Part shown: positions 1-35,960 of the stretch, piece by piece
Position numbering within the stretch: position 1 is the first letter of the stretch
Layout: every line of letters starts with the position of its first letter
Source of the DNA: a virus
Lineage: Duplodnaviria > Heunggongvirae > Uroviricota > Caudoviricetes
Length of the DNA stretch: 35,960 bases
Virus record (IMG/VR): IMGVR_UViG_2541047679_000003
Strand: one strand, 5' to 3'
Translations under genes and position numbers: made by a program
Notes under the pieces: generated by a model
Told to the model about the DNA's origin: nothing
The model's input: the letters and a program-made list of their open reading frames with translations, nothing else
The model's database searches: none

Positions 1-820
1 AAACCAAGGTAATTGAGGACATCTTTTATACTGCCCTTAGCGATAATAGCGCGACCAATAGCTGTAAGGGTTGCCAGCTCTGCGCGGTCTGCTCCGGTAA
101 AATAAGGCAACCGATCTGCTGCAGTGGCAAGTCCTGCCAGAGCAGTGAGCGTGGCATCTGCCGGTTGTTTTCCGTTTGCCAGATCGTATGCAGCCTTGAC
201 CGCTTTCGGTGTGGCGGCCAGTATTTCAGACGTGCTGTTGATGGCACTGCTCAATTGTACGGTGCCTTTTGCCGTCAGCGAGGCAGCAGGCACTCCCGTT
301 ATCTGACTCCACGGGTGAGTGTGGCTGACGGGCGCCTTGCCGGCTGCAAGGTCGTATGCAGCCTTGACCGCCTTCGGCGTGGCAGCCTCAGTTTCTGATT
401 GACTGTCCGTGGCGCTGCTCAGTTGTACGGTGCCTTTTGCCGTCAGTGAAGCCGCAGGCACTCCCGTTATCTGACTCCACGGGTGAGTGTGGCTGGCAGG
501 CGCCTTGCCGGCTGCCAGGTCGTATGCAGCCTTGACCGCTTTTGGTGTGGCGGCCAGCGTTTCAGAGGTGCTGTTGGTGGCACTGCTCAGTTGGGTGAAC
601 CCCTTAGCTGTCAGTGTCGCGTCCGGGTGGTTACGGGAACGTACGTGTTCAGCCAGTGACTGTGCGGCTTCCTCCGTTTTCTTCTTCAGCCATTTCGTCC
701 TGTTTGCCAGTTGCCGGGGGGCTCGATTTGATATCCCGTCTGCACCACCCAGAACCGGATCTGATGTCTCCAGTTGATAGATATTTTCTTCCCACTTTTC
801 TGTTTCATTCAGGTTTCCCA
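1..820 (-). CDS. tail fibre protein, partial (ATG at 820, runs off window start)
   Basis: Own translation of the minus strand from 820: MGNLNETEKWEENIYQLETSDPVLGGADGISNRAPRQLANRTKWLKK... followed by three 56-aa repeats of the type ...TAKGxxQLSSATxSxSEtxAATPKAVKAAYDLA..., typical of phage tail fibre proteins; SD GGGAG upstream; not in the ORF track because no stop lies in the window. Confidence 0.75.
165..600. repeat. three tandem 168-bp direct repeats inside the tail fibre gene
   Basis: tcgtatgcagccttgaccgc recurs at 184, 352 and 520 with surrounding near-identical sequence; period 168 bp = 56 codons, in frame. Confidence 0.8.
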
Positions 821-823
821 TAA

Positions 824-1402
824 TCAACTGCTCCCGTGGTTATAACTGCCATCATGGATGGCGGTATTGTTATAGCGAATGGCCACAGACTGATACTCCA
901 GGCTGGCCAGATGGCAGCGGGCCGGTGCAAATGCAGCCAGCGTCTGACGCAGCATCGCGGCCTGATCGTTAGTAATGGGCTGTTTCAGAATAACGCGATA
1001 AACTGCCCAGGCGGCTGCATCTCCATGAACAAACAGTCCGTTATAGCTGCGATTGCCGTCGTAACTGAGACGACCTGTGCCTTCAATCAGATCCACTTCA
1101 CCAAAGCCAAAACGGCGGATAACTTCCCGGATTGACCACGGCGTCCCTTTATACCGGTGCAGTTCGATGGCTGCTTTTATAAGCATGCGGCGAACATCGT
1201 CCGATTCCGCCAGCTCCCAGCCATCGCCAGACAGTGAGAACTGCTCGCCCAGCCATGGCAGCGCGGAACTGTCGACGATATCGACGAGAAAGACCATCAG
1301 TACGCTCAGGTCGATGTTATCCAGCCGTCCTGCCAGTCTTCCCAGCGTCCTGAGACTGATATCACCCTCAAGCGGTGGCGGGAGTTGTAATGGCTCAGTC
1401 AT
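824..1402 (-). CDS. tail protein, P2 gpI-like
   Basis: 192-aa ORF between the baseplate J-like gene and the tail fibre; position and sequence character fit the P2 gpI family. Confidence 0.6.
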   Translation of the reverse strand: MTEPLQLPPPLEGDISLRTLGRLAGRLDNIDLSVLMVFLVDIVDSSALPWLGEQFSLSGDGWELAESDDVRRMLIKAAIELHRYKGTPWSIREVIRRFGFGEVDLIEGTGRLSYDGNRSYNGLFVHGDAAAWAVYRVILKQPITNDQAAMLRQTLAAFAPARCHLASLEYQSVAIRYNNTAIHDGSYNHGSS

Positions 1403-2498
1403 CAGACACTCCAGTCATGTTAAGAGTGATTGCCGTACAGTTTGCCCATTCGTTTTCTGCCACCACCCGCAGTGCCGGTGTCACCAGTTCAACCTGGTAC
1501 ACCCCGGAAACGGACAATGCACTGATAATCTGGCTGGGGACAATATCGCGCCCCAGCGTGGCGGCACGTGATGCCACCCAGTTCTGTATGGCGCTGTTAG
1601 CGGCATCTTTTACAGACCTGGCATCCTGATCACGATAGATCGTAATCCTGGCTTCAATGGTGTAATCCACCTTCACTGGTGTTTTAGCCCGCACTGTATC
1701 AGTGAGTGGCCTGACTTTCTCATCAGAGCAGAAACTCTCTACCAGCGTGAGAACACCGCCGTCCGGCAGACCGGTACTGAGCAGCGGATACAGATCTACG
1801 GTCCCGGGAACCGGGGAAAGCACAGCAACATCGACAATGTTGGGATGGGCCTGCATGGCATGAAAGCGGTATGCGCCACGGCTTCCGGCATTGGTGAATG
1901 ACTCCGGGGCCAGCCTGATACGCTCCCGGAGCCTGTCATCGTCTTCCTGTTCTGAACCGCCGGAACTGGCCATCAGATTGCTCACCAGCAGGTTAACGTT
2001 ATCAATCTCATCGAGTAACTGACTGACCTGCGCAGGTTGCCAGCCGTTACCAGCGGTACCGGGTTCGGTACAGGTGGCCGTGACATTGACCAGCAGCAAT
2101 CCGGCCTTCAGTACCACATCTGTATCGGTGGCAAAAATAACGCTGTCGGAAGCGCTGACGCGGGTGCCTGCCGGGATCAGCACATCAATGGCCAGTGCCT
2201 CATCTACGGAGAACTGGAGCGTGGTGGTGGCAGGCTGCGCGGCAAGACGGTATACACCGACCAGTTCACCGAGGTAATCAATCATCGGCTCACGGGCAAA
2301 GGCGACCAGATTCTGCTTTGCTGCCTCCTGTACCGCAACCCTGACCAGCATTTCGCGATAGGCCCACAGATCAATCAGCAGACGTTCTGCCTGTGCCGGG
2401 TACAGCGTTTTGCCGGTATCCGCTTCATACTTCGCAATCATTTCTGCCGTGATTTTGTCGGCATCGCGTTCAATAAAATCGGGTTCTGTCAGCGCCAT
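1395..2498 (-). CDS. baseplate protein, J-like
   Basis: 367-aa ORF directly downstream of the gp25/W-like gene; baseplate J-like size and position. Confidence 0.75.
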   Translation of the reverse strand: MALTEPDFIERDADKITAEMIAKYEADTGKTLYPAQAERLLIDLWAYREMLVRVAVQEAAKQNLVAFAREPMIDYLGELVGVYRLAAQPATTTLQFSVDEALAIDVLIPAGTRVSASDSVIFATDTDVVLKAGLLLVNVTATCTEPGTAGNGWQPAQVSQLLDEIDNVNLLVSNLMASSGGSEQEDDDRLRERIRLAPESFTNAGSRGAYRFHAMQAHPNIVDVAVLSPVPGTVDLYPLLSTGLPDGGVLTLVESFCSDEKVRPLTDTVRAKTPVKVDYTIEARITIYRDQDARSVKDAANSAIQNWVASRAATLGRDIVPSQIISALSVSGVYQVELVTPALRVVAENEWANCTAITLNMTGVSDD

Positions 2499-2836
2499 AG
2501 CAGCTCCTGAGTCCGGGTCTGTCCGTCTGAGCCTTTCCAGCTCACCCGGAGCGTAAGATGTTCGCCGTCGACGGCGGGTTTAACTGACATAAGCTGGCAG
2601 CGGGGCTCCCAGCGCCGGATGGCATCGACGGATTCGCGCACCACATGCGGAATGGCCCGGTCTACAGGCCAGTCGATATAAAGATGCAGATTGCTGCCGA
2701 ACTCCGGGCGATGCGGGTCGCTGCCGCGGGGAGTCCGCAGGATAATTTGAATCGCCTGCCGGATATCATCCAGCCCCCGGACAATTTCGCCGGGAGCCTG
2801 CAGGGCTGGTTGCCAGAATACTGAGGTTGTTTTCAT
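2489..2836 (-). CDS. baseplate wedge protein, GPW/gp25-like
   Basis: 115-aa ORF with a PEFGS-type motif typical of the gp25/GPW family; ATG at 2836. Confidence 0.7.
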   Translation of the reverse strand: MKTTSVFWQPALQAPGEIVRGLDDIRQAIQIILRTPRGSDPHRPEFGSNLHLYIDWPVDRAIPHVVRESVDAIRRWEPRCQLMSVKPAVDGEHLTLRVSWKGSDGQTRTQELLWR

Positions 2837-2867
2837 GGGGGCAGTATTGCCCCCGTGCGGGAACGCT

Positions 2868-2877
2868 GATATTAAAG
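2868..2877 (-). promoter_or_regulatory. candidate late promoter motif upstream of the baseplate W-like gene
   Basis: Minus-strand CTTTAATATC in the 54-bp gap before the gp25/W-like gene, followed by a GGGGGCA/TGCCCCC hairpin. Confidence 0.3.
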
Positions 2878-2890
2878 GCGTTTAAAAAGC

Positions 2891-3487
2891 TCAGTGGGAG
2901 TGGTGGCTGGAGTTTTCGCCATCAGACAACATACTGCCCGTGGCATGGACATTCCCTTTAATCTCGATATTGCCATGGATGGTCGCGGTAACACCTTCAC
3001 CACCAGAACCCGCCATGCCTCCTTCGTAAATCAGCTTACCCCTGACACGCAGATCTCCGGTAAGTTCGGTTTCCGGTGCGTCAATCGTGGCTTTCTGTGT
3101 TTTCAATACCACATCAGCACCACACTCAATGACAATATGCTCAATGCCGCCCCGGATGATCAGAGTGTGCGTCTTCCGGTTGTAGCTGTACTCTGCACCA
3201 TCAGCAAACCGGGTTCCCCGGATATTTTTGTCACTGAACGGTGGTTTATCGACGTCTGAATACACCGCGCCCAGAATAACACCATCCTCGCCGTTGGCAT
3301 CGAGCAGCACCTCAACCTGCTCCCCCACGTCAGGGAGCCAGTAATCTTTGTTATCCTGGGTATTGCGCTGCAGCACGTTAAGCCAGTTTGTGCGCAGGTT
3401 ATCGCATTCAGGCAGACGAACGCGGGCCTGAACCCTGTCGGCATCAACGGCACTGACCGTACCGACCTGACGAGTGACACCAGTCAT
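2891..3487 (-). CDS. baseplate assembly/spike protein, gpV-like
   Basis: 198-aa ORF, N-terminal region resembling P2 gpV-type spike proteins, Gly-rich C-terminus. Confidence 0.7.
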   Translation of the reverse strand: MTGVTRQVGTVSAVDADRVQARVRLPECDNLRTNWLNVLQRNTQDNKDYWLPDVGEQVEVLLDANGEDGVILGAVYSDVDKPPFSDKNIRGTRFADGAEYSYNRKTHTLIIRGGIEHIVIECGADVVLKTQKATIDAPETELTGDLRVRGKLIYEGGMAGSGGEGVTATIHGNIEIKGNVHATGSMLSDGENSSHHSH

Positions 3488-4638
3488 TTTTTCTTCTCCT
3501 TAATCACCGTCGATGTACTGCCATCCGGGTGATAAACCGTGAGTTTCTGAGTTTTTTGTTTTTTCCCTCTTGTGACTGGCCCCCGTGCCACTTCCAGCTC
3601 TGTGGTGTAGCCGCTGTTACGGTCAAACGCATGGCGGGCAGTGGTTATGAGCCATGGCCCGGATAACTGCCCAAAACTCACCAGTTCAATTTTGTTGCCT
3701 GCTGTCAGTTGAGGTGTTCCCGTCAGCGTCAGGGAGCCGTTCTGCTGGTATTCGTTATGTCTGGCCAGTGCTGAATCCGCTTTAATCCGGGCACTGTCCG
3801 GGTCGCTGACGCGGCTGTTAACTTTAAGTGAGTCAGCGCTGGTAACCTTACCACCTTTGAGCTTTTTGTCGCTTTCACGGGTACCACCATCAGCTTCGTA
3901 GACGATCAGTTTTTTACTGCTGCTTTTCTGGTGTTTTACCTTTGCAGATTTATAGACCCGGTTGATGGTGTCACGCAGGGAAAAGCGGGCCACATCCTGC
4001 GGTTTTAACTGCCTGACCGGCTCCTGACTGCGCAGTGTGGCCAGATGAGAAAAAATCAGCTGGTCACTGACCACTTTCACTGCATAACCATACTCGCTGG
4101 CCAGCCGGCGCAGAAAACCCACGTCGGTTTCAGCATACTGGGTCACCCGGTCGATTCTGATGGACTCAATGCTGCCCACCAGTTTCAGCCGGTGCTTTCT
4201 GGCAATCCGCCCCGCAACAGCTGCCAGCGTGGTGTTCTCAAAACCACGACTGGTTTTAGTCCGCAGGGCACTGTTAACCGAGGTGGCCACCCCACGGATA
4301 GAAACAACGGAAGCGGGCGAACTCACTTCGATCTCGTCTATAGAGAACGTACCGCAGGACAGCAGCTTCTCGCCCTGATAGCCCATTTTCAGCGTCAGCG
4401 TGTCACCCTTGCCCGGATACCATTTATCCAGCCAGCGGCCATCGGTGTCGTCCAGCTCCACCTCAATGGTATCGGACTCATTTTTGATGTTATCGCTCCA
4501 GGTCACACGGGTGACATAAGGCGCGATATCAGAGGTGATGTTTTTCTGCAGATACCACAGAGTGAACACCGGTGTCAGCACATCGCTGACGCCGGTTAAC
4601 GCTGATGTGACTTGCGCAGTGCTGTTTATCTCAGCCAT
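3484..4638 (-). CDS. tail protein, P2 gpD / Mu P-like
   Basis: 384-aa ORF in the position of the late control D-family tail protein. Confidence 0.65.
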   Translation of the reverse strand: MAEINSTAQVTSALTGVSDVLTPVFTLWYLQKNITSDIAPYVTRVTWSDNIKNESDTIEVELDDTDGRWLDKWYPGKGDTLTLKMGYQGEKLLSCGTFSIDEIEVSSPASVVSIRGVATSVNSALRTKTSRGFENTTLAAVAGRIARKHRLKLVGSIESIRIDRVTQYAETDVGFLRRLASEYGYAVKVVSDQLIFSHLATLRSQEPVRQLKPQDVARFSLRDTINRVYKSAKVKHQKSSSKKLIVYEADGGTRESDKKLKGGKVTSADSLKVNSRVSDPDSARIKADSALARHNEYQQNGSLTLTGTPQLTAGNKIELVSFGQLSGPWLITTARHAFDRNSGYTTELEVARGPVTRGKKQKTQKLTVYHPDGSTSTVIKEKKK

Positions 4639-4841
4639 GGGGCAATATCCTCTTCTGTACGGGCTTCTTCAGCCTCAATCACCGGGATCAGTAACAACAG
4701 CCCGGAGGGCAGCACCGGCGTGATGGCCACGTGCGGATTGGCGGCAATAATCCGGGGATAGCCCAGCGGGTCACCGTAGTACTGCCATGCCAGCGAATCC
4801 CAGCGCTCTCCGTCACGGGTAACATGTTCAAGAAACATCAC
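4626..4841 (-). CDS. tail protein X-like
   Basis: 71-aa ORF with an RWDSLAWQYYGDP motif typical of P2 gpX-like proteins. Confidence 0.6.
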   Translation of the reverse strand: MMFLEHVTRDGERWDSLAWQYYGDPLGYPRIIAANPHVAITPVLPSGLLLLIPVIEAEEARTEEDIAPWLR

Positions 4842-5722
4842 ACACTCCTCGTCAGTATTCTGGCGGCCATTGCACTTAATCCCGGAGACATGCGGTTGAA
4901 TGCTGTGCCGACGGCGTTAAGCTGCCCGGAAACGGTATCCAGAGCACCTGCAATATTTCTTTTGTCCACACCACTCAGCGCAGACTGTGCCTGCTGTACA
5001 TACGTGGCTGCTTCGCTGGCTGTTCTGGCCAGACTGATGGCATCGGGCATGGATTCAGAGAGTGCGTTAAACGCCGGAACACTTTTCCCCAGAGCCCCGG
5101 AGATATTACCCAGTCCGCTCATCAGCCCCGGCACACGGGTCAGTGCGACAACGGGGTTATCCTTCATTTTCTGTGTCACCCGAACGGCGCTGATAGTGGT
5201 CTGGAGTACAGACTGCGCCTGTTTCGCATAGTTGACGCCGTTGCGGATGAACTGCGCCACCCCTGAAGGTGAAGGTATGGCACCGGAGACCGCCCCGACA
5301 CCCGGGAGCTTCGTGCGTATTGCCGGTGGTTGCAGAGGATTTTTCGGGTCACCGGTGTATTCCCGGAGAGACACGGTGGCACTGACAGCCAGCACGTTGC
5401 CGGTACTGTCAGTCTGCTCGCTGGTTGCAGTCACATCGGTGATCACGAACCAGCCGCGATAGTCACCGTTGCCGAAGACCAGCGCCAGTGCCTGATGGGC
5501 TTTCATGGCTGTTCGCAGTCTCGCCAGCTCCACATCGGGTACACAATAATGCTGATGGAAAACCAGAGTTATCTGGATTTCGTCCAGCCTGTCGCCGACG
5601 AACTGCAGACCAGGCTTACCCCCGATGCGGGCATGCTCCGCATAATCGACGCCGAACGTGGCCTCGAAGCCGTCCCAGTAGGTAATCAGCTCAAACTCAA
5701 TATCACCCAGTACGGCAAACAT
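4838..5722 (-). CDS. tail protein, P2 gpU / Mu N (DNA circularisation)-like
   Basis: 294-aa ORF immediately downstream of the tape measure gene; N-terminus gpU-like. Confidence 0.55.
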   Translation of the reverse strand: MFAVLGDIEFELITYWDGFEATFGVDYAEHARIGGKPGLQFVGDRLDEIQITLVFHQHYCVPDVELARLRTAMKAHQALALVFGNGDYRGWFVITDVTATSEQTDSTGNVLAVSATVSLREYTGDPKNPLQPPAIRTKLPGVGAVSGAIPSPSGVAQFIRNGVNYAKQAQSVLQTTISAVRVTQKMKDNPVVALTRVPGLMSGLGNISGALGKSVPAFNALSESMPDAISLARTASEAATYVQQAQSALSGVDKRNIAGALDTVSGQLNAVGTAFNRMSPGLSAMAARILTRSV

Positions 5723-8673
5723 CAGCGGTACTCCTTACGTTGTTTCTGAGCCAGCAGACGCTCCAGCATTTTTTCCAGCTCATGCAGACTCATATTCAGG
5801 GCACCAGTCAGTCCTGCAGGCGCTGTGGTTTCCCTGCCATTGAGGAAAAACTGAGGATTAAAGCTGACCTGGATACCACCAGACGTTCCACCGCCGGTTG
5901 CAGCTGCACCACGGCCTGAATATCCGGCAGCCAGGATTTCAGGCGAGGGGATACGGGGAACATCCGGTGTCATCTCATTTGCCAGACGTTGCCCTGGTAA
6001 AATCGATGCCCGGGTGGAGAGCGGAATAGCGGGCATGGAAGACAAACTATTGATTACGGCTCCGATCGCATTTTTAGCAGACGACATAAACCCATTGATA
6101 TCGGGCAACGGCATACTGAAGCGAACACCTGAAGTGTTATCCCGTATTTCTGGCCCCTGAATGCTCACGGGCATTCTGGGGAGCAGTTCACTGGCCATTC
6201 GCTGCCCGGCCAGAGCTGCAAGCGGAGTGGTCCGCTGCAGGCCAATGGCGGCCCCCTGCGCGATATTGTCACCAAAGCCCATAAACACGCGGCTCGGCGA
6301 ATGAATGCCCAGCTTTTCGCTGAACCAGCCACTGATGCTGTCGCCCATTCCGGTTACACTGGATTTGAGCGACTCCCATTTGTTTTTGATACCGTTAATC
6401 AGACCATCGACAAGATGGCCACCGAAGTCGGTAAACTTTGCCGGCAGATCAACACCAAGATATTTCAGCGCAGCTGCAAAGGCTTTATAGAGCAGACCTG
6501 CCGGCGACCAGTTAATCAGCAGCTTACCAGTTCCCGCGATACCGCCGTTAAAGGCTTCCTGAATGTCAGCCCAGCATTGTTTAAACCAGCTACTGATGCT
6601 GTCACCCATTCCGGTTACACTGGATTTGAGCGACCCCCATTTGTTTTTGATACCGTTAATCAAACCGTCGATAAGATGGCCACCGAAGTCGGTGAACTTT
6701 GCCGGCAGAGTAACGCCGAAATATTTCAGCGCAGCCGCAAAGGCTTTATAGAGCAGGCCTGCCGGCGACCAGTTAATCAGCAGCTTACCAGTTCCCGCGA
6801 TACCGCCGTTAAAGGCTTCCTGAATGTCAGCCCAGCGCTGTTTAAACCAGCCACTGACTGCCCCCCAGTTGCGGTAGATAAGGTAAGCTGCTGCCGCGAC
6901 AGCGGTGATAACGAGACCGATGGGATTCATCATCAGCGCTCGCCCAATCCAGAGAACGGCACGTGCAGCGCTCATAAAACCGCGAACGAGGCTGCCCGCC
7001 AGAACTTTGCTGAGTTTCAGTCCTCCGCTGGTCAGTCGGCTGAATCCAGTGACAAGCCAGCGTAATTTGCCACCTTCTCCGAGTGCGGTAGTCAGTCGAT
7101 GCCAGTTGGTCCGGAGTAAAACAGCAGTTTTCCAGACGTTCACAAAGGGGGAAATAAGGAGATTCAGCCCCAGTTTGAGACCAACAGTCGCTATCTTAAT
7201 CGCAAGGAGCGCACTGATGAGCTTAAAAGCCCCACTGACAAATTGCGGGTGAGTCGCCACCCAGTGTTTTGTCCCCTGAATGAGTGGGAGCAAGTCCTGA
7301 GTCAGAGAAATAAAAGATGGAGCTAATTGATCGCCCAGCGTAATTGCCAGATCGCGACTGCTGACCATAAGTGTTTTAGTGGCTTCAAGGGGAGATTTCA
7401 GCCGCTGATCATAAGCACTGGCAAGCAAATCGTTATCCGCAGCCCTGAGAGCACCGGCACGGATCTCTCGATATCTGTCCATGTTGGCCAGCATCGGGCG
7501 GATAAATGCCATGACCTGCATATCCGCGAACATATCGCCCAGACCAAAGTTTTTCGCCAGAGCCTGAAGTGCCTCATCTCTTGCCGTATCATTCTTTATT
7601 TTCATGGCTGATTTGAAGCCGGCCAGCGCTTCGGGGCTTTTGGCATTGAGGTAACGTTCTATAACACTCAACATCCCTTCAATCGGAGAGATCCCCGCAG
7701 CTTTATAACTCGCAATAGATCCCTGCAAATCAATACCCAGATCAGCAAACTGTTTCTGAGTATCGCGGGCAAAAATTTTGGTAAGAAAGTTTTTAAAATT
7801 ATTGGCTGCTTCGTCGGTGGAACCTGCACCGATTTTTGCTATCTGGAGACTGGCCCCGATTTCAGCAACAGCCTCTTTTCCACTGGCAATACCCGCCATC
7901 ATTGGGGCCAGGGACTGCATCCACTTGACCTGATCCGGGATTTCAAATGACCCCTGGTCACCGGCATAAGCCATAATATTCTGAACGGCACCAAAATCTC
8001 TGGCCGCGCCTTTCAGGGAGTTTTGCCAGACTGCGGCCACTTTTGCCCAGTCCTGAGCAGACGTGCGTGTTGCCGTTGCCGCGCGGGCAATATCCGGCAT
8101 CAGAAAACCGATATCTGACACATTATCAATATTGTCGCTGATGAGTGAACCCATCGCCTCCTGCAGCTCATCCTGATACTGATTGTATTTAAGCGCCCAG
8201 CCTTTTATCTGTCCGGCAAGTGCATCCCGCGTTTTATTGTCATATTTTGCGGTGATCGACATATCAATCATTTTGTCCTGAAAAGACATGGACTGCTGAA
8301 CGGCAGGGGAAACCGTATGATAAACAGTCTGTGCCATGCCATACGCTTCAATCCCCTGACCATACAGCGCCATGCGGTTAGCTTTCAGCGCATCACTGGT
8401 AGCGGATGCCGCTGACAGACGGCGCTGCTGGCGCTCAATTTGCTCCATGGTGCGGCTTACCCGCAGCAGCTCGCTGTTGAGATGCTGCATCCGGGAAGAA
8501 CCCAGTTGACCATAACGTTCTGTTGCACGGGTTAAAGCGTTCTGACGTTCCTGCAGGCGGCGTGAGGTATCGCTCAGGGAATCAAGCGCACGGCGGGTAC
8601 CGCTCATTGCAGAACGGAATGTGCTGCCAATCATCCCGCCGATAACAACGCCGACTGAAAACTGTCCCGACAT
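5722..8673 (-). CDS. tail tape measure protein
   Basis: 983-aa ORF, helical/low-complexity, between chaperone genes and baseplate genes; contains an internal 87-aa tandem duplication. Confidence 0.85.
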   Translation of the reverse strand: MSGQFSVGVVIGGMIGSTFRSAMSGTRRALDSLSDTSRRLQERQNALTRATERYGQLGSSRMQHLNSELLRVSRTMEQIERQQRRLSAASATSDALKANRMALYGQGIEAYGMAQTVYHTVSPAVQQSMSFQDKMIDMSITAKYDNKTRDALAGQIKGWALKYNQYQDELQEAMGSLISDNIDNVSDIGFLMPDIARAATATRTSAQDWAKVAAVWQNSLKGAARDFGAVQNIMAYAGDQGSFEIPDQVKWMQSLAPMMAGIASGKEAVAEIGASLQIAKIGAGSTDEAANNFKNFLTKIFARDTQKQFADLGIDLQGSIASYKAAGISPIEGMLSVIERYLNAKSPEALAGFKSAMKIKNDTARDEALQALAKNFGLGDMFADMQVMAFIRPMLANMDRYREIRAGALRAADNDLLASAYDQRLKSPLEATKTLMVSSRDLAITLGDQLAPSFISLTQDLLPLIQGTKHWVATHPQFVSGAFKLISALLAIKIATVGLKLGLNLLISPFVNVWKTAVLLRTNWHRLTTALGEGGKLRWLVTGFSRLTSGGLKLSKVLAGSLVRGFMSAARAVLWIGRALMMNPIGLVITAVAAAAYLIYRNWGAVSGWFKQRWADIQEAFNGGIAGTGKLLINWSPAGLLYKAFAAALKYFGVTLPAKFTDFGGHLIDGLINGIKNKWGSLKSSVTGMGDSISSWFKQCWADIQEAFNGGIAGTGKLLINWSPAGLLYKAFAAALKYLGVDLPAKFTDFGGHLVDGLINGIKNKWESLKSSVTGMGDSISGWFSEKLGIHSPSRVFMGFGDNIAQGAAIGLQRTTPLAALAGQRMASELLPRMPVSIQGPEIRDNTSGVRFSMPLPDINGFMSSAKNAIGAVINSLSSMPAIPLSTRASILPGQRLANEMTPDVPRIPSPEILAAGYSGRGAAATGGGTSGGIQVSFNPQFFLNGRETTAPAGLTGALNMSLHELEKMLERLLAQKQRKEYR
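6320..6841. repeat. tandem direct duplication (2 x 261 bp) inside the tape measure gene
   Basis: cccattccggttacact at 6344 and 6605 with flanking near-identical sequence; encodes two copies of ...WFKQ[R/C]WADIQEAFNGGIAGTGKLLINWSPAGLLYKAFAAALKY... Confidence 0.85.
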
Positions 8674-8748
8674 AGTGGTTAACCTCCGGGGAAGGTGAAA
8701 AGACGTGAGGGGATAACGCAGAACAGCCGCTACTGGCGGCTGTCTGTA

Positions 8749-9006
8749 CTATGATTTGTCGCCGTACTCGCTTTTGATTTGCTCTTCAGCCTGCTCCAGC
8801 CACATCTCCAGATCGTCAGTATCGAGGGCATCAATCTCCCCCGGCTGAAACCGGAACCATCTCGCCAGCAGCCCCTGCGCCTGCGTCAGCGCCCTGGTTG
8901 CTCTCACCCATCCCCGTGATGAGCTGAAATCGTTTCTGTAACTGCAGGTAATCAGCCAGATCCATATTGTCGAGATCCTCCGGGAGAAGACCAGTACTGC
9001 GGGCAA
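8749..9006 (-). other. overlapping extension frame of the tail chaperone (candidate frameshift product C-terminus, E'-like)
   Basis: Frame is closed by a stop immediately upstream (9007-9009) and overlaps the 3' part of the chaperone gene; encodes an acidic helical tail ...FQPGEIDALDTDDLEMWLEQAEEQIKSEYGDKS. Confidence 0.4.
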
Positions 9007-9166
9007 TCAGCGGTTCGTCCCAGTCTGCCGGGTTTTTGCTGATTTTGCGCACCTGCTTCAGGTCTTTTACCGTCAGGCGTTTCAGTTCAACCAGCTCAAT
9101 TCTGGTGCCTGCAGCAGTGGTGAAGGGATAAGACAATTTAAAAGTATCGGATGGGGTCTGTGACAT
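8831..9166 (-). CDS. tail assembly chaperone, P2 gpE-like
   Basis: 111-aa ORF immediately upstream of the tape measure gene, ATG at 9166 with AGGAG SD; Gly/Ala-rich C-terminus. Confidence 0.55.
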   Translation of the reverse strand: MSQTPSDTFKLSYPFTTAAGTRIELVELKRLTVKDLKQVRKISKNPADWDEPLIARSTGLLPEDLDNMDLADYLQLQKRFQLITGMGESNQGADAGAGAAGEMVPVSAGGD

Positions 9167-9218
9167 GATTGTGCTCCTGTGTAAGTTCAGGGCAGTATGT
9201 CGGGAGAAGCGCGTGACG

Positions 9219-9228
9219 GATATTAAAG
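9219..9228 (-). promoter_or_regulatory. candidate late promoter motif upstream of the tail chaperone gene
   Basis: Minus-strand CTTTAATATC about 55 nt upstream of the chaperone ATG; a GC-rich inverted repeat (9243-9256) lies just upstream. Confidence 0.35.
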
Positions 9229-9263
9229 GAGATTAAGAAGAAGGGGCCGGAGCCCCTGTGATG

Positions 9264-9545
9264 TCAGCAAGTGCGAAACCCCTTGCAGTTACGCAGGAAA
9301 GCGATGAGAAGCGTCTTTCCCTCAGATTTGCCGATGCCGGAGAACCAGTGGTCGGGAGGCTCCCATGCTTCAATCAAATCCGCCAGTTTGCGGGCCTTTG
9401 AACGTGTGCAGTCAATCGGGTCATTGGTTTTACGGGTATTAAAAAGGGTTTCCACCCCCGGAATATCAAGGAGGGTAAACCACGTACCATTTGACATGCC
9501 CAGTGCCGCACATCGTCCTCCTTTATCCGTCAGTTCAACACTCAC
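9264..9545 (-). CDS. hypothetical protein (GTG start)
   Basis: 93-aa ORF between the tube and chaperone genes; start is GTG with a weak SD, so uncertain. Confidence 0.3.
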   Translation of the reverse strand: MSVELTDKGGRCAALGMSNGTWFTLLDIPGVETLFNTRKTNDPIDCTRSKARKLADLIEAWEPPDHWFSGIGKSEGKTLLIAFLRNCKGFRTC

Positions 9546-9547
9546 CG

Positions 9548-10069
9548 TCAGCCCCCGATATTGATACGGTAGTCAGTCAGTTGATCAACACCGCCGACCC
9601 GGAAGATGTTGGCCAGATAGTCCAGTTGCAGCAGCTCTTCACCATCCAGTACCTGTCTGATATACGTGCAGGTGAAGCTACTGGAGAACTCGGCGTTCTC
9701 GTGCTGTTTGAACGTCCCCAGCGGGTTCTTCTTGAACATAATCGTCAGGAAGGTGACCAGCGGGATTTCGTCAATCAGCCCCTGCGAGCTGTAGCGCTGG
9801 ACGCTGGAACGACACTGCAGTGCCAGCGACCTGTACGGGTTCGCGGCAGACAGCATCGCATCGCGGTAAAAGCTGTTCCATTTGATTTCGCCTTCCAGTT
9901 TGTCAAAACCAGCCGGGAGTTCCACCTTACCCACCATCCCCAGCGCCTTGTGTTCCTGCATAATCATGGAGACATCGGGGAGTTTAACTTCCTCAGCCCG
10001 TCCCAGCAGGTTAGTACCATCCAGATAGATGTTGGCATTCGTGATGCGGTTTATCTCAATCTTTGACAT
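9548..10069 (-). CDS. tail tube protein, P2 FII-like
   Basis: 173-aa ORF directly downstream of the sheath gene. Confidence 0.75.
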   Translation of the reverse strand: MSKIEINRITNANIYLDGTNLLGRAEEVKLPDVSMIMQEHKALGMVGKVELPAGFDKLEGEIKWNSFYRDAMLSAANPYRSLALQCRSSVQRYSSQGLIDEIPLVTFLTIMFKKNPLGTFKQHENAEFSSSFTCTYIRQVLDGEELLQLDYLANIFRVGGVDQLTDYRINIGG

Positions 10070-11496
10070 CAGTTGCCCCCTTTCAGGGTTAACAGGTATT
10101 CCGAGGTGATCTCAGTCTCAAACGTCAGTCGCTCCAGCGGCGGTGGTGGCGTATATTTGTAGCTCAGCAACAGGTGCCCGGCGGCCAGCTCCGTCTCCGG
10201 ATTGCGGGCCGGATCAAACCAGCAACGGAAGCCCAGTACCGCACCATCACCAGTCATTTTGCGACCGTAGGCGTTGACCGACTCCGTCAGTGCATCAATC
10301 AGCGCCTGAGTAATCGGCATGTCGATGTACTGCTGGCTGAAATAACGAATGGACTCGTTGATCACATCACCGGTGCGGCGAACGTTCTCAAAGTTACGCA
10401 TATGGGTGACCGTTGGCCATGCTGCCGTCCGGTTACCCCACAGACGAAGGCCGCTGCCGTAACTGCTGAATACCGTGGTGATCCCCTGTTCGTTAAGCAG
10501 GTTCACCTCACTCTGCGGGTCATCAATCATCGCGGACAGCTGGCGCTCCACGCCGGTGATCCCCAGAATCTCCTGATTGGAGGATGACCACCAGTAGCCC
10601 TTGTCCAGATCGACTCTGGCACGCAGACCTGCTGCACGCTGGCTGAGCGGCTCCAGACGCTCTGTGTTTGTCACCGGGTCATATACCTTCACATGCGGAT
10701 AGCACAGACGGACGCGGTCGGAGCTGGTATTGAAGTTGATGGTGCCTTCCGGGCCACGACCTGCCAGAGCCTGTGCAAAGGTGGTACCGACAGGCGCATC
10801 AATGTAGGTTACCGCGCCCAGCTTCTCTGCCATGGCGATAAGCTCAACTGCGACACTCTTCTGGGTGCAGAACACCGGCGCAATCAGAATTTTGGCGAAA
10901 TAGCCGTACAGGTTGAAGCTGTCGTTAAGCAGCTTCATGCCGGTTCGGTTTCCGGCGCTGTTCACCCCGCCGATGATGTCCGCCGCAGTCACCTTCGACG
11001 GGTCCGCGTACTCATAGCTCACCTTCACGCTGCCACCGGCCTCAATAGCCTTGCCCAGGTTCGTGAGCACACCCGCCTGCGCATCAACACGGTAGTCCGT
11101 GTTCGCCGTGTGGGTGGTGCTGCCTTCACTGTTTTTCACCACCACATTAGCGACAACCGGATGCGCCAGTCTGGCCTGCCCTGTCGATTTGTCAAAGGTA
11201 ACCACCTCATCCTCGATCGCCGTTTTATGTTTCGCCGGGTCGAGGACGTTAATGACCAGAACGGTGCCTGCACCATGGTCATAAATCGCATCCAGCGCCT
11301 GCGGAATGGTAAAGCCGGTGAACTGGCTGCCAAATGCCGCTGCGTCTTTCTCAGACAGGCACTGTACCAGCGTATTGACATCCCCCATCGGGGCGGTACC
11401 AATCAGGCCAATAACGGCAGATTTCACCGTTTTAACCGGGCGGGCACCGTTTTCCACCTCAATGGTTTCGGGACCATGCAGATAGTTAGCTGCCAT
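10069..11496 (-). CDS. contractile tail sheath protein
   Basis: 475-aa ORF, ATG at 11496 with GGAGGA SD, sheath-tube gene order. Confidence 0.85.
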   Translation of the reverse strand: MAANYLHGPETIEVENGARPVKTVKSAVIGLIGTAPMGDVNTLVQCLSEKDAAAFGSQFTGFTIPQALDAIYDHGAGTVLVINVLDPAKHKTAIEDEVVTFDKSTGQARLAHPVVANVVVKNSEGSTTHTANTDYRVDAQAGVLTNLGKAIEAGGSVKVSYEYADPSKVTAADIIGGVNSAGNRTGMKLLNDSFNLYGYFAKILIAPVFCTQKSVAVELIAMAEKLGAVTYIDAPVGTTFAQALAGRGPEGTINFNTSSDRVRLCYPHVKVYDPVTNTERLEPLSQRAAGLRARVDLDKGYWWSSSNQEILGITGVERQLSAMIDDPQSEVNLLNEQGITTVFSSYGSGLRLWGNRTAAWPTVTHMRNFENVRRTGDVINESIRYFSQQYIDMPITQALIDALTESVNAYGRKMTGDGAVLGFRCWFDPARNPETELAAGHLLLSYKYTPPPPLERLTFETEITSEYLLTLKGGN

Positions 11497-11740
11497 GGGT
11501 GTCCTCCGTTTTCACTTCGCTGTCACTGCTGCTTCTGCGCTTTGGTGACTGCACAGCCGGTGTGCCGGCGGGTTTAGTCTCTTCAGGTACCGGCGTCAGA
11601 TGTTTCAGCGCCACCAGTACCTTCACGTAGTCATGCTCCTCCGGCAGGGAAACCGTCTTCCCCGGCCAGAGCAGGATTTCGGTTCCGTCCGACAGCGTGA
11701 CGCCGCTGGCCGGGCCGGAATAGCGGTATTCTTTCATCAC
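11486..11740 (-). CDS. hypothetical protein
   Basis: 84-aa ORF between the gp37-like and sheath genes. Confidence 0.4.
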   Translation of the reverse strand: MMKEYRYSGPASGVTLSDGTEILLWPGKTVSLPEEHDYVKVLVALKHLTPVPEETKPAGTPAVQSPKRRSSSDSEVKTEDTHGS

Positions 11741-12201
11741 TCGCTTTCCTCATAGTTCACTTCGGTTAACAGCGGGCCGGACGGTAAATCGCTGTCTTCG
11801 ATAAAGACGCTTTCAGTCGCGAAGTCGAGGGCGTACTGCCACAGCCCCCTGACTTCACCGATAAACACCTCGCGGGTCAGCCAGATACGGCGGCGGCAGC
11901 CGGGCGGGGTGTGGCCACCGAGAATGCGGCGGACAGCATCCAGGACATTAATCGCCCCTTTTTTACCGTTGAGCTGGCGGAAGACCACCGTGACGCAGAG
12001 CTGGATAGTCTGAGACTGGATCACCGCACCGGTATCATCCGGCCTGTCAAAGCGCGAACCGGCATAGCTCAACAGCAACGCGCCAACCGGATGGTTCAGG
12101 CGATATTCAGCCGGTTTCTCCGGGAAGTACTCCACCTGCAGTTGCGGCAGCTTCTCGCGTAACCGGGCCAGTACCGCATCAAGGACGGGCAGAACGTTCA
12201 T
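11737..12201 (-). CDS. Mu gp37-like protein
   Basis: 154-aa ORF in the Mu gp37 position of the head-tail joining region. Confidence 0.55.
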   Translation of the reverse strand: MNVLPVLDAVLARLREKLPQLQVEYFPEKPAEYRLNHPVGALLLSYAGSRFDRPDDTGAVIQSQTIQLCVTVVFRQLNGKKGAINVLDAVRRILGGHTPPGCRRRIWLTREVFIGEVRGLWQYALDFATESVFIEDSDLPSGPLLTEVNYEESE

Positions 12202-12647
12202 CAGTATTTCTCCAGTAAACCGTCACGACCGCCGAAAGTGGCCGGGCGACTGCGTACACGAAACTCGCCAGGCTCAGGCACATCTTTCTGAGTGGACGGC
12301 AGCCCCAGCGTGAGCCTGTTATCACGTAACTCCCTGAGTTGCCGCAGCGCTTCTTTGTGGTCATCCTTCACCGTATCCGGGAGGTCACCTTCCGGGCGGC
12401 GGGCGTAGAGCCGGTAACGGACCAGCGTGATGGCAATGTCCCGCAGAACAGTCGGTATCTCTGCCAGTGGCAGGATATAGCGTCCGCGCAGATGGGCATC
12501 AATCAGCTCGTCGGCATAGCGGATACAGCTGTCCACCACACGGGTATTCACTGTTGCAGGTGAGTCGAAGTCCATCTCTTCACTGGTGAGCTCGATAAGC
12601 GTCCGCTCCGGCACCTGCGCAAGCAAATCCTCCAGGGTGCAGTACAT
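12201..12647 (-). CDS. Mu gp36-like protein
   Basis: MYCTLEDLLAQVPERTLIELT... N-terminus typical of the gp36 family; the ATG at 12647 is inferred, the ORF-track start is further upstream. Confidence 0.6.
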   Translation of the reverse strand: MYCTLEDLLAQVPERTLIELTSEEMDFDSPATVNTRVVDSCIRYADELIDAHLRGRYILPLAEIPTVLRDIAITLVRYRLYARRPEGDLPDTVKDDHKEALRQLRELRDNRLTLGLPSTQKDVPEPGEFRVRSRPATFGGRDGLLEKY

Positions 12648-12648
12648 G

Positions 12649-12987
12649 TCACACCCCGCGCAGGATACGAATGACGTCGCCTTCACCCCCGGCTTCATCA
12701 AGTGCAATACCACAGGATTTACCGTCGCCGGACTGCGGCACGGCTCTGGCCTGAGCATCTGACTGAACAGCCACACCACGGCTGACAGCGGCCCCGGCCT
12801 CGACAGCAATAATGCCCAGAACGCTCACCGGCGTGCTGTCGCCGGTAACAGCATCCACTTCGGCAACCCCGAGCGCTGCGGCACCGGCTTTACAGGGGGT
12901 ATTATCTGCCCCGACAAAACGCTGCTGTGCCAGTGCTGCCCCTGCCGTTACGGTTGTGATCAGAATGACCTGCTGAGTGGTTCCCAT
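12649..12987 (-). CDS. hypothetical head-associated protein
   Basis: 112-aa Gly/Ala/Val-rich ORF directly after the major head gene, AAGGAGG SD. Confidence 0.5.
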   Translation of the reverse strand: MGTTQQVILITTVTAGAALAQQRFVGADNTPCKAGAAALGVAEVDAVTGDSTPVSVLGIIAVEAGAAVSRGVAVQSDAQARAVPQSGDGKSCGIALDEAGGEGDVIRILRGV

Positions 12988-12996
12988 AACGCCTCC

Positions 12997-13950
12997 TTAT
13001 TTACTGATACCGGTAATGAGATACCCGGCATCGCCACCAACCACGGCGACTTTGTAGATATCGGTATAACGGCAGTACTTCACCTTGCCACCGGCTCCGT
13101 CGTATTTGTCGGCAACAGGCATCCCCTTACGACGCAGGGTGTAGCCGAAGGACGGCTCGTTCTCGTCCGCGCTGTCCGCCCCCGGCTGCGGTTTGCCGAC
13201 ATAGTGCAGCATCAGATTGTCTCCCCAGATATCCGCCGGCACGCTGTTCTTATCCATTGCCGCTTTCATGGACGGCAGGGAGACTGGGGCACCGATGACG
13301 ATCTCTTCGATCTGAAAGAGGTCCTGCAGGATTTCTGTGGTGATGCGCTTGCGTTCGTTGGCTCCGATGGCGGCCTGAATCGCCGGGTGGAACTTCAGCA
13401 GCGCCATCACGCCGGCCCCCATGGTCATCAGGTTAGGACGCAGCCCCGTGGCCGTACGGACCGCTTCCATACCGGCTTCAATCACCCCGATGGGGTCCCC
13501 CTTACCACCGGCCCAGCGATCACTGGCTGTCAGTTTTTTGACGTGCCCGGTACGGTAGACCTTTTCATCCTGAGCCAGACGGGCAGCGATAAGTTCACGG
13601 CGCAGGTTCACGCCATTCGTGGCGCGACGGATGGCCTTGCTCTCTTCGTTAAACATGGACTCCGCCTGCTCGCGATAGTCCACCGGCGCAGCCAGATCGT
13701 GTTCACCCAGCACCAGGTCCAGCGTGCCTGTTTTTTCACGGACCAGAACATTGCTGTCCGCCCCGACGGCACGCTCGGTGTCATATTCCACAAAGGCGGT
13801 TTTCCCGAAGGTCGGTACACGCACGCCTTCCTTGTCCGTCAGCACGACGGGGAAAATACGTTCGCCGATGAATGCGGCATTTTTATAGCCACGGGCGATA
13901 CTGGTCAGTACCGGATCAACGACACGTTTACCTTTTAAGTAATCAGACAT
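12997..13950 (-). CDS. major head subunit, Mu T-like
   Basis: 317-aa ORF after the protease/scaffold gene; Mu gpT-like size and position. Confidence 0.8.
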   Translation of the reverse strand: MSDYLKGKRVVDPVLTSIARGYKNAAFIGERIFPVVLTDKEGVRVPTFGKTAFVEYDTERAVGADSNVLVREKTGTLDLVLGEHDLAAPVDYREQAESMFNEESKAIRRATNGVNLRRELIAARLAQDEKVYRTGHVKKLTASDRWAGGKGDPIGVIEAGMEAVRTATGLRPNLMTMGAGVMALLKFHPAIQAAIGANERKRITTEILQDLFQIEEIVIGAPVSLPSMKAAMDKNSVPADIWGDNLMLHYVGKPQPGADSADENEPSFGYTLRRKGMPVADKYDGAGGKVKYCRYTDIYKVAVVGGDAGYLITGISK

Positions 13951-13964
13951 GCTCTCTCCTTAAA

Positions 13965-15080
13965 TTACAGGCAGCGTGCGACAGCAGCCTCATAGCTGAT
14001 GCCTTCTTTTTTGGACAGGGCCACTGCTTTCTGATGCAGGGCCAGACGCTCAGGATCGGCTTCCGCAAACTCTGCCACATCCACCTTCACCGTGTCGCCG
14101 ACACGCTCTTTTGTGGCCTGTTCGGCGAAATTCATCACCGGCTCCCCGTCGGAGAGCAATGAACGAAAGGCGGTGGCCAGCGGTGTGCGGCTTTCCCCCT
14201 CAGCAAACTCCACCGGCTTGTCGCCACCGGCGACGGCATCCAGCAGGGCAACCACCACGGAGGAGGCGCGGGGAGCCAGACGGCCCTCTGCGACCAGTTT
14301 TTCTGCAAAGGCCACATTGTCCTTATGCAGTTGCTCCTGTCTGACCTGTGCATCACGCGCATCGCGATCAGCAGCCTGCTGCTTCAGGCGGCGGTTCTCC
14401 TCCTGAAGGGCTTCAATCTCTTCTTTTGTCATCGATGATTCCTCGTTACTTGCGGAAGACGGCCCCGGGCCTGTCTCACTGAATTGTGCACCTGCTGCAT
14501 CCTGCGACAGTGTGTCGCGGTACGCCTCTTCGCGCAGACTGTTGAGCTGCCATTCCGGCAGGACTTTTTCTGCCTCGTCCAGACTGAAGCGGGCGATCAG
14601 AAAATCGCGCAGCTTTCCCCACAGGGAGGCATTCGTGATGGCCTGCCAGTCGGCGAACTCCACCACACCTTCTTCCTGCTCACTGAAGGACACCTGTTTC
14701 AGCCCCTTGACGGAAGGTGGCTGTGCCCCGAGAAAGCCCACATGGCGAAGGTAGAGCACGCCGGGCTTCGGATTGGACGGTGAATCCGGGAGGTAGAAAG
14801 AGGCGGACACTTTTTTGAATCGTCCGTCGGTGACCATCTCAGCAAACTGCGGGTCCAGCTGGGCAGGCTCTGCCATCAGATCGACGCCGCTGAGCGACAG
14901 GGCTTTCACCCAGCCCCACGCCGGGTCTTCCGTTCTGGGATGACCAATCACGAGTGGTGCTTCATGGACGGACGGGTCATAGGCTTTCACGCAGGCGGCA
15001 AGATCGTCTGGCGTGAACGGCAGTTTTTTGCCGTGCATATCGGTATGAGTACCGGCTTTAAAAATGTGAATGGCTGACAT
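13965..15080 (-). CDS. head maturation protease/scaffold, Mu I-like
   Basis: 371-aa ORF with a charged coiled-coil C-terminal half (scaffold-like), preceding the major head gene. Confidence 0.75.
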   Translation of the reverse strand: MSAIHIFKAGTHTDMHGKKLPFTPDDLAACVKAYDPSVHEAPLVIGHPRTEDPAWGWVKALSLSGVDLMAEPAQLDPQFAEMVTDGRFKKVSASFYLPDSPSNPKPGVLYLRHVGFLGAQPPSVKGLKQVSFSEQEEGVVEFADWQAITNASLWGKLRDFLIARFSLDEAEKVLPEWQLNSLREEAYRDTLSQDAAGAQFSETGPGPSSASNEESSMTKEEIEALQEENRRLKQQAADRDARDAQVRQEQLHKDNVAFAEKLVAEGRLAPRASSVVVALLDAVAGGDKPVEFAEGESRTPLATAFRSLLSDGEPVMNFAEQATKERVGDTVKVDVAEFAEADPERLALHQKAVALSKKEGISYEAAVARCL

Positions 15081-15135
15081 TTTGCTGTCCCGCGTTATGT
15101 TGTCGGAGACAGTTTGTGAGAAATGCAGGCCCGGC

Positions 15136-15145
15136 GATTTTAATC
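15136..15145 (-). promoter_or_regulatory. candidate late promoter motif upstream of the I-like gene
   Basis: Minus-strand GATTAAAATC about 58 nt upstream of the I-like ATG, inside a 214-bp intergenic gap. Confidence 0.3.
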
Positions 15146-15294
15146 TGCTTTAGAAAACATCAGGGGAGAAGGACAGGGAAAGCAATGCGGTGAACCGGAG
15201 GCGGTTATAAAACAGAGGCTGTAAAGCCTTTATAAAGGTAATACAGCCCCTCATTCGCTGGCAATGATAAATCACCCGCCTGAAGAGAGAAAAC

Positions 15295-15753
15295 TCAGCG
15301 ACGGGCCGCTGATTCAAGATGGCGGACAATGGTATCGAGGATGGGGATTACCACTTCAGGCTGTAGTTCTCCATCCCCCGTCACCGGCAGGAACGGGCGG
15401 GCCGGAAGTTCAACAGACTCATTACGCCCCGTTTTACCCCCGAACTGGTGAATGGCACCGTAAACAACGTTGGTCCCCACAACAGCCTGCCGGTCGTCAT
15501 GGTCGGTTGATACTGACCCCATCAGACGCCCGGTATCCTGCAGTGTCTGCCCGTCACGTTCTTCCGCTGCCAGCGAGGGCATCCACCCCGGACGCCCCTC
15601 ATCAAGAAAGTTAAACTGTGTTTCCGCCAGCAGGGTTCCGGCGATTTTGCGCATCGCGGGCTCCAGGTCTGTGGCAGCAAGATCCAGCGCACGGAGGCTC
15701 CGGCGCAGGGACTTATCGTTAATGGTGATACTGACCAGGTTATCGGAAGCCAT
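15295..15753 (-). CDS. virion morphogenesis protein, Mu G-like
   Basis: 152-aa ORF after the F-like gene. Confidence 0.7.
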   Translation of the reverse strand: MASDNLVSITINDKSLRRSLRALDLAATDLEPAMRKIAGTLLAETQFNFLDEGRPGWMPSLAAEERDGQTLQDTGRLMGSVSTDHDDRQAVVGTNVVYGAIHQFGGKTGRNESVELPARPFLPVTGDGELQPEVVIPILDTIVRHLESAARR

Positions 15754-15755
15754 TG

Positions 15756-16604
15756 TTATCCTCTCAGTTCCTGTTGTGCCAGTGGCTGAAGCGTACCCTG
15801 ATAGCGGGCCAGGTCGGGACGGTATGCTGCCCCCGGAGCATAAGACCAGCCGACGTCGGTGGTCACCTTCGTGGTGCCGGTATTAAAGGTGGCCACGTTC
15901 CGCATTTCGCCGGTTTTCTCTGAGACCAGTTTCAGTTCCTGGCCCATGGCAGAGCCGGAGCTGATAACCTTCAGGCCACGGGCACGTACATCCGCCGCAC
16001 TCAGGGCAATAACACTACAGCGGCAGCGCCAGCCGTTCGGCGGGTAAAATGCCTGCCAGAACGGGTCATCCCAGCGCAGCACCAGACCATGCAGCGCCAG
16101 ATGGCTCCTGCGGGTATGGCTGTCGTTGATGCCGGTATACATCCAGTACGGCCTGTCGTCGACGTTTTCCATCTGTTCCGCCCAACGACCGGCGCTGTAG
16201 AGTACGGACATATTGGTGCGAAAGATGGTATCGAGCCGCCACGGACTGCCCTGCTGAATGGTGACCGGCTCACCCGTTACCGGGTCAGTCGTGTCACGTG
16301 GTCCCCACCATCCCTTACGCTTCAGCACCGGCTCCAGCTCCTGCCGGAACCAGCGATCGGTTTTTCCTTCATCGACAGCCTGCTGCAGTGCCCCGCGAAT
16401 ATCTTCCAGGATATCCAGGCGGGTCACTTTAGCAACGGTAAAGGCGCGGGCATGGGCCTCCTGCCACATTTCTTCCCAGTCCCAGGTAATCTGATATCCT
16501 TTGGACTTCAGGTAGTTGATTGCCCGCTTCGGGGGAAGCGTCATGCAGTACGCCAGTTCAGCCGTTGTCACGCTCATGCAGACGTCCCCGGATATTTGCC
16601 ACAA
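15756..16604 (-). CDS. head morphogenesis protein, Mu F-like
   Basis: 282-aa ORF after the portal gene; the real start may be the internal ATG at ~16577. Confidence 0.75.
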   Translation of the reverse strand: MWQISGDVCMSVTTAELAYCMTLPPKRAINYLKSKGYQITWDWEEMWQEAHARAFTVAKVTRLDILEDIRGALQQAVDEGKTDRWFRQELEPVLKRKGWWGPRDTTDPVTGEPVTIQQGSPWRLDTIFRTNMSVLYSAGRWAEQMENVDDRPYWMYTGINDSHTRRSHLALHGLVLRWDDPFWQAFYPPNGWRCRCSVIALSAADVRARGLKVISSGSAMGQELKLVSEKTGEMRNVATFNTGTTKVTTDVGWSYAPGAAYRPDLARYQGTLQPLAQQELRG

Positions 16605-18054
16605 AGAGAATGCGGGCCAGCCGCTCCTGCAGATCGTCCGTGTTCATCTGAGGGTAGAGCTCCGCCAGTTCGCCCAGCAGCTCAGACGGGTTAACCCCGT
16701 TTTCGACCCGCCTGAACAGAGGTGCCAGGACGGGTTCCAGCGTGCCATTTAACGCGCCTCCGTTCATCAGAATGTCCAGCGCGTCGTCAAGCTGCTGCTG
16801 AGCCTGAATATCAGCATCAATCGCCTCGGCAAATGACAGCGGCAGCATGTTATTCTGGCGTTCCGACGGTGGTGTCTCGTCAATATCGCCGTCCTGCAGT
16901 TGGTACTCACGCTTGAAGTACTGCGGGGTCAGACGCAGACCCGCCCGGGTGAGTTTTTCGTCGCGGGTGGCACGGGTGTCATCAATGGCCTCCTGTTCCC
17001 ACATGGCCCAGACCGGACACGGCACATCGCCGAAGTTCAGGGTGACCACCGTTCTGATGACCTGATTCACTGCCGCCTGAATGATGTCCGCATCCGCATC
17101 GCGGATATCAGCCGTTACCTCCAGCCCGGCCTGTGCAGAGGCCTTGTTACTGTTCGCTTCCGTGGTCTGATTCTGACCGAGTAATGCAATGGAGATCTCA
17201 CTGCGTGACAGTGTGATCAGCTCGCGAAATACCTCGCTGCTGTCTGCCTTGCCATCCGCTGCCCTGAGCTCAATACTGCTGTCATCGGGGATGGCGGCCA
17301 CCGCGTCCTCCACCATCTGCTCCATGGAGTCCAGCAGTTTTTCAATCTCTGCATCATTTGCGCCCCTCGGGTGCTTACCGATCACCCACGGGGAGCCAAA
17401 CTTTTCGGCAAAGCGGAGCCAGAATTTCATCCCGCCTTTCTTGAAGGCGACCGGCCAGAAGCACATGGACAGGTCCGGGAAACCGTAAGGATTGTCATAC
17501 GAGGCATCCTGTGCCGGCACCACGAATTTTGACGGTGACAGCAGCTCACCCTCCACACCCGCATCACGCGCCCGAAAGCGCAGGCAGTTGTCCGTATCAA
17601 ACTGAAACCACTCAGGCGGTTTGCCGACAATATCCGTCACCGCCCACGACCTGACCGAACGGCCCCACATGATTTCACAGGGCTGATACCCGTAGAGCAC
17701 GGCATCGCTCATTTCACCGATGATGCGGGACAGATCCAGATCGTCGAGCATGTCGCGGATGAAACGGAAGACCCGGGCAGAGGCGTGACCACGCTCCAGT
17801 CCACGCTCCAGCGATTTGAGCGCTGCTTTACGTCTGCGGATACAGCCCCCGACCAGCGGGTCGGTGCGCAGTTCGCGGTAGATACGGATATCCCGTCCCT
17901 GAGCCTTGAGAATGGGATCAGGATTGGGCAGATACATGCCCAGTCCGTAAAAGTCGATCGCGCGGCTGCGGGAGGCAATCTGCGCGGTCAGTGATTTCTG
18001 AGGCTCAGAAAAAGCAACAAATTCATCGGGTGAAACCCAGATACCCCTCGCCAT
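16558..18054 (-). CDS. portal protein, Mu gp29-like
   Basis: 498-aa ORF directly downstream of the large terminase gene. Confidence 0.85.
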   Translation of the reverse strand: MARGIWVSPDEFVAFSEPQKSLTAQIASRSRAIDFYGLGMYLPNPDPILKAQGRDIRIYRELRTDPLVGGCIRRRKAALKSLERGLERGHASARVFRFIRDMLDDLDLSRIIGEMSDAVLYGYQPCEIMWGRSVRSWAVTDIVGKPPEWFQFDTDNCLRFRARDAGVEGELLSPSKFVVPAQDASYDNPYGFPDLSMCFWPVAFKKGGMKFWLRFAEKFGSPWVIGKHPRGANDAEIEKLLDSMEQMVEDAVAAIPDDSSIELRAADGKADSSEVFRELITLSRSEISIALLGQNQTTEANSNKASAQAGLEVTADIRDADADIIQAAVNQVIRTVVTLNFGDVPCPVWAMWEQEAIDDTRATRDEKLTRAGLRLTPQYFKREYQLQDGDIDETPPSERQNNMLPLSFAEAIDADIQAQQQLDDALDILMNGGALNGTLEPVLAPLFRRVENGVNPSELLGELAELYPQMNTDDLQERLARILFVANIRGRLHERDNG

Positions 18055-19649
18055 CAGAATCCCTCCAGCATACGGGCCGCCTGACGACGACGGCGTGAGC
18101 TTGCCTTCACCGGCCCTTTGTTAATTTCACGGCTGGCGAAATACGCCAGCGCCAGTGCGATGGCTGAATCCCCGTGGCGTTTACCACCGTCAGCCTTTGC
18201 TTTTGAGCGTTGCTCCGGTACGCGGGGGACACCGTTCACCACCTGAACGGCCCGCAGGTCATCCAGTGTGTCTTCATCCTTTGGTAAGTCCACCAGGTTG
18301 CCGTCTTCCAGTGCAGCTTTGACCGGAGGCATATGCTCCCGGTACCAGCCTTCGGTTGGCATCACCTGCTGAACCCGGCCGGAGCCGTAGCGCTGCATGG
18401 CGTATTCAGCCAGATAGGCACCATTACCACGGGCATCAAACGCTGCACCCAGCAGACCGGGCAGGCCATCCATCAGATACCAGGTGATTTGCTCCTGCTG
18501 TCTGAACGGCACGTTACGCAGCTCCAGTACGAATGGCACGCGTCGTACCAGGTTCTTCTCCTGCAGCAGGGGATAGTCCACCGACAAATCACCGCTACGG
18601 CCAAAGTCGCGCCCCAGGAAAGAGCGGGCATCAGTGGGGAGTGCCTCCAGCAATGGTTTCAGATACTCATCAAGCCAGTCCTGCGTCTCGCGGAAGCGAA
18701 CCTCATCAGACAGCAGTTCATAACCTTCCTTGCAGGTCAGACGCAATACCGGCGTATCAGCGGACATGCGGGACTCTATCAGGGCACGGGACAGCCAGGC
18801 ACCGCCACCGTTGGCCGGAATACAGTCAAGCTCTTCGGATGCGCCGGCACCGTAGAATTTGTACACCGATGCCATCCAGGCCTGCTCGGATGCCTCCGAC
18901 CATTCCTTCCCGGTGCGCAGACAGACGCGCCGGAACAGCCCCTCAGATACGGCTTCCCGGAAAGTGATGCGATGTATGCTGCCTCCCTGACGTCCGGCAC
19001 GGATATCCCCGATAAGCGTATTGAACGGATTGTCGTCACCGTCATGGGTGGAGATAACGCGTACCTTTCCCCCCCAGATAAGCATCGCCAGCGCCGCTTT
19101 CAGCAGTTCGTCCAGTTGCTCATGGAACGCCGCTTCGTCGATAACAATAATACCCTGACGGCCACGCAGGTTAGACGGGCGGCTGGAGAGCGCAACAATA
19201 CGAAAGCCGGAGTCAGGAAATTTGATGGTGTAAGTCTTGATGTGTTTGTCGTCGTCGTCCTCTTCCCAGAATCCTTCTTCAATTTCACTGGCCGCATAGT
19301 TGAATGCCCGTGCCCACATCGCACACGCCTGAATGTATTCGACGGTCATGTCCTGGTTATAAGCGATGTAATACACATTCATCCCGCCTGCTGGCGCAGA
19401 AGAGGCGGCGGTCAGTACGTTATCGGATGCCTCAGCCCATGTAATACCGGTACGACGGCTCTTTTCTATCACCTTAAGCGGAGAGGTGTCTGCCACCCAG
19501 CGCTGCTGGTAAGGCAACAGAACGGGAGGGGCATCCAGCGCCGAGGTATCAGGCAAAACGGGAGCAAGGTTATTCCTCCCGTCCATGGGACTCATCCCTT
19601 CGGGGCCGCCGCCAGCGGCGTTTAAAATCACTCCGGATGATTTTGTCAT
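18054..19649 (-). CDS. terminase large subunit, Mu gp28-like
   Basis: 531-aa ORF, acidic motif ...IIVIDEAAF..., between the gp27-like and portal genes. Confidence 0.85.
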   Translation of the reverse strand: MTKSSGVILNAAGGGPEGMSPMDGRNNLAPVLPDTSALDAPPVLLPYQQRWVADTSPLKVIEKSRRTGITWAEASDNVLTAASSAPAGGMNVYYIAYNQDMTVEYIQACAMWARAFNYAASEIEEGFWEEDDDDKHIKTYTIKFPDSGFRIVALSSRPSNLRGRQGIIVIDEAAFHEQLDELLKAALAMLIWGGKVRVISTHDGDDNPFNTLIGDIRAGRQGGSIHRITFREAVSEGLFRRVCLRTGKEWSEASEQAWMASVYKFYGAGASEELDCIPANGGGAWLSRALIESRMSADTPVLRLTCKEGYELLSDEVRFRETQDWLDEYLKPLLEALPTDARSFLGRDFGRSGDLSVDYPLLQEKNLVRRVPFVLELRNVPFRQQEQITWYLMDGLPGLLGAAFDARGNGAYLAEYAMQRYGSGRVQQVMPTEGWYREHMPPVKAALEDGNLVDLPKDEDTLDDLRAVQVVNGVPRVPEQRSKAKADGGKRHGDSAIALALAYFASREINKGPVKASSRRRRQAARMLEGF

Positions 19650-20191
19650 GTGGCAATCCCCAGAATCTCGCGACGAAGCGCCTGTACTGCGTCGCTTGAC
19701 AGTCCCCCCTTACGGGCAATTTTCTCGGCGTTGCTGGCTGCCTGCTGCGCTCTGGCCCGTACTTCAGACTGGAACTTTTTGAGGTTGACGGACGCGCGGG
19801 ACAGCGTAGCCACATTCTTCGCCACCTTCGACAGCAGGGCCACGCGTTCTTTAGGATCGACTTCGCCTTCTTCCGCCTCCTGCAACTGGACAATACTCTC
19901 GAACAGCTCGGTCTGAATAAGGGCTATCACAGCCTCCGAACGCGCATCCTGATCGTCTGCTGCGCCTTCGGTCAGCATGCGGGCCGCTTCTGTTGCCGCA
20001 CGGATAGCACCATAGCGGCGCTCAATCTTCTGTCCATAGCGATGGATAGCGGATTTGCTGATGACGTACCCCCGCTCACGCAACAGTGACTCCAGCTCGT
20101 TATACCCGCTGAAGCCGGATTCAGTCAGCGCCCGTTCAAGCCAGCGGCGCACGTCTTCCGGCAGCTTTTCTATTGTGCTGCGTCTGGCCAT
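19646..20191 (-). CDS. Mu gp27-like protein (putative small terminase/DNA-binding)
   Basis: 181-aa ORF, N-terminus MARRSTIEKLPEDVRRWLERAL..., immediately upstream of the large terminase. Confidence 0.65.
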   Translation of the reverse strand: MARRSTIEKLPEDVRRWLERALTESGFSGYNELESLLRERGYVISKSAIHRYGQKIERRYGAIRAATEAARMLTEGAADDQDARSEAVIALIQTELFESIVQLQEAEEGEVDPKERVALLSKVAKNVATLSRASVNLKKFQSEVRARAQQAASNAEKIARKGGLSSDAVQALRREILGIAT

Positions 20192-20502
20192 TATTCACTC
20201 CAGTACTTTTCCGGGCGGGCAATACCCGGACCACATTCCACGGTGTATTCCACCAGGTCTACGCCGAGGCGGGTCAGGTCAGCAAACCAGTCGCCAGAAG
20301 GTTTTTTCTCCAGCTCAACCATTTTACGGTCAGCCAGATAATCCAGTTCGCGGCGCAGTTCCAGCGGTGTGGTGTCCGGGTAGATGGCACGGGACACATC
20401 CAGCAGCAGCGTCTCGCTGGCGGTGTAAGGGCGGGTCTTGTTCAGGGCAACCAGCAGACTCCAGCGCAGGGATTCGCGGCGTACCCGGGTAATATCGACC
20501 AT
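20191..20502 (-). CDS. hypothetical protein
   Basis: 103-aa ORF between the lysis genes and the gp27-like gene. Confidence 0.45.
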   Translation of the reverse strand: MVDITRVRRESLRWSLLVALNKTRPYTASETLLLDVSRAIYPDTTPLELRRELDYLADRKMVELEKKPSGDWFADLTRLGVDLVEYTVECGPGIARPEKYWSE

Positions 20503-20828
20503 TATTGACCTCCGGTATTGCGGTACTGCTGTACCACTTCCAGTTTGTTATAAAGCGCGTCCAGTTTGGCCTCAATGACTGTCTGGCCACGGATATAATC
20601 CTCTCGACGGACATAATTCAGCGGTAAATCCGCTTTAAATCGCATAAATTCTTTTTCCAGCTCGCCCCAGTTGGAGGCGGATTGTTGCAGGGCCTGTTCA
20701 AGGGAGGCGAATCGTGCCGCCTGGCGTTCTTCTGTTTTACTGAACAACCATTTGGCGAGCCCTCCCACAAACCTCATGAAGGTGAGCAGAAAACTCACCA
20801 CCGTCCAGAATTCAACCTGCAGTGTCAT
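20502..20828 (-). CDS. small membrane protein (lysis-associated?)
   Basis: 108-aa ORF with an N-terminal transmembrane segment and a coiled-coil C-terminus, directly after the spanin genes. Confidence 0.45.
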   Translation of the reverse strand: MTLQVEFWTVVSFLLTFMRFVGGLAKWLFSKTEERQAARFASLEQALQQSASNWGELEKEFMRFKADLPLNYVRREDYIRGQTVIEAKLDALYNKLEVVQQYRNTGGQ

Positions 20829-21475
20829 TTCTGTAATCCTTCCCGTTCATCCAGCAGCGCGTTTATCTGGTTCCGCCAGCGACGACATTGCCATGCGTTG
20901 TCGATGATGTTGGCGAGAACGTCACGCTGGGAGACACCCGAATCGCGTAACCGGGTGTCAGTGGTTTCAGGTTGCCCGGTCGCTGTGCCAGAGCGGGTGC
21001 CAGTGGCGGCAACTGAGTCTGAATGACCGGTGTCGACGGATGCGTTGTCATATCCGAGTGCGGCGTTGTACTGGCGCACGAAACCGCGAGTAAACACGCA
21101 CTCAATGGGATGACTCTTACCTTTTTCATCAATCCAGCGCTGTGTGACATCGTTAATTTGCCCCTGTAGTTGTTTGTTCCGGCTCTCCAGTTGAGCAATC
21201 TGCTCAAGATAACCGGCTTCAGCCCGCTGCCCGGCGGCCACCTGCTCCTGATACCGTCTGGCCCAGGCCCGCAGCGCAGCATTCTCAAGCGTTGCCTGCT
21301 CCGTTTTGTACGCGTCAAATGCTGACTGCAACTGACTTAGCGCGGTATCACCGTCACGCTTTGCAGAGTCATGACCACTTCTGTATCCCATGGCATACAG
21401 GCCGACCAGAAAGGCATTGATAAGAATGGCCAGCAGAATGCCGCGCCACGGCAGCTTTTTAACCAGATGCCACAC
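20825..21475 (-). CDS. i-spanin (Rz-like), probable GTG start
   Basis: N-terminal TM segment (ILLAILINAFLVGLYAMGY), long coiled-coil periplasmic domain, follows the endolysin gene; GTG at 21475 preceded by GGGAGG; the ORF-track start overlaps the endolysin. Confidence 0.5.
   Translation of the reverse strand: MWHLVKKLPWRGILLAILINAFLVGLYAMGYRSGHDSAKRDGDTALSQLQSAFDAYKTEQATLENAALRAWARRYQEQVAAGQRAEAGYLEQIAQLESRNKQLQGQINDVTQRWIDEKGKSHPIECVFTRGFVRQYNAALGYDNASVDTGHSDSVAATGTRSGTATGQPETTDTRLRDSGVSQRDVLANIIDNAWQCRRWRNQINALLDEREGLQK
20863..21129 (-). CDS. o-spanin (Rz1-like lipoprotein) nested in the i-spanin gene
   Basis: Alternate-frame ORF starting MKKVRVIPLSACLLAVSCAS (lipobox-like) followed by a Pro-rich sequence, wholly inside the i-spanin gene. 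Confidence 0.45.
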   Translation of the reverse strand: MKKVRVIPLSACLLAVSCASTTPHSDMTTHPSTPVIQTQLPPLAPALAQRPGNLKPLTPGYAIRVSPSVTFSPTSSTTHGNVVAGGTR

Positions 21476-22199
21476 AACTGCTGCCTCCCCATGTGAGATA
21501 TCGCGGTGCCAGTTCGCGCAGGATGCGCTGCGGATAATGGCGGTTCTCCCGCCAGCTGGCCGCATTGCGTCCGGCATTCACCGTGGCGACATGTCCGAAC
21601 CAGCGGGTGCTGTCCAGACCTTTCTGTGATGCAAGCCGCCTGTCCCGTTGTACCCAGCCCAGACCACCGTTATAGCCCGACAGTGTCATGGCCATACGCT
21701 CGCAGTCACTGGCGGCGCTGACACGCTGCCACAGCCAGCGGTCATAGCTGACCAGCGCCCGGATAGCCCATGCCGGATTAAACGGCTCACGACTGCTCAG
21801 CATCGGTATCAACTGGCTTATCCAGTCGGCAGTGGCAGGCATGAACTGCGCCAGTCCCTGAGCGCCAGCCGGCGAGATCGCATCAGGTCGCCAGCCGCTT
21901 TCCTGATGCAGTTGCGCGGCGAAATCGGCCACCGGCGCAGACAGTCCCCATTCAAGCCGGGCATTACGGATCACATCATCGCGATACTGCAGCGCAGCCT
22001 GCGGAGGTTGTGCTGCGCATGCCTGGCTGAAAAAGCCGCCACACCAGAGCAACATTGCGACAAAGAATACCCATGCCATATGAACCAGAAAGGTCCCGGC
22101 GCGGACTGACAGGCGTTCGGTTCTGATGAAGACCCGAAAGGCTTCGAAAGCCAGTTTCAGGGACATGCATACAATCCAGGTGATCTGCGGCCAGTTCAT
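21459..22199 (-). CDS. endolysin, lytic transglycosylase (SLT domain)
   Basis: ...LHQESGW... and ...AQGLAQFMPATADW... SLT motifs; N-terminal hydrophobic stretches (possible signal-anchor); start is coupled to the upstream ORF stop. Confidence 0.75.
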   Translation of the reverse strand: MNWPQITWIVCMSLKLAFEAFRVFIRTERLSVRAGTFLVHMAWVFFVAMLLWCGGFFSQACAAQPPQAALQYRDDVIRNARLEWGLSAPVADFAAQLHQESGWRPDAISPAGAQGLAQFMPATADWISQLIPMLSSREPFNPAWAIRALVSYDRWLWQRVSAASDCERMAMTLSGYNGGLGWVQRDRRLASQKGLDSTRWFGHVATVNAGRNAASWRENRHYPQRILRELAPRYLTWGGSSCVASG

Positions 22200-22201
22200 G
22201 A

Positions 22202-22552
22202 TTAAAGCCCCATCGCAACAGCCAGGCAGACCGCTGCAACAATCAGTGCACGGCGGATTAACGCAGCAGAAAACACCAGGTGAAGGCCGGTCTGTACCGG
22301 GAAACGCCCTTCAGCCATCAGCCTGTCGTCATGTTTCAGGTACTGACCGGGACGGGCTTTGGGGAAGAGCGAACGGTCAAGCCAGTAACCCAGCACTGCT
22401 GCCAGCGTGATGAGTGCCAGCTTGTAGATCACAACAGGCAGCTGCTGTGGTGAGACCAGAGCGATGGTGCCCAGCAACAGCACTGAGGTCAGCAGCCAGC
22501 CGCTGAGGCGAGGTTTTTTAACAGGGGGAATGAATTTTTTCAGGTTTTTCAT
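22202..22552 (-). CDS. membrane protein (holin/antiholin-like) opening the lysis operon
   Basis: ATG at 22552 preceded by AAGGAG; 116-aa product with 2-3 predicted TM segments. Confidence 0.5.
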   Translation of the reverse strand: MKNLKKFIPPVKKPRLSGWLLTSVLLLGTIALVSPQQLPVVIYKLALITLAAVLGYWLDRSLFPKARPGQYLKHDDRLMAEGRFPVQTGLHLVFSAALIRRALIVAAVCLAVAMGL

Positions 22553-22612
22553 GTGTGTCTCCTTATCTGGTGGAGACAGCATCACAAATACAGGGCGCGA
22601 AGGATTTTAAAG

Positions 22613-22622
22613 CGCGTTAAGA
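22613..22622 (-). promoter_or_regulatory. candidate late promoter motif upstream of the lysis operon
   Basis: Minus-strand CTTTAAAATC about 50 nt upstream of the first lysis gene; shared with three other late-region gaps. Confidence 0.35.
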
Positions 22623-22682
22623 GAGCCGGGGATACGGGATGTGCAGGATAAACGATGAATTATTCACAGAGGAGAATACGAT

Positions 22683-23411
22683 ATGACGCAGACACTGAAT
22701 CCGGTCATCACTGTCACCGTGTCCGGTCCTGTGGGCAGCGGTAAAAGTTACGTACTGGCGCGAATAGAGGAAGTGGTGAAACAGGAATTCGGAAACAGCG
22801 TCATTGTCGACGCCGCAGACGTGGACGGTGAGCGCCGTATGAGTGGGGATGATCTGAGCACATGGCAGAAACCACGGGCTGGCACAGTGATCAGGCTGGA
22901 GGAATACACGGGACAGGGCCTGTTGTCATACGGCGAGGAGCGTATCTGTCGGACGAATGAGCTGCTGGATGTTATATGCCCCACGGGCCGGCAACCCTGG
23001 ATACTGCCCGATGCACTGCATGCCACCATTGCGGCACTGATGACAGTTTACGATCAGGAGCTGCTCATGAAGGAGTTACGTAAACTCACTGGTCAGTCAA
23101 CAGAATGTTGTTCGTCCCCGAAGTACGGCAAACAGGAACACATCCCGATTAACCAGCCTCCCCGGTTCTTCGACGAATACCTTCTGACACCGGAAAATAA
23201 AGCTGAGCATGAAGAGATCAAAGCGGCGTTGTTCCGGGAAATCAGGAAGATTGCTGAAATGCAACTGGAGGGCGGGCTGGACAGAGTGATGGCGAGAGGA
23301 GAATGGGCATCGCTGTTTGAAAGAGTTTCCCCGGAATTACTTCCCCTCGCACTGGCTATCGGGATTATGCAGACAGCGGATAAACCTCACTTACGTTCAT
23401 TAAACACGTAA
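22683..23411 (+). CDS. P-loop NTPase of unknown function
   Basis: Walker A GPVGSGKS at residues 15-22, candidate Walker B VIVDAAD; GAGGAG SD 9 nt upstream. Confidence 0.6.
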   Translation: MTQTLNPVITVTVSGPVGSGKSYVLARIEEVVKQEFGNSVIVDAADVDGERRMSGDDLSTWQKPRAGTVIRLEEYTGQGLLSYGEERICRTNELLDVICPTGRQPWILPDALHATIAALMTVYDQELLMKELRKLTGQSTECCSSPKYGKQEHIPINQPPRFFDEYLLTPENKAEHEEIKAALFREIRKIAEMQLEGGLDRVMARGEWASLFERVSPELLPLALAIGIMQTADKPHLRSLNT

Positions 23412-23791
23412 CGCATAATCCGGGATACGCATTCAGCGATGACTGCATTTTCACCGGTTTTTACTGCATCCAGAAGTGACTCTTTAAATGGTACGGGCCG
23501 GGGCTGCAGAAAGGTCGGCATGGCATTGAGCAGACAGAGCGTTTTTTCCGTGAGGACGACATCAGCCGCTCCCACAGCCAGCAACTGAGAGTAACGAATA
23601 TAGCTGTTATCCCGAAGCCATATCAGCGTATCAATAAAACACCGGCACTTTTTCTGGTCGTGATCAACCTGGTCCGGGATATCGAAAAAACCAGAATAAA
23701 TCAAAACCTGAGGTGCCGGATGCGTGTTCAGTAATCGGCAGAATATTTTGCCGGTGAGTACATAAAAATCATCATTTAAGGAGTGCATCAT
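23387..23791 (-). CDS. hypothetical protein
   Basis: 134-aa ORF filling an otherwise 378-bp non-coding gap; overlaps the 3' end of the P-loop gene and the start of the next ORF. Confidence 0.35.
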   Translation of the reverse strand: MMHSLNDDFYVLTGKIFCRLLNTHPAPQVLIYSGFFDIPDQVDHDQKKCRCFIDTLIWLRDNSYIRYSQLLAVGAADVVLTEKTLCLLNAMPTFLQPRPVPFKESLLDAVKTGENAVIAECVSRIMRYVFNERK

Positions 23792-24005
23792 GAATCCCCG
23801 ATTAACGTTAACAGAACATCAGCGCCGTGCTGAAGCAGTGAACAATGTTCTGGAAGATATTATCCGGTTATACCGCGGAGAACTGAGTGTCTGTCGTGCC
23901 GCTTTTCATTTTCAGGGAATACAAAAGCAGTTTGATACTTCTGTTTTTGCAGAAGGTATTACTTATGCCCTGGACCGGATAAGGTCAGAAAATCGCCCCG
24001 GATAA
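23790..24005 (+). CDS. hypothetical small protein
   Basis: 71-aa ORF with AAGGAG SD 7 nt upstream of the ATG. Confidence 0.35.
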   Translation: MNPRLTLTEHQRRAEAVNNVLEDIIRLYRGELSVCRAAFHFQGIQKQFDTSVFAEGITYALDRIRSENRPG

Positions 24006-24059
24006 TCCCTAAACCACATTAACAGAAATCCCGCCATCCCTGCCGCATCATGAAAGAAC

Positions 24060-24091
24060 GACCAGCCCGGCACCCGAAAGCCGGGCTGGTC
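24060..24091. promoter_or_regulatory. GC-rich stem-loop (12-bp stem)
   Basis: gaccagcccggc / gccgggctggtc inverted repeat with an 8-nt loop. Confidence 0.4.
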
Positions 24092-24148
24092 ATCGCCCCA
24101 CAGGAATGCGCTGTGAGCCGACCAAGGTTCAGTCAGTCTCGCGAGACC

Positions 24149-24176
24149 TGACCAGACTGCCATATTTTTTAATAAT
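24149..24176 (+). promoter_or_regulatory. candidate sigma70 promoter for dam
   Basis: TGACCA, 16-bp spacer, AATAAT about 20 nt upstream of the dam ATG. Confidence 0.3.
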
Positions 24177-24195
24177 TGTAAAAGGCTTGCAGATT

Positions 24196-24960
24196 ATGAA
24201 AATGCAGACATTACCCATCGTGCCGTGGATTGGTGGCAAACGCCGCCTTGCAAAACACATTCTGCCGCTGTTTCCGGCGCATGAATGTTATGTGGAGCCG
24301 TTTTGTGGGGCAGCAGCGCTCTATTTTCTTAAGACACCCGGCAAGATCGAAGTCATCAATGATATCAACGGTGAACTGGTGAATCTGTACCGGGTGGTAA
24401 AGCATCACCTGGAAGAATTTGTCCGCCAGTTCAAATGGGCGCTGGTCAGCCGTCAGATCTACAAATGGCTGCAGATCACCCCGGAAGAAACACTGACGGA
24501 TATCCAGCGTGCGGCACGGTTCTACTACCTTCAGAAGCAGGCGTTTGGCGGCAAGGTGGCAGAGCACAGCTTCGGTACCTCCACCACATCCCCGCCACGC
24601 TTCAACCTGCTACGTATTGAAGAAGAACTGTCAGCGGCACACCTGCGGCTTTCCAGAACAGTCATAGAACACATGGACTGGCAACAGTGCATTGAGCGTT
24701 ATGATCGTCCGCACACGCTGTTCTACTGCGACCCACCGTACCTGGGTACGGAAGGCTATGGTGTGGATTTTCCTGAAGGGAACTACTCGCGGCTGGCAGA
24801 GCTGGCCCGGTGCATCAGAGGAAAAATGATAATTTCGGTGAACGACATCCCGCAGATGCGCGAGGTGTTCACTGGACTGAACATACAGACAGTGAATATC
24901 AACTACAGTCTGGCGGGTAAACCCACGCCGCGCCGTGAACTGCTAATCTGCAACTTCTGA
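24196..24960 (+). CDS. dam: DNA adenine methyltransferase (Dam family)
   Basis: N-terminal ...PWIGGKRRL... AdoMet-binding region and catalytic DPPY motif (FYCDPPYLGTEGYG); ATG at 24196. Confidence 0.85.
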   Translation: MKMQTLPIVPWIGGKRRLAKHILPLFPAHECYVEPFCGAAALYFLKTPGKIEVINDINGELVNLYRVVKHHLEEFVRQFKWALVSRQIYKWLQITPEETLTDIQRAARFYYLQKQAFGGKVAEHSFGTSTTSPPRFNLLRIEEELSAAHLRLSRTVIEHMDWQQCIERYDRPHTLFYCDPPYLGTEGYGVDFPEGNYSRLAELARCIRGKMIISVNDIPQMREVFTGLNIQTVNINYSLAGKPTPRRELLICNF

Positions 24961-24966
24961 AACAAA

Positions 24967-24991
24967 ACCGGAAAGCACAATGCTTTCCGGT
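24967..24991 (-). terminator. rho-independent terminator downstream of the repressor gene
   Basis: accggaaagca / tgctttccggt stem followed on the minus strand by TTTTGTTTC; lies between the convergent dam and repressor genes. Confidence 0.5.
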
Positions 24992-25076
24992 AAACCAAAC
25001 AACTTCCACTATGTCACTGGCGATGTTTTCTGAAAGCATCCAGATCAACCACCTGTCCTTTGTGTCCGGGTCAGTA

Positions 25077-25433
25077 TCAGCCTGCGATTTTTCCTGGTTT
25101 TGGCTGAGTATAGAATCGCCCAATCTCAAGAAATGAGCGTTGTTGGTCTGGTGTCATGTCGTCAAAAGTATCTATTAGTTTTTGTTTTTCTGGGGAAATT
25201 TGATTCTGGTTTCTAGTCATACCATCTGTGCTCATTCCAGTGAGCAACCAATTTACATCAACATTAAACTCTTGATGCATCTTTAACAGAAACTCCCCTC
25301 CAGGCATCGCCTTTCCATTTTCAATCTGACTGATACCACCATTAGAAATACCTAAACGAGCTGCAAATTCTCTCTGGTTCAACCCTGCTTTCTTCCTCAC
25401 AGAAATAACGCGCTCTCCTATATCTTTGCTCAT
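25077..25433 (-). CDS. prophage repressor, HTH XRE family
   Basis: N-terminal helix-turn-helix (...LNQREFAARLGISNGGISQIENGK...), divergent from the early operon. Confidence 0.8.
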   Translation of the reverse strand: MSKDIGERVISVRKKAGLNQREFAARLGISNGGISQIENGKAMPGGEFLLKMHQEFNVDVNWLLTGMSTDGMTRNQNQISPEKQKLIDTFDDMTPDQQRSFLEIGRFYTQPKPGKIAG

Positions 25434-25450
25434 AAAAGTGAATCTCTATC

Positions 25451-25479
25451 TTGATATGCTCATAATTATGAGCAATAAT
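25451..25479 (+). promoter_or_regulatory. candidate early promoter (Pe-like)
   Basis: TTGATA, 17-bp spacer, AATAAT about 45 nt upstream of the ner-like ATG. Confidence 0.4.
25457..25474. promoter_or_regulatory. operator: perfect 18-bp palindrome TGCTCATAATTATGAGCA
   Basis: Read directly; lies in the repressor/early-operon divergent region and fills the spacer of a candidate early promoter. Confidence 0.55.
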
Positions 25480-25526
25480 CTAACACATATAAGGCAAACA
25501 TCATTGCATCAACAAAGGAGACAACG

Positions 25527-25715
25527 ATGACTGCAGAACAAGTCAAAGCTCTCTTCCGCCAGCGCGGGATCACTTTCACCCGCTGGGCAGAAGAAAACGG
25601 CTACAACCGCAATGAGGTATACCGCGTTCTCAACGGGCAGACCAAAGCCCGTTACGGTAAATCCCATGAAATCGCCGTGAAGTTGGGACTGAAATCAACA
25701 GCTCAGGCGGCCTAA
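25527..25715 (+). CDS. Ner-like small DNA-binding regulator
   Basis: 62-aa ORF with AAAGGAG SD, first gene of the early operon; residue pattern resembles Ner/Nlp-type proteins. Confidence 0.6.
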   Translation: MTAEQVKALFRQRGITFTRWAEENGYNRNEVYRVLNGQTKARYGKSHEIAVKLGLKSTAQAA

Positions 25716-25761
25716 ATATTTTGAGTCTTTGTAAAAGGTTATCACATATCGCAAAAGAGGT

Positions 25762-26076
25762 ATGCAGATGAGTAAGACGAATGTTTCAAGCTCCGGCAGT
25801 CGCATCCTCCGGGTACTCAAAGCGCTGCGCGGTCATGCCCTGAACGGTATTTCTAACGGTGAACTGGCGACAGCACTGCACGAGTCACCGGCAAACATCA
25901 ACCGGGCACTCAACACCCTCATTGAAGAAGGGCTGGCTCTGAAACTGGAGAACGGACGTTTTGCACCGGGCATCCAGTTACTGCAGATCGCCATGGCCCA
26001 CAGTAACGAGATGGCACGTGCACAGGATCGTATTAACGAAATTAACCAACGTGTCATTTCAGGTAGTCGTTTGTAA
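25762..26076 (+). CDS. winged-helix DNA-binding protein
   Basis: ...LRVLKALRGHALNGISNGELATALHESPANINRALNTLIEEGLA... HTH-like; the start may be the second ATG at 25768. Confidence 0.5.
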   Translation: MQMSKTNVSSSGSRILRVLKALRGHALNGISNGELATALHESPANINRALNTLIEEGLALKLENGRFAPGIQLLQIAMAHSNEMARAQDRINEINQRVISGSRL

Positions 26077-26086
26077 GGAGTAATCA

Positions 26087-27007
26087 ATGGGACGTACCAA
26101 ATCACCGATTAACACTGAACTGAACGCCGATGTACCGCTGTCGGATGATCTCAACGTCAGCCTGAATGCCATGACACAGCATCGCATGGAGATCATGCAG
26201 CAGTTTGGTGATGGACTGCCTTATGAACGTGAACGCATCGTTCACGAAGCACGTTTTTATATGGCGCAGAGTGCTGAATCTATGTTGGAAGCGGGTAAGC
26301 GGCTGATCATCTTAAAAGAAAATGAACCGCATGGTGATTTCACAAATATTCTGGAAAACGACCTCGGATTAGCACCACAGGTAGCTCGTCGCATGATGCA
26401 GGCCAGCGTGAAATTTCTCGGCAATGGAGATGAACAGCCAAAACGCTCAGCGCTGAGCGTTTTGGGAAAAACCAAGTTATATGAACTGATGGTTCTGGAT
26501 GACGAAGAACTCGACGCATTAGCTGATGGTGGAACCGTCGCCGGTGCAACGCTTGATGATATTGATCGCATGACCAGCCGCGAACTGAAGGCCGCCCTGC
26601 GTGAAGCGCGCGAAACCAACGCAGCTCAGCAACAGGTGCTTGCCGGAAAGGACGAAAAAATCAACGAACTGGCCACAAAACTGGAGAAGAAATCGCGCCT
26701 GCAACCTCCGCCGCCAGACGAAGAACTGAAAAAATTGCGGGCGGAAGTGACGGCATTAGCGGTTGAGGCCGAATCGGCTATCGCCGTCCGGCTGTCCAGT
26801 GTTTTTGAGACCCTGTGTGAATACTGCACCAAAAACATGATCGATACCCCCAGAGATTTCATGGCCGGTCTGGTCTGCCAGATTGAACGCAGTGTTCATG
26901 CATTACGTGAGACGTTTGACCTTGAGGCCGCTCCATCGGGTAACGATGCCCCCGCCTGGCTGACCGAACCGGAACCTGAAATCAACCGACCGGAGGATAT
27001 GCAGTAA
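26087..27007 (+). CDS. hypothetical early protein (possibly DUF3102-like)
   Basis: 306-aa ORF with AGGAG SD, acidic coiled-coil middle region; family assignment from memory only. Confidence 0.55.
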   Translation: MGRTKSPINTELNADVPLSDDLNVSLNAMTQHRMEIMQQFGDGLPYERERIVHEARFYMAQSAESMLEAGKRLIILKENEPHGDFTNILENDLGLAPQVARRMMQASVKFLGNGDEQPKRSALSVLGKTKLYELMVLDDEELDALADGGTVAGATLDDIDRMTSRELKAALREARETNAAQQQVLAGKDEKINELATKLEKKSRLQPPPPDEELKKLRAEVTALAVEAESAIAVRLSSVFETLCEYCTKNMIDTPRDFMAGLVCQIERSVHALRETFDLEAAPSGNDAPAWLTEPEPEINRPEDMQ

Positions 27008-27324
27008 TGAATACGAATAACACACAAAATACCCTGATGGACAGCCCGGAGGCACTGGGGCACGCACTGTGTAATCTGCTGCCGGAGATGGTGCAGGGTT
27101 TCCGCGTGGTGACCCCTTCCGGTGAAATCTGCGTACCCGCACAGGAGACGCACCCGTTTGTACTGACGATGGAGGTGATGCTGATGCAGCAGATAAGACG
27201 TCTGCAGAATCAGTCAGCATTACGCCCGGTAGTTGCACCGCAACCGGTAAATACCGTGGTGAAAACCTGCGATGGCGAAACACTGTGCGACCTCGCCAGA
27301 AAAATTGCCGCCAGAATCGGATAA
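27007..27324 (+). CDS. hypothetical protein
   Basis: 105-aa ORF, start overlaps the previous stop (TAATG), GGAGGA SD. Confidence 0.45.
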   Translation: MNTNNTQNTLMDSPEALGHALCNLLPEMVQGFRVVTPSGEICVPAQETHPFVLTMEVMLMQQIRRLQNQSALRPVVAPQPVNTVVKTCDGETLCDLARKIAARIG

Positions 27325-27339
27325 CAGGGAAGACAAGCT

Positions 27340-29109
27340 ATGACCCCGGCACTGACTGAAAAACTGGTTGAAACAGCCCGCGCGGCACGTGACGCGGGGC
27401 ATGGTAAACGCGGTGCAATATACGACGCTGCCTGTGCTGAACTTGGCATGTCCCGCGCCACTCTGCTGCGCAGGCTGAAGGAGGTATCTGTGACTGATAA
27501 ACGCAAAAAACGCGCCGATGCCGGGCGCAGCGCCCTGACCCGCGACGAAGCCGCGCTGATATCTGCCACACTGCGTGAGGCCACCCGCAAGAACGGTAAG
27601 CGTCTCTATTCCATCGCAGATGCAGTGGAAACCCTGCGGGCTAACGGCTTTATCACCGCAGGCAGAACAGATGAAACCACCAGTGAGTTTTTCCCGTTGT
27701 CTGAAGATGCCATCAGCCGTGCTCTGCGTAACTATGGCCTGCACCCGGAACAACTGGATGCCCCTGCACCACATACCGAAGTGGCCAGTCTGCATCCCAA
27801 TCATGTCTGGCAGATTGACGCCTCACTCTGCACGCTTTACTACCTGAGCAATGGACATAAAGGGCTGCAGGTGATGGACAGCGCGAAGTTCTACAAGAAC
27901 AAGCCCGCTAACCTTGCCCGTATCGCCAGTGACCGCGTGTGGAGTTACGAGATTACCGACCATGCCAGCGGCTGGATTTACGTTGAGTATGTGACGGGCG
28001 CGGAATCAGGTGAGAACCTGTGTTCTGTGCTTATCAACGCCATGCAGGAGCGTGGCGGCGCAGACGTGCTGCACGGCGTGCCGAAAATACTCTATCTCGA
28101 CCCCGGCTCGGCAAACACCGCGGGTATGACGAAAAACATGTGCCGCTCACTGGGCATCGACCTGATAGCGCACAAGCCGCATAACGCCCGCGCCACCGGA
28201 CAGGTGGAAAAGGCGCGTGACATTATCGAACGCAAGCTGGAGCCGGGTCTGAAGTTCCGGCCGGTTCACAGTCTGGAAGAACTCAACGCGCTGGCCGCGA
28301 AATGGCGCAGCCACTTTAACGCCACGGCTGTTCACAGCCGCCACGGTAAAACCCGCACGGATATCTGGCTGAAGATTACTGCTGAGCAGCTGAAAAAAGC
28401 GCCTTCCGTTGAGGTATGTCGTGAACTGGCTGTGGCGGCACCAGAACTCCGCAAAGTCACGCCAAAACTTCGTGTCTCGTTCCGGGGCACTGAATTTGAC
28501 GTATCAACGGTACCGGGCGTACTGGTTGGTGAAAAACTGATGATTACCCGTAACCCATGGCGCAGCGATGTGGCACAGGTGGTTCTGACCGGTGAGGACG
28601 GCCACGAGACGTTCTTCCTGGTCGAAGAGGTCAGAAAGAACGAGTTTGGCTTTGCTGAAGGCGCGGCGGTATTTGGCGAAAGTTACAAAGCCCTGCCGGA
28701 AACCCCGGCACAGATGGCGGCAAAAGAAACCGAAGCGCTGGTTACCGGTACAGACAACGCCGCAGATGCAGCCGCCGCACGCAAGGCGAAGGCGCTGCCG
28801 TTCGGCGGGCGGCTTGACCCGTATAAACATATCGACGACACCACACTTCCGGCCTATATGCCGAAGCGTGGTCAGGCCTCTGACGTACGCGGGCCGCGCA
28901 CTGAACAACGTCCCATGACTCATGTGGAGGCCGCGAAAGCCCTGCGCGATAAGTTCAGCGCCGACGGCCTTACCTGGACGCCGGAACATTACCGCCAGTT
29001 AACGGCACAGTACCCGGACGGCGTACCGGAAGCCGCACTGGATGAAGTCATGGCCACGCTGACCACACCGGCCCGCAGCAGTGTTATCAGCATTGTTAAC
29101 GGCAACTGA
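27340..29109 (+). CDS. DDE transposase (Mu A-type / rve-like core)
   Basis: N-terminal HTH, then candidate DDE residues in ...VWQIDAS..., ...YLDPGSANTAG... and ...GQVEKARD... Confidence 0.85.
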   Translation: MTPALTEKLVETARAARDAGHGKRGAIYDAACAELGMSRATLLRRLKEVSVTDKRKKRADAGRSALTRDEAALISATLREATRKNGKRLYSIADAVETLRANGFITAGRTDETTSEFFPLSEDAISRALRNYGLHPEQLDAPAPHTEVASLHPNHVWQIDASLCTLYYLSNGHKGLQVMDSAKFYKNKPANLARIASDRVWSYEITDHASGWIYVEYVTGAESGENLCSVLINAMQERGGADVLHGVPKILYLDPGSANTAGMTKNMCRSLGIDLIAHKPHNARATGQVEKARDIIERKLEPGLKFRPVHSLEELNALAAKWRSHFNATAVHSRHGKTRTDIWLKITAEQLKKAPSVEVCRELAVAAPELRKVTPKLRVSFRGTEFDVSTVPGVLVGEKLMITRNPWRSDVAQVVLTGEDGHETFFLVEEVRKNEFGFAEGAAVFGESYKALPETPAQMAAKETEALVTGTDNAADAAAARKAKALPFGGRLDPYKHIDDTTLPAYMPKRGQASDVRGPRTEQRPMTHVEAAKALRDKFSADGLTWTPEHYRQLTAQYPDGVPEAALDEVMATLTTPARSSVISIVNGN

Positions 29110-29119
29110 GGAGGGAAAC

Positions 29120-30286
29120 ATGCTGGTACTGAAGCAGCAACTGAAAGAGGCCCGTATTCCACAGGCGGTGGTGGCGAGAGCTGTCGATGTTTCTGAGGCC
29201 ACGCTGGCCCAGATTGTGAATCATAACGCGTGGCCCCGCACCAGCCCCGGAGAAGTGCGCCGGCGTCTTGCGTCCTGGCTGGAAAGTCAGGGGATTGATA
29301 CAACGAAGAGTTTTGATGCTGTACAGGGCGCGGCCACGCCCCGTACAGCGGGTACCACAGATAAAACGAGCCTCAGTGAGGAAGAGAATATGTTACTCAA
29401 AAAACAGGTGTTATTTCCAGCAACCAAAAAAGCGTTTGGTCTTTTCCGTGACCCGTTCGCCGACGAAGCCATGCAGGGTTCTGATGATGTGTTCACCACC
29501 CCGGACATTCGCTACGTGCGTGAGGCGCTGTACCAGACAGCCCGTCATGGTGGGTTTATGGCCGTCATCGGTGAGTCCGGTGCGGGTAAATCCACGCTGC
29601 GCCGCGACCTGACTGAACGTATCAACCGCGAGAATGCGCCGGTAATTGTTATCGAGCCATACATCATCGCTATGGAAGACAACGATGTGAAAGGGAAAAC
29701 CCTGAAGGCAGCAGCTATTGCCGAAGCCATTATCAGTACCATCGCACCACTGGAAAGCATCAGACGCAGTCAGGACGCCCGTTTTCGCCAGTTGCATCGC
29801 GTCCTGAAAGACAGCAGCCAGGCGGGGTTCAGCCACGTTCTGGTGATTGAGGAGGCCCACAGTCTGCCCATTCCGACACTGAAACACCTCAAACGCTTTT
29901 TTGAGCTGGAGTCCGGTTTCAAAAAACTGCTGTCCATCGTGCTGATTGGCCAGCCGGAACTGGCGACAAAACTGTCTGAACGCAATATGGAAGTCCGTGA
30001 AGTCGTTCAGCGCTGTGAGGTGGTCGAACTTCTGCCTCTGGACAATAACCTTGAAGAATTTCTGACGTTCAAACTGCAACGGGCCGGTAAACAGCTGACG
30101 GACATTATGGACGCCGGTGCAGTGGATGCCATACGTGCCCGCCTGAGCAATCCGGGAAGTCACCGTAAAAATATGGTCAGCCTGCTGTATCCGCTGGCCG
30201 TCAGTAACCTGGTAATAGCCGCCATGAATCTGGCCGCTGAAATCGGGGTTCCACAGGTCAACGCTGACGTTGTCAAAGGGGTTTAA
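29120..30286 (+). CDS. transposition ATPase (AAA+, Mu B-like role)
   Basis: Walker A GESGAGKST, Walker B-like VLVIEEAH; immediately after the transposase; GAGGAGGG SD. Confidence 0.75.
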   Translation: MLVLKQQLKEARIPQAVVARAVDVSEATLAQIVNHNAWPRTSPGEVRRRLASWLESQGIDTTKSFDAVQGAATPRTAGTTDKTSLSEEENMLLKKQVLFPATKKAFGLFRDPFADEAMQGSDDVFTTPDIRYVREALYQTARHGGFMAVIGESGAGKSTLRRDLTERINRENAPVIVIEPYIIAMEDNDVKGKTLKAAAIAEAIISTIAPLESIRRSQDARFRQLHRVLKDSSQAGFSHVLVIEEAHSLPIPTLKHLKRFFELESGFKKLLSIVLIGQPELATKLSERNMEVREVVQRCEVVELLPLDNNLEEFLTFKLQRAGKQLTDIMDAGAVDAIRARLSNPGSHRKNMVSLLYPLAVSNLVIAAMNLAAEIGVPQVNADVVKGV

Positions 30287-30288
30287 TA

Positions 30289-30558
30289 ATGAAATCCACC
30301 ACAGGTATCAACCAGCAAATCAGCAAAGTGCAGTCAGCCATTATGGCGCTTAAGGCGACGAACACGGATGTACAAAGCATCACCATCAGGGGTAACAAAC
30401 CTGTCATCCGCGTTTCCCGGAGTGCGCATTGCATGCGCATGCTTGAGCAGGGAAAGGCCTGTTATCTGTATACCGGACATGACCACAGGGGATATTTCCG
30501 TCAGGGCGTTTTCGAACTGCACGGCTGTCGCGTCGTGTGGCCGGAATCTTTGTGGTAA
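30289..30558 (+). CDS. hypothetical protein
   Basis: 89-aa ORF with SD, between the ATPase and gam. Confidence 0.45.
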   Translation: MKSTTGINQQISKVQSAIMALKATNTDVQSITIRGNKPVIRVSRSAHCMRMLEQGKACYLYTGHDHRGYFRQGVFELHGCRVVWPESLW

Positions 30559-30585
30559 TCAGCACAACTGGAGAAATCATAAAAA

Positions 30586-31116
30586 ATGGCAAAAAGTACA
30601 AAAGGTGCAAAACGTATCAAGGCCGCAGCAGCACTCTGGGTGCCGGGGACACGTGAAGAGGTCATTGAGGGAATCAGACTACTCGGTGACGCACAACGTG
30701 AACTGGTCAGGGCTGAAACAGAAATGAATGACGCCATTGGCGATATCACCGCACGTTATGCCCCGCTCACCGAGAGCCTGAAAAAACGCATGGCCGAACT
30801 GCAGTCCGGTATTCAGACATGGTGTGAGGCACACCGTGATGAACTGACCGGCAACGGGAAGGTGAAGTTCGCTAACCTCACCACCGGCGAGGTGCAGTGG
30901 CGAAACCGTCCGCCATCAGTCAGTATCCGTGGGGCGGATAATGTTATTGAATTACTGAGACGTCTGGGGCTTGAGCGCTTTATTCGTGTAAAAGAGGAAA
31001 TAAATAAAGACGCTATCCTGAATGAAAAAGAGGCCGTGAAAAATATTCCCGGTATTTCCATTAAAAGCGACATTGAGGATTTTTCAATAATTCCTTTTGA
31101 GCAGGATGTGCAGTAA
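30586..31116 (+). CDS. gam: host-nuclease inhibitor Gam (Mu Gam family)
   Basis: 176-aa ORF recognisably similar along its length to Mu Gam (MAK..KRIK.AAA..VP..R..V...I...GD.QRE..R.ETEMNDAI..IT...A.....L.....W... Confidence 0.85.
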   Translation: MAKSTKGAKRIKAAAALWVPGTREEVIEGIRLLGDAQRELVRAETEMNDAIGDITARYAPLTESLKKRMAELQSGIQTWCEAHRDELTGNGKVKFANLTTGEVQWRNRPPSVSIRGADNVIELLRRLGLERFIRVKEEINKDAILNEKEAVKNIPGISIKSDIEDFSIIPFEQDVQ

Positions 31117-31213
31117 ACACACCACGTTAATTATTTAATAAAAACATTTTCTTTTTTATTCCGACGTCAGCGCCGCGGGCTTCTGCACGCCGGAAACAGA
31201 GGAGAATTAAATC

Positions 31214-31408
31214 ATGATATTTAAATGTATTCAGTGCGAGAGGGATATAACAGCCCTGCGTTTTCACAGCGCCATCGCCGTGATGTCCGGTAAATACCAC
31301 ATCCCTGCGGTACGCGTCACCCTGGTCTGCCCGTACTGCAGCCAGCATTTTTCGGCAGACGTGCCCGTCATGGAATTCTCCCGCCCTGACAGGGAGGACT
31401 CGCAATGA
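31214..31408 (+). CDS. small zinc-ribbon protein
   Basis: 64-aa ORF with CxxC ... CxxC (CIQC and CPYC); GAGGAG SD. Confidence 0.5.
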   Translation: MIFKCIQCERDITALRFHSAIAVMSGKYHIPAVRVTLVCPYCSQHFSADVPVMEFSRPDREDSQ

Positions 31409-31677
31409 TTACCCCACAGGAAGCACGACAGCGCACCCGAACCCTTGTTGAACACTATGTCAACGAGTGTGAATGCCGCGACCTCACCGATGTGAAGCAC
31501 GTCCTGACGGCGCTAATCAGCATGGCCACACAGGCCATTGTGGCGACCAACGGAAAGGAGGCTGCCCTGCAGGTACTGATGAACACACTCACCCACACGG
31601 CAGAGCATGAGGTGCCGTACCGGATGGAAACCACTGCAGAAGGCGGCCTGCACATCACCGTCAGCCGGAAGCACTGA
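31405..31677 (+). CDS. hypothetical protein
   Basis: 90-aa ORF, ATGA overlap with the previous stop, AGGGAGG SD. Confidence 0.45.
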   Translation: MITPQEARQRTRTLVEHYVNECECRDLTDVKHVLTALISMATQAIVATNGKEAALQVLMNTLTHTAEHEVPYRMETTAEGGLHITVSRKH

Positions 31678-31686
31678 GGGCGCGGC

Positions 31687-31983
31687 ATGACACGAAACAC
31701 CGAACTCACCCGCACCGCCCTCTACCGTCTGGCCCTGCAGCGTTTCGGGCCGGACGCACAGGCCCTGAAACTGGCAGAAGAGGCCGCTGAACTGGCGGCC
31801 AGTGCCGCCCGCAACCTGAACGGACAGGGCAGCGAAAGTGACCTCGCGGCAGAGCTGGCAGACGTGGAAATCATGACAGAGCAACTGCGCCTTCAGGGGA
31901 TGGACCGGCTGATTGACTTCCACAAACAGAAAAAACTGGAACGTCTGGCTGCACGACTGGGCGTGATTTACACGAACGAGTAA
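31687..31983 (+). CDS. MazG-like nucleotide pyrophosphohydrolase domain protein
   Basis: 98-aa ORF with ...LAEEAAELAASA... and ...AAELADVEIMTEQL... resembling the EExxE...ExxD motifs of small MazG proteins. Confidence 0.55.
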   Translation: MTRNTELTRTALYRLALQRFGPDAQALKLAEEAAELAASAARNLNGQGSESDLAAELADVEIMTEQLRLQGMDRLIDFHKQKKLERLAARLGVIYTNE

Positions 31984-31997
31984 CCGGGAGGCATTCA

Positions 31998-32213
31998 ATG
32001 GCTGACATACTCAGGGAAATCACCGCATGGACACTGATTCTTACTGGCCTGGCGACATGCCTCAGTGCGGGGGCAGCCCTGGCTGCCCTGCTGATGCACA
32101 TAACAACACAGTGGTTATGGGAAAAGCTTAAAGCAGCATACAGCCTGAAAGAGCTGTCCGACGCTGTCCGGGCATGGAAACGGCAGAAAAATACCGGAGA
32201 TACAGAACAATGA
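31998..32213 (+). CDS. small membrane protein
   Basis: 71-aa ORF with one hydrophobic TM-like segment (WTLILTGLATCLSAGAALAALLM). Confidence 0.4.
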   Translation: MADILREITAWTLILTGLATCLSAGAALAALLMHITTQWLWEKLKAAYSLKELSDAVRAWKRQKNTGDTEQ

Positions 32214-32893
32214 CAGACCAGAATAAACACATTGAGAAACTGAAAAAGTTGCTGGCGCTGGCCGCATCCGGCAACCCGCACGAGGCCGCTCTGGCACTGC
32301 GCCGAGCCCGTAAACTGATGGATGTTCACGGCATCACACATTCCGACATTGCTATGAGTGATATTGATGAAACCATCAGTCACTACTGGCCGACAGGCAG
32401 TCTCCGTCCACCGCGCTACATGCTGGGCCTGATGAACATCATCCGCGAGGTATTTGGTGTTAACTCCATCATTCACCCCGGCACGCATCCGTCTGTGGGG
32501 TTCTACGGCAACCGGGAACGTGCGGCACTGGCTGCATACACCTGGGAAGTGCTGGCCCGTCAGCTGAAAAAGGCGCGTCAGCAGTATATCAGTGCACAGA
32601 ACAAAAGAATAAAAACCGCCACCCGCACCAGCCGTGGAGACCAGTTTGCCGAAGGCTGGGTGCTGGCCGTTATCAGTGAAATACAGTCCTTTGCCCTGAC
32701 CGATGATGAGCGTGAACTGATGCAGCAGTGGCTGGAACATAAATACCCGCAGACGCAAACCACCAGGGCGCGTAAACCGGGAAGAAGCCGCAATGGCGAC
32801 GCCTCGCGCTATGCGGGGTTTCGTGAAGGGCAGAACGTCAGACTGCACCGCCCGGTCAGTGGGCAGGAACAACAGAAACTGGAGGCCAGATGA
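32210..32893 (+). CDS. hypothetical protein (possibly DUF2786-like N-terminus)
   Basis: ATG at 32210 overlaps the previous stop; N-terminus ...KLKKLLALAASGNPHEAALALRRARKLMDVHGI...; family assignment from memory only. Confidence 0.5.
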   Translation: MTDQNKHIEKLKKLLALAASGNPHEAALALRRARKLMDVHGITHSDIAMSDIDETISHYWPTGSLRPPRYMLGLMNIIREVFGVNSIIHPGTHPSVGFYGNRERAALAAYTWEVLARQLKKARQQYISAQNKRIKTATRTSRGDQFAEGWVLAVISEIQSFALTDDERELMQQWLEHKYPQTQTTRARKPGRSRNGDASRYAGFREGQNVRLHRPVSGQEQQKLEAR

Positions 32894-33120
32894 TTACGCT
32901 ATCAGGTAAAAGCCGGAAATTAAAAGCCTGCCGAATATCTGCCAGATACCTTTTTGCCCGCGCCTTTTTTAAGAACGTCAGGCCGGGGATCACAATTGGT
33001 GTTATTGCCGGACGCGAACAGGTTGAAAAATACATGTCAGGTGCATGGTGGAATAACGACCCTGTCATTGCTGCCCGTAATATTCATATCGAATGGGGAG
33101 GTATTCAGAATGACTACTGA
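32890..33120 (+). CDS. hypothetical protein
   Basis: 76-aa ORF, ATGA overlap with the upstream gene. Confidence 0.35.
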   Translation: MITLSGKSRKLKACRISARYLFARAFFKNVRPGITIGVIAGREQVEKYMSGAWWNNDPVIAARNIHIEWGGIQNDY

Positions 33121-33316
33121 AACCATTGTCTGTTTTCTTTTCTGGTATATGTACGCAGGATCATGCAGCGCAAGACTTCATCGTTCCCTGGGCTATGGCA
33201 GGCACTACGACACCGCGCATTACATCCTGTACATGACCGCCGTCATGTTGTTCTGGCCAGTCACCCTGCCAGCTGCAACCGACATTGTTGCCGACAGACT
33301 GAAAAAAAGGAGATGA
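33110..33316 (+). CDS. small membrane protein
   Basis: ATG at 33110 preceded by GGGGAGG; hydrophobic 68-aa product. Confidence 0.4.
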   Translation: MTTETIVCFLFWYMYAGSCSARLHRSLGYGRHYDTAHYILYMTAVMLFWPVTLPAATDIVADRLKKRR

Positions 33317-33317
33317 T

Positions 33318-33767
33318 ATGCAGAAAAAACGCCTGATACAGCTTATCCATATTGCCCGTAATGAACTGGGTATGGATGAAGACACCTACCGCCAGATGTT
33401 ACAGGGGCTGACCGGTAAAGCCTCAACCAAAGGAATGGATACCACACAACTAAACTGCGTGCTGGAATCCATGAAAAAGAAAGGCTTTCGCGTTAAACCA
33501 GCCAGAAAAGCCAGCTCCGGTTTACCGCTTGATAACCATCCGCAGTCCAGGAAAATTCGTGCGCTATGGCTTGAAATGGCTGCTGCCGGCATTGTTCGTG
33601 ACCGTTCAGAAAATGCATTAGCGAGGTGGATCAAGCGGGAAACGGGCATCAGCGCCCTGCGCTGGCTCAGTACTGAACAGGCAAGCAGTGTTATTGAGAA
33701 ACTGAAGAAGTGGCAGCGCAGAGCTGCGGGAGTCAAACATGAGCGACCTGAATCAGTTTCGAAGTAA
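33318..33767 (+). CDS. GemA-like protein (Mu gp16 family)
   Basis: 149-aa ORF with N-terminus ...LIQLIHIARNELGMDEDTYRQML..., immediately upstream of mor; AAGGAG SD. Confidence 0.6.
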   Translation: MQKKRLIQLIHIARNELGMDEDTYRQMLQGLTGKASTKGMDTTQLNCVLESMKKKGFRVKPARKASSGLPLDNHPQSRKIRALWLEMAAAGIVRDRSENALARWIKRETGISALRWLSTEQASSVIEKLKKWQRRAAGVKHERPESVSK

Positions 33768-34128
33768 GGGGCCGGAACTCCTGGTGGAACTGGCACAGCA
33801 TACCTCTGAGACCGTTCGCGAGATTATTGATATTGAGCCCGAAGTTGCCGACCAGATTGGTCAGGCCGTCGCGAACCGAATGATGCAGGTCTGGGGCGGG
33901 CAAAACGTTTATTTCCCGATGGGCATGGTATGGAAGGTCAGTCAGCGCGACCGGGAAATCTTCAGGGAGTTTAACGGACGCAACCACCACGAACTGGCCC
34001 GCAAATTTGGTGTTTCGCTTCAGTGGGTCTACAGCGTGGTTAAGCGGGTAAGAAAAGAAGAACTGGATCGGATGCAGGGCAAGCTATTTGCTGATGAACC
34101 CGATGCAGATACGGAGAAAAAAGAGTAA
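33739..34128 (+). CDS. mor: Mor/C-family transcription activator
   Basis: 129-aa ORF, the same length as Mu Mor, with a C-terminal HTH-like ...HHELARKFGVSLQWVYSVVKRVRK...; last gene before the prophage end. Confidence 0.75.
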   Translation: MSDLNQFRSKGPELLVELAQHTSETVREIIDIEPEVADQIGQAVANRMMQVWGGQNVYFPMGMVWKVSQRDREIFREFNGRNHHELARKFGVSLQWVYSVVKRVRKEELDRMQGKLFADEPDADTEKKE

Positions 34129-34137
34129 TATCTGCAA

Positions 34138-34215
<78 letters not shown>

Positions 34216-34216
34216 A

Positions 34217-34291
<75 letters not shown>

Positions 34292-34499
34292 TATTGGTGA
34301 CGCACACATCATCCATATCGATAAGCGTGATTGCGCCAATCCCCGTGCGCGCTAGCGCTTCCGCCGCCCAGGAACCGACACCACCGATACCAACCACACA
34401 AATATGCGCGTCAGCAAACAGTTGCAATGCTTTTTCACCATACAGACGCGCTGTGCCACCAAAACGCTGACGCCATGCATCACTAATTACCACAGACAT
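34292..34499 (-). pseudogene. tcdA: tcdA (ygdL/csdL) 5' fragment, interrupted by the prophage
   Basis: Minus-strand ORF begins MSVVISDAWRQRFGGTARLYGEKALQLFADAHICVVGIGGVGSWAAEALARTGIGAITLIDMDDVCVTN (ThiF/MoeB-type Rossmann N-terminus), then runs into element sequence and stops after 10 unrelated codons. Confidence 0.75.
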
Positions 34500-34517
34500 A
34501 GCACCTCAGAATTAAAA

Positions 34518-34540
34518 AGGGTGAGGTTACCCCTCACCCT
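34518..34540 (-). terminator. rho-independent terminator downstream of mltA
   Basis: agggtgagg / cctcaccct 9-bp stem with a 5-nt loop, followed on the minus strand by TTTTTAAT. Confidence 0.55.
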
Positions 34541-34575
34541 GTCATATCCGTAAAAACGGCATACAGAATATCACA

Positions 34576-35673
34576 TCAGCCGCTAAAGACGTTACCTGCG
34601 CCCGGGGCGGTTTTCAGCACCCAGACACGTCCATAGTGGTTGTACCAACCAGCGCGGTGTCCGGCTTCCGGCCCGATCCCTTGATAGATATCGAAGTGTT
34701 GGCCTTTGATTGCGCCACCGACATCCAGCGCCACCATCAGACGCAATTCGTACTGACCGTTAAATTTGCCGTTATTATCCAGCAGCGGCACTTCTGCCAG
34801 CAAGGTAGTACCTGGCGGAATAATTGAACGATCGGAGGCAACAGAAGCACGGCCAACCAGCGGCACCGCACTTGCCCCTTTCACCGGTGCAAAAGATTGC
34901 GGTTTAAAGAAGACGAAAGACGGGTTCTGTTCCAGCAGCTCGCGAACCTCAGCTTCACTGTGTGTTTCGCCCCAGTGACGAATCGCCTGCATCGACATAT
35001 CTTCTTTTTTCACTTCGCCACGGTCGATCAACACCTTACCAATGCTGCGATAGGCATGACCGTTTTTCCCTGCATAGCTGAAAAAGTTAAGCGGACTGCC
35101 ATCACCAAAGTCGATATACCCGCTACCCTGCACATCCATAATGAAGTTATCCATCAGGGAGTTACTGTAAGCGAGAATATATTTATCACTCAGAGCTCCT
35201 GCGTAGATCTCCGCACGAGACGGCAGACGACCACGTTTTGGCGGCATACGGTAAATCGGATACTGGAACTCGCCCTGACGGGTATGGCGCGCCTGAATTA
35301 CCGGCGTGTAATAGCCTGTAAACTGCACGTTACCATAGTTGTCGACACCTTCCATCTGCCAGGCATCAATGCCGAACTGGCGCATATTGCGGGTATCACC
35401 GCCTGCGCGCAGCCACTCTTGCACCGCGTTATAAACATTACTCTGGTTGCCATACAGACGCGGTGACGAATTACGGATATGGTTAATTTGCTCGGCAAAA
35501 TCACCGGCATTAATCGGCGCGCCAACGGCATCTGGCTGGTTCACCAGAGAGAAAGGCTGGGTAAATTTCCCGTCTTTATATTGCTGTCCGCGATCGGTTG
35601 GTTTGGAAGAGCAGGCGGCAAGCATTGCCACAACCGTGCCCATAAGAAGGTACTTTACCCAACGTCCTTTCAT
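34576..35673 (-). CDS. mltA: membrane-bound lytic murein transglycosylase A
   Basis: 365-aa product from the ATG at 35673 (MKGRWVKYLLMGTVVAMLAACSS... lipoprotein signal); the ORF-track entry is extended upstream of the true start. Confidence 0.9.
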   Translation of the reverse strand: MKGRWVKYLLMGTVVAMLAACSSKPTDRGQQYKDGKFTQPFSLVNQPDAVGAPINAGDFAEQINHIRNSSPRLYGNQSNVYNAVQEWLRAGGDTRNMRQFGIDAWQMEGVDNYGNVQFTGYYTPVIQARHTRQGEFQYPIYRMPPKRGRLPSRAEIYAGALSDKYILAYSNSLMDNFIMDVQGSGYIDFGDGSPLNFFSYAGKNGHAYRSIGKVLIDRGEVKKEDMSMQAIRHWGETHSEAEVRELLEQNPSFVFFKPQSFAPVKGASAVPLVGRASVASDRSIIPPGTTLLAEVPLLDNNGKFNGQYELRLMVALDVGGAIKGQHFDIYQGIGPEAGHRAGWYNHYGRVWVLKTAPGAGNVFSG

Positions 35674-35840
35674 TGTTCTCTTCTTCAGGTTAAAAAATAA
35701 GGCGCAACGAAGATAACAAACCACCGCGTTTAATGAAATGAGCAGCCTCTCCCTGACGCAAATTTTGCACAAAAAATAGGCTTTAGTGATTTGTTTTTGT
35801 TCAAAATCATGCCGAATCCGTGATCGGGGTAAAAAAAAGG

Positions 35841-35868
35841 TTGCATGAAAACGCGAGCAGAGTATAGT
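35841..35868 (+). promoter_or_regulatory. sigma70 promoter for the tRNA-fMet gene
   Basis: TTGCAT, 16-bp spacer, TATAGT, GC-rich discriminator, upstream A-tract. Confidence 0.6.
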
Positions 35869-35881
35869 GCGCATCCACGGA

Positions 35882-35958
<77 letters not shown>

Positions 35959-35960
35959 AT

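Follow-up and report, generated by a model that had tools for sequence, protein, structure and literature searches.

Mor-type dyads and 23-bp-spaced hexamers as candidate activator-dependent late promoters in a BcepMu-type E. coli prophage

Nearly the same 10-mer is found in four intergenic gaps on the late strand of the prophage examined here, which raises the question of what the repeat marks and which of its parts belong to a promoter. The original prediction was that the gaps contain Mu-like, Mor/C-dependent late promoters, with the 10-mer as a weak -10 element and a C-rich tract further upstream as the activator site. We consider it likely that the repeat marks activator-dependent late promoters of a BcepMu-type transposable E. 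coli prophage, in which a Mor-family activator would act on a dyad located 23 bp from a weak -10 hexamer. Activator-dependent promoters without a -35 element are very probable, as had been proposed, whereas the promoter parts had been assigned wrongly.

The minus-strand copies of the 10-mer were CTTTAAAATC at positions 22603-22612, GATTAAAATC at 15136-15145 and CTTTAATATC at both 9219-9228 and 2868-2877 of the window, by which we mean the whole stretch of 35,960 nt that was analysed. There is one copy for each true late-strand gap, located before the genes for the holin, the head protease, the tail chaperone and gpW. All four predicted copies were present, but the coordinates given for the first of them (22613-22622) were 10 nt off, since that segment reads TCTTAACGCG. 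The pattern GATWTTAAAG had 3 exact matches in the window, against 0.05 expected, in addition to one variant, and 3 or more matches were reached in none of 100 shuffles. A search over the prophage and its relatives confirmed that the repeat is non-random and that the sites recur in the gaps of the relatives.

A comparison with 37 related prophages and BcepMu showed that the conserved element is a dyad, TTAA-N6-TTAA, followed exactly 23 nt downstream by the hexamer nAnaCT and then a G. The TTAA that had been noticed 5 to 10 nt before the 10-mer is real and corresponds to the left half of this dyad. The spacing was tallied at sites anchored on the dyad alone, in the window and 37 loci that represent 6 or more lineages, which gave 80 unique sites. 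At a spacer of 23 nt, nAnnnT was found in 78 of these sites, as compared with 32 at the next-best offset, and the sequence of the spacer itself was almost unconserved across the related sites. The tally was used instead of an information-content table, which was circular at the A2 and T6 columns because the sites had been selected on these positions.

Within the window, the combined pattern TTAA-N6-TTAA-N23-nAnnCT, with at most 1 mismatch, matched the late strand only at the four late gaps (0.21 matches expected), and the perfect TTAA-N6-TTAA dyad was present in 3 copies in 36 kb, each at a late gap. In 727 kb of related loci there were 121 late-strand matches, about 110 of which were located in the four gaps, as compared with 24 matches on the opposite strand and approximately 14 in shuffles. 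Furthermore, a PWM trained on the relatives only assigned scores of 33 to 43 bits to the four late sites, whereas the shuffle maximum was 15.7 bits.

The four late-gap boxes (Table 1) fit the definition of the Mor-type 16-bp dyad (PMC4390567) and are conserved in the relatives. Each of the candidate -10 hexamers (GATGCT, CAAACT, CATACT and AATACT) has A2 and T6, although as -10 elements they are weak, matching TATAAT at 3 to 4 of 6 positions, and no TG of an extended -10 was found upstream of any of the four. The statement that the gaps lack a -35 element was borne out, as a canonical -35/-10 pair was absent from every gap, and a scan for canonical sigma-70 promoters returned none in the gaps and a total number of predictions equal to that in shuffles. 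An Rfam search of the gaps and leaders identified no family; the sole match was a tRNA at positions 35882-35955.

Table 1. Candidate promoter elements, hairpins and activator gene in the window
Feature	Coordinates	Strand	Sequence	Remarks
Palindromic candidate activator box, gap 1	22607..22620	both directions proposed	TTAAcgcgctTTAA	one of only 3 perfect dyads in 36 kb
Predicted -10, lysis-operon promoter	22578..22583	-	GATGCT	23 nt from gap-1 box
Candidate rightward -10	22644..22649	+	CAGGAT	23 nt from gap-1 box; followed by SD gaggag and ATG 22683 (242-aa ORF)
Candidate activator box	15140..15153	-	CTAAagcagaTTAA	before head protease/scaffold gene (Mu I equivalent); same box in at least 20 relatives
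Predicted -10, protease promoter	15111..15116	-	CAAACT	23 nt from box; predicted start near 15104-15103; ATG 15080
Leader hairpin	15084..15113	-	ACTGTCTCC...GCGGGACAGC	5' arm from inside -10 hexamer; 3' arm abuts protease start codon
Terminator-like hairpin	15216..15229	-	AGGCTTTACAGCCT then CTGTTTTATA	after G-like gene, upstream of protease promoter
Candidate activator box	9223..9236	-	TTAAtctcctTTAA	before tail assembly chaperone
Predicted -10, chaperone promoter	9194..9199	-	CATACT	23 nt from box; predicted start near 9187; ATG 9166
Intrinsic terminator	9242..9257	-	AGGGGCTCCGGCCCCT then TCTTCTT	directly upstream of chaperone box; top-ranked; conserved in relatives
Candidate activator box	2872..2885	-	TTAAacgcctTTAA	before baseplate gene W
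Predicted -10, gpW promoter	2843..2848	-	AATACT	23 nt from box; inverted repeat GGGGGC/GCCCCC on both sides
Fifth candidate box promoter	24009..24051	+	CTAAaccacaTTAA-N23-CATCAT	approximately 54 nt upstream of methyltransferase gene 24106-24960
12-bp hairpin	24060..24091	+	GACCAGCCCGGC-acccgaaa-GCCGGGCTGGTC	methyltransferase 5' UTR
Mor-family activator gene	33739..34128	+		last of early operon, directly after GemA homolog; 129 aa

Transcription of the lysis operon is predicted to start at the A at position 22571, upstream of the holin ATG at 22552, which is preceded by the SD sequence aaggag. We take 22552 as the true holin start, since the PHROG holin profile begins at residue 12 of the listed ORF. 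The hexamers of the relatives were GATGCT, AAAACT, CACACT or CATGCT at the lysis promoter, and CATACT, GATACT, CAGACT, GACAAT or CACAAT at the chaperone promoter, with the same spacing at each. The terminator-like hairpin upstream of the protease promoter has an equivalent in BcepMu.

In the fourth gap, the gpW ATG (2836) begins 7 nt past the hexamer and has no SD sequence, from which we predict that the gpW mRNA is leaderless and starts at the A of this ATG. In all 12 unique gpW sites, the hexamer was followed by the ATG at a distance of 5 to 8 nt. A distance of 6 to 7 nt, again without an SD sequence, was shared by gpW and the betaproteobacterial protease and lysis promoters, which supports the assignment of the hexamer as the -10 element.

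Hairpins overlap the predicted -10 elements and start sites. The 5' arms of the protease and holin hairpins start at the CT of the hexamer, and in the protease hairpin both-sided changes were observed at 5 of the 8 pairs among 14 sequences, Mu PI included. Since the hexamer belongs to conserved hairpins, constraints on the RNA could account for part of its conservation. In a stronger version, with which the position of the arms and the compensatory changes in the protease stem would agree, nAnaCTG owes its conservation to the RNA, where it forms the 5' arm of leader hairpins, rather than to a role as -10 element, transcription starts further upstream and the promoter is only loosely defined by the dyad. 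We find this improbable, however, because the invariant positions are A2 and T6, of which A2 lies outside the stem, because the hexamer is present in the TAC promoters although these have no convincing stem, and because the hexamer in Betaproteobacteria (GATCAT, GACAAT or CACAAT) is located in the loop of the hairpin and not in the arm. Furthermore, the layout recurs in Mu Pm and the C-dependent promoters, where a dyad centre at -43.5 puts the starts just after the hexamers (PMC4287176, PMC2582627).

The original assignment placed the -10 element in the TAAAAT or TAATAT of the 10-mer, with a start about 7 nt later, and the activator site in the C-rich tract. The window hexamers are all good -10 matches (TAAAAT twice, TAATAT twice) and the lack of a -35 in the four gaps would fit, but what the 10-mer covers is the right half-site TTAA, together with the final 2 nt of the spacer before it and 4 flanking bases. 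The final T, which is critical in a -10 element, was kept in only 47 of the 80 unique related sites and lost in 33, most protease sites having TAAAAG, those of Jeongeupia TAACCG, and others differing as well. Nor is the C-rich tract a shared upstream element, since CCCC was found at that distance in only 27 of the 80 sites; in the third gap the tract forms the descending stem of the late region's best intrinsic terminator (9257-9242), and in the fourth gap it represents the final codons of gene V, CAC CAC TCC CAC TGA. The invariant 23-nt spacing to a second hexamer, anchored by its A and T, and the identity with the geometry of Mu Pm would also be left unexplained. On the grounds of conservation and the identity of the tracts, we reject this assignment and see hardly any chance that it is correct.

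For the dyad-based promoters, the likely activator is the Mor/C-family protein already named in the original prediction, which is encoded by the only Mor/C ORF in the window and matched Pfam Mor at 1e-43 (profile positions 1-107 of 107). With its 129 aa it fits the build of the Mor/C family, small proteins of about 100 to 150 aa with an N-terminal dimerisation region, a GG..Y.P.G linker and a C-terminal HTH. The linker residues G53, G54, Y58, P60 and G62 were invariant in an alignment with Mor, C and BcepMu gp01, and the HTH core was identical to that of BcepMu gp01. In BLASTP searches, the protein showed 30% identity to Mor over 109 aa (E 2e-15) and 37% identity to C over 79 aa (E 5e-15); because the similarity to the two is about equal, its specificity was deduced from the sequence of the box and not from the protein.

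A palindrome alone does not name its binder, and several HTH proteins are encoded by the prophage, so that the dyad might instead be the operator of another of its DNA-binding proteins, which would repress or otherwise mark the late units. Such a protein could be the cI-type HTH_3 repressor (25077-25433) or a winged-helix protein (25762-26076). We regard this as very unlikely, since the early control region around the repressor gene contained no copy of the dyad, the dyad is located at a fixed distance from a -10-like hexamer on the transcribed side, and up to 13 of the 14 box positions agree with the Mor site that has been footprinted in Mu Pm (PMC4287176). The signature of late promoters of the P2 Ogr type, a TGT-N12-ACA dyad near -55, was absent within 140 nt upstream of the four late start codons.

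From the promoter architecture, its conservation and the match to Mu Pm, all of which can be read from the sequences themselves, we infer binding by the prophage activator, dependence on this activator and the start sites. The sigma-70 promoters in the four gaps would depend on the Mor-family activator, which is encoded by the last gene of the early operon and would bind the 14-16 bp dyad (T/C/G)TAA-N6-TTAA. The dyad would occupy the -35 region, with its centre near -43.5 when numbered as in Mu Pm; a start 7 nt past the hexamer would put it at -42.5. The activator would then recruit or activate the host RNA polymerase on the weak -10, nAnaCT followed by G, exactly 23 bp downstream. Four leftward units are predicted, extending from the lysis genes through the head genes to the G-like gene, from the protease to the tube, from the chaperone to V, and from W onward, and terminators would separate the first three of these. 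At least one rightward unit, that of the Dam-like methyltransferase, would also be driven by the activator.

The count of four promoters, said to be as in Mu, was too low, because one or two more box promoters point rightward. The fifth box promoter scored 20.8 bits with the PWM, against the shuffle maximum of 15.7, and the gene downstream of it encodes a D12-class N6-adenine, Dam-like methyltransferase (Pfam MethyltransfD12, 9e-29). A box followed by N23 or N24 and nAnnnT was located before the methyltransferase gene in all 16 unique homologs with at least 81% identity, in 6 box variants, whereas it was found in only 1 of 55 homologs below 77% identity. The arms of the hairpin in the 5' UTR differ in sequence yet still pair in the related loci L049, L052 and L056. 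The rightward CAGGAT at the gap-1 box is the weaker candidate, since its PWM score is low; in L052-L055, the promoter on the methyltransferase side reads TTAAagggcgTTAA-N23-CAGGAT. Furthermore, L047, L049 and L052 contain an equivalent single box between divergent genes for the holin and the methyltransferase, with a hexamer on either side. Transcription from the gap-1 box is probably bidirectional. Plus-strand starts are predicted at about 24058 and perhaps at 22656-22657.

More tentatively, and with some doubt, these observations can be joined in a single reading, according to which one box drives two divergent promoters and the first genes of the units are translationally insulated. Leftward the divergent box would serve the holin gene, rightward the methyltransferase gene or ORF242, and there would be a separate -10 element at 23-24 bp for either direction. 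In the first gene of a unit, the ribosome-binding region would pair with the sequence that contains the -10, upstream of the start site. Such a hairpin would be confined to read-through RNA, and translation would be limited to transcripts that begin at the Mor promoter, with the leaderless gpW mRNA as the extreme case. Since Mu Pm, Plys and PI fold like the prophage leaders, hairpin insulation could, if true, extend to Mor/C-dependent promoters in general, for which it would be a previously undescribed property. Both the bidirectional box and the layout with a hairpin or a leaderless start would go beyond the Mu paradigm and might apply to Mu too.

The prophage family is present in approximately 11% of complete E. 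coli genomes. The box consensus, the fixed 23-bp geometry and the six predicted starts provide a testable map of late transcription for this family and the whole BcepMu group, and natural variants of the Mor box are supplied for recent structural work on Mor/C-RNA polymerase complexes.

Of the known systems, the Ogr/Delta-controlled late genes of P2/P4 are similar in that four activator-dependent late promoters precede P2-type tail and baseplate genes (V, W, J, I), but the prophage is without TGT-N12-ACA and has a Mor-family activator instead of the zinc-finger Ogr. BcepMu has the same gene order, with gp01 as its single gene of the Mor/C type, and carries box-N23-hexamer sites in the same four gaps, at 11485, 18812, about 24530 (2 mismatches) and 30774. 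Its protease box, GTAAagccgaTTAA, agrees with the Mu Pm box at 13 of 14 positions, and at the annotated start of gp49 the ATG follows the hexamer by 6 to 7 nt without an SD sequence, as in the gpW gene of the prophage. BcepMu differs in that a GC-rich inverted repeat brackets the hexamer in three promoters, and in that both the protease and the gpW promoters look leaderless, whereas only the gpW promoter does so in the prophage. In dRNA-seq data from B. cenocepacia J2315, the only start-site map found, in which the BcepMu prophage is covered, no starts were observed at the predicted late promoters, as expected for an uninduced lysogen. It was also noted that few starts in these data lie within the BcepMu prophage, for example 21 nt upstream of gp20. 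A literature search, the scope of which did not extend to the 2004 BcepMu paper, returned no described BcepMu-type late promoter or Mor box and nothing relevant on phage PhiKM.

The C-dependent late promoters of Mu resemble the predicted ones in that several units depend on an activator, a dyad replaces the -35 element, and promoters are located before the lysis genes and the protease gene I (PMC2582627, PMC4461284). The protease hexamer of the prophage with its G, CAAACTG, is identical to the inferred Mu PI hexamer, and each phage has a DNA-modification gene among the late-activated genes, mom in Mu and, as predicted here, the Dam-like methyltransferase gene in the prophage. The third and fourth promoters serve P and mom in Mu, but the tail chaperone and W in the prophage. 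Furthermore, the dyad of the C-dependent promoters is TTAT-N6-ATAA, or ATAA alone, with a 24-bp spacer (in Pmom, Plys and PI, ATAA is located 24 bp from the hexamer), whereas the prophage has half-sites TTAA/TTAA and a spacer of 23 bp. The proposed likeness to the four late promoters of Mu therefore has to be moved to another promoter of the same phage, since the box matches the Mor site of Mu Pm and not their C sites.

The Mor dyad of Mu extends from -51 to -36, centred at -43.5, with 5-bp repeats, a G/C-rich 6-bp spacer and no -35 element (PMC4287176, PMC4390567), and Pm reads GTAAagccggTTAA-N23-TATCCTg. In Pm, with GTAAagccggTTAA, and in all four prophage sites, with (T/C/G)TAA-N6-TTAA, A/T half-sites of 4 to 5 bp flank a G/C-rich 6-bp spacer, the distance from the dyad to a weak -10 followed by G is 23 bp, and there is no -35 (PMC4287176, PMC4390567). 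As in Mu, the gene for the Mor-family activator follows gemA and closes the early operon. The main difference is that Mu uses this design once, for the second activator C, whereas the prophage appears to use it before the lysis, head, tail and baseplate units as well as the methyltransferase gene. Since there is no second Mor/C gene and the Mor box is located directly before the late units, the cascade appears to be two-tier instead of three-tier, which suggests that in such phages a Mor-type activator acts directly on the late genes, without C as an intermediate. Judged from its sequence, the prophage is a new, well-resolved example of the Mor/C promoter design known from phage Mu.

The window is a transposable E. 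coli prophage of the BcepMu type; an 11-kb query from it matched phage PhiKM at 100% identity over 65% of its length. The late genes run leftward from about position 22552. The first late-strand gap (gap 1), which precedes the holin gene, lies in a region that was carried by 620 of 5426 complete E. coli genomes, and gaps 2, 3, and 4 precede the genes for the head protease, the tail chaperone, and gpW. In the segment 22553-22585 (minus strand), a mechanical ORF call puts the holin start at a GTG codon at 22585, inside the promoter. The tRNA gene at the right edge is presumably part of the host flank; a listed minus-strand ORF of 459 amino acids (34576-35955) overlaps it.

Features of the probable late-promoter system of the prophage, with coordinates in the window
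Feature	Coordinates	Strand	Description
Late genes, lysis/head		minus	holin, SLT endolysin, spanin, terminase, portal, F- and G-like genes, head protease, capsid
Late genes, tail/baseplate		minus	sheath, tube, tail chaperone, tape measure, V, W, J, I
Early operon		rightward	cro/ner-like HTH protein, rve transposase, AAA+ B-like protein, GemA, then 129-aa Mor-family protein
Mor-family activator	33739-34128	plus	129 aa; last gene of early operon; Pfam Mor end to end, 1e-43
Holin true start	22552	minus	ATG; SD aaggag upstream; 116 aa
Promoter hexamers			GATGCT, CAAACT, CATACT, AATACT; 23 nt from dyad
Holin hairpin	22556-22578	minus	sequesters SD; little variation
Protease hairpin	15084-15113	minus	5' arm from CT of hexamer; 3' arm abuts start codon
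gpW hairpin	2837-2855	minus	leaderless case
Gap-3 terminator	9257-9242	minus	AGGGGCTCCGGCCCCT then TCTTCTT; strongest in late region
Fifth box promoter	24009-24051	plus	CTAAaccacaTTAA-N23-CATCAT; 20.8 bits (PWM); about 54 nt 5' of methyltransferase gene
D12-class N6-adenine DNA methyltransferase gene	24106-24960		downstream of fifth box
tRNA gene	35882-35955	plus	61 bits; right edge of window, past Mor gene

The original prediction of Mor-dependent late promoters was judged right in general but wrong in how it assigned the parts, and none of the four gaps contained a canonical -35/-10 pair. The 10-mer CTTTAA(A/T)ATC, which it took for the -10 element, was found on the minus strand once in each of the four true late-strand gaps (22603-22612, 15136-15145, 9219-9228, and 2868-2877), although the first copy had been placed 10 nt away, at 22613-22622. 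The string GATWTTAAAG had 3 matches in the window versus 0.05 expected.

From 37 related prophage loci (Enterobacterales and Betaproteobacteria), collected through their capsid gene, and from BcepMu, we took and compared the regions 5' of the genes homologous to those for the holin, the protease, the chaperone, and gpW. At the sequence level, this comparison established both the promoter architecture and its conservation. The element kept across the relatives was a dyad, (T/C/G)TAA-N6-TTAA, here called the box; the 10-mer takes in no more than its right half-site, the last 2 bases of its spacer, and 4 flanking bases. Exactly 23 nt 3' of the dyad was a second conserved block, nAnaCT with a G after it. 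With the alignment anchored on the dyad alone, nAnnnT occurred at a spacer of 23 in 78 of the 80 unique sites, compared with 32 of 80 for the next-best offset, and the 23 spacer bases showed almost no conservation. The betaproteobacterial hexamers (GATCAT, GACAAT, CACAAT, or CACCAT) retained A2 and T6. Bases immediately 3' of the box were moderately conserved among the relatives; in Mu, the bases directly downstream of the dyad are reported to be important for activation (PMC2582627).

The perfect dyad had only 3 copies in the window, each at one of these gaps, and on the late strand the composite pattern matched the four gaps only (0.21 expected). Related loci totalling 727 kb gave 121 late-strand matches, of which the four gaps accounted for about 110, and 24 opposite-strand matches, with about 14 in shuffles. 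A PWM trained on relatives only scored the four sites in the window at 33 to 43 bits, versus a shuffle maximum of 15.7.

The remaining elements that had been proposed were not retained. The final T of TAAAAT/TAATAT, the suggested -10, was present in only 47 of the 80 unique sites, the corresponding hexamer in the relatives being TAAAAG in most protease promoters and TAACCG or TAACTG in some others, and CCCC was located at the distance given for the shared C-rich tract in 27 of 80. As activator elements, the tracts of gaps 3 and 4 were rejected: the former is the descending stem of the strongest late-region terminator, and the latter the last codons of gene V. Directly 5' of the protease box is a C-run followed by a T-run (ctcccctgatgtttt; 15154-15175, minus strand), semi-conserved among enterobacterial relatives (cccccgatttttt), which might work in the manner of the proximal UP subsite known from Mu Pm.

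The window contained a single ORF of the Mor/C family, as predicted. The protein retains the family-invariant GG..Y.P.G linker residues, and its HTH core, ELARKFGVSLQW.Y, is also that of BcepMu gp01, the two proteins being 54% identical overall. It resembles Mu Mor and Mu C to about the same degree, so the grounds for assigning it to the box are the sequence of the box and the lack of any other candidate. According to a recent preprint (bioRxiv 10.1101/2025.05.02.651988), Mor and C span two adjacent major grooves and contact alpha-CTD, sigma-70 region 4, and the beta flap, a mechanism that the activator in the window probably shares.

We infer that induction would lead the early operon to yield the Mor-type protein, which would bind the boxes and, acting on the sigma-70 RNA polymerase of the host, turn on four leftward promoters, with predicted starts near 22571, 15104, 9187, and 2836. 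Between the first three units are terminators, at 15229-15216 and 9257-9242. A second activator gene is absent, so the cascade appears to run from early to late, without the middle step of Mu. The TSS map of J2315, a BcepMu lysogen that had not been induced, contained no late starts. No earlier description of these promoters was found in the literature covered, the 2004 BcepMu paper being outside its scope.

The ATG of gpW was located 6 to 7 nt past the hexamer, without an SD, at every one of the 12 unique sites (2836-2848, minus strand, in the window) and also in BcepMu, as were those of the protease and lysis promoters of betaproteobacterial relatives, so leaderless mRNAs are predicted for these genes. 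Two BcepMu sites (30811-30825 and 18849-18864) had the leaderless-type layout; the gp32 start as annotated (18850) probably lies 12 nt upstream of the real one. The -10 and start site are overlapped by hairpins, with the 5' arm beginning within the hexamer or immediately past it and the 3' arm over the SD or against the start codon, and in the leaderless cases the hexamer is bracketed by a GC-rich inverted repeat. Compensatory changes were observed at 5 of the 8 pairs of the protease stem (14 sequences, Mu PI included). The stems would form on read-through RNA only, which suggests a putative role in translational insulation. The same kind of fold was seen in Mu at Pm, Plys, and PI (Mu positions about 9211, 10444, and 18018).

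The fifth box, upstream of the methyltransferase gene, was kept in all close homologs of that gene (IMG/VR loci L040-L056). The box with N23/24 and nAnnnT was present in 16 of 16 unique homologs of at least 81% identity, representing six box sequences, and in only 1 of 55 below 77%. In L047, L049, and L052 (about 2860-2960), the holin and methyltransferase genes diverge directly around a single palindromic box with a -10 hexamer on either side, one per strand, which gives each gene its own promoter. Gap 1 of the window (22578-22649) retains this layout, AGCATC-N23-box-N23-CAGGAT, then an SD and an ATG at 22683, and its rightward side now faces a 242-aa ORF (22683-23411). Segment 22683-24005 thus resembles an insertion that lies 3' of the ancestral rightward promoter. 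The methyltransferase 5' UTR contains a 12-bp GC-rich hairpin (24060-24091, plus strand), the arms of which have other sequences in L049, L052, and L056 yet can still pair there; it has no U-tract after it and no match in Rfam. Functionally, the box promoter parallels Mu Pmom, which serves the late-activated modification gene mom.

In the Mu genome, the Mor-dependent middle promoter Pm reads aGTAAagccggTTAAt-N23-TATCCTg. The Mor dyad, a pair of 5-bp inverted repeats around a G/C-rich 6-bp spacer, is located at -51 to -36 (centre -43.5) in place of a -35, and the -10 is recognisable (PMC4287176, PMC4390567). TATCCT thus falls at -13 to -8, and box-N23-hexamer in the window has the geometry of an experimentally defined Mor promoter. 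The BcepMu protease box, GTAAagccgaTTAA, equals Mu Pm at 13 of 14 positions. An extra box-like site in BcepMu (TGAAcgagcaTTAA-N23-CAAAAT; 10453-10495, plus strand), in the gp18-gp19 gap about 160 nt 5' of gp19, may be one more promoter or may have arisen by chance. In contrast, the C-dependent Mu Pmom reads TTATgccccaATAA-N24-TAAGAT, Plys ATAA-N24-TAGACT, and PI ATAA-N24-CAAACT; the dyads of C-dependent promoters likewise have their centre at -43.5 (PMC2582627). In the window, the protease promoter has CAAACTG as its -10, the same as the hexamer inferred for Mu PI. It is well supported that the promoters in the window follow the Mor-type design already known, with some unexplored variations.

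Follow-up and report, generated by a model that had tools for sequence, protein, structure and literature searches.

The tape measure gene of an Escherichia coli prophage contains two adjacent and similar copies of one segment, which raises the questions of whether the duplication is genuine, how it arose, and how it affects the tail. The window analyzed, the whole stretch of 35,960 nt, is prophage Phi2 from strain EC958 of the pandemic E. coli clone ST131. This transposable phage is BcepMu-like and has a contractile tail of the P2 type. Its gene content is of the Bcepmuvirus type, combining Mu-type portal and head genes (including a match to Portal_Mu, PF06074), a DDE transposase (rve; 27340-29109), an AAA+ ATPase (AAA_22; 29081-30286), and a P2-type tail. 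PhiKM, a 99.3% identical sequence deposited as a phage and assigned to Bcepmuvirus, is the nearest phage record. Identification of the window with the published "ST131 tailocin" prophage was rejected; the window is the region s1-ST131 ("prophage 2") and not the tailocin-like s2-ST131.

The repeat lies inside the sole long open reading frame of its region (5722..8673, minus strand), and several lines of evidence uphold the earlier assignment of this 983-aa product as a tape measure protein, equivalent to P2 gpT and Mup42. First, it matched Pfam PF10145 PhageMin_Tail (E value of 1.3e-20; 74.6 bits against a cut-off of 33.2) and phrog_28, "tail length tape measure protein" (E value of 1e-135), as well as many other tape measure PHROGs. 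Second, in the identical genomes listed, its RefSeq annotation reads "phage tail tape measure protein." Third, the gene order is typical: sheath, tube, gpE-type chaperone, tape measure, and gpU/gpX/gpD, all on the minus strand, and the RefSeq annotation of relatives gives the same tail gene order. The contractile sheath protein (FI type; PF04984 and PF17482) is at 10069..11496, the tube protein (FII type; PF04985, E value of 3e-53) at 9548..10069, and the chaperone, directly upstream of the tape measure gene, at 8831..9166 (PF10109 Phage_TAC_7, E value of 5.5e-21). Directly downstream is the gpU-type gene (4838..5722; PF06995 Phage_P2_GpU, E value of 7e-39), whose start overlaps the stop codon of the tape measure gene, and gpD is found at 3484-4638 by the ORF list and Pfam. 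The tape measure protein has two hydrophobic segments, at aa 478-508 and 579-600 (Kyte-Doolittle 19-aa windows, 1.6 or more).

Within this gene, Tandem Repeats Finder reported a repeat at 6323-6857 with a period of 261, 2.0 copies, 93% matches, 0% indels, and a score of 958. A repeat finder placed two head-to-tail copies, 94% identical and with no spacer between them, at 6323-6583 and 6584-6844; a 13-nt partial third copy extending to 6857 corresponds to the additional 0.05 copy given by Tandem Repeats Finder. By pairwise alignment the copies differ by 16 substitutions in 261 nt without gaps (93.9% identity), and because of this length and identity a chance origin is impossible. Since 261 is a multiple of three, the reading frame stays open and two 87-aa units are encoded, unit A (aa 609-695, WFKQRWADIQ...DSISS; 6589..6849, minus strand) and unit B (aa 696-782; 6328..6588, minus strand). 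The units share 81 of 87 residues, the six changes from A to B being R5C, F44L, T47D, I60V, G72E, and S87G. The earlier note had described an in-frame duplication at 6320-6841 of roughly 90% identity; the in-frame duplication stands, whereas the coordinates were 3 nt off and the identity was understated. The 87 residues might themselves have been three 29-aa subrepeats, but the three thirds show no similarity and this was rejected.

Two plus-strand open reading frames overlap the repeat, one inside unit B (6305..6490, 61 aa) and one inside unit A (6563..6751, 62 aa). Exactly 261 nt separate the stop codons of the two frames, and they are therefore the same antisense reading of both copies. Moreover, only when read in the tape measure frame of the minus strand do synonymous substitutions between the copies outnumber nonsynonymous ones (9 to 7); the corresponding counts for the three frames of the plus strand are 8/8, 1/12, and 7/9. 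The two are thus antisense shadows, as had been proposed, and not genes.

The copies have also diverged, in line with the initial reading. The dS between A and B is 0.168, which falls between the within-clade (0.012 to 0.093) and outgroup (0.296) values, and dN/dS is 0.21 between the copies and 0.21 to 0.26 when the units and the remaining gene sequence are considered. Judged by these ratios, both copies are under purifying selection.

Copy number was then compared among relatives. The census was based on the spans of the records and the number of pieces in each match listed, and the fractions are estimates from evenly spaced samples rather than full counts. Single-, triple-, and synthetic quadruple-copy queries were tried with the figure "80% or more of query covered," which was rejected for the census; this figure is not diagnostic of copy number because the search joins off-diagonal pieces. 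Among approximately 635 complete E. coli genomes that carry the tape measure gene, an estimated 65 to 70% have two copies and an estimated 20% (roughly 120 to 140 complete genomes) have three copies in intact 1,070-aa open reading frames. One copy is present in 16 genomes of close background, representing two different backgrounds, and in about 48 diverged relatives. The synthetic quadruple-copy query found no four-copy allele among these genomes. Protein lengths of 896, 983, and 1,070 aa correspond to one, two, and three unit matches, and the reading frame is kept in all one-, two-, and three-copy alleles examined. Direct counts gave one copy in E30, three copies in EC13, AVS0947, SCU-101, and EC32 (every one an intact 1,070-aa open reading frame), and one copy in the outgroups KP12, Phi06_2974 B, and IAL7250. 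Further one-copy assemblies are IPCEC48 (AP026794), TUM14759 (CP128877), and DLI.5a, and further three-copy assemblies are AVS0973 and 2016C-3878. At least six clusters with near-identical flanks hold mixed copy-number states. The possibility raised at the outset that all relatives carry the same two copies therefore does not hold, as close relatives carry one, two, or three. Recombination from one prophage to another could carry arrays into new backgrounds, and independent events would then be overcounted.

Further analysis of the units showed that the alleles are mosaics. Each unit combines a 5′ part (x or y) with a 3′ part (alpha or beta). The window allele is [x+alpha][x+beta], i.e., unit A is of the x+alpha type and unit B of the x+beta type, whereas two three-copy alleles are [y+alpha][x+alpha][x+beta] (L006) and [y+alpha][y+alpha][x+beta] (L005) and a single-copy allele is [y+beta] (L004). 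The middle unit of L006 is a B-5′/A-3′ hybrid, with the x part of unit-2 type and the alpha part of unit-1 type, and L004 and L010 each have a single unit that is the reciprocal A-5′/B-3′ hybrid, with a unit-1 5′ part and a unit-2 3′ part. The same mosaic pattern was found in 120 protein cluster representatives, where the protein markers agree. A good example of a precise change is the IPCEC48 gene, which is the window gene minus exactly 261 nt and otherwise identical; its remaining unit is A(1-44)+B(45-261). The unit haplotypes fit unequal homologous crossing-over, and the earlier suggestion that the repeat is a substrate for recombinational expansion and contraction is strongly borne out by relatives with one, two, and three copies and by the hybrid units.

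These haplotypes also bear on which state is ancestral, a question for which comparison of relatives had been proposed. One copy is ancestral according to the outgroups, but the single copies of close relatives are secondary contractions. The L004 unit carries beta-specific derived bases at sites 114, 132, 135, and 178, where the alpha type matches the outgroup, and it is therefore a contraction product and not an ancestor. The single-copy close relatives were rejected as the ancestral state on these grounds, one of them being otherwise identical to the window gene.

How the first duplication occurred is suggested by the edges of the module. A 13-nt direct repeat, TCAGTGGCTGGTT, is present at the boundary between the N-terminal flank and unit A (6845..6857, minus strand; encoding ..SGWF) and again at the boundary between unit B and the C-terminal flank (6323..6335, minus strand). 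The internal A/B junction, TCAGTAGCTGGTT (6584..6596, minus strand), differs from it by one G-to-A change that replaces Gly with Ser, and the resulting AGC codon is common to all interior junctions of the two- and three-copy alleles examined. This shared derived codon fits a single origin of the multicopy alleles. The single-copy ancestor had TCAGTGGCTGGTT at both module edges, 261 nt apart, and illegitimate recombination or replication slippage between these repeats, which probably seeded the first duplication, would have occurred once. The two copies then diverged under purifying selection into the alpha and beta types. Thereafter the array has been a small copy-number-variable locus in which misaligned units repeatedly crossed over unequally, generating the three-copy alleles with a B-5′/A-3′ middle hybrid and the single-copy alleles with the reciprocal A-5′/B-3′ hybrid. 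In the window, 79 nt of unit A (nt 14-92 of the unit; 6758..6836, minus strand) are identical to the partner stretch in unit B (6497..6575, minus strand), a run with a P of about 0.04 given 16 random differences. This stretch is likely a crossover or gene-conversion zone, and such an exchange or conversion has probably homogenized the 5′ 79 nt of both units in this allele. The event is of a known and expected kind and involves no new mechanism; it is a clear example of recombination lengthening and shortening a repeat array. Taken as a whole, the account of a genuine duplication, copy-number variation driven by crossing-over, and a predicted effect on tail length is in our judgment highly probable.

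Variation of this kind has precedents among tape measure proteins. As in Phi2, in-frame internal duplications or deletions are found in lambda gpH (Katsura 1987) and the TP901-1 tape measure protein (Pedersen 2000; Mahony et al. 2016, PMC5099701), with tail length changing proportionally to the residues gained or lost. However, these are laboratory constructs in noncontractile siphophages, whereas Phi2 shows a natural one-to-three-copy polymorphism in a phage with a P2-type contractile tail. Natural variation in tandem unit number, reconstructed as duplications and losses, was described by Belcaid, Bergeron & Poisson in 2011 (PMC3271669) and resembles that in Phi2. The repeats of that study and the aromatic 11/18-aa repeats known from TP901-1 and p2 have a unit of 11 aa (or 11-11-18) with periodic Trp/Phe, compared to 87 aa in Phi2. 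Autocorrelation at lags 11, 18, 22, 29, and 40 found no aromatic periodicity in the Phi2 tape measure protein (z of -0.8 to 0.5, equal to expectation), and membership in the 11/18-aa class was rejected.

The module itself is widespread. BcepMu, phiE202, phiE12-2, phiX216, RSA1, RSY1, and Pseudomonas phage Dobby have it at the same tape measure site with the same tail order, although BcepMu has only part of the 87-aa module in common with Phi2. In each of the 135 other records of isolated phages that contain the module, one copy is detectable, and only PhiKM, the counterpart of Phi2, has more than one. Among uncultured phages, tape measure proteins such as P0122 (4 × 76 aa), P0124 (2 × 87 aa), and P0123 (3 × 114 aa) carry the homologous module head to tail in two to four copies. 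Their periods mostly differ from that in Phi2 (76, 83, 105, and 113 to 114 aa, with P0124 also at 87), and these repeats are old, with 31 to 72% identity where in register, whereas the Phi2 copies are 93% identical and their number is still changing.

At 1.5 Å per residue, each 87-aa unit would add about 13 nm to the tail, slightly more than the order of 10 nm in the earlier note and equivalent to roughly three extra tube and sheath rings. One, two, and three copies therefore predict tails of about 134, 147, and 160 nm. Lambda gpH and T4 gp29 reportedly gave results comparable to TP901-1 on tail length. Published work shows that tail length scales with tape measure length and that engineered duplications lengthen tails (PMC5099701, PMC3271669, PMC3556154). 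In TP901-1, deleting residues from either the repeat region or a hydrophobic region gave a proportionally shorter tail (PMC5099701). This argues against a reading, which we consider unlikely, in which the duplication is genuine and the module acts as a folded or a membrane- or hub-interacting element; its copy number would then alter DNA delivery or assembly, and tail length would scale with it little or not at all.

Some features of the module do point in that direction. Among 591 proteins that each represent a 50%-identity cluster, it is conserved at 40 to 55% identity, and 18 of its positions are at least 80% conserved in 130 diverse relatives (NWSPxGLxY, LPxxF, FG, and GLxxG); these are rich in Gly, Pro, and aromatic residues, a composition that a simple spacer would not usually show. 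The module lies right after the two hydrophobic segments, both copies are under the purifying selection described above, and the other lineages have kept old copies repeated two to four times with other periods. The rule of 1.5 Å per residue may not apply to this module because it is conserved and Gly/Pro rich rather than a featureless helical spacer. However, profile searches (Pfam and PHROG) found no enzymatic or other known domain within the block, and a search of solved structures (PDB) found no relative of it. An AlphaFold2 model of aa 596-800 made with no alignment (mean pLDDT of 37.9 and pTM of 0.20) was unusable. Near-identical prophages with one, two, and three copies of one tape measure block are a rare natural series and offer a ready-made protein-ruler experiment in a P2-type contractile tail, for which there are far fewer data than for lambda or TP901-1; the series would also test the 1.5-Å rule on a conserved Gly/Pro-rich module. 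A broader and rather speculative extension of the tail-length reading is that contractile-phage tail length is naturally polymorphic within one species, even within the decades-old ST131. The module would then be a "unit of length" flipping among one, two, and three copies by unequal crossing-over, at a pace high enough to show up between near-identical prophages, with copy number selected by, for example, host capsule or O-antigen thickness. Given its repetition at periods of 76 to 114 aa in many other lineages, it would be a general device for tuning tail length in P2-like and BcepMu-like phages.

It is quite improbable that the copy number is a neutral polymorphism without phenotype in a prophage that has lost virion production. 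Tantoso et al. reported that s1-ST131 was scored incomplete by PHASTER, and a literature search for PhiKM returned only phiKMV-type papers and no electron microscopy or induction data. Nevertheless, the window genes examined for tail, baseplate, head, portal, terminase, and transposition functions are all intact open reading frames with strong family matches, and the near-identical PhiKM sequence was deposited as a phage. In addition, the low dN/dS, both in the units and elsewhere in the gene, points to continuing selection on the protein, and the frame is kept at every copy number examined.

Least tenable of all is the reading that the second copy is an assembly expansion, or that collapse and expansion errors account for every copy-number difference among relatives: the tape measure gene is 100% identical in every listed match among the 371 complete E. 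coli genomes, from many laboratories, that match at 99% or more, including EC958, which was assembled from PacBio reads, and this excludes the assembly expansion contemplated in the earlier note. Long reads resolve the copies easily because these differ at 16 sites. Furthermore, the three-copy alleles have two different internal structures, and the 16 complete genomes with single-copy alleles are of two different backgrounds. Assembly and annotation do affect this locus. Short-read collapse of the repeat would yield the same A-5′/B-3′ hybrid as a real deletion, and part of the apparent contraction frequency may be artifactual because many single-copy database proteins come from short-read assemblies. 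The three single-copy "complete" genomes of the window background could be hybrid-assembly collapses. The repeat breaks or collapses short-read assemblies, an example being the PhiKM assembly, which has a run of N exactly inside the repeat. The NCBI pipeline, PGAP, breaks intact three-copy genes into "partial" pseudogenes, so that "intactness" calls for this widespread ST131 element are unreliable at the tape measure gene. A search of plasmids gave five records, mostly misassigned chromosomal or prophage DNA.

The tape measure gene of the window (5722-8673, minus strand; 983 codons) carries two adjacent in-frame copies of a 261-nt unit. This ORF scores 74.6 bits against Pfam PF10145, above the cut-off of 33.2, and also hits phrog_28, "tail length tape measure protein," with an E value of 1e-135. 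Tandem Repeats Finder returned a single strong array (6323-6857; period 261, 2.0 copies, 93% matches, 0 indels, score 958), and a repeat finder placed the copies at 6323-6583 and 6584-6844 with 94% identity. Set in frame, unit A (nt 6849-6589, aa 609-695) and unit B (nt 6588-6328, aa 696-782) align gap-free, with 16 differences in 261 nucleotides and 6 in 87 residues. They are identical without interruption over 79 nt (unit nt 14-92; P of ∼0.04 given 16 random differences). These results bear out the duplication described in the earlier note, except that its coordinates (6320-6841) were 3 nt off and its identity of ∼90% was slightly low; the finding is real and that reading of it essentially right. 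The plus-strand ORFs 6305-6490 and 6563-6751 are indeed antisense shadows, since their stops lie 261 nt apart and since only in the minus-strand tape measure frame are most of the substitutions between the copies synonymous (9 synonymous and 7 nonsynonymous, compared to 8/8, 1/12, and 7/9 for the plus-strand frames). A further plus-strand ORF overlapping the repeat, 6301-7065 (254 aa), is antisense to the same gene and was treated likewise. The dN/dS between the copies was 0.21, compared to ∼0.26 between alleles for the remainder of the gene, which means that both copies are kept as protein.

Copy number varied among relatives. When the unit was aligned directly to the fetched loci, the window allele had two copies (983 aa), the Escherichia coli strains E30 (L004) and IPCEC48 (L010) had one (896 aa), and EC13 (L005), AVS0973 (L006), SCU-101 (L007), and EC32 (L008) had three, each in an intact 1,070-aa gene. 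More diverged relatives had one copy: Klebsiella phage KP12 (L003; 821 aa, unit 87% identical), phage Phi06_2974 B (L002; 86%), and IAL7250 (L009; 825 aa, 87%). The best 120 cluster representatives in the protein database agreed, with length classes of 896, 983, and 1,070 aa corresponding to exactly one, two, and three unit matches. No four-copy protein was found among these 120, and a synthetic four-copy query against complete E. coli genomes matched only three-copy genomes. As estimated from record spans in evenly spaced samples of the 634 to 636 complete E. coli genomes with the gene family, ∼65 to 70% have two copies, with the ST131 clone dominant, and ∼18 to 22% have three. A single copy of the E30 type was found in 13 complete E. 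coli genomes, a single copy in the window's own background in 3, and diverged single-copy relatives in ∼48.

Typing of the variable sites of all units separated a 5′ segment (sites 21 to 69; types x and y) from a 3′ segment (sites 93 to 259; types alpha and beta). The window allele is [x+alpha][x+beta], the AVS0973 and EC32 alleles are [y+alpha][x+alpha][x+beta], those of EC13 and SCU-101 are [y+alpha][y+alpha][x+beta], and the E30 allele is [y+beta]. If a two-copy [y+alpha][x+beta] allele is taken as the starting point, an unequal crossover that pairs unit 2 of one molecule with unit 1 of a second, with the breakpoint between sites 69 and 93, would generate exactly the AVS0973 middle unit (x+alpha), and the reciprocal single-copy product would be y+beta, the E30 unit. 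The middle unit of EC13 differs from that of AVS0973, which requires another exchange point and makes EC13 a separate, independent case. As for the window allele, it may have arisen by conversion or by further contraction of an AVS0973-type array. The IPCEC48 gene is the window gene minus precisely 261 nt and otherwise identical, its unit joining nt 1 to 44 of A to nt 45 to 261 of B. The same polarity was seen at the protein level in the 120 representatives, where first units have R5 with F44/A-or-T47/I60/G72/S87 and last units have C5 with L44/D47/V60/E72/G87. C5 with a first-unit body predominates in the middle units of three-copy proteins, and R5 with a last-unit body among single units. 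The repeat, suggested earlier as a substrate for expansion and contraction, is demonstrably dynamic: it occurs in one, two, or three copies and bears the molecular marks of unequal crossing-over.

Each diverged outgroup carries a single copy, whose unit lies about equally far from alpha and beta (32 to 37 differences); therefore, one copy is ancestral in the wider family. The E30 single copy was considered as that ancestral state and rejected. Its unit has derived bases at sites 114, 132, 135, and 178 that are common only to beta units, whereas alpha and the outgroup agree there, so that four reversals would be needed. By these bases, the single-copy alleles of close relatives are secondary. 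The dS between A and B was 0.168, intermediate between that of alleles within the clade (0.012 to 0.093) and that of the outgroup (0.296), although gene conversion can make the apparent age too low. This places the duplication after the split from the KP12/IAL7250 lineage and before the diversification of the sampled E. coli alleles, in keeping with the earlier view that the copies are diverged and the event not very recent. As to its origin, both edges of the module carry an identical 13-nt sequence, TCAGTGGCTGGTT (coding for SGWF), whether the allele is single- or multicopy (6857-6845 and 6335-6323 in the window; a spacing of 261 nt in a single-copy gene), and the outgroups have a weaker version with only TGGTTCAA in common. 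Slippage or illegitimate recombination between these direct repeats would produce exactly this 261-nt duplication. A derived AGC codon (Gly to Ser) occurs at every interior junction examined, which argues for one founding event followed by homologous exchanges.

Copy number appears to have changed repeatedly. When 88 full-length representatives were clustered on their nonrepeat flanks (≤4 aa differences), six clusters held more than one copy-number state, and parsimony on a neighbor-joining tree required ∼19 to 20 changes; both counts are biased upward because short-read collapse mimics a deletion product and recombination can shift arrays between backgrounds. Complete genomes alone show at least two distinct expansions (EC13 and AVS0973 types) and at least two distinct contractions (E30 and IPCEC48 types).

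The duplication itself is not an assembly artifact: EC958 was assembled from PacBio reads (EC958 source paper), and the identical two-copy sequence recurs in the matches listed, which are assemblies from many laboratories. In weaker assemblies and in annotation, the repeat is nonetheless a source of error. For instance, the record of phage PhiKM (L001; PQ738613) has a 100-N gap at 3853-3952, exactly inside the repeat, between a B-type unit and the first 85 nt of an A-type unit; it splits the gene into two CDS in GenBank and means that short-read assemblies break at the repeat. In RefSeq, PGAP presents three-copy genes (L006, 1900-5112; L007 and L008, 1639-4851) as two "incomplete, partial in the middle of a contig" pseudogenes, each gene really being one uninterrupted 1,070-codon ORF. 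These calls look like an annotation artifact of the extra unit.

Rings of the tail tube and sheath are ∼4 nm high. Each unit would add ∼13 nm, equivalent to some three such rings, and tails of ∼134, 147, and 160 nm are predicted for proteins of 896, 983, and 1,070 aa. Tape measure length sets tail length, and engineered duplications and deletions shift it in proportion (PMC5099701; PMC3271669); for phiCbK, an estimate of 1.5 Å per residue agreed with measured tails (PMC3556154). Alternatively, the module may fold or engage in interactions, in which case it might not lengthen the tail in proportion; its conserved Gly/Pro-rich nature and its position directly after hydrophobic segments (aa 478-508 and 579-600) are compatible with this. 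No solved structures related to the module were found, and its AlphaFold model was too poor in quality to inform function. Tape measure duplication and loss is a known kind of event, of which the prophage described here, contractile-tailed and clinically widespread, provides a new and well-documented instance; the added result is the demonstrably dynamic repeat.

The repeated block (6328-6849 in the window; proteins P0121 to P0270) is a widely conserved tape measure module (NWSPxGLxY ... LPxxF..FG ... GLxxG) without its own Pfam model. Searching 1.84 billion representatives with the 87-aa unit gave 591 proteins at an E of ≤0.001. Among the best 150 of these, 28 had two or more near-complete tandem copies, up to four, with periods of 76 (the commonest), 83, 87, 105, and 113 to 114 aa and 31 to 72% identity between successive in-register copies. 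Conserved positions were W6, F13, G15, G16, N26-W27-S28-P29-x-G31-L32-x-Y34, G45, P49, F52, G56, G62-L63, and G66 (each ≥80% in 130 sequences). The module was present in 136 isolated phage records, mostly from P2-like and BcepMu-like phages that infect Burkholderia, Ralstonia, and Pseudomonas, and only PhiKM shows more than one copy. Unlike the repeats of Belcaid et al. (PMC3271669) and TP901-1 (PMC5099701), which have an 11/18-aa aromatic periodicity, the window tape measure protein has none.

The same-strand neighbors of the gene make up a complete module for a P2-type contractile tail and baseplate, namely, sheath (10069-11496), tube (9548-10069), gpE-type assembly chaperone (8831-9166), gpU (4838-5722), gpD (3484-4638), and baseplate V, W, J, and I, all minus strand. 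Mu-type portal and head genes lie upstream; an rve transposase (27340-29109), a Dam methylase, and an AAA+ ATPase are on the opposite strand. The nearest phage record, Escherichia phage PhiKM, is classified as Bcepmuvirus (tape measure gene 99.3% identical). Among 371 complete E. coli genomes at ≥99%, all matches listed were 100% identical in this gene, including EC958 (1013310-1016261), JJ1886, and many strains labeled O25b:H4-ST131. Window positions 1-19, AAACCAAGGTAATTGAGGA, are the reverse complement of part of TCCTCAATTACCTTGGTTTAGGAGAA, the published 26-bp Phi2 5′ invertase crossover site (EC958 1007582-1007607). This means that the window is prophage Phi2 of EC958 and that the invertible 3′ end of the fiber gene lies just beyond it. 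The element is "prophage 2" and resembles s1-ST131, a region described by Tantoso et al. (PMC9205054). In that pangenome study, PHASTER scored the s1-ST131-like region as an incomplete remnant (PMC9205054), whereas the structural and transposition genes examined in the window are all intact, and PhiKM, deposited as a phage, is near-identical in sequence. In E30, the tail assembly chaperone (L004 4349-4684) has been labeled a pseudogene containing an internal stop, beside a separate small "GpE family" CDS; a real defect and a misannotated programmed frameshift (gpE/E+E′) are both possible. Finally, a second tandem repeat (177-593, minus strand; period of 168 nt or 56 aa, 2.5 copies, 84% matches) sits in the N-terminal stable part of the tail fiber gene, whose ORF extends past the window start. 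Its motif, TAKGxVQLSSAxxSxSExxAATPKAVKAAYDLAxGKAPxSHTHPWSQITGVPAASL, corresponds to the Phage_fibre_2 repeats given for Phi2 in the EC958 paper.

Follow-up and report, generated by a model that had tools for sequence, protein, structure and literature searches.

The question raised by this locus is how, at which codon and in which direction ribosomes would leave the frame of a tail assembly chaperone gene to read a second, overlapping frame that is shut by a stop codon just upstream. Frameshifting in the tail chaperone gene is among the most conserved phage recoding events, and it is familiar mainly in the form of a −1 slip on a heptamer. In the window (the whole 35,960-nt stretch of DNA analysed here), the two open reading frames (ORFs) pointed out in a preliminary description are both present on the minus strand, namely a frame-0 ORF of 111 amino acids (aa) at 8831..9166 and an open frame of 85 codons plus a TAG stop at 8749..9006, which appears in the ORF list, is conserved by tblastn and HMM comparison, and is closed upstream by TGA at 9009..9007. 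Codon starts on the minus strand fall at p≡1 mod 3 for the chaperone and at p≡0 mod 3 for the second frame, which places the extension in the +1 (equivalently −2) frame, as the earlier frame arithmetic had it. Also as described, the overlap contains no in-phase X_XXY_YYZ heptamer; the chaperone gene has a single in-phase −1 heptamer, A_AAC_CCG, which comes ahead of the overlap at codon 45.

The source element is a Mu-like E. coli prophage. This region of the window matches Escherichia phage PhiKM (PQ738613.1, a record placed under Bcepmuvirus) at 100% identity; PhiKM is an isolated phage, a Mu-like transposable myovirus. Of 5,426 complete E. coli genomes, 641 carry the same stretch of 700 bases, mostly at an identity of at least 99%. 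On the minus strand, the sheath gene (11496..10069) is followed by the tail tube gene (9548..10069; PF04985, E 2.9e-53), whose product is the presumed partner of the extension, then by a small ORF (9545..9264), the chaperone gene, and the gene for the tape measure protein (5722..8673; PF10145, E 1.3e-20), the presumed client of the chaperone domain. The order of tube, chaperone and tape measure genes is that in which tail-chaperone frameshift pairs are positioned. The 111-aa ORF itself matches PF10109 (Phage_TAC_7, a chaperone family whose Pfam name includes 'E, or 41 or 14') over residues 8–81, with an E-value of 5.5e-21 and 74.8 bits against a cutoff of 25, and it matches PHROG 166, 'tail protein'. 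Judged by sequence, it is the equivalent of lambda gpG, P2 gpE and Mu gp41. Its conserved domain spans residues 1–80, and residues 81–111 form a Gly/Ala-rich tail that is unconserved in frame 0.

The second frame is conserved as well. The comparative set comprised 127 related loci in which the chaperone domain and the extension were located with HMMs, and in 125 of them the extension occupies the +1 frame and is conserved as protein in that reading; these loci come from Enterobacterales, Burkholderiales, Pseudomonas and others. In two loci, which carry 1-nt deletions, it is in frame with the chaperone. Pseudomonas phage Bise is a further +1 case, with GCA_TTT_CAA, and Pasteurella phage AFS-2018a has the extension in the −1 frame. 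The extension peptide was matched by tblastn in phages and prophages of Salmonella, Ralstonia, Pseudomonas and Pasteurella, and the +1 ORF matches PHROG 8286 (E 2.7e-34). The preliminary description, which regarded the extension as protein-like and had made its proposal depend on conservation of that frame in relatives, is borne out on both points.

Evolutionarily, the two frames exchange constraint along the overlap. Among the +1 loci, there were 91 unique contexts, which form nine clusters at 60% identity; many of these are closely related enterobacterial prophages, giving an effective sample of approximately 9 to 28 lineages. From Nei-Gojobori counts along a minimum spanning tree of the 91 unique sequences, pN/pS upstream of the phenylalanine codon Phe80 is 0.26 in frame 0 and 1.19 in frame +1, at F+30..40 it is 1.37 and 0.49, and over LLARWFRFQPGE it is 3.61 and 0.12, respectively. 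Purifying selection thus passes from frame 0 to frame +1 downstream of the slip site proposed below. Because pN/pS reverses, the frame-0 tail past residue 80 is best read as unconstrained read-through of sequence that codes in +1.

This pattern bears on whether the overlap has a function at all. A decaying remnant or chance ORF would be in keeping with a prophage as the host element, with the indels in some copies (L027, L127) and with the annotation of the tape measure gene as a pseudogene in one E. coli genome; against it stand the strong purifying selection on the +1 frame across distant lineages, the presence of the region, mostly nearly unchanged, in 641 complete E. coli genomes, and the identical sequence of the isolated phage, and we regard it as extremely improbable.

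A functional +1 frame could also yield a separate small GpE-like protein with no frameshift, its translation beginning by internal initiation or coupling. The window offers possible starts for this, a TTG at 9006 and a GTG 22 nt past the first T of the Phe80 TTT with GGGGA before it, and to that extent the earlier statement that the frame cannot be translated independently was too strong; some pipelines call the +1 ORF as a gene of its own ('GpE family phage tail protein'), and the BcepMu GenBank record enters the extension ORF as gp42. No start, however, is conserved in position: 25 of the 91 unique relatives have no ATG, GTG or TTG ahead of the conserved core and ATG is present in only 13, and therefore independent translation is not the conserved route. 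The frame is instead one that lacks a conserved start and is kept as protein (pN/pS 0.12–0.49 in +1). Moreover, overlaps shrink to 32 nt, which leaves no room for a start site, the annotation of P2 joins the homologous E' to E by a −1 frameshift, and independent initiation would leave an invariant TTT_C, described next, unexplained. We consider separate translation highly improbable.

Where the frames are joined can be narrowed by stop codons. When all +1 loci are taken together, the +1 frame is open from −8 nt of the Phe codon, as set by its nearest stop, and the earliest frame-0 stop starts 21 nt past it, so that the permissible interval runs from −8 to about +23 nt, under the assumption that all relatives use the same site. 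The tightest cases are three betaproteobacterial loci (L041-L043), in which the overlap is only 32 nt long (CC GAC ACC TTT CGC AGC ATG GTG GAC AAC TGA). Within the narrowed interval, TTT_C is the sole place where a tRNA could re-pair as cognate, and it is present at the Phe codon in all 91 unique +1 contexts. TTT is kept even in loci of 58–66% G+C, where it accounts for only 3–31% of Phe codons. The frame-0 residue after Phe varies (Q/R/L/H) and the first base of its codon is always C, and hence the constraint is on the nucleotide rather than on the amino acid. A conserved shift-prone sequence, of a kind other than the canonical −1 heptamer, therefore lies inside the overlap within an interval of approximately 30 nt. 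The exact codon is assigned from the stop-codon bounds and the invariant TTT_C, since selection just past the site (F+1..F+8) does not separate the frames (0.66 versus 0.56). As to direction, a −2 move at UUU_C would land on GAU, where re-pairing is impossible, and UUU_C is the only cognate re-pairing place; the direction is therefore +1. In the window, the proposed site CGA_UUU_C occupies 8926..8932 on the minus strand and is made up of CGA (Arg79) at 8932..8930, UUU (Phe80) at 8929..8927 and the skipped C at 8926. It supplies a mapped slip site where the preliminary description had none.

We therefore think it likely that the gene gives rise to a second, longer chaperone through a +1 slip at CGA_UUU_C, yielding a fusion of 138 aa, and the comparative evidence describes a conserved, probably programmed, +1 frameshift of the tail-chaperone type. 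Mechanistically, most ribosomes would stay in frame 0 and produce the 111-aa chaperone; in the remainder, tRNA-Phe would move one base forward from UUU to UUC, with improved pairing as a G:C pair replaces G·U. Transcriptional slippage was set aside, as the site has no conserved homopolymer longer than 3 nt.

A different site would be suggested by the G-run GGGGG at 8838..8842, in GCC_GGG_GGA_GAT_TGA, two codons before the frame-0 stop. If the functional shift occurred there, at GCC_GGG_GGA (8842..8837), it could be a Mu-like −2 move (tRNA-Gly from GGA to GGG) or a +1 move (GGG to GGG), and the product would read …PVSAG(G)EIDAL…, with the junction …VSAGEIDALDTDDLEMWLEQAEEQIK or …VSAGGEIDAL…. 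Five Gs beside the stop do resemble the verified −2 site of Mu (A_CGG_GGG_CGA), cognate re-pairing is possible in both directions, and ORFs fused exactly at the G-run are found in assemblies (P0007, P0009, L127). Close relatives, however, stop in frame 0 before reaching it, and so the G-run is not the conserved slip site: in KP12, in Phi06_2974B and in 34 unique contexts a frame-0 TAG precedes it, frame 0 of L066, a relative nearly identical to the phage of the window, stops at codon 92, and in BcepMu and others the frame-0 stop comes ahead of the LLxxL motif. A shift at the G-run would also leave LLARWFRFQP unread in +1, against the contrast in pN/pS given above (0.12 in +1, 3.61 in frame 0). 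The run is simply the extension codons Pro-Gly-Glu, which are Pro-Ser-Glu in other clades, and each fused ORF comes from the loss of 1 nt in a homopolymer, as read or assembly errors typically produce. With GGG_GGA in a different phase from a Mu-type −2 site and past the frame-0 stop of close relatives, we regard a shift at the G-run as very unlikely. The fusion points of other database ORFs (CAG_GGC, GCA_GGG_GCT and ACG_GGG_ATG) were rejected as candidates; they are unconserved, and in L066 or L041-43 frame 0 has already stopped before reaching them.

The four bases of the +1 slip site proposed here are familiar from other systems. UUU_C is an established +1 P-site slip site in influenza PA-X, where the affinity of the single tRNA-Phe is higher for UUC than for UUU (PMC3498833), +1 slippage on UUU_CGN has been proposed for plant amalgaviruses (PMC5052127), and an E. 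coli cell-free assay placed P-site UUU among the codons most prone to shift (bioRxiv 10.1101/2025.10.02.679949). The predicted class of such sites combines UUU_C with a restricted choice of E-site and A-site codons (PMC3498833). As in that class, the original frame has UUU as a codon and the conserved UUU_C is found where the +1 ORF has its 5' end, and the likeness to influenza A PA-X (UCC_UUU_CGU) and to the amalgaviruses (UUU_CGN) extends to P-site tRNA-Phe slippage on UUU_C with no known RNA structure; those cases, however, involve eukaryotic ribosomes and unrelated proteins, and the window has CAG rather than CGN in the A site and CGA in the E site. CGC or CGG follows TTT only in the BcepMu, Pseudomonas and L038 branches, which make up 8 of the 91 unique contexts. 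In bacteria, Fu and Parker in 1994 and Schwartz and Curran in 1997 are said to have found UUU followed by a pyrimidine to be +1-prone in E. coli (argI).

The codon before UUU is the second conspicuous element. Where Arg occupies position 79 it is encoded by CGA in 78 of 80 cases, against approximately 10% CGA among the other Arg codons of the same loci, and this position is not read in the +1 frame. Such a bias suggests an effect in the E site or, if Phe-tRNA binds out of frame, in the P site. The latter would give the same site and product with no slippage of the peptidyl-tRNA: with tRNA-Arg(ICG) on CGA in the P site, distorted by the I:A wobble, Phe-tRNA would bind the +1 codon UUC out of frame, as in Ty3. 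The preference for this rare codon is in keeping with such binding, and CGA has been tied to frameshifting in yeast (PMC6301793) and, going by an entry in the reference list of PMC5009743, at the B. subtilis cdd site CGA_AAG. In six of the nine clusters, however, a non-Arg codon precedes TTT (GTG, TCC, ACC, ATC, GCC, ACA, GCG or TCG) and TTT_C is still kept, and frame 0 keeps TTT and never TTC, as slippage of tRNA-Phe needs, whereas out-of-frame binding needs only NUU_C. We consider out-of-frame binding unlikely, and slippage of tRNA-Phe on UUU_C remains our preferred reading. The branches without Arg before TTT read NNC_TTT_CGC or GTG_TTT_CGG, close to the PA-X motif. The flanking codons may modulate the slip, with CGA a candidate stimulator.

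Other stimulators were sought with negative results. The preliminary description had suggested a search for RNA structure downstream of the slip site; no conserved structure was found, the consensus energy being −0.25 kcal/mol and the window folds having z values of −0.4 and −1.1. No upstream Shine-Dalgarno-like element is visible by eye in the aligned contexts, and the window has no slow A-site codon after the site. CAG is not recognisable as a slow or rare codon. With neither a slow A-site codon, nor a Shine-Dalgarno-like element, nor a structure, the efficiency of the shift in the window could be low. More tentatively, we posit that CGA_UUU_C (NNC_UUU_CGS in other branches) could be a bacterial, structure-independent +1 signal, of the kind predicted by Firth et al. 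from PA-X, in which a weakly paired E-site CGA (I:A wobble) tunes the slippage of tRNA-Phe, and which arose from an ancestral −1 U-run on the same Phe codon by run shortening and a change of frame; it would be present and unannotated in about 12% of complete E. coli genomes.

The predicted frameshift product (8749..9166, minus strand; join 9166..8927 + 8925..8749) would read …LQKRF/SSSRGW…LLARWFRFQPGEID… (138 aa; the slash marks the junction), with the translated part of the +1 frame contributing a C-terminal extension of 58 codons (8925..8752). In translation, junction and extension would be …DYLQLQKRF/SSSRGWVRATRALTQAQGLLARWFRFQPGEIDALDTDDLEMWLEQAEEQIKSEYGDKS, and trypsin, cutting at KR, is predicted to release F-SSSR as the junction peptide. 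The fused sequence matches PF10109 (E 2.3e-22) and, below threshold, PF06528 Phage_P2_GpE (E 0.0015), and the extension aligns to PF06528 over profile positions 4–36 of 37, with E-values of 0.01–0.0015 and 15.8–18.4 bits, under the cutoff of 23. By hhalign, a profile of the fused protein aligns to P2 E+E' over 120 columns (probability 90.6%, E 1.3e-6), and the T-domain HMM matches the −1 frame of P2 (E 1.7e-4); the extension is thus, on sequence comparison, a probable distant homolog of the E' part of P2 E+E'. Searches of NCBIfam gave no match for the chaperone part or the extension, and no solved-structure relative was found in the PDB, by sequence or by fold. An AF2 model of P0023, a naturally fused variant, has a pLDDT of 69 overall and of 52–67 in the extension, and predicts a β-hairpin-plus-helices domain (block-mean pLDDT 73–82 over residues 11–80) followed by lower-confidence helices. 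At that confidence, and among the predicted viral structures of BFVD, its best fold matches are tail assembly chaperones, including Mu FS-gp41.

Gene position, chaperone family, the conserved extension and the distant homology to P2 E+E' together agree with the preliminary assignment of the pair to the lambda G/GT or P2 E/E+E' kind of frameshift, and the three classical systems differ in instructive ways. P2 gpE/gpE+E' shares the gene position (tube, chaperone, tape measure) and the chaperone Pfam family, by the PF10109 name, and it slips on a Phe UUU codon at the same two-domain boundary as Phe80; P2, however, slips −1 on U6G (T_TTT_TTG; GGT_TTT_TTG, annotated), whereas the window phage would slip +1 on UUU_C, its extension lying in the other alternative frame. 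Wolbachia WO (GGT TTT TTG) and Vibrio Valp1 (G_GGT_TTT_A) likewise have −1 sites with a Phe codon at this domain boundary and a −1 extension, and Pasteurella AFS-2018a has Leu at the Phe80 column and a −1 heptamer, A_AAG_GGA, further downstream. This chaperone family therefore appears to reach homologous extensions by −1 and, in the clade of the window, by +1.

Mu, too, is a transposable myovirus with a chaperone upstream of the tape measure gene and an extension in a frame that is reachable by +1 or −2, and for gp41/FS-gp41 a −2 frameshift of about 2.2% efficiency is reported as verified (PMID 15469818, as relayed in PMC3498833 and a GenBank note). Mu, however, slips −2 on C_GGG_GGC near the end of gp41, whereas the clade of the window has the conserved UUU_C with no −2 re-pairing, and the Mu extension has no detectable similarity to that of the window (T-domain HMM, E above 0.2). 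Lambda gpG/gpGT shares the scheme of two products with a common N-terminus in unequal ratio, but it slips −1 at G_GGA_AAG, belongs to a non-contractile tail and has no detectable sequence similarity to the window pair. Among tailed phages at large, −1, −2 and +1 shifts are all used for the tail chaperone (PMC5009743), and the training examples of PRFect, drawn from SEA-PHAGES annotations, include 350 forward cases (PMC10885494). The direction, called unusual in the preliminary description, is uncommon and not new.

Closest in classification is BcepMu (AY539836), of the same family and genus-level group, whose chaperone gp41 is followed by a +1 extension with TCC_TTT_CGC, which resembles the PA-X site. 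Its record names gp42 as the lambda G analogue and gp43 as the slippage product, whereas the comparative data favour a fusion of gp41 to gp42; the gp42-to-gp43 slippage is unsupported by these data, and the annotation looks misassigned. No joined product is annotated in the records inspected for PhiKM, KP12, Komp_PAO1_1, Bise and one RefSeq E. coli genome annotated with PGAP, and the feature names under the tblastn matches in BcepMu, phiE255 and five other Burkholderia phage records gave no sign of one; stray calls of the extension ORF are named 'GpE family phage tail protein' by NCBI. In the literature, we found no paper on a +1 shift or a UUU_C site in BcepMu-like chaperones, although older papers may mention it. 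The tail-chaperone frameshift system is already known, and what the comparison adds is the proposed location and +1 direction of the slip in the BcepMu-like clade.

Functionally, the product of slipped ribosomes would carry the chaperone domain and, fused to it, a helical extension that is related to P2 E'. In lambda, the partner of the chaperone is the tape measure protein, and that of the extension is the tail tube or major tail protein (PMC5009743). If the pair works as lambda G/GT and P2 E/E+E' do, the N-terminal domain common to both products would coat the tape measure protein, and the rare extension would recruit the tail tube protein, such that the tube polymerises to the correct length.

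More broadly, these results define a large clade, the BcepMu-like prophages of Enterobacterales, Burkholderiales and Pseudomonas, that apparently uses a +1 slip on a four-base site, and they yield an annotation rule, to join at the Phe TTT and skip the next C, that corrects hundreds of genomes. The site would be a natural bacterial UUU_C +1 frameshift with no obvious stimulator and a strongly preferred rare codon in the E site. Finally, as relatives appear to slip in opposite directions on the same Phe codon, the family would show that a recoding site can change its direction while its product is kept.

BcepMu (AY539836, L009) carries an annotation that is at issue across positions 4603-5364, where the GenBank record takes gp42 for the lambda G analogue and gp43 for the slippage product of gp42. 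In that record gp42 is a +1 open reading frame that begins at an ATG inside the region, and gp43 is in frame 0. Comparison with the related loci indicates instead that the chaperone is gp41, with gp42 as its +1 extension, reached via TCC_TTT_CGC. Annotated frameshift products are absent in Vibrio phage Valp1 (L133), Wolbachia phage WO (L134) and Pseudomonas phage Bise (L132). Valp1 (G_GGT_TTT_A) and WO (GGT_TTT_TTG) each have a −1 extension, annotated as a small 'hypothetical protein' in its own right, and Bise (GCA_TTT_CAA) has a +1 extension with no gene call.

Public assemblies contain many 'fused' chaperone open reading frames, in each of which a short run of Gs (in GGGGG, CAGGGC or ACGGGGA) has lost 1 nt, joining the two frames. 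These cases involve the run at 8842-8838 of the window, the database proteins P0007, P0009, P0023, P0028, P0060 and P0093, and the related loci L027 and L127; in Apirhabdus, one such deletion lies 13 nt upstream of the conserved TTT phenylalanine codon. The fused frames are probably homopolymer sequencing errors, although they could conceivably be real pre-fused alleles.

On the 3′ side of the chaperone region, between the stop codon of the extension (8751..8749) and the start of the tape measure gene (8673), the minus strand encodes a strong, GC-rich hairpin at 8746-8719 (ACAGCCGC-CAGUA-GCGGCUGU). The 91-nt region containing it has a folding energy of −27.6 kcal/mol (z −3.8), a value equalled by none of 200 shuffles, and in the close relatives KP12 and Phi06_2974B the stem is conserved and the loop is different. 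No T-tract follows this hairpin, which may act as an intercistronic stabiliser or attenuator.

On the 5′ side, a 93-aa open reading frame (9264-9545, minus strand; PHROG 1239, E 4.7e-48, with a weak DUF7739 match) forms an insertion that separates the tube gene from the chaperone gene. It is found in KP12 and in E. coli prophages, and is lacking from a Salmonella relative (L004), in which the chaperone directly follows the tube gene. Between this small frame (9545..9264) and the chaperone start lies a terminator-like hairpin at 9257-9242 on the minus strand (AGGGGCTCCGGCCCCT, then TCTTCTTAAT), the placement of which is odd, inside a late tail operon.

Within the tape measure gene, a 261-bp unit is present at 6323-6857 (minus strand) as two tandem copies with 93% identity. 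The GenBank record of Escherichia phage PhiKM has a sequencing gap within this gene, and in E. coli SK1144 the gene is annotated as an incomplete pseudogene; the repeat may lie behind the gap, the pseudogene call, or both. At the protein level, the repeat duplicates 87 aa of the tape measure, and from a tape measure lengthened in this way a longer tail would be predicted.

Follow-up and report, generated by a model that had tools for sequence, protein, structure and literature searches.

A mosaic accessory segment beside dam in a BcepMu-like prophage, with a chimeric mini-P-loop gene and a head-to-head gene pair

The DNA analysed here (35,960 nt in full, hereafter the window) is that of a BcepMu-like transposable prophage, matched at 100% identity by phage PhiKM and by ST131-type E. 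coli chromosomes, and it encodes holin and SLT, Dam, a repressor, a transposase, Gam, GemA and Mor. The segment of interest consists of three genes at 22683-24005. To its left the holin and SLT lysis genes run divergently on the minus strand, and to its right lie dam (24196-24960, plus strand), encoding a D12-class DNA adenine methyltransferase (Pfam PF02086, E 6e-29), and an HTH_3 repressor gene (25077-25433), an arrangement that an earlier note on this DNA had described correctly; the immunity repressor and Ner-like pair of the phage occupy 25077-25715. The dN/dS of dam is 0.04-0.09, and dam is a conserved right-hand neighbour that stands outside the unknown cassette. G+C content falls to 0.46-0.50 at 23001-24000, compared to 0.55-0.60 over most of the late region, and the base composition of the segment is atypical with respect to the late genes.

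ORF1 (22683-23411, plus strand, 242 aa) matches phrog_3787 (E 5e-170), ORF2 (23387-23791, minus strand, 134 aa) matches phrog_2266 (E 3e-44), and ORF3 (23790-24005, plus strand), a small protein of 71 aa, matches phrog_4490 (E 7e-53). Coordinates, sizes and strands are as given in the earlier note, and the PGAP annotation covers all three genes in most genomes. ORF1 is preceded by a good Shine-Dalgarno sequence (AGGAG, spacer 8 nt) and ORF3 by AAGGAG 6 nt upstream, and the final 25 nt of ORF1 are also part of ORF2. The dN/dS values, 0.19-0.30 for ORF1 and 0.41-0.58 for ORF3, reflect purifying and not diversifying selection, and Serratia homologues are 53% identical to ORF2, 30% to ORF3 (a 73-aa protein, E 3e-11) and 45% to the C-terminus of ORF1. 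By PHROG matches, PGAP annotation, dN/dS and Serratia homologues, all three are real genes, beyond what chance open reading frames would give.

None of the three proteins matches a family above threshold in Pfam, NCBIfam or PADLOC, which bears out the earlier note's statement that no characterised family could be assigned, and the profile-HMM searches that it had proposed, with a structure-based search on the N-terminal domain of ORF1, surfaced no characterised family or solved fold. Across Pfam, NCBIfam, PADLOC and PDB sequence searches, ORF1 gave sub-threshold P-loop matches only and ORF2 and ORF3 gave nothing; in PADLOC-DB v2 the best match of ORF1 (E 0.003; Csx3-AAA, mad8) is restricted to the P-loop and is not significant, and ORF2 and ORF3 have no match at E ≤ 1. 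A literature search on the protein accessions and PHROG ids found nothing, and Rfam detected no RNA family over 21500-26500.

ORF1 is a chimera of three portable modules, all on the plus strand: an N-terminal mini-P-loop domain (22683-22916, residues 1 to ~78), M2 (22935-23087, approximately residues 85-135) and M3 (23175-23408, approximately residues 165-242). The module boundaries follow from E. coli length variants with different sets of modules, namely proteins of 242-247 aa (N+M2+M3), 182 aa (N+M3) and 141 or 158 aa (N+M2). The M2 motif, W-LPDA-HA-IAAL-VYDQ-L-MELRK, is missing from the 182-aa variant and is also found at the C-terminus of five other proteins (P0050, P0054, P0075, P0083 and P0088). 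M3 exists in Serratia as a free-standing 89-aa gene, whose product is 45% identical to it over 55 aa (BLASTP, E 7e-13) and matches phrog_3787 at positions 176-230; in one relative (L028) M3 is lost jointly with ORF2, ORF3 and dam.

Within ORF1 only the N-terminal part of about 75 residues is conserved. An exhaustive HMM search with its profile recovered 65 cluster representatives, the distant ones aligning at profile positions 1-75 only, and stand-alone N-domain proteins of 75-90 aa exist. The domain is a phage-specific mini-P-loop with the order strand, GxxGxGKS, helix, strand, ER, W, P, strand. ORF1 carries the Walker A pattern GxxxxGK[ST] as GPVGSGKS (nt 22725-22748, residues 15-22), and in an alignment of 29 diverse members only G15, G20, K21, I28 and E50 are invariant or nearly so; E50-R51, W62 and P64 are conserved 3′ of Walker A, and a minority of members carries the degenerate motif SGAESSGKN. 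One of the four loci retrieved from a genome collection with closer sequences (L006) turned out to be a true ABC ATPase and was discarded as a false lead.

The earlier note had called ORF1 a P-loop NTPase with a probable Walker B at VIVDAAD. The Walker A motif stands, but the Walker B does not survive the family alignment, in which D43 is replaced by V, E, T, G or other residues; in most members either position 43 or position 46 is acidic, the column is not fixed, and E50, located in a loop or helix, is the single acid that is conserved. The conserved unit is only about 75 residues long, fold searches gave it no NTPase match, and a full α/β core (at least five strands, ~150 aa or more) is not recognisable in ORF1 by profile or fold. 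The AF2 model of the N domain reaches a pLDDT of 92.4, yet DSSP assigns it no strands, leaving the fold uncertain; compared with PDB folds the model has no solved-structure match, and in BFVD its sole match is an unnamed 82-aa viral protein, 35% identical. Full-length ORF1, modelled from a shallow alignment, gave an unusable pLDDT of 47. The order of β-strand, GxxGxGK[ST] and helix is shared with P-loop NTPases (ABC, AAA+, nucleoside-monophosphate kinases), and the profile matches ABC transporters, cytidylate, adenylate and guanylate kinases, UreG and PilT among them, although at most the first ~60 of its 77 positions are aligned with PDB NTPases and no match spans the domain. The domain also resembles small β-(P-loop)-α units of designed or "ancestral prototype" type, the "phosphate-loop protein" 6c2u/6c2v and the "De Novo Designed ATPase PL2x4_2" (9jix), over 36-45 residues with profile E-values of 8e-4 (6c2u) and 1e-3 (0.18 in a single-sequence comparison); these proteins are artificial and the match is at the level of the motif, implying neither homology nor shared activity. 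Because the N domain is too small and has no conserved Walker B, it probably does not work as an NTPase on its own. It would most likely bind a phosphate-bearing ligand, either nucleotide or nucleic acid, and serve as adaptor to M2 and M3, the C-terminal modules that can be exchanged, and it is with low confidence that we regard ORF1 as a phosphate- or nucleotide-binding adaptor. The domain defines a family of small Walker-A domains that has no Pfam entry and bears on the minimum size of a functional P-loop unit.

ORF2 and ORF3 face each other head to head, with start codons that overlap by 2 nt in CATCATG (23786-23792; ORF2 ATG at 23791-23789 on the minus strand, ORF3 ATG at 23790-23792 on the plus strand). 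Because of this overlap the ribosome-binding site of each gene lies inside the other, and both Shine-Dalgarno sequences can be read from the DNA within the first codons of the opposite gene. The same 2-nt ATG overlap with a divergent small partner was present in 52 of the 52 intact ORF2-family loci examined, which include homologues down to 30% identity and come from two unrelated phage groups, BcepMu-like and P2-like (42 loci); the P2-like phages Midge, ST147-VIM1phi7.1 and FSL SP-004 encode full-length ORF2 homologues of 30% identity. The two genes form a separately mobile head-to-head pair, and an overlap kept in all intact loci examined points to a compact regulatory device adjoining known defence hotspots. 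ORF2 looks like a winged-helix DNA-binding protein, its motif WL..N.YI.Y..(8)..V.LTEK.L..LN resembling a recognition helix and wing; Pfam and PDB profile searches gave no winged-helix match, and no HTH domain was detected. Two labels attached to homologues were not reproduced: the depositor's HHpred note connecting gp45 of phage Midge with T7 gp5.5/5.7 (hhalign probability only 0.1% and 1.6%), and the UniRef label "DUF2513" of the Serratia homologue, which Pfam did not bear out. ORF2 is inactivated in several variants, by a nonsense codon (L025), a deletion (L027) or frameshifts, some of the frameshifted copies being from draft assemblies and possibly sequencing errors.

The earlier note had also called for comparison of the same locus in relatives, and this revealed cargo turnover. 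A Salmonella relative has the P-loop gene and dam and lacks ORF2 and ORF3; a Citrobacter relative has other small ORFs in the slot; Klebsiella phage KP12 has a DUF2441 gene in place of ORF1 and keeps dam without ORF2 and ORF3; and in E. coli variants either ORF2 is deleted or M3, ORF2, ORF3 and dam are swapped as a block. Serratia relatives carry M3-ORF2-ORF3-dam with the same overlaps, and the P-loop domain is absent. Compared with the window, six otherwise syntenic phages (L003, L004, L007, L027, L028 and L033) show presence/absence polymorphism, with ORF3 occurring without ORF2 in L027 and ORF1 without both in L003 and L028. The N domain of ORF1 is absent from KP12 and the Serratia BcepMu-like relatives, and among 50,697 phage records it was found only in PhiKM. 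An accessory role is supported because the slot turns over among relatives, and the ORF1-ORF3 segment is best described as mosaic, non-core cargo in a swap-prone slot of the central control region. The term "accessory cluster" in the earlier note therefore holds for a cargo slot outside the early and late operons, but not for a single unit, given that ORF1 is chimeric and ORF2 and ORF3 are an independently mobile pair.

The intergenic region between holin and ORF1 (22553-22682) contains an inferred late-promoter block, with a minus-strand TAAAAT at about 22604-22609 followed by CAGGAT upstream; in an alignment of six relatives TTTTAAAG.GC.TTA and CAG.AT are conserved, even in KP12, which has no ORF1. 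The promoter of ORF1 should also fall in this region. Between ORF3 and dam lies a G+C-rich hairpin of 12 bp (24060-24091), and the folding energy of the enclosing segment 24030-24110 is -34.4 kcal/mol (z = -4.8 relative to shuffles); no T-run follows the hairpin 3′ on the plus strand, and it may act as a terminator or attenuator on either strand. A consensus promoter scan gave 5 sites against 3.7 expected from the shuffled control, not above background, and no conserved promoter was found at the ORF2/ORF3 junction. We propose that the promoters of ORF2 and ORF3 each lie inside the other gene, and that expression of the two would be mutually exclusive through transcriptional interference and pairing of their complementary 5′ ends. 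Such a toggle would set the flanking accessory genes in one of two states, rightward from ORF1 through ORF3 to dam or leftward through ORF2, the leftward transcript entering ORF1 at its M3 end in antisense orientation. That ORF2 and ORF3 form an antisense-coupled regulatory toggle is a proposal of low confidence; since ORF2 is inactivated in some variants, the toggle would not be essential, and against it the 42 P2-like loci keep the pair at a fixed position with the variable cargo beside it, where the pair may serve a conserved phage function and be neither cargo nor a regulator of it.

Face-to-face promoter switches are familiar in temperate phages from P2 C/Cox and 186 CI/Apl. Like these, ORF2 and ORF3 are divergent, with transcripts that would have to overlap in their 5′ parts and could be expressed exclusively of each other; unlike them, their start codons themselves overlap and neither protein has a detected HTH domain, and the true immunity repressor of the phage, with its Ner-like partner, is encoded elsewhere, in the repressor region given above. 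In phage Mu, com encodes a small translational activator upstream of the DNA-modification gene mom, and ORF3 similarly is a small gene upstream of a DNA-modification gene in a Mu-like phage. Unlike Com, ORF3 has no Cys4 zinc finger, it stands 190 nt from dam with the strong hairpin in between, and dam is found without it in the Salmonella and Klebsiella relatives; the missing zinc finger and the occurrence of dam without ORF3 led us to reject a Com-like role of ORF3 in the activation of dam. ORF1 as an activator of the late genes was likewise dropped, a Mor-family activator being encoded at 33739-34128.

Taken together, our preferred explanation is a mosaic segment with a chimeric ORF1 adaptor and an ORF2/ORF3 toggle, and not a unit built around an NTPase; we assign it a probability of roughly 0.4. 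The stronger joint claim, that the mini-P-loop is the smallest natural Walker-A domain in use and the pair a new class of switch, is improbable. If true, the mini-P-loop would be an autonomous phosphate- or nucleotide-binding fold that phages join to exchangeable modules for target binding and use as a ligand-binding adaptor or "sponge", and unrelated temperate phages would gate accessory or defence genes between lysogeny and lytic growth with an antisense-locked two-state switch. Should neither the mini-P-loop domain nor the ORF2/ORF3 pair have a phenotype, the locus would be ordinary mosaic prophage cargo.

A different role for the segment, in line with the earlier note, would be anti-phage defence or superinfection exclusion from the lysogen, with ORF1 as nucleotide-binding sensor or effector and ORF2 and ORF3 as partners. 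The variable slot adjoins the immunity region, the C-terminal modules of ORF1 vary in a manner reminiscent of arms-race diversification, and the ORF2 family occurs in the cos-proximal old/tin region of P2-like phages (gpA-gpQ), a documented defence hotspot (Rousset et al., 2022, PMC9122126). In the related hotspot of P4 satellites, most loci of unknown function that were tested, six out of eight, gave protection (PMC13586616). The P2 region holds the ORF2 family with a small divergent partner in Midge, ST147-VIM1phi7.1, FSL SP-004 and the 42 IMG/VR loci, beside an RT and HTH pair, a Fic protein or a DinI-like gene. There, however, the pair is a constant cos-side flank and not the variable cargo; the small partner in these phages is from another family (phrog_2454 versus phrog_4490 for ORF3), and a defence phenotype is not reported for the pair in this hotspot. 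PADLOC finds no significant match in the three proteins, nor any match in the alternative cargo genes of the same slot, the dN/dS values speak against diversifying selection, and the independent occurrence of ORF1, M3 and ORF2/ORF3 argues against an obligate system; a defence role is on balance doubtful.

Rather unlikely is the view that ORF1 is a genuine enzyme using nucleotides, albeit a minimal or oligomeric one, whose conserved phage role belongs to late functions, lysis or packaging, and not a moron. In 9 of 13 IMG/VR loci distant mini-P-loop genes follow the Rz spanin and stand just upstream of HNH-terS-terL, some of them overlapping the next gene or lying just 4 nt away, and the enterobacterial prophages always have the gene directly beside the putative promoter of the late operon. 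Other members of the family, though, occur in unrelated contexts, and the boundary of lysis and terminase genes is in any case a well-known location for morons. In one member the domain is joined to PG_binding_1, E50, R51 and W62 could provide a metal ligand, an arginine finger and base stacking, and the N-terminal third of adenylate kinase is weakly similar; this must be set against a domain of 75 aa with no conserved Walker B and a degenerate Walker A in some members, and against its absence from KP12 and the Serratia relatives and its restriction to PhiKM among the phage records. Very unlikely, finally, is a toxin-antitoxin or abortive-infection pair made of ORF2/ORF3 or of ORF1-M3 and ORF2, for although the proteins are small, the genes are tightly packed and overlapping, the convergent M3/ORF2 3′ overlap is kept in Serratia and ORF2 is repeatedly inactivated as a toxic gene might be (some of the frameshifts possibly being sequencing errors), ORF2/ORF3 are arranged divergently and ORF1/ORF2 convergently, neither being a co-directional, co-transcribed bicistron, no Pfam toxin or antitoxin domain was found, and ORF3 persists without ORF2 and ORF1 without either, with no sign of addiction.

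Lysogen-borne and without assigned function, this cargo is epidemiologically widespread: about 10% of complete E. coli genomes carry the prophage, the pandemic ST131 clone among them, in up to three copies per genome, and in the complete E. coli genomes the N domain of ORF1 is present in 570 and ORF2-ORF3 in 499.

The 1.9 kb around ORF1, ORF2 and ORF3, the three accessory genes between the lysis/late genes and dam, shows 100% identity both to Escherichia phage PhiKM, which is placed in Bcepmuvirus, and to many ST131-type E. coli chromosomes, and 633 of 5,426 complete genomes match this segment, always on the chromosome and in at most three copies per genome. The gene layout obtained from Pfam and PHROGs starts the minus-strand late genes with a holin (22202-22552 with the start chosen by PGAP), with an SLT transglycosylase gene and an Rz-like gene next in order. 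In the central region, ORF1, ORF2 and ORF3 are accompanied by a Dam of the D12 class (24196-24960) and, on the minus strand, an HTH_3 repressor (25077-25433). The plus-strand early operon begins with a Ner-like gene and continues with genes for the DDE transposase, an ExeA-type B protein, Gam and GemA; a Mor-family activator (33739-34128) is its last gene, and the host gene mltA (34576-35955, minus strand) lies beyond it. The genomic setting in the earlier note, with its placement of late genes, dam and immunity region, was therefore correct. The right end of the prophage falls between the end of the Mor gene at 34128 and mltA. The Rz-like gene (20825-21577, minus strand) encloses, in another reading frame, a second ORF at 20863-21318 whose product has a lipobox-like LSAC motif, which is the usual Rz/Rz1 spanin arrangement.

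ORF1 (22683-23411, plus strand, 242 aa), ORF2 (23387-23791, minus strand, 134 aa) and ORF3 (23790-24005, plus strand, 71 aa) are all present as the same note placed them, and strong Shine-Dalgarno sequences precede ORF1 and ORF3. They can be regarded as real genes, since they match PHROG families, all three of unknown function (E-values of 5e-170, 3e-44 and 7e-53, respectively), are covered by PGAP annotation, have dN/dS values against E. coli variants of 0.19-0.30 for ORF1 and 0.41-0.58 for ORF3 (0.04-0.09 for dam), and have homologues in Serratia prophages, with 53% identity for ORF2, 30% for ORF3 and 45% for the ORF1 C-terminus.

A word-indexed search with ORF1 recovered close E. coli relatives only, and these fall into three architectures of 242-247 aa, 182 aa (without residues ~53-124) and 141 aa (without the C-terminal half). 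An HMM search run exhaustively against 1.84 billion representatives yielded 65 family proteins. Distant relatives have only the first ~75 residues in common, the segments beyond being unrelated and shuffled, and the family includes many stand-alone proteins of 75-90 aa, so that the boundary of the N-terminal (N) domain is directly visible. ORF1 had been read as a P-loop NTPase with a clear Walker A and a probable Walker B. Its Walker A motif, GPVGSGKS, is real, although one subgroup of the family has SGAESSGKN instead; the proposed Walker B, VIVDAAD, is not confirmed, since D43 is not conserved among 29 aligned N domains, in which only G15, G20, K21, I28 and E50 are invariant or nearly so. ORF1 also fails the membership tests for NTPases, and its likeness to P-loop proteins is at the motif level only: Pfam AAA-type matches stayed below the cut-offs for ORF1 and ten other family members, and in a profile search of PDB sequences the NTPase matches were confined to the strand, P-loop and first helix, reaching the second strand at the furthest. 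Two designed proteins are among these PDB matches, a "phosphate-loop protein" and a de novo ATPase. From such comparisons we conclude that the N domain is a phage-specific mini-P-loop domain without a Pfam entry, which on its own falls short of the definition of a P-loop NTPase. A phosphate-bearing molecule may be its ligand. As a weak lead, the domain may derive from a nucleoside-monophosphate kinase, namely from its N-terminal third: the N-domain profile (22683-22916) can be aligned with E. coli adenylate kinase over residues 2-34, a stretch that includes EKYG..QISTGDM, at a non-significant hhalign E-value of 0.005 and probability of 7.5%.

Among 50,697 phage records PhiKM is the only carrier of this domain. 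BcepMu-like prophages of Salmonella diarizonae and Citrobacter braakii have a mini-P-loop gene at this position as well, transcribed away from the holin and with different C-termini; the domain is absent from the Serratia BcepMu-like relatives, and a minus-strand DUF2441 gene occupies the ORF1 slot in Klebsiella phage KP12. The KP12 record (OM835952) is filed under Vequintavirinae, yet the clone is a BcepMu-like transposable phage with late proteins 80-98% identical to those of the window. Distant members were found in siphovirus-like contigs of IMG/VR, and in 9 of 13 loci the gene lies after the Rz spanin and directly upstream of HNH-terS-terL, in some cases overlapping the next gene or ending 4 nt from it. 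The loci with the gene just 5′ of the HNH endonuclease and the small and large terminases are L005, L012, L013, L014, L015, L016, L017, L018 and L020; an Rz spanin precedes it in L014, its stop overlaps the HNH start in L020, and 4 nt separate it from terS in L015. This recurrent lysis/packaging junction may be a known moron site. Alternatively, it could point to a late or packaging role, a reading kept as a rival explanation. Other distant members occur in unrelated gene contexts, and one 159-aa protein (P0107; 1919-2398 of L029, a contig of just 2.9 kb) has an N-terminal PG_binding_1 peptidoglycan-binding domain fused to the mini-P-loop.

ORF2 and ORF3 form a separate, mobile, head-to-head pair. 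Full-length homologues of the ORF2 family (phrog_2266), ~30% identical, are present in the P2-like phages Midge, ST147-VIM1phi7.1 and FSL SP-004, in each of which the homologue diverges from a 63-64 aa gene (phrog_2454) with start codons overlapping by 2 nt. Scanning IMG/VR for this family gave 55 loci, three of them inactivated (one nonsense codon, two deletion remnants), and all 52 with an intact homologue (nine E. coli BcepMu-like, one Serratia-like and 42 P2-like) show the 2-nt CATG overlap with a small divergent partner gene. In the 42 P2-like loci the gene and its 63-86 aa partner lie at a fixed place on the cos side of the portal gene Q, ~0.5-0.7 kb beyond it, and the cargo between the pair and gpA varies (reverse transcriptase with an HTH protein, Fic protein, DinI-like gene or unknown genes). 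This region is the old/tin hotspot of defence genes reported by Rousset et al. (PMC9122126). Given its fixed position by Q and the varying cargo, the pair marks one border of this hotspot in the P2-like lineage (L055-L109 and L050-L052).

Serratia BcepMu-like prophages encode a free-standing 89-aa homologue of M3 (the C-terminal segment of ORF1), then homologues of ORF2 and ORF3 (73 aa) and dam. M3 and ORF2 overlap convergently at their 3′ ends by 37 nt, compared with 25 nt in the window, and the ORF2/ORF3 start-codon junction is identical in arrangement, making this a conserved triad that lacks the P-loop domain. In the E. coli variant L028, ORF1 is reduced to the N domain and the following segment M2, and the place of M3, ORF2, ORF3 and dam is taken by two membrane proteins together with another repressor; L027 has a precise deletion of ORF2 and L025 a nonsense codon within it. 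The N domain was counted in 570 complete E. coli genomes, and ORF2-ORF3 in 499. Taken together, the Serratia arrangement, these variants and the differing counts indicate that at least three pieces, each moving independently, meet at the locus, which is not the single three-gene cluster that had been proposed. Mosaicism reaches well beyond it, since in otherwise near-identical E. coli relatives (L024-L028) the terS/terL modules (18054-20191; 24% and 48% identity) and the immunity repressors (25077-25433; 33-35%) are also swapped.

The earlier suggestion of accessory cargo is upheld, as the locus behaves like prophage cargo and the content of the slot varies among relatives. The locus matched no known defence, toxin-antitoxin or RNA family, and none of its components is a member of a defence or toxin-antitoxin family described so far. 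We rate it as accessory prophage cargo with a predicted unusual regulatory architecture and a small domain not described before. The N domain would serve as a phosphate- or nucleotide-binding adaptor carrying swappable modules, and ORF2, with its winged-helix-like motif, would be a putative DNA-binding regulator. Because of the head-to-head geometry, the Shine-Dalgarno sequence of each gene is encoded in the first codons of the other and each predicted promoter would lie inside the other gene; the overlap would make expression of ORF2 and ORF3 mutually exclusive, with rightward ORF1-ORF3-dam transcription opposed to leftward transcription of ORF2. In its logic this arrangement comes closest to the switches with face-to-face promoters in P2 and 186; here, however, the start codons themselves overlap and the true immunity pair of the phage lies elsewhere. 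Promoter scans of the locus were uninformative. A conserved block, the putative late promoter (TAAAAT, near 22604-22609, minus strand), lies ~75 nt before the start of ORF1, and hence the predicted promoter of ORF1 would overlap the Mor-dependent late promoter region. Between ORF3 and dam, a 12-bp G+C-rich hairpin (24060-24091) is followed by a T-rich stretch on the minus strand and by no T-run on the plus strand, and the surrounding segment (24030-24110) folds at -34.4 kcal/mol (z = -4.8). Divergent promoter-like sites are seen at 24148-24202.

Follow-up and report, generated by a model that had tools for sequence, protein, structure and literature searches.

The window, by which we mean the whole 35,960-nt stretch analysed here, is a BcepMu-like transposable prophage encoding a DDE transposase, an ExeA-like B protein, Gam, GemA and Mor (PhiKM and RefSeq annotations), with the Mor-family activator at 33739–34128. 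Its early genes diverge from those for lysis, head and tail, and the immunity genes lie where the two blocks meet, a genome organisation that has been reported for BcepMu (PMC2771037). The following features were assigned around the methyltransferase gene:

24008–24021: degenerate copy of a TTAA-N6-TTAA dyad (CTAAACCACATTAA), ahead of the leader; a candidate site for a late activator
24049–24195, plus strand: conserved structured leader of the methyltransferase gene, ~150 nt (covariance model, nhmmer)
24196–24960, plus strand: D12-class N6-adenine DNA methyltransferase, 254 aa (Pfam, TIGRFAM and PDB matches)
24295–24318, plus strand: motif I (AdoMet binding), EPFCGAAA, residues 34–41 (aligned to EPFVGAGS of EcoDam and EPFVGGGA of DpnM)
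24730–24741, plus strand: catalytic motif IV, DPPY, residues 179–182 (read from the sequence; invariant in the family)
24967–24991, minus strand: intrinsic terminator for the repressor gene, which is read leftward; an 11-bp stem with UUUUGUUU behind it, on this strand only
25077–25433, minus strand: HTH_3 (XRE-type) prophage repressor (Pfam HTH_3, 4.5e-15; Phage_CI_repr, 1.8e-5)

A preliminary description of this DNA had placed a stand-alone Dam-family methyltransferase with a small accessory cluster on one side and the repressor on the other, and this arrangement was borne out, including the lack of a restriction partner: none of the flanking ORFs (242, 134 and 71 aa) matched a nuclease or defence family. 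The repressor gene is divergent from a ner-like early operon and convergent with the methyltransferase gene, with its terminator immediately past the methyltransferase stop codon. The same order and orientation, running from lysis cassette through methyltransferase to immunity genes and early operon, were found in about 20 Enterobacterales species or loci, and among the ~20 syntenic loci the neighbours vary while the methyltransferase persists. Most of the enterobacterial relatives also carry a motif related to the upstream dyad, TAAA-N3-C-N-TTAA-N-AG, approximately 190 nt ahead of the start codon of the methyltransferase gene.

The enzyme itself is already catalogued. It is 100% identical to M.EcoMIV (EC958_1101, WP_000783854.1) from prophage Phi2 of the E. 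coli ST131 strain EC958, which has been published as an orphan type II enzyme of the D12 class (Forde et al. 2015, PMC4659465). Phi2, whose position in EC958 is given in PMC4134206, is inserted between aroA and ycaL. The 1.8-kb methyltransferase region shares 100% DNA identity with phage PhiKM and matched 388 E. coli genomes at an identity of at least 99%; roughly one in ten complete genomes of the species contains it. What is new, and missing from the publication, is the leader, the link to the B3 family and the conserved position of the gene.

Integrity and class of the methyltransferase

The maximal open reading frame extends from 24106 to 24960 (284 aa), with the real start being the ATG at 24196, where the block of Shine-Dalgarno sequence (SD), spacer and ATG (AAAAGGCTTnCnGATnATG) is kept in relatives. 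An ATG start at 24106, as annotated in the PhiKM record, was rejected, as in KP12 the frame is interrupted and in Photorhabdus it meets a stop after 6 codons. Substitutions within the upstream extension are mostly non-synonymous, and an indel or stops break it in relatives.

By profile and motif order, the protein is an N6-adenine enzyme of the D12 class (alpha group). It matched PF02086 with 102 bits (cut-off 22, 6e-29) and TIGR00571 with 116.6 bits (cut-off 114.85), and its motifs follow the D12 order, with motif I N-terminal, then the recognition region, then DPPY. The solved structures matched at the sequence level were 2dpm, 2g1p, 7m6b and 1q0s, with HMMER values of 6.5e-17 for DpnM, 5.5e-14 for EcoDam and 0.004 for T4 Dam. 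An AlphaFold model built on a shallow alignment of 19 close homologues reached a pLDDT of only 54.9 and was too poor to be used.

The preliminary description had named inactivating substitutions in the AdoMet-binding region as one observation that would speak against its reading. The second glycine of the FxGxG motif is indeed replaced by alanine; since 20 diverse members of the family all have F36, G38, A40 and A41, the replacement is a family trait and not a sign of decay. As judged from its sequence the gene is intact, and dN/dS values against relatives of 0.05–0.11 at dS above 1 indicate strong purifying selection.

A conserved leader with two predicted folds

The preliminary description had also noted a 12-bp GC stem-loop ahead of the gene. 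Folding confirmed the structure, which constitutes the first helix (P1) of the conserved leader. The helices of the leader are as follows:

24060–24091, plus strand: helix P1, the 12-bp GC stem-loop, a perfect inverted repeat
24099–24115, plus strand: helix P2 of the 'open' state, CACAG (24099–24103) paired with CUGUG (24111–24115)
24111–24192, plus strand: long-range helix of the 'closed' state, which buries the SD, CUGUGAGCC (24111–24119) paired with GGCUUGCAG (24184–24192), from RNAalifold
24125–24158, plus strand: helix P3, with compensatory changes; includes the palindrome GTCTCGCGAGAC (24136–24147) and, in its 3' arm, the proposed '-35' hexamer
24166–24185, plus strand: helix P4 and SD, U-run 24166–24171 paired with A-run 24177–24183; SD AAGG at 24182–24185

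The covariance model of the leader gave its only match in the window at 24039–24205 (139 bits), and nhmmer matched 24049–24203. Across 72 genome loci, the element lay directly upstream of the methyltransferase gene, or preceded a Com-like gene, in 54, B3 included, and 83 of the 87 IMG/VR contigs with the core leader pattern carried a homologous methyltransferase gene 52–86 nt downstream. No Rfam 15 family matched the leader at its gathering score, the best matches in the window being CRISPR-DR44 and CC0196 (E above 2).

The stem of P1 is perfect and closes an 8-nt loop; its folding energy was -28.9 kcal/mol (z = -6.3), and none of 200 shuffled sequences was as stable. Two other roles considered for it were rejected: as a plus-strand Rho-independent terminator its tail (AUCGCCCC / AUCAAC) lacks a U-tract and the terminator scan made no call, and as a promoter landmark it is set aside by its membership of the conserved leader. 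The palindrome in P3 and the repeat CACAG-N7-CTGTG were likewise considered as shared late-operator sites, and proved to be unique in the window or to occur at chance level.

The predicted pairing is preserved by compensatory change. In an alignment of 56 sequences, 89% of the cells were paired compared to 35–54% in slid controls, double changes were seen in 32 of 38 pairs, and the covariation score was 0.428 compared to at most 0.068 in the slid controls; because the sequences were aligned to the structural model itself, the pairing counts are inflated for all helices except P2. For P1, compensatory changes were found in 8 of the 9 modelled pairs. The P2 pairs lie outside the alignment model and yet covary (AU 36/GC 15, AU 38/UA 11 and CG 36/UA 11), and the helix burying the SD has changes on both sides in 7 of its 9 pairs (e.g. 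UA 24/CG 16/UG 6).

P2 and the SD-burying helix share the segment 24111–24115 (CUGUG) and are thus mutually exclusive. In the window, the calculated energies of the closed and open forms were -56.5 and -56.3 kcal/mol, respectively, and across sequences the median closed-open difference was +1.8 kcal/mol. The leader is thus predicted to have two mutually exclusive, nearly iso-energetic folds, one of which hides the ribosome-binding site, and modelled in this way it probably gates translation of the methyltransferase. With a transcription start inside the leader, the closed state would be unable to form. Regarding the strand on which the structure acts, the G.U:A.C ratio in the SD-burying helix (70:25) favours the plus strand, as does the asymmetry in P4, while P1 shows no bias (36:34) and P2 leans towards the minus strand (1:14).

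Proposed role and competing explanations

We favour, as probable, the reading that orphan M.EcoMIV is a Mom-like enzyme for DNA protection in the lytic phase, belonging to the family of the B3 ORF48 'Dam', the translation of which is gated by the leader. The methyltransferase would be kept off in the lysogen and produced during lytic growth, as a functional counterpart of Mu Mom, so that progeny DNA would be methylated before packaging and shielded from restriction in the next host. The leader would control translation initiation; in other phages of the family, the gene of the Com zinc-finger protein is placed between leader and methyltransferase.

A broader proposal, possible but put forward only tentatively, is that the ~150-nt element represents a widespread, previously undescribed bistable leader acting as a trigger-specific switch for B3-type methyltransferases or Com activators. 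Candidate triggers include a late phage factor, the kinetics of co-transcriptional folding and a small ligand. Linked to this is the suggestion that the specificity of the family may be relaxed or differ from GATC, similar to Hia5, because both residues with which EcoDam reads the G:C pairs are lost; a relaxed specificity, if true, would explain why synthesis is so tightly gated.

The best-surviving alternative, which we nevertheless regard as doubtful, applies to the enterobacterial BcepMu-like lineage and holds that the stem-loop, together with P2, is mainly a leftward terminator on the minus strand, guarding the late lysis promoter and the holin gene from read-through from the repressor side. 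Of 17 Enterobacterales sequences, 12 form the more stable hairpin on the minus strand, where tails of the CUCUUUUCC type supply 4–6 U in 9 nt; the tail on the plus strand is AUCAAC. In this order, RNAalifold also gave an overall better consensus fold for the minus strand (-34.2 compared to -25.6 kcal/mol, with 14 compared to 11 compensatory pairs), and the repressor and lysis genes are co-directional. However, a good repressor terminator already exists at 24967–24991, and outside Enterobacterales the element occurs in unrelated contexts, often just 3' of a gene on the same strand, with a purine-rich 5' flank containing few A (GAAGACAGCG), so that the U-tract of the minus strand is poor there. 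Moreover, termination leaves the covariation of the SD-burying helix unexplained. The two roles could also coexist, with leftward termination being additional to the leader function and not an alternative to it.

Turning from the leader to the enzyme, an unlikely alternative to the protective, Mom-like role is that of an ordinary GATC Dam serving the phage's own DNA transactions, such as MutH avoidance in replicating or transposing DNA or the timing of expression, and not anti-restriction. Among the relatives with solved structures, the best matches, DpnM and EcoDam, act on GATC, although 7m6b, another D12 structure, is almost as close, and T4, P1 and Stx phages are established to bring a Dam of their own into dam+ hosts (PMC5005818). 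The protein failed the Dam equivalog model NF008152, with 67 bits against a cut-off of 441. Aligned to EcoDam, K9 corresponds to Pro10 and R124 to a variable family position (Ala122 here), whereas the aromatic residue Y119 is kept as the invariant F117. In EcoDam, K9 and R124 reportedly read the two G:C pairs of GATC. By equivalog score and G:C-reading residues, the enzyme thus does not appear to be a Dam sensu stricto.

The observed/expected ratio of GATC in the prophage was 0.53, and a 6.1-kb early region is free of GATC. That this avoidance persists in the prophage speaks against protection of the phage's own DNA by a GATC enzyme and is silent on other targets; as a proxy for specificity, the GATC statistics are suggestive only. 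Methylome papers on Xenorhabdus and Chania contained no motif assignment for the B3 ORF48-type family. The homologue in VP882 is reported to be active, which was given no weight here.

As for how a leader-gated, Mom-like enzyme would be kept silent in the lysogen, a cis-antisense RNA of the countertranscript type, transcribed from the minus strand, could pair with the leader and lock the closed state. In relatives, matches to ctRNA_pGA1 (30.7 bits, E 0.031) and SymR (28.4 bits) were found on the minus strand at the element, where two hairpins are followed by a U-tail, but both matches are below their gathering scores. In the SD-burying helix and in P4, the G.U asymmetry points to the plus strand, and no conserved sigma70 promoter was found among relatives on either strand, and hence none for such a minus-strand RNA, between -260 and +330 of the ATG. 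The antisense explanation is accordingly improbable.

The preliminary description had further proposed a sigma70 promoter (TGACCA-16-AATAAT) for the methyltransferase. Both hexamers are present, TGACCA at 24149–24154 and AATAAT at 24171–24176, 16 nt apart, but the promoter itself did not hold up. The promoter scan called the site as CTGACC-17-AATAAT, with 9 of 12 positions matching as opposed to 8 of 12 in the originally proposed register, and it found 5 sites of such quality in 3.5 kb, where 3.8 were expected. The site is present only in the window and was seen in none of 16 related loci, the sole recurrent promoter call among relatives being a GATAAT that overlaps the ATG. The '-35' hexamer falls inside the conserved helix P3 and the '-10' hexamer inside P4. 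With a transcription start at ~24183, the message would begin almost directly at the SD, with hardly any leader.

Expression independent of the phage cascade, which had been deduced from this promoter, is therefore unsupported, as the promoter is no better than chance and absent from relatives. Published data on the lysogen point the same way. By RT-qPCR in EC958, the identical gene was transcribed at a level significantly below that of dam (mid-log phase, LB), and the SMRT methylome of this strain contained no additional motif attributable to M.EcoMIV, though a GATC motif would be masked by the host Dam (PMC4659465). Orphan prophage methyltransferases of other systems can modify the host methylome and alter host regulation, but that this enzyme does so in the lysogen, from its own promoter and outside the phage programme, is the least probable of the explanations considered and highly improbable.

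Under the favoured reading of a leader-gated, lytic-phase enzyme, the significance of the locus lies less in the methyltransferase, which as a catalogued ST131 enzyme is nothing new, than in what surrounds it. A large family of phage methyltransferases of the B3 ORF48 type, to which the enzyme belongs, would fill the functional niche of Mu Mom, and this family carries a conserved leader, predicted to have two states, across phages of beta- and gamma-proteobacteria. The element constitutes a new candidate cis-regulatory RNA motif with approximately 140 examples, and it offers a testable reason for why the 'Dam homologues' of prophages are repeatedly silent in SMRT methylomes of lysogens. The enzyme family is present in many other pathogens besides E. 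coli and, if a relaxed specificity is true, its members could be useful as footprinting reagents.

Comparison with known systems

In mechanism, analogies to the predicted leader are found in the IS10 transposase mRNA, which folds back on itself, and in the refolding of hok mRNA. In both cases an upstream segment pairs with the initiation region and one form is translated. The resemblance is by analogy alone, the sequences and genes being unrelated.

With EcoDam and DpnM, the enzyme is predicted from sequence-level matches to share the fold class, and it has the same motif order, consisting of a GGK loop, motif I, the target-recognition region and DPPY. It differs from these enzymes and from T4 Dam in that the HMMER matches are only moderate and the equivalents of K9 and R124 are not conserved. 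Similar in biological setting are Hia5, Hin1523 and Nma1821, methyltransferases which replace Mom in Mu-like prophages, are located behind Com and are silent in lysogens (PMC3299994). The Hia5 group is however a separate and very distant subfamily, for which relaxed specificity has been proven, and B3 ORF48 was not among the 1000 nearest relatives of Hia5 (PMC3299994).

The parallel with com-mom of Mu is that of DNA-modification genes of transposable phages. Mu mom is silent until late, RNA structure blocking its ribosome-binding site (PMC3299994, PMC6483171), as is predicted for the gene in the window. Mu Mom is an unrelated enzyme whose product is acetamido-adenine and whose gene lies at the right end, and relief of mom translation requires binding of Com between com and mom. 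In contrast, the element in the window precedes the first ORF, is predicted to be bistable by itself and belongs to a phage without Com: a search of the window and of the enterobacterial BcepMu-like loci found neither a Com homologue nor an ORF with a CxxC...CxxC pattern. Com-like ORFs overlapping the methyltransferase start were found in 18 of 86 loci.

Such an arrangement is found in Pseudomonas phage B3, to which the preliminary description had likened the placement of the gene beside the repressor. The B3 module lies between tail genes, with the Com zinc-finger ORF47 overlapping the start of ORF48 (Braid et al. 2004, as cited in PMC3299994), whereas the gene in the window lies between lysis cassette and repressor; in position, the parallel thus fails. 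The activity of ORF48 was undemonstrated as of 2011 (PMC3299994). In descent, the parallel is well founded, as the two proteins are true homologues with 63.8% amino acid identity over the full length (residues 3–254). Both phages are transposable and carry a methyltransferase in place of Mom, and the leader element is found upstream of the B3 module too (locus L007, positions 3698–3855, 22.9 bits, E 0.0011).

The methyltransferase gene and its prophage

The open reading frame ending at 24960 encodes a D12-class N6-adenine methyltransferase (PF02086, 6e-29), which scored 116.6 bits against a cut-off of 114.85 with TIGR00571 and whose closest solved structures were DpnM (6.5e-17), EcoDam (5.5e-14), 7m6b (5.9e-12) and T4 Dam (0.004). 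Together with the DPPY motif, these matches bear out the preliminary description of a Dam-type enzyme. The start was placed at ATG 24196, giving 254 aa in agreement with RefSeq, while ATG 24106 was rejected because the upstream frame is unconserved, whereas a AAAAGGCTTnCnGATnATG block is kept in all relatives. Motif I reads EPFCGAAA, and its Gly-to-Ala substitution, being invariant throughout the family, characterizes the family and does not signal decay in the AdoMet-binding region. Against eight relatives dN was 0.08–0.14, and in the six comparisons with an estimable dS (> 1) dN/dS was 0.05–0.11. The lack of a restriction partner was also confirmed, as the three neighbouring ORFs (242, 134 and 71 aa) matched only PHROGs of unknown function and neither a nuclease nor a PADLOC family. 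Judged from its sequence, the enzyme is an intact, constrained orphan.

The gene was already known, and the initial observation was largely correct: WP_000783854.1 is the D12-class orphan of EC958 Phi2 that Forde et al. 2015 called M.EcoMIV (EC958_1101); they found an identical protein in over 80 E. coli genomes, and none of its homologues above 65% identity had a known site (PMC4659465). Its distribution within ST131 tracks Phi2 (PMC5654935). Over the 1.8 kb around the gene, identity to Escherichia phage PhiKM (PQ738613, genus Bcepmuvirus) is 100%; matches to this stretch occur in 546 of the 5426 complete E. coli genomes, in 388 of them at 99% identity or more. In EC958, the same prophage sits between aroA and ycaL and is Phi2, the coordinates of its invertible tail-fibre segment agreeing with the published ones (PMC4134206). 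The window is organised like BcepMu, immunity lying where the two divergent gene blocks meet (PMC2771037).

Features of the window
Minus strand: tail, head and lysis genes (holin, 22202-22585)
22683-24005: inserted genes encoding 242 aa (Walker A, GSGKS), 134 aa (opposite strand) and 71 aa
24730-24741, plus strand: DPPY motif
Minus strand: HTH repressor
Plus strand: ner-like, IclR-like, DUF3102, DDE transposase, ExeA-like, Gam, GemA and Mor genes
From 34272: host ycaL

By offset from the methyltransferase, window position 1 corresponds to approximately EC958 coordinate 1007592, within the Phi2 tail-fibre inversion crossover site (1007582–1007607; PMC4134206), and the prophage ends somewhere between Mor (34128) and ycaL (34272). 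The three genes at 22683-24005, with overlapping ends, are missing from most related prophages and lie between a holin-proximal TTAA dyad and a degenerate dyad copy. A strong one-directional terminator of the repressor gene (24967-24991, minus strand) abuts the methyltransferase stop codon; read on the plus strand its hairpin lacks a U-tract, so methyltransferase transcripts could run antisense into the repressor gene. In the PhiKM GenBank record (PQ738613), the methyltransferase is annotated from the upstream ATG (29908-30762, 284 aa) and the repressor (29435-29788) carries no CDS.

The leader RNA upstream of the methyltransferase

When the sequences upstream of the gene were aligned for 17 enterobacterial loci, a conserved block of approximately 150 nt with several inverted repeats stood out before the ATG. 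The stem-loop at 24060-24091 was exactly as first described (z = -6.3). On the coding strand RNAalifold predicted it as helix P1; the other predicted elements were P3, P4 (a small hairpin of U and A) and a long-range helix of 9 bp.

Long-range helix predicted by RNAalifold
24111-24119, plus strand: 5' arm, CUGUGAGCC
24184-24192, plus strand: 3' arm, GGCUUGCAG

The 3' arm covers both Shine-Dalgarno G and ends 3 nt short of the AUG. Pairing cells amounted to 94% in the 17-sequence MAFFT alignment (31–50% in slid controls) and to 89% in a 56-sequence alignment fitted to the model (35–54% in slid controls); in the latter, 32 of 38 pairs had changes on both sides and the covariation score was 0.428, against at most 0.068 in controls. 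The long-range helix itself covaries (e.g. UA 24/CG 16/UG 6 and GU 28/AU 16/GC 7). Its 5' arm has an alternative partner, CACAG (24099-24103), with which it makes hairpin P2; P2 is absent from the model but likewise covaries (AU 36/GC 15, AU 38/UA 11 and CG 36/UA 11), and one column covarying with two different partners is a signature of alternative pairing. Forced folding placed the closed (long-range helix) and open (P2) states close to each other in energy, with a median difference of +1.8 kcal/mol (-56.5 vs -56.3 kcal/mol in the window). When 54 sequences were folded without constraint, the optimum had the closed helix 16 times and P2 24 times. The folding models and covariation show that the methyltransferase follows a conserved two-state leader, the closed state of which is predicted to bury the ribosome-binding site.

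In the enterobacterial lineage, this region could additionally act as a leftward terminator ahead of the late lysis promoter. There, the minus strand folds better (-34.2 vs -25.6 kcal/mol; 14 vs 11 compensatory pairs), P1 is followed on that strand by a U-rich tail, and the repressor and lysis genes share direction, which together make such a role plausible. It is not general, however, as outside Enterobacterales the flank is GAAGACAGCG-like and contexts differ. Counts of G.U against A.C pointed to the coding strand in the case of the long-range helix (70:25) and of P4 (14:3) and to the minus strand for P2 (1:14), with no preference for P1 (36:34). An antisense RNA from the minus strand, hinted at by sub-threshold Rfam matches to ctRNA_pGA1 (30.7 bits, E 0.031) and SymR (28.4 bits), is less likely, since no conserved minus-strand promoter was found; these matches lie over P1-P2 on the strand opposite the leader in two related loci (L029, 3845-3923; L071, 3702-3765; both minus).

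HMM searches followed by covariance-model searches placed the full-length leader, on the coding strand, immediately 5' of the methyltransferase gene in beta- and gamma-proteobacteria, and immediately 5' of com in Com-bearing loci including B3. Of 72 sources, 54 carried the leader, and the window gave one match only (24039-24205). An exact-pattern scan of IMG/VR for the leader core, CACAG-N7-CTGTGAGYCRACC, returned 87 contigs, 83 of which had a homologous methyltransferase starting 52–86 nt downstream (median 72 nt, as in the window); the other four were two rearranged modules and two chance matches within coding sequence. In contig L170, the leader (core at ~4848 on the motif strand) precedes only the initial methyltransferase codons and a complete 254-aa copy begins ~707 nt past the motif end, making it a rearranged or partly duplicated module; in L106, an 18-codon remnant follows the leader. 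Rfam 15 contains no family for the leader. The stem-loop is thus part of a conserved leader RNA, apparently undescribed until now, which merits experimental follow-up.

Expression and a candidate late-activator site

The hexamers of the sigma70 promoter proposed initially (TGACCA, 16 bp, AATAAT) are present, but the site is no better than chance: it scored 9/12 as CTGACC-17-AATAAT (8/12 in the original register), such sites numbered 5 in 3.5 kb compared to 3.8 in shuffles, and a position-by-position search of 17 related loci found it in the window only. Its '-35' lies inside the P3 3' arm and its '-10' inside P4. The expression model resting on promoter and stem-loop is not supported. Expression outside the phage programme is moreover contradicted by EC958, where the M.EcoMIV transcript was significantly lower than dam in mid-log LB and none of the motifs in the SMRT methylome was assignable to M.EcoMIV, though GATC activity would be masked by host Dam (PMC4659465).

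The gene is silent in the lysogen (PMC4659465), and would be transcribed during lytic growth; the missing conserved sigma70 promoter fits a late promoter dependent on an activator. The leader may then gate translation, and the product, by analogy with Mom, could methylate and protect progeny DNA. Exact TTAA-N6-TTAA dyads (TTAAAG-N4-TTAA) occurred three times in the window (0.25 expected).

TTAA dyads in the window
2872-2885, intergenic: upstream of minus-strand baseplate genes
9223-9236, intergenic: upstream of minus-strand tail genes
22607-22620, intergenic: upstream of minus-strand holin gene
24008-24021: degenerate copy

In relatives, a related motif, TAAA-N3-C-N-TTAA-N-AG, precedes the methyltransferase ATG by ~190 nt. 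The dyad is a candidate binding site for the Mor-family late activator.

Target specificity and related phages

The chances that the enzyme targets GATC are roughly even. The family profile was about equally close to DpnM (1.6e-20), EcoDam (6.9e-20) and 7m6b (2.3e-17), the last of which is reportedly a non-GATC enzyme, and the methyltransferase fails the Dam equivalog model. EcoDam K9 and R124 reportedly read both G:C pairs of GATC (Horton et al. 2006); their counterparts here are Pro10 and a variable position, respectively, and the stacking aromatic is retained. Among 4-bp palindromes of the prophage (1-34300), only CTAG is more strongly depleted than GATC, for which 88 sites were observed and 166 (Markov model) or 131 (base composition) expected; the 6.1 kb spanning the transposase and early genes (26839-32988) contain none.

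In a tblastn search, 581 phage records carried homologues, including B3 ORF48 'Dam' (63.8% identity), Burkholderia phiE125, phi1026b and KS9, Vibrio VP882 and Halomonas phiHAP-1, and a genome scan added 80 loci. Across ~20 Enterobacterales species (including Klebsiella, Trabulsiella, Buttiauxella, Pantoea, Brenneria, Erwinia, Photorhabdus, Xenorhabdus, Citrobacter, Serratia and Symbiopectobacterium), the gene is 80–87% identical with place and orientation unchanged, which argues for a stable component of the phage lineage and not a recent moron. The order there is SLT (-), holin (-), 0–3 variable genes, methyltransferase (+), variable genes with the repressor (-), then the early genes ner, IclR, DUF3102 and transposase (all +). 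At 18 of 86 loci, none of them in the enterobacterial lineage, the methyltransferase start lies within the end of a Com-like CxxC...CxxC ORF, and no such ORF was found in the window. In B3, by contrast, the methyltransferase gene lies among the tail genes directly after a Com homologue, and this Com-'Dam' pair, its enzyme putative as of 2011, has been regarded as a substitute for com-mom of Mu (PMC3299994).

What the first reader, a model, noticed from the sequence alone, without database searches (positions are those of the whole stretch)
25434..25526. Compact immunity switch: perfect 18-bp palindromic operator inside the early promoter spacer
The 94-bp region between the divergent repressor and the ner-like gene contains the perfect palindrome TGCTCATAATTATGAGCA (25457-25474), exactly filling the 17-bp spacer between a TTGATA -35 and an AATAAT -10 oriented toward the early operon. 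A dimeric HTH repressor bound there would occlude the early promoter. This is much more compact than the Mu c/ner control region with its multiple operators, and fits an XRE-type repressor instead of a Mu c-type one.
Basis: seen in the sequence. Interest (0 to 1): 0.45.

Follow-up and report, generated by a model that had tools for sequence, protein, structure and literature searches.

The report
Phage repressor operator inside early promoter
The 18-bp palindrome is very probably the main DNA site where this transposable prophage's repressor sits to shut off its lytic promoter; this is an ordinary kind of phage switch, but here it is well supported by comparison with about 70 related prophages.

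Summary
TGCTCATAATTATGAGCA (25457-25474) is a perfect palindrome filling the spacer of the only sigma70-like promoter in the region (TTGATA-17-AATAAT). That promoter faces a ner-like gene and the transposase operon of a BcepMu-like prophage (Escherichia phage PhiKM, 100% identity; about 390 complete E. coli genomes). The reading as the operator of the divergent 118-aa 434/P22-c2-like repressor is supported by comparison, not by experiment. In 48 distinct related promoters, dyad symmetry peaks only at the spacer. The dyad sequence co-varies with the repressor's DNA-binding domain and not with the ner backbone. A heteroimmune E. coli prophage with an identical ner protein carries a different dyad.

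Two amendments. The switch is not single-operator: a weaker O2 (25427-25444) lies 30 bp away over the repressor start codon, and O3 (25229-25246, perfect arms) lies inside the repressor gene. Also, O1, O2, the -35 and the repressor N-terminal domain form a swappable ~270-bp immunity cassette that ends at the -10.

The repressor's own promoter is unresolved, and no binding or start-site data exist. Verdict: real and ordinary in kind, a new member of a known kind; interest about 0.33. Separately, a 24-28-bp perfect palindrome with compensatory variation lies inside the downstream DUF3102 gene and is unexplained.

The parts
25457..25474 (.). O1, the primary operator: perfect 18-bp palindrome TGCTCAT-AATT-ATGAGCA filling the Pe spacer
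   Evidence: It is 18/18 conserved in a lineage whose repressor gene is only 70% identical. The family-wide dyad peak falls at this position.
25451..25456 (+). -35 hexamer TTGATA of the early promoter Pe
   Evidence: Equivalent TTGACx hexamers occur in 62 of 71 related loci.
25474..25479 (+). -10 hexamer AATAAT of Pe; also the right-hand boundary of the immunity cassette
25427..25444 (.). O2, a weaker operator TGCTCATAAAAGTGAATC (12/18 match to O1, left arm 7/7), centre 30 bp from O1, overlapping the repressor start codon (25431-25433)
   Evidence: repeats D7, I4. Family-wide second site at 29-34 bp. 16/18 conserved in the diverged lineage.
25229..25246 (.). O3, a candidate auxiliary operator TGCTCA-TTCCAG-TGAGCA inside the repressor gene (codons LLTGMS), 228 bp from O1
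   Evidence: 3 hits at up to 1 mismatch against 0.15 expected; arms 12/12 conserved and 5/5 synonymous codons identical, against about 0.5 overall; similar distal sites in some other immunity types.
25077..25433 (-). Immunity repressor gene, 118 aa: N-terminal 434/P22-c2-like HTH domain, linker, small helical C-terminal domain
   Evidence: Not annotated in the PhiKM GenBank record.
25205..25475 (.). Exchangeable immunity cassette (approximate bounds): repressor N-terminal domain, O2, -35 and O1
   Evidence: identity to heteroimmune E. coli prophages falls to 30-50% here, and is up to 100% on both sides in the closest variant (L002).
25477..25485 (-). Candidate proximal repressor promoter: extended -10 TGtTAGATT on the minus strand, back-to-back with the Pe -10 (weak, unverified)
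   Evidence: TAATCTAnCA is conserved in the enterobacterial variants. Overlapping pC2/pE promoters are predicted in B3 and Fc02.
25495..25511 (+). Conserved leader motif CAAACATCATTGCATCA, 15 nt after the -10; candidate site for the ner-like protein or a leader element
   Evidence: 33 of 46 non-redundant loci match at 12/17 or better, 26 of them at exactly 15 nt.
25515..25520 (+). Shine-Dalgarno sequence AAGGAG of the ner-like gene
   Evidence: read directly from the sequence.
25527..25715 (+). ner-like gene (BcepMu gp16 family), first gene of the early operon
   Evidence: TIGR04111, 97.4 bits against a cut-off of 34. Pfam Ner family HTH_35 below threshold.
24967..24991 (-). Terminator-like hairpin downstream of the repressor gene

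Best explanation
The palindrome at 25457-25474 is O1, the primary operator of the immunity repressor of a BcepMu-like transposable prophage (Escherichia phage PhiKM). The repressor is the 118-aa protein encoded divergently at 25433-25077, and its N-terminal domain is a 434/P22-c2-type helix-turn-helix. O1 fills the 17-bp spacer of the sigma70 early promoter Pe (TTGATA/AATAAT). Pe drives the ner-like gene, an IclR-like HTH gene, a DUF3102 gene and the transposase genes. A repressor dimer, with one HTH per 7-bp arm and arm centres about 11 bp apart, would occupy the spacer and stop RNA polymerase from using Pe, which keeps transposition-replication off (inferred). O2 is a weaker site three helical turns away over the repressor's own start codon, and O3 is a site with perfect arms inside the repressor gene. 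Together they probably give cooperative binding or looping and negative autoregulation (inferred, less certain). O1, O2, the -35 and the repressor N-terminal domain form a ~270-bp immunity cassette that is exchanged between otherwise near-identical prophages. The -10, the leader, ner and the repressor C-terminal domain are common to the different immunity types.
For: Anatomy and chance. Repressor type: HTH_3 at 55.8 bits; 434 repressor E=3e-8 and P22 c2 E=1e-5. Family-wide rule: 62 of 71 related loci have a sigma70-like promoter upstream of ner. In 48 distinct spacers the mean dyad score is 5.7 at the spacer and about 3 at every other offset from -60 to +65; 56% score 6 or more against under 2% of controls, p about 1e-20. 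Covariation: operator half-site identity rises from 0.32 to 0.69 to 0.85 as repressor N-terminal identity rises; Mantel test 0 of 2000 permutations. Pairs with ner at least 80% identical but repressor under 40% identical have background operator identity of 0.38. Examples: VSREMWGKYE with GAGAAC..GTTCTC in E. coli and Pasteurellaceae; SQIRWE with TCCCA..TGGGA against SQIGWE with TGCCA..TGGCA. L002 has an identical ner protein and flanks up to 100% identical, but a different dyad. Same immunity type in a diverged lineage: repressor gene 70% identical, O1 18/18. O2: best match of 65% or more in 55% of 31 loci against 2.2% of shuffles, mostly 29-34 bp away. O3. Experimental anchor in a relative: in the B3-like phage Fc02, strand-specific RNA-seq shows the promoter upstream of ner firing when a ts repressor is inactivated (PMC9936078). 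Its sequence has the same layout, TTGACT-a-TGGGACtttgatGTCCCA-ATATCA; B3 and BcepMu do too. One strain (2014C-3075) carries two such prophages with different cassettes.
Against: There are no binding, footprint or start-site data for this phage or, in the literature I could reach, for any BcepMu- or B3-like operator. The repressor's own promoter is not identified: only weak leftward candidates exist. The best proximal candidate would start inside O1, so O1 occupancy would also shut off repressor synthesis unless a distal promoter exists as in Fc02. Nine of the 48 distinct spacers have dyad scores of 3 or less, so the rule is common but not universal. O3 lies on the conserved WLLTG codons, and only two lineages are available, so coding constraint is not excluded. 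Dimerisation is inferred from the symmetry and from a single-sequence model (pLDDT 72.9).
Confidence: 0.85

Rival explanations
1. The palindrome is the site of the ner-like (Cro-like) protein or of the downstream IclR-like HTH protein, not of the divergent repressor.
For: In lambda, Cro and CI share operators. Both of these proteins are small HTH proteins encoded next to the site.
Against: E. coli prophage L002 encodes a ner protein identical to the window's but has a different spacer dyad. L002, L003 and L004 share the same IclR-like protein (WP_000047758.1) yet have different dyads. Operator identity does not follow ner identity once the repressor differs. The element that does follow ner is the leader motif at 25495-25511.
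Confidence: 0.03
2. The palindrome acts as an RNA hairpin in the repressor transcript, affecting stability, termination or translation, rather than as a protein-binding DNA site.
For: If the repressor is transcribed from a promoter to the right of O1, as in Fc02, the palindrome is transcribed. Dyads with compensatory changes would also fit a hairpin.
Against: The fold is unremarkable: -9.2 kcal/mol, z = -1.4, with 20 of 200 shuffles folding at least as well. No Rfam family matches. No U-run follows it. A hairpin does not explain why the sequence co-varies with the HTH domain. It also does not explain the half-site copies in O2, or the exact registration of the dyad with the -35 and -10.
Confidence: 0.04
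3. It is a chance palindrome in an AT-rich promoter region with no specific function.
For: The region is 32% G+C, and short AT-rich palindromes are common in promoters.
Against: P is about 5e-4 within the region. It is 18/18 conserved where the neighbouring gene is 70% identical. Analogous dyads sit at the same place in most of 48 distinct promoters.
Confidence: 0.02
4. O1 is the only functional operator; O2 and O3 are by-products of coding sequence (Met-Ser at the start, WLLTG inside the gene) and of shared ancestry.
For: O2's perfect arm is the ATG-AGC of the repressor start. O3 lies on a conserved peptide motif. Only two lineages of this immunity type are available. Most other immunity types show no distal site at 2 or fewer mismatches.
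Against: A second site at 29-34 bp is enriched family-wide, in cassettes where it does not overlap the start codon in the same way. The pattern TGCTCA-N6-TGAGCA is about 20-fold over expectation in the window. All five synonymous codons in the O3 block are identical against about 50% overall. Distal sites at 2 or fewer mismatches occur in 21% of types against 1.8% of controls.
Confidence: 0.3

Closest known systems
Phage 434 cI and P22 c2 repressors with their palindromic operators
   Same: The N-terminal HTH domain is homologous (434 E=3e-8, P22 c2 E=1e-5). The operator is a 14-18-bp dyad overlapping the lytic promoter between divergent repressor and cro-like genes. Immunity specificity is exchanged as a repressor-plus-operator module.
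   Different: There is no S24 peptidase or RecA-cleavable C-terminal domain: the protein is 118 aa with a small helical C-terminal domain. The main site fills the promoter spacer, with a weak site 30 bp away and one inside the gene, rather than three tandem OR sites. The host element is a transposable phage, not a lambdoid one.
Pseudomonas phages B3 and Fc02 (Beetrevirus) repc/ner control region
   Same: The ner-like protein is homologous. The divergent repressor sits across a short intergenic region (106 bp in Fc02) with predicted overlapping pC2 and pE. pE fires on repressor inactivation (PMC9936078). The layout is the same: TTGACx, dyad, -10, with an upstream half-site.
   Different: The operators were not defined in the paper I could read. 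The dyad sequences and repressor domains differ (other immunity types). Fc02 maintains repressor mRNA from a distal pC1 promoter antisense to ner; no equivalent could be identified here.
Burkholderia phage BcepMu gp17 (Cro/CI-type repressor) and gp16
   Same: The virus genus is the same according to the PhiKM record. The gp16 family membership is met. The gene arrangement is the same, with TTGACA-g-GTAATCaaacgCATACC-ATACTT and an upstream GATTACC.
   Different: gp16 is only about 46% identical. The BcepMu dyad is imperfect, with 4 of 6 arm positions symmetric.
Phage Mu c repressor, ner and the O1-O3 operators
   Same: The logic is the same: a divergent repressor and a small early regulator control the transposase operon of a transposable phage.
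   Different: From established knowledge, Mu c is a winged-helix protein related to the MuA N-terminus, binding many asymmetric sites in O1-O3 with an IHF site, in a much longer region. Here the repressor is XRE-type, the sites are dyads, there is no IHF consensus, and the region is 93 bp.
Short prophage repressors DicA (Qin) and RstR (CTXphi)
   Same: They are XRE-type repressors of about 110-135 aa without a peptidase domain. There are sub-threshold NCBIfam matches (RstR 40 bits, DicA 39 bits).
   Different: The scores are far below the family cut-offs (80 and 101 bits), so this protein is not a member. Its C-terminal domain is conserved only within this phage group.

Membership tests
Cro/CI (XRE, HTH_3) phage repressor with a dyad operator | HTH_3 / lambda-repressor-like DNA-binding domain | tested here: met
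   PF01381 at 55.8 bits against a cut-off of 23. 434 repressor E=3e-8 and P22 c2 E=1e-5. The model shows a five-helix domain at residues 4-63.
Cro/CI (XRE, HTH_3) phage repressor with a dyad operator | Dyad-symmetric operator of 14-18 bp overlapping the lytic promoter | tested here: met
   Perfect 18-bp palindrome in the Pe spacer. Family-wide dyad peak at this position.
Cro/CI (XRE, HTH_3) phage repressor with a dyad operator | Operator sequence specified by the repressor's recognition domain (heteroimmunity) | tested here: met
   Covariation of the N-terminal domain with operator half-sites, independent of ner. One strain carries two prophages with different cassettes.
Cro/CI (XRE, HTH_3) phage repressor with a dyad operator | Physical binding of a repressor dimer to the site and repression of the promoter | not testable with these tools
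   Needs EMSA or footprinting and reporter assays.
Lambda CI / 434 cI / P22 c2 full-length (LexA-like, SOS-inducible) repressors | C-terminal S24 peptidase autocleavage domain | tested here: not met
   No Peptidase_S24 hit. The protein is 118 aa, with a two-helix C-terminal part.
Mu c-type repressor and operator system | Mu c / MuA-type winged-helix DNA-binding domain | tested here: not met
   The Pfam scan gives only XRE-type HTH families.
Mu c-type repressor and operator system | Multiple asymmetric sites in O1-O3 with an IHF site between Pe and Pc | tested here: not met
   The sites here are dyads. There is no WATCAANNNNTTR match in the control region. The region is 93 bp.
BcepMu-like (Bcepmuvirus) early control module | gp16-family protein as first early gene | tested here: met
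   TIGR04111 at 97.4 bits against a cut-off of 34.
BcepMu-like (Bcepmuvirus) early control module | Divergent Cro/CI-type repressor, followed by DUF3102, a DDE transposase and an AAA+ transposition ATPase | tested here: met
Mu Ner family (Pfam HTH_35) | Match to PF13693 at or above its gathering score | tested here: inconclusive
   17.9 bits against a cut-off of 25, E=0.003, covering residues 2-39 only. No solved relative found by sequence.

The most novel reading that the evidence does not exclude
The switch is a three-site looping device: O1 in the promoter spacer, O2 on the repressor start codon, and O3 written into the repressor's own coding sequence 228 bp away. It is carried on a ~270-bp immunity cassette whose right edge is the shared -10 hexamer, so that one -10 region serves both divergent promoters in all immunity types of a phage family spread across Proteobacteria.
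Probability: 0.3. Interest if true: 0.5.

Novelty: new member of a known kind. Interest (0 to 1): 0.33.

Why it matters
This prophage is present almost unchanged in about 7% of complete E. coli genomes, including ST131 isolates, and its repressor gene is missing from the phage's GenBank annotation. Defining the operator, the repressor and the cassette boundaries gives a sequence-based way to assign immunity types to BcepMu- and B3-like transposable prophages. It also gives a set of about 20 natural, apparently orthogonal pairs of a small repressor and a 16-18-bp operator that all fit the same promoter scaffold. That set could be used as genetic parts and for studying HTH-DNA recognition (for example IRWE with CCCA against IGWE with GCCA). 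Mechanistically it adds no new principle.

Tried and rejected
Searching arms only gave O3 plus a one-mismatch hit at 11052-11069 that I take as chance.

Known RNA element: no Rfam hit. Hairpin: not significant. IHF site: none in the region.

A strong leftward promoter for the repressor, proximal or distal: none found. The best candidates score 8-9 on a relaxed scale, so Pc is left unresolved.

Literature: nothing found on PhiKM. The B3 genome paper could not be read, and no BcepMu or D3112 operator paper turned up in the library searches. I therefore cannot exclude that those papers already noted the dyads.

Exact-palindrome scans of the viral and metagenome collections: most hits were unrelated chance matches. 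Those with the ner context were the E. coli type or one diverged lineage.

A systematic test that co-resident prophages are always heteroimmune could not be done, because only one place per genome is listed. One verified example is reported.

I did not run the large protein-database searches, because the repressor's fold class was already settled by Pfam and PDB sequence matches.

Full report
WHAT IS THERE. The window is 100% identical to Escherichia phage PhiKM (PQ738613), filed under Bcepmuvirus. The same locus is at least 99% identical in about 390 of 5,426 complete E. coli genomes.

At 25077-25433 on the minus strand lies a 118-aa ORF with an XRE-type HTH domain (HTH_3, 55.8 bits). Its N-terminal 65 residues match the DNA-binding domains of the 434 repressor (E=3e-8) and P22 c2 (E=1e-5). 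The PhiKM record does not annotate this gene.

Divergent from it, at 25527-25715, is a 62-aa protein of the BcepMu_gp16 family (97.4 bits against a cut-off of 34). Its match to Pfam's Ner family is below threshold (17.9 bits against 25). After it come an IclR-like HTH gene, a DUF3102 gene, a 589-aa DDE transposase and an AAA+ ATPase.

THE OBSERVATION. The 93-bp gap (25434-25526) contains the perfect palindrome TGCTCATAATTATGAGCA at 25457-25474. The only sigma70-like site on either strand of 24900-26200 is TTGATA (25451-25456), a 17-bp spacer, then AATAAT (25474-25479), scoring 10/12 and facing the ner-like gene. The palindrome fills the spacer and shares its last base with the -10. Only two perfect palindromes of 18 bp or more exist in the window (0.16 expected), and shuffles of the 93-bp region reach this length in 0.05% of trials.

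COMPARATIVE TEST OF THE OPERATOR READING. I collected 7 diverged E. coli variants and 64 loci from other genera, using the ner-like protein as anchor. 62 of the 71 loci have a good sigma70-like promoter upstream of ner, and in most a dyad lies between the hexamers. In 48 distinct spacers the mean dyad score is 5.7 at the spacer and about 3 at every other offset from -60 to +65. 56% score 6 or more, against under 2% of shuffled or random windows (p about 1e-20).

Nearly every locus has a divergent HTH ORF starting 2-48 bp from the -35.

The dyad sequence follows the repressor's N-terminal domain. Half-site identity is 0.32 when the domains are under 30% identical, 0.69 at 60-80% and 0.85 above 80% (Mantel test, 0 of 2000 permutations). 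Pairs with ner at least 80% identical but repressor under 40% identical sit at background, 0.38.

Concrete cases:
- VSREMWGKYE goes with GAGAAC..GTTCTC in both E. coli and Pasteurellaceae.
- SQIRWE goes with TCCCA..TGGGA in E. coli, Photorhabdus and Pseudomonas, while SQIGWE goes with TGCCA..TGGCA.
- KRTxIDWE goes with GGTGCAG..CTGCACC in E. coli and Pigmentiphaga.

E. coli prophage L002 has a ner protein identical to the window's and flanks up to 100% identical, but a different repressor domain and a different dyad. That excludes the ner-like protein as the binder. The same argument excludes the IclR-like protein, which is shared by L002, L003 and L004.

A diverged lineage of the same immunity type (L010, L081, L097) has a repressor gene 70% identical, yet O1 is 18/18 identical.

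AN EXPERIMENTAL ANCHOR IN A RELATIVE. In the B3-like phage Fc02, whose ner gene is homologous, strand-specific RNA-seq with a ts repressor showed the promoter upstream of ner firing on de-repression. The paper predicts overlapping pC2 and pE in a 106-bp region. [quoted passage not shown] No operator is defined there.

The Fc02 sequence has the same layout, TTGACT-a-TGGGACtttgatGTCCCA-ATATCA with AGTCCC upstream. B3 and BcepMu do as well.

MORE THAN ONE SITE. O2 is TGCTCATAAAAGTGAATC (25427-25444). It matches O1 at 12/18 with the left arm perfect, lies 30 bp centre-to-centre from O1, and covers the repressor start codon. Such a second site is general: the best upstream match is 65% or more in 55% of 31 loci against 2.2% of shuffles, mostly 29-34 bp away.

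O3 is TGCTCATTCCAGTGAGCA (25229-25246). It has both 6-bp arms perfect at the same spacing and lies inside the repressor gene, 228 bp from O1. The arm pattern has 3 hits at up to one mismatch against 0.15 expected. In the diverged lineage the arms are 12/12 conserved, and all five synonymous codons of the block are identical against about 50% overall. Distal sites with two or fewer arm mismatches occur in 21% of immunity types against 1.8% of controls.

I rate O2 as probable and O3 as plausible. Coding constraint on WLLTG is the alternative explanation for O3.

THE IMMUNITY CASSETTE. Against heteroimmune E. coli prophages, identity falls to 30-50% between about 25205 and 25475 and is up to 100% on both sides in the closest variant (L002). 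The right boundary falls at the -10. The repressor N-terminal domain is 26-36% identical between types, while its last 40 residues are 50-80% identical.

A single-sequence model (pLDDT 72.9) gives a five-helix HTH domain, a disordered linker, a two-helix C-terminal hairpin and a floppy tail. This is compatible with a common dimerisation module, but no more than that. No peptidase domain is present, so RecA-type autocleavage is unlikely.

One strain (2014C-3075) carries two such prophages with different cassettes.

HOW IT MOST LIKELY WORKS.
- Shown by sequence and comparison: a repressor-specific dyad sits in the Pe spacer.
- Inferred: a repressor dimer on O1 blocks RNA polymerase at Pe and so silences ner and the transposase operon. 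O2, and perhaps O3, add cooperativity and autoregulation.
- Unresolved: the repressor's own promoter. The best proximal candidate is an extended -10, TGtTAGATT, on the minus strand (25485-25477), back-to-back with the Pe -10 in a TAATCTA motif conserved in the enterobacterial types. It would start transcription inside O1. A distal promoter as in Fc02 could not be identified.

ALTERNATIVES REJECTED. No Rfam family matches. The hairpin is unremarkable (z = -1.4). There is no IHF consensus in the region. The bare half-site is not enriched elsewhere in the prophage.

COMPARISON WITH KNOWN SYSTEMS AND NOVELTY. It works like a 434/P22-type repressor-operator pair placed in a Mu-style divergent c/ner layout. 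It is not a Mu c-type system: the domain and site architecture were tested and not met. It is not a LexA-like cleavable repressor either, since it has no S24 domain.

The kind is well known. What is new is this member, the family-wide spacer rule and the cassette boundaries. I could not read the B3, D3112 or BcepMu papers, so prior mention of these dyads cannot be excluded.

Interest is 0.33; novelty is 'new member of a known kind'.

SEEN IN PASSING. A 28-bp perfect palindrome lies at 26438-26465 inside the DUF3102 gene. Perfect palindromes of at least 16 bp (mostly 24-28 bp) occur at the same position in 29 of 69 loci, against about 1% of shuffles. The arms differ between lineages, stay perfectly symmetric, and alter the encoded peptide. 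No DUF3102 function is described in the library.

The leader motif CAAACATC(A/T)TTGCATCA sits exactly 15 nt after the -10 in 26 of the 33 loci that carry it. It follows ner rather than the immunity type.

Noticed in passing
window 26438-26465 (inside the DUF3102 gene, 26087-27007); homologous positions in L002-L008, L010, L011, L013, L018, L020, L024-L037, L065, L068: A 28-bp perfect palindrome, CCAAAACGCTCAGCGCTGAGCGTTTTGG, lies within a coding sequence. At the same position (about 915-945 bp after the ner start in most loci) 29 of 69 related loci carry a perfect palindrome of at least 16 bp, mostly 24-28 bp, against about 1% of shuffles. The arms differ between lineages but stay perfectly symmetric through a central CG, and the encoded peptide changes to fit (PKRSALSVLG / PNVPTLAHLG / PKATTLSLLG). 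Symmetry through the very centre suggests a DNA site for a symmetric protein rather than an RNA hairpin. Its function is unknown, and no DUF3102 literature was found. It may be more novel than the assigned finding.
   Followed up: partly
window 25495-25511: A conserved leader motif, CAAACATCATTGCATCA, starts exactly 15 nt after the Pe -10 in 26 of the 33 loci that carry it, from Enterobacterales to Pseudomonas and Gallionellaceae. It is shared by heteroimmune prophages and so tracks the ner side. It is a candidate binding site for the ner-like protein, or an early-leader element.
   Followed up: partly
window 25077-25433 and 25011-25136; L001: The GenBank record of phage PhiKM does not annotate the 118-aa repressor gene. 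It annotates a 41-aa ORF on the opposite strand instead. RefSeq E. coli genomes do annotate the repressor.
   Followed up: yes
window 25077-25200 (repressor C-terminal ~40 aa): The C-terminal part of the repressor (…SPEKQKLIDTFDDMTPDQQRSFLEIGRFYTQPKPGKIAG) stays 50-80% identical between heteroimmune types, while the HTH domain drops to 26-36%. It is predicted as a two-helix hairpin plus a disordered tail, and no S24 peptidase domain is present. This suggests a shared dimerisation, anti-repressor or protease-targeting function and a non-SOS route of induction.
   Followed up: partly
L006 and L007 (1041-1502) versus L114 (292-717): RefSeq annotates the repressor of the GAGAAC-type prophages as 153 aa in two genomes, with a start that runs across the -35 and the operator. 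In a third genome it is annotated as 141 aa, starting at a GTG. The longer call is probably an over-extension.
   Followed up: partly
window 24967-24991: An 11-bp perfect stem with a T-run lies between the convergent DNA adenine methylase gene (ends 24960) and the repressor gene (ends 25077). It is probably the terminator of the repressor transcript.
   Followed up: no
E. coli 2014C-3075 (NZ_CP027447.1): L004 at 1.02 Mb and L114 at 2.27 Mb: One genome carries two BcepMu-like prophages with different immunity cassettes (TCCCA..TGGGA and GAGAAC..GTTCAC). Up to three ner loci per genome occur in the collection.
   Followed up: partly

Follow-up and report, generated by a model that had tools for sequence, protein, structure and literature searches.

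What is the block of seven small genes that lies between gam and gemA in a transposable prophage of Escherichia coli, and are its genes devoted to host takeover, to counter-defense, or to transposition? Here, we describe the block (31214-33316) and its flanks within a 35,960-nucleotide stretch of viral DNA (the window). The host element is a BcepMu-type (Bcepmuvirus-type) transposable prophage that is very common in E. coli: the DNA was 100% identical to Escherichia phage PhiKM (classified as Bcepmuvirus), and the prophage was present in 629 of 5426 complete E. coli genomes (about 11%, O25b:H4-ST131 strains included), at chromosomal integration sites that differ. Its organization is of the BcepMu type: the late genes run on the other strand, and mor lies at the end of the prophage. 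The block is flanked by Gam on one side and by GemA and then Mor on the other (Pfam/PGAP); the gam product shares 62% amino acid identity with Mu Gam, and the mor product shares 30% with Mu Mor. The features are as follows.

30586-31116, plus strand: gam, left anchor, Ku-like host-nuclease inhibitor (Pfam Phage_Mu_Gam, E 9.9e-41)
31117-31213, plus strand: conserved structured intergenic leader, 97 bp (AT-rich tract, segments seg1 to seg3, GAAACAG, and the Shine-Dalgarno sequence of g1)
31214-31408, plus strand: g1, 64 aa, CxxC...CxxC zinc-ribbon protein (phrog_3401)
31405-31677, plus strand: g2, 90 aa, variable cassette (phrog_3691)
31687-31983, plus strand: g3, 98 aa, MazG-like, all-alpha NTP pyrophosphohydrolase superfamily (phrog_2245)
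31998-32213, plus strand: g4, 71 aa, single-pass membrane protein by hydropathy, variable cassette
32210-32893, plus strand: g5, 227 aa, DUF2786 + DUF7168 protein, basic (pI 10.1)
32890-33120, plus strand: g6, 76 aa, strongly conserved core (identity, dN/dS)
33110-33316, plus strand: g7, 68 aa, small and hydrophobic, with a conserved pair of hydrophobic stretches (hydropathy, allele comparison)
33318-33767, plus strand: gemA, right anchor (Pfam GemA, E 8.3e-41)
33739-34128, plus strand: mor, late-transcription activator, last gene ahead of the prophage end (PGAP "Mor transcription activator family protein")

All seven open reading frames (64, 90, 98, 71, 227, 76, and 68 aa for g1 to g7) lie on the same strand exactly where the original prediction had placed them, and a GGAG/GGAGG-type Shine-Dalgarno sequence precedes every start. 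PGAP called the same seven coding sequences on identical E. coli DNA, and each protein matched one PHROG family end to end (E 1e-34 to 1e-77). Against diverged copies, dN/dS was 0.05 to 0.29 for g1, g3, g5, and g6, which are therefore coding genes and not chance open reading frames; together with the Shine-Dalgarno sequences, this rules out a spurious-ORF reading of the block. A 333-aa antisense ORF (31871-32872) and a minus-strand coding sequence annotated by the PhiKM record in place of g1 are probably artifacts. The tight packing proposed for the block was borne out, with four overlapping junctions (ATGA at g1/g2, g4/g5, and g5/g6; 11 nt at g6/g7) and gaps of 9, 14, and 1 nt at the remaining ones; translational coupling, as also proposed, is probable within the block but does not extend to its start, where the 97-bp structured spacer leaves g1 uncoupled from gam. 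Promoter- and terminator-like sites, scanned over 30500-34400, were not above chance in number, with zero in the block. No Rfam family matched in the block, NCBIfam (release 20) and PADLOC scans of the seven proteins gave chance-level matches only, and literature searches found no functional test for any protein of the block, nor anything relevant on MazG in Mu-like phages.

The block had been likened to the semi-essential early region of phage Mu, and the match in position holds: it occupies the gam-gemA interval, which carries gp11-gp15 in Mu. A tblastn search of g1 to g7 against the Mu early region (E ≤ 1) gave no match, while gam, gemA, and mor do match. We regard the block as probably a variable accessory early-operon segment of PhiKM, the counterpart of Mu gp11-gp15 by position and not by homology. 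Strict conservation was not found; gene content is mosaic among related prophages. One 96-98% identical E. coli prophage is without g4 and has g7 replaced by a 40%-identical allele, g4 is missing from 9 of 38 close IMG/VR copies, and the Klebsiella-type KP12/CFSAN051542 lineage has neither g2 nor g4. Dickeya loci carry g3 plus other unmatched sequence ahead of gemA, two IMG/VR loci carry g3 and g5 only, one Burkholderiaceae MAG carries g5 only, and some natural relatives are without the whole block save a g1-like gene. Such natural losses lend indirect support to the idea that the block may be dispensable for lytic growth. The rapid turnover foreseen for the block thus applies to g2, g4, and g7, but purifying selection has kept g1, g3, g5, and g6 in place from one enterobacterial genus to another, and g5 keeps the same position in distant transposable phages.

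Neither g2 nor g6 had been described in the original prediction. Among the variable genes, g2 had no Pfam or PDB relative, and a sequence search of PDB chains with g2 and g6 gave nothing significant. Two single-pass membrane proteins had been expected. A clear transmembrane segment is present in g4 (Kyte-Doolittle 19-residue maximum of 1.98, residues 14 to 32), but g7 has two short borderline stretches (maximum of 1.52); its two divergent alleles (37-40% identical) retain VCxLFWY and WPVxLP. Conservation is stronger in g6, with 71-96% identity across Escherichia and Klebsiella copies and a dN/dS of 0.15. Of its 43 homologues, all that have a source name come from an Enterobacterales bacterium or from a phage, and g6 is also present in unrelated Salmonella phages.

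The zinc-ribbon assignment of g1 was sustained, as all four cysteines (C5, C8, C39, and C42) persist in homologues down to 30% identity. The C5/C8 and C39/C42 knuckles occur in the window protein, in KP12 and CFSAN051542 (50-55% identity), and in a Symbiopectobacterium homologue (30%), and g1 is predicted from these four cysteines to bind zinc. A relationship to the Com protein of Mu was considered and rejected, the similarity being at the level of the zinc knuckle only: g1 and three homologues did not match Pfam Zn_ribbon_Com (PF10122) at E ≤ 1, whereas Mu Com matches it at 2.7e-9.

For g3, a MazG-like domain had been proposed, and the assignment was examined for loss of the catalytic acidic residues. 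Across 62 diverse relatives (31-68% identity), E31 and D59 are invariant, and E32, E35, and E56 are kept in at least 90%. They are arranged as E31-E32-A-A-E35, 20 residues, and E56-L-A-D59, which fits the MazG-superfamily pattern; the metal-binding motif of that superfamily is, reportedly after Moroz et al. in 2005, EExxE-(12-28 residues)-ExxD. With the full E31-E32-x2-E35...E56-x2-D59 motif kept, g3 is likely a MazG-like pyrophosphohydrolase. It matched phrog_2245, "NTP pyrophosphohydrolase," at E 5.5e-34, and newer PGAP annotation gives it the same name. Curated Pfam models (MazG PF03819, MazG-like PF12643, and PRA-PH PF01503) matched 21 of 62 family representatives at E ≤ 0.01 (15, 3, and 3, respectively); g3 itself fell below every curated threshold, with PRA-PH at E 0.023 (15.5 bits; cut-off, 21.3). 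The AlphaFold2 (AF2) model (pLDDT 87.7) is a two-helix hairpin (helices 9-44 and 50-91), which is not diagnostic alone. Foldseek of this model against the PDB gave no match at E ≤ 1e-3, helical hairpins drawing many spurious matches; its top 32 include DCTPP1, HISN2, 5ie9, 3crc, and 2gta (TM about 0.4-0.5), and MazG structures head both these and the weak PDB profile matches of the family. A sequence search of PDB chains gave nothing significant. The family of ~100-aa proteins is very large (10,508 cluster representatives); close relatives of g3 (E ≤ 1e-3, word-indexed search) occurred only in Enterobacterales prophages, and tblastn against 50,697 phage records matched four, all enterobacterial. 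Cyanophage MazG is reported to prefer dGTP/dCTP, so known MazG substrates are not transferable to g3.

The 227-aa protein g5, previously described by its N-terminus, proved to consist of DUF2786 (43 bits; cut-off, 23.9) and DUF7168 (90.4 bits; cut-off, 25.5), with both domains in 25 of 25 aligned relatives and a conserved motif rich in lysine and arginine. The family spans 178 phage records, and a fold search of BFVD matched 29 proteins of unrelated phages. Members recur in the gam to gemA/mor interval of Enterobacterales, Pseudomonas, Pasteurella, and Burkholderiaceae transposable phages, and the family is found also in lytic, jumbo, and non-transposable phages (phiM12, PhiW-14, SP-15, and mycobacteriophages). 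A sequence search of PDB chains gave nothing significant and no solved structural relative. A KH domain was tried for residues ~52-129 and rejected; the beta-alpha-alpha-beta-beta-alpha fold with a GXXG loop between helices was not found there. An obligate pairing of g3 with g5 was likewise rejected because g5 stands without a MazG-like neighbor in the JBD24, Pasteurella, and Burkholderiaceae loci. In the literature, DUF2786 appeared in gene lists only and DUF7168 was absent.

Upstream of g1, the leader contains three short GC segments (seg1, 31162-31167, CGACGT; seg2, 31170-31175, GCGCCG; seg3, 31187-31192, ACGCCG), of which seg1 can pair with either seg3 or seg2, with compensatory changes present. 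The leader aligns to the gam-gp11 spacer of Mu and to 23 distinct variants, is an element common to Mu-type and BcepMu-type phages, and precedes at least 10 unrelated downstream genes. It matched no Rfam family, scanning viral contigs with a loose AT-rich pattern returned noise only, and nothing relevant was found in the literature on a Mu early-transcript element. That the leader codes for a small peptide was rejected because the window type has CCG where Mu has ATG. Tentatively, and with rather low confidence, we propose that the leader may be an undescribed cis-acting RNA switch (two mutually exclusive hairpins) or a cassette-exchange junction, with the block as one cargo of a cassette-expression platform.

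Could the block instead be a dedicated counter-defense island, in which each protein inhibits one host immune system and g3, like Atd1, hydrolyzes (p)ppGpp or an immune signaling nucleotide? The early position and small size of the genes, their mosaic content between close relatives, the allelic replacement of g7, and the sharing of g6 with unrelated Salmonella phages are all consistent with such an island. There is also a precedent in Atd1, the MazG-like protein of Pectobacterium phage PcCB7V, which hydrolyzes ppGpp and protects against TIR effectors, TIR-STING and retron-TIR included (bioRxiv 10.1101/2022.06.09.495361). We nonetheless judge the island unlikely, given the purifying selection on g1, g3, g5, and g6 across genera. 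The presence of g5 in phages of very different hosts, lytic and jumbo phages included, argues for a general rather than a host-specific target, and g3, with tblastn matches limited to four enterobacterial records, is probably not a close relative of Atd1.

Two narrower alternatives concern single proteins, and both appear less probable still. By one, g3 would be a non-catalytic helical-hairpin protein (an adaptor or inhibitor) with a resemblance to MazG only. Two long helices are all that its AF2 model offers, the protein itself is without a significant PDB or Pfam match, and de novo helical bundles equal the scores of MazG structures in profile search. Against this stand the near invariance of five acidic residues, spaced like the metal ligands of MazG, in relatives as distant as 31% identity, their profile alignment with EEmgE...EElgD of the pyrophosphohydrolase 5ie9, and the MazG-superfamily Pfam matches in a third of those relatives; we find a non-catalytic g3 improbable. 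By the other, which we hold to be about equally improbable, g5 and possibly g1 and g6 would be auxiliary replication or transposition factors and not host-takeover genes. The basic character of g5, its conserved K/R-rich motif, its recurrence in the gam-gemA/mor interval from Enterobacterales to Pseudomonas (JBD24 gp17), Pasteurella (ORF8), and Burkholderiaceae phages, and its standing as the sole gene of that interval in one MAG all point that way. However, g5 is lacking in Mu, in Brenneria relatives, and in some Dickeya-type relatives, the KP12 record has a different 128-aa gene at its position, and the non-transposable phages listed above carry it.

Under the preferred reading, an accessory early-operon segment, the gene layout suggests that, once the prophage is induced or a cell is infected, the early promoter would drive the whole block along with A, B, gam, gemA, and mor and that translation would proceed largely by coupling, with exchangeable cassettes sitting behind the conserved structured leader after gam. 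Most likely, g3 would act as an active, oligomeric, Mg2+-dependent NTP-type pyrophosphohydrolase of the MazG/HisE superfamily, and the nucleotide that it might clear, a (d)NTP or an alarmone like (p)ppGpp, would be one that harms the developing phage. For g5, the probable target is a conserved one, a nucleic acid or a host component, and its action is probably not host specific; g4 and g7 may act at the inner membrane.

With one MazG-type candidate and six other genes without known function, the block itself is ordinary as a discovery: such mosaic sets of hypothetical early genes are typical, and this one is already in databases. Few prophages are as common in clinical E. coli as those of the PhiKM type, so these early genes would be expressed in many pathogens upon induction, and an early MazG-type enzyme could shift alarmone or nucleotide pools, with a bearing on abortive-infection defenses and stress tolerance. 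As a tractable E. coli member of a large pan-phage family, g5 would offer a good entry point for its study. The most interesting item nearby is the leader, the part that might repay experiments; as an RNA switch, it would gate the translation or stability of the accessory cassettes behind gam, and by either of its readings, transposable phages would possess a general cassette-expression platform for which these seven genes are one cargo.

Among known systems, Atd1 and other phage MazG proteins resemble g3, a likely member, in being phage-encoded single MazG catalytic domains, although tblastn of g3 against phage records detected no close relationship to Atd1. The MazG/HisE/DCTPP1 enzymes (5ie9, Bacillus MazG; 2q73, integron iMazG; 2gta, YpjD; 7mu5, human DCTPP1) are likewise ~100-aa single domains with EExxE...ExxD on two long antiparallel helices, and profile and fold matches to them are weak but consistent; g3 differs in being too divergent to pass any curated threshold. 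Mu Com, a 62-aa zinc-finger translational activator of mom, is like g1 in size and in its four-cysteine zinc ribbon, and shares SI[KR]C.NC.K and C P.C..H with the KP12 homologue (pairwise E 0.001); in g1, unlike Com, 14 extra residues are inserted between the knuckles, and the window protein reaches E 0.11 only. The two-domain architecture of g5 recurs at 34-38% identity in Pseudomonas JBD24 gp17, Pasteurella AFS-2018a ORF8, B3-like phages, and Ralstonia Mu-like prophages, positioned as g5 is in the gam to gemA/mor interval, whereas the family as a whole extends beyond transposable phages; these relatives are all uncharacterized, and therefore there is nothing functional to transfer to g5. The closest parallel in layout is Mu gp11-gp15, between gam (Mup10) and gemA (Mup16), which shares with the block its place in the early operon and gene order (Mup10...Mup16-17), its small tightly packed genes, and a similar length (about 1.9 kb against 2.2 kb). 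The phage that carries the block differs from Mu in its BcepMu-type organization (the strand of the late genes and the terminal mor, as above), but in Mu, too, gam is followed by the conserved spacer element found in the leader of the block.

The window is Escherichia coli chromosome with a Mu-like transposable prophage (ORF listing and public genome comparison), in which the late genes lie on the minus strand and the early operon on the plus strand, with gemA and mor last, at the prophage end. Seven genes (g1 to g7) lie between gam (30586-31116; Gam, Pfam E 1e-40) and gemA (33318-33767; GemA, Pfam E 8e-41), all exactly where the original prediction had placed them, and PGAP annotates the same seven coding sequences:

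31214-31408, plus strand: g1, zinc-ribbon protein, 64 aa
31405-31677, plus strand: g2, 90 aa
31687-31983, plus strand: g3, MazG-like protein, 98 aa
31998-32213, plus strand: g4, 71 aa
32210-32893, plus strand: g5, DUF2786 and DUF7168 protein, 227 aa
32890-33120, plus strand: g6, 76 aa
33110-33316, plus strand: g7, 68 aa

The block is real coding sequence, because Shine-Dalgarno sites (GGAG/GGAGG, read from the sequence) lie 5 to 10 nt upstream of all seven start codons, PGAP calls the same genes, all seven proteins have full-length PHROG family matches, and dN/dS measured against diverged copies is 0.05 to 0.29 for g1, g3, g5, and g6, with similar values for gam and gemA. Junctions consist of three ATGA overlaps, one 11-nt overlap, and gaps of 9, 14, and 1 nt. 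Since the plus-strand cysteines are kept and dN/dS is low, a 333-aa antisense ORF (31871-32872, minus strand) and the minus-strand coding sequence that replaces g1 in the PhiKM GenBank record (31127-31405) are probably artefacts. Between 30500 and 34400, no Rfam family was matched, and promoter- and terminator-like sites were no more frequent than expected by chance, with none inside the block. In the slot that kil fills in Mu, with the B-like ExeA-family gene before it and gam after it, is an 89-aa basic protein (30289-30558; phrog_2041, no Pfam match, 35 to 69% identity kept in relatives).

A 2.3-kb stretch around the block matches many E. coli chromosomes, and also Escherichia phage PhiKM (classified as Bcepmuvirus), at 100% identity; it was present in 629 of 5426 complete E. 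coli genomes, with at least 80% of the region covered in 620 of them. The prophage site varies by strain (adjoining ycaL, adjoining napH, or, in the window, inside tcdA), as expected for a transposing phage. At the right end of the prophage, the interrupted tcdA (34260-34499, minus strand, and about 34130-34290) retains only residues 1 to 72 of the 268-aa tRNA ct6A synthase, so this strain may lack the cyclic t6A modification, unless the missing part is preserved intact at another position. Farther out are mltA and a tRNA gene (35882-35955). In E. coli S10EC (NZ_CP076697.1), an IS1B element sits inside the gam-mor region homologous to 30586-34128, extending the match from 3543 to 4320 bp, which shows that disruption of this region is tolerated, at least in a resident prophage.

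Gene losses and an allele swap across the compared loci make the block region a cassette mosaic, with g1, g3, g5, and g6 as a persistent core in the enterobacterial lineage. The rapid turnover anticipated for the block was found for g4, g7, and g2, but not for this core. Among 38 close IMG/VR copies, g1 to g3 were present in all 38 and g4 in 29. One E. coli prophage, otherwise 96 to 98% identical, lacks g4 and carries a g7 allele of 40% identity. The two g7 alleles are only 37 to 40% identical (33110-33316 versus 2603-2818 of compared locus L029), in prophages whose genes next to g7 share 96 to 98% identity, a pattern that points to exchange of alleles or to diversifying selection on this small membrane protein. 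In the Klebsiella-type lineage (Klebsiella phage KP12 and E. coli CFSAN051542), g2 and g4 are missing and the gam position is taken by a DUF3164 gene (locus positions 2881-3492 and 1881-2492, respectively). DUF3164 is unrelated to gam, and the sister lineage that carries it keeps B, which flanks this position, together with g1 and the spacer element, so that the exchange looks like a clean functional-slot replacement. Farther afield, Dickeya loci have g3 and other unmatched sequence before gemA, Brenneria loci only a g1-like gene, and two IMG/VR loci only g3 and g5.

Homologues with 55% and 30% identity retain all four cysteines of g1, which supports the predicted zinc ribbon, and Brenneria and Symbiopectobacterium prophages likewise have a g1-like gene immediately after gam. 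Likeness to Mu Com is confined to the zinc knuckles, and g1 was rejected as a Com homologue (no Zn_ribbon_Com match). Two single-TM proteins had been proposed; g4 has one strong hydrophobic segment (hydropathy maximum, 1.98), but g7 has two shorter conserved stretches (maximum, only 1.52). As part of the core, g6 is strongly conserved, and wherever its homologues have a source name, this is a phage or a bacterium of the Enterobacterales. About 170 bp of g6 (32946-33115) has 72 to 73% nucleotide identity to the unrelated Salmonella phages S9-5 and vB_SalP_ABTNLsp11242 and to a bat-derived siphovirus, suggesting that this cassette moves between phage types. For g2, Pfam and PDB gave no informative match.

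The 97-bp spacer between gam and g1 (31117-31213; core, 31149-31192) can be aligned with its Mu counterpart between gam and gp11 despite unrelated genes downstream, and also occurs in SfMu, Yersinia Mu-like phages, and many IMG/VR prophages. The genes that come after it differ between phages, with at least 10 unrelated ones; it is kept where DUF3164 replaces gam and missing where gam and g1 adjoin directly. Gam loci from phage records and IMG/VR gave 23 distinct variants of the core, which runs from an AT-rich tract (TTTTWATT) through seg1 (YGGCGY), 2 to 3 nt, seg2 (GCGYCR), and 11 nt to seg3 (RCGCCK), followed by 20 to 35 nt to the Shine-Dalgarno site of the next gene. These GC segments allow two mutually exclusive hairpins, in which compensatory changes are seen. 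Across the 23 variants, seg1:seg3 (7 bp) has 87.6% of cells paired, values that 0 of 500 shuffles reached, and one of its pairs is CG in 12, UA in 10, and UG in 1, with zero mismatches; seg1:seg2 (5 bp) has 93% of cells paired, with one pair CG in 11 and UA in 7 and G.U wobbles at another. In the window copy, seg1 has changed from G to A at one position; the z-score for fold energy is only -1.96, and the element matched no Rfam family. Because independent lineages are few, the covariation is only suggestive. The leader may work as RNA, as a switch or a processing site, or as DNA, as a junction at which cassettes are exchanged, and is the lead from this block most worth following.

For g3, Pfam gave only a sub-threshold PRA-PH match (E 0.023), and phrog_2245 ("nucleoside triphosphate pyrophosphohydrolase") matched strongly (E 5.5e-34); a recent PGAP name is "nucleoside triphosphate pyrophosphohydrolase family protein". 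Close homologues come from Enterobacterales only, and at E ≤ 1e-3 a profile picked up 10,508 relatives among 1.84 billion cluster representatives. In an alignment of 62 diverse relatives (31 to 68% identity), Q25, E31, D59, and Q66 are invariant and at least 90% of the sequences retain E32, E35, and E56, giving EExxE...ExxD with a 20-residue spacer, the metal-binding signature of all-alpha NTP pyrophosphohydrolases. The acidic residues of the MazG-like domain originally predicted were thus not lost on alignment. Relatives match Pfam MazG (15/62), MazG-like (3/62), and PRA-PH (3/62); weak PDB matches of the profile include five MazG-type structures (5ie9, 2q73, 2q5z, 2gta, and 1vmg), with the motif aligned on EEmgE...EElgD of 5ie9. 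The AF2 model is a hairpin of two long helices (pLDDT, 87.7), for which Foldseek returned nothing significant; its top-ranked matches, below significance, include DCTPP1, HISN2, Bacillus MazG, E. coli MazG, and YpjD. We conclude that g3 is most likely a divergent MazG superfamily member with its active-site motif intact and a predicted activity and substrate.

The best-supported picture is an accessory early-operon segment, of which the layout of the genes, the motif in g3, and the fold model of g5 are shown. It would share a transcript with A, B, and gam and be translated by coupling, with g3 acting as a putative nucleotide pyrophosphohydrolase and the other proteins as host-takeover or auxiliary factors with presumed targets. 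A non-catalytic g3 is retained as a rival, as is a transposition-accessory role for g5. A pure counter-defence island is likewise retained; Atd1 (bioRxiv 10.1101/2022.06.09.495361), a MazG-like protein with ppGpp hydrolase activity that gives protection from TIR effectors, is a phage precedent, but tblastn of g3 against phage records detected no close relationship to other phage MazG proteins.

As an accessory early-operon segment, the block was described accurately but is ordinary: such phage regions are known, and this one has already been deposited, with names for part of it. For proteins g1 to g7, nothing in the Mu region matched at E ≤ 1, whereas the flanking genes do match Mu (Gam, 62%; GemA, 36%; Mor, 30%). 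The Mu order is gam (Mup10), gp11 to gp15, gemA, and mor, and because gp11 to gp15 likewise lie between gam and gemA/mor, the block is, by position, the counterpart of this part of the Mu semi-essential early region, as originally predicted.
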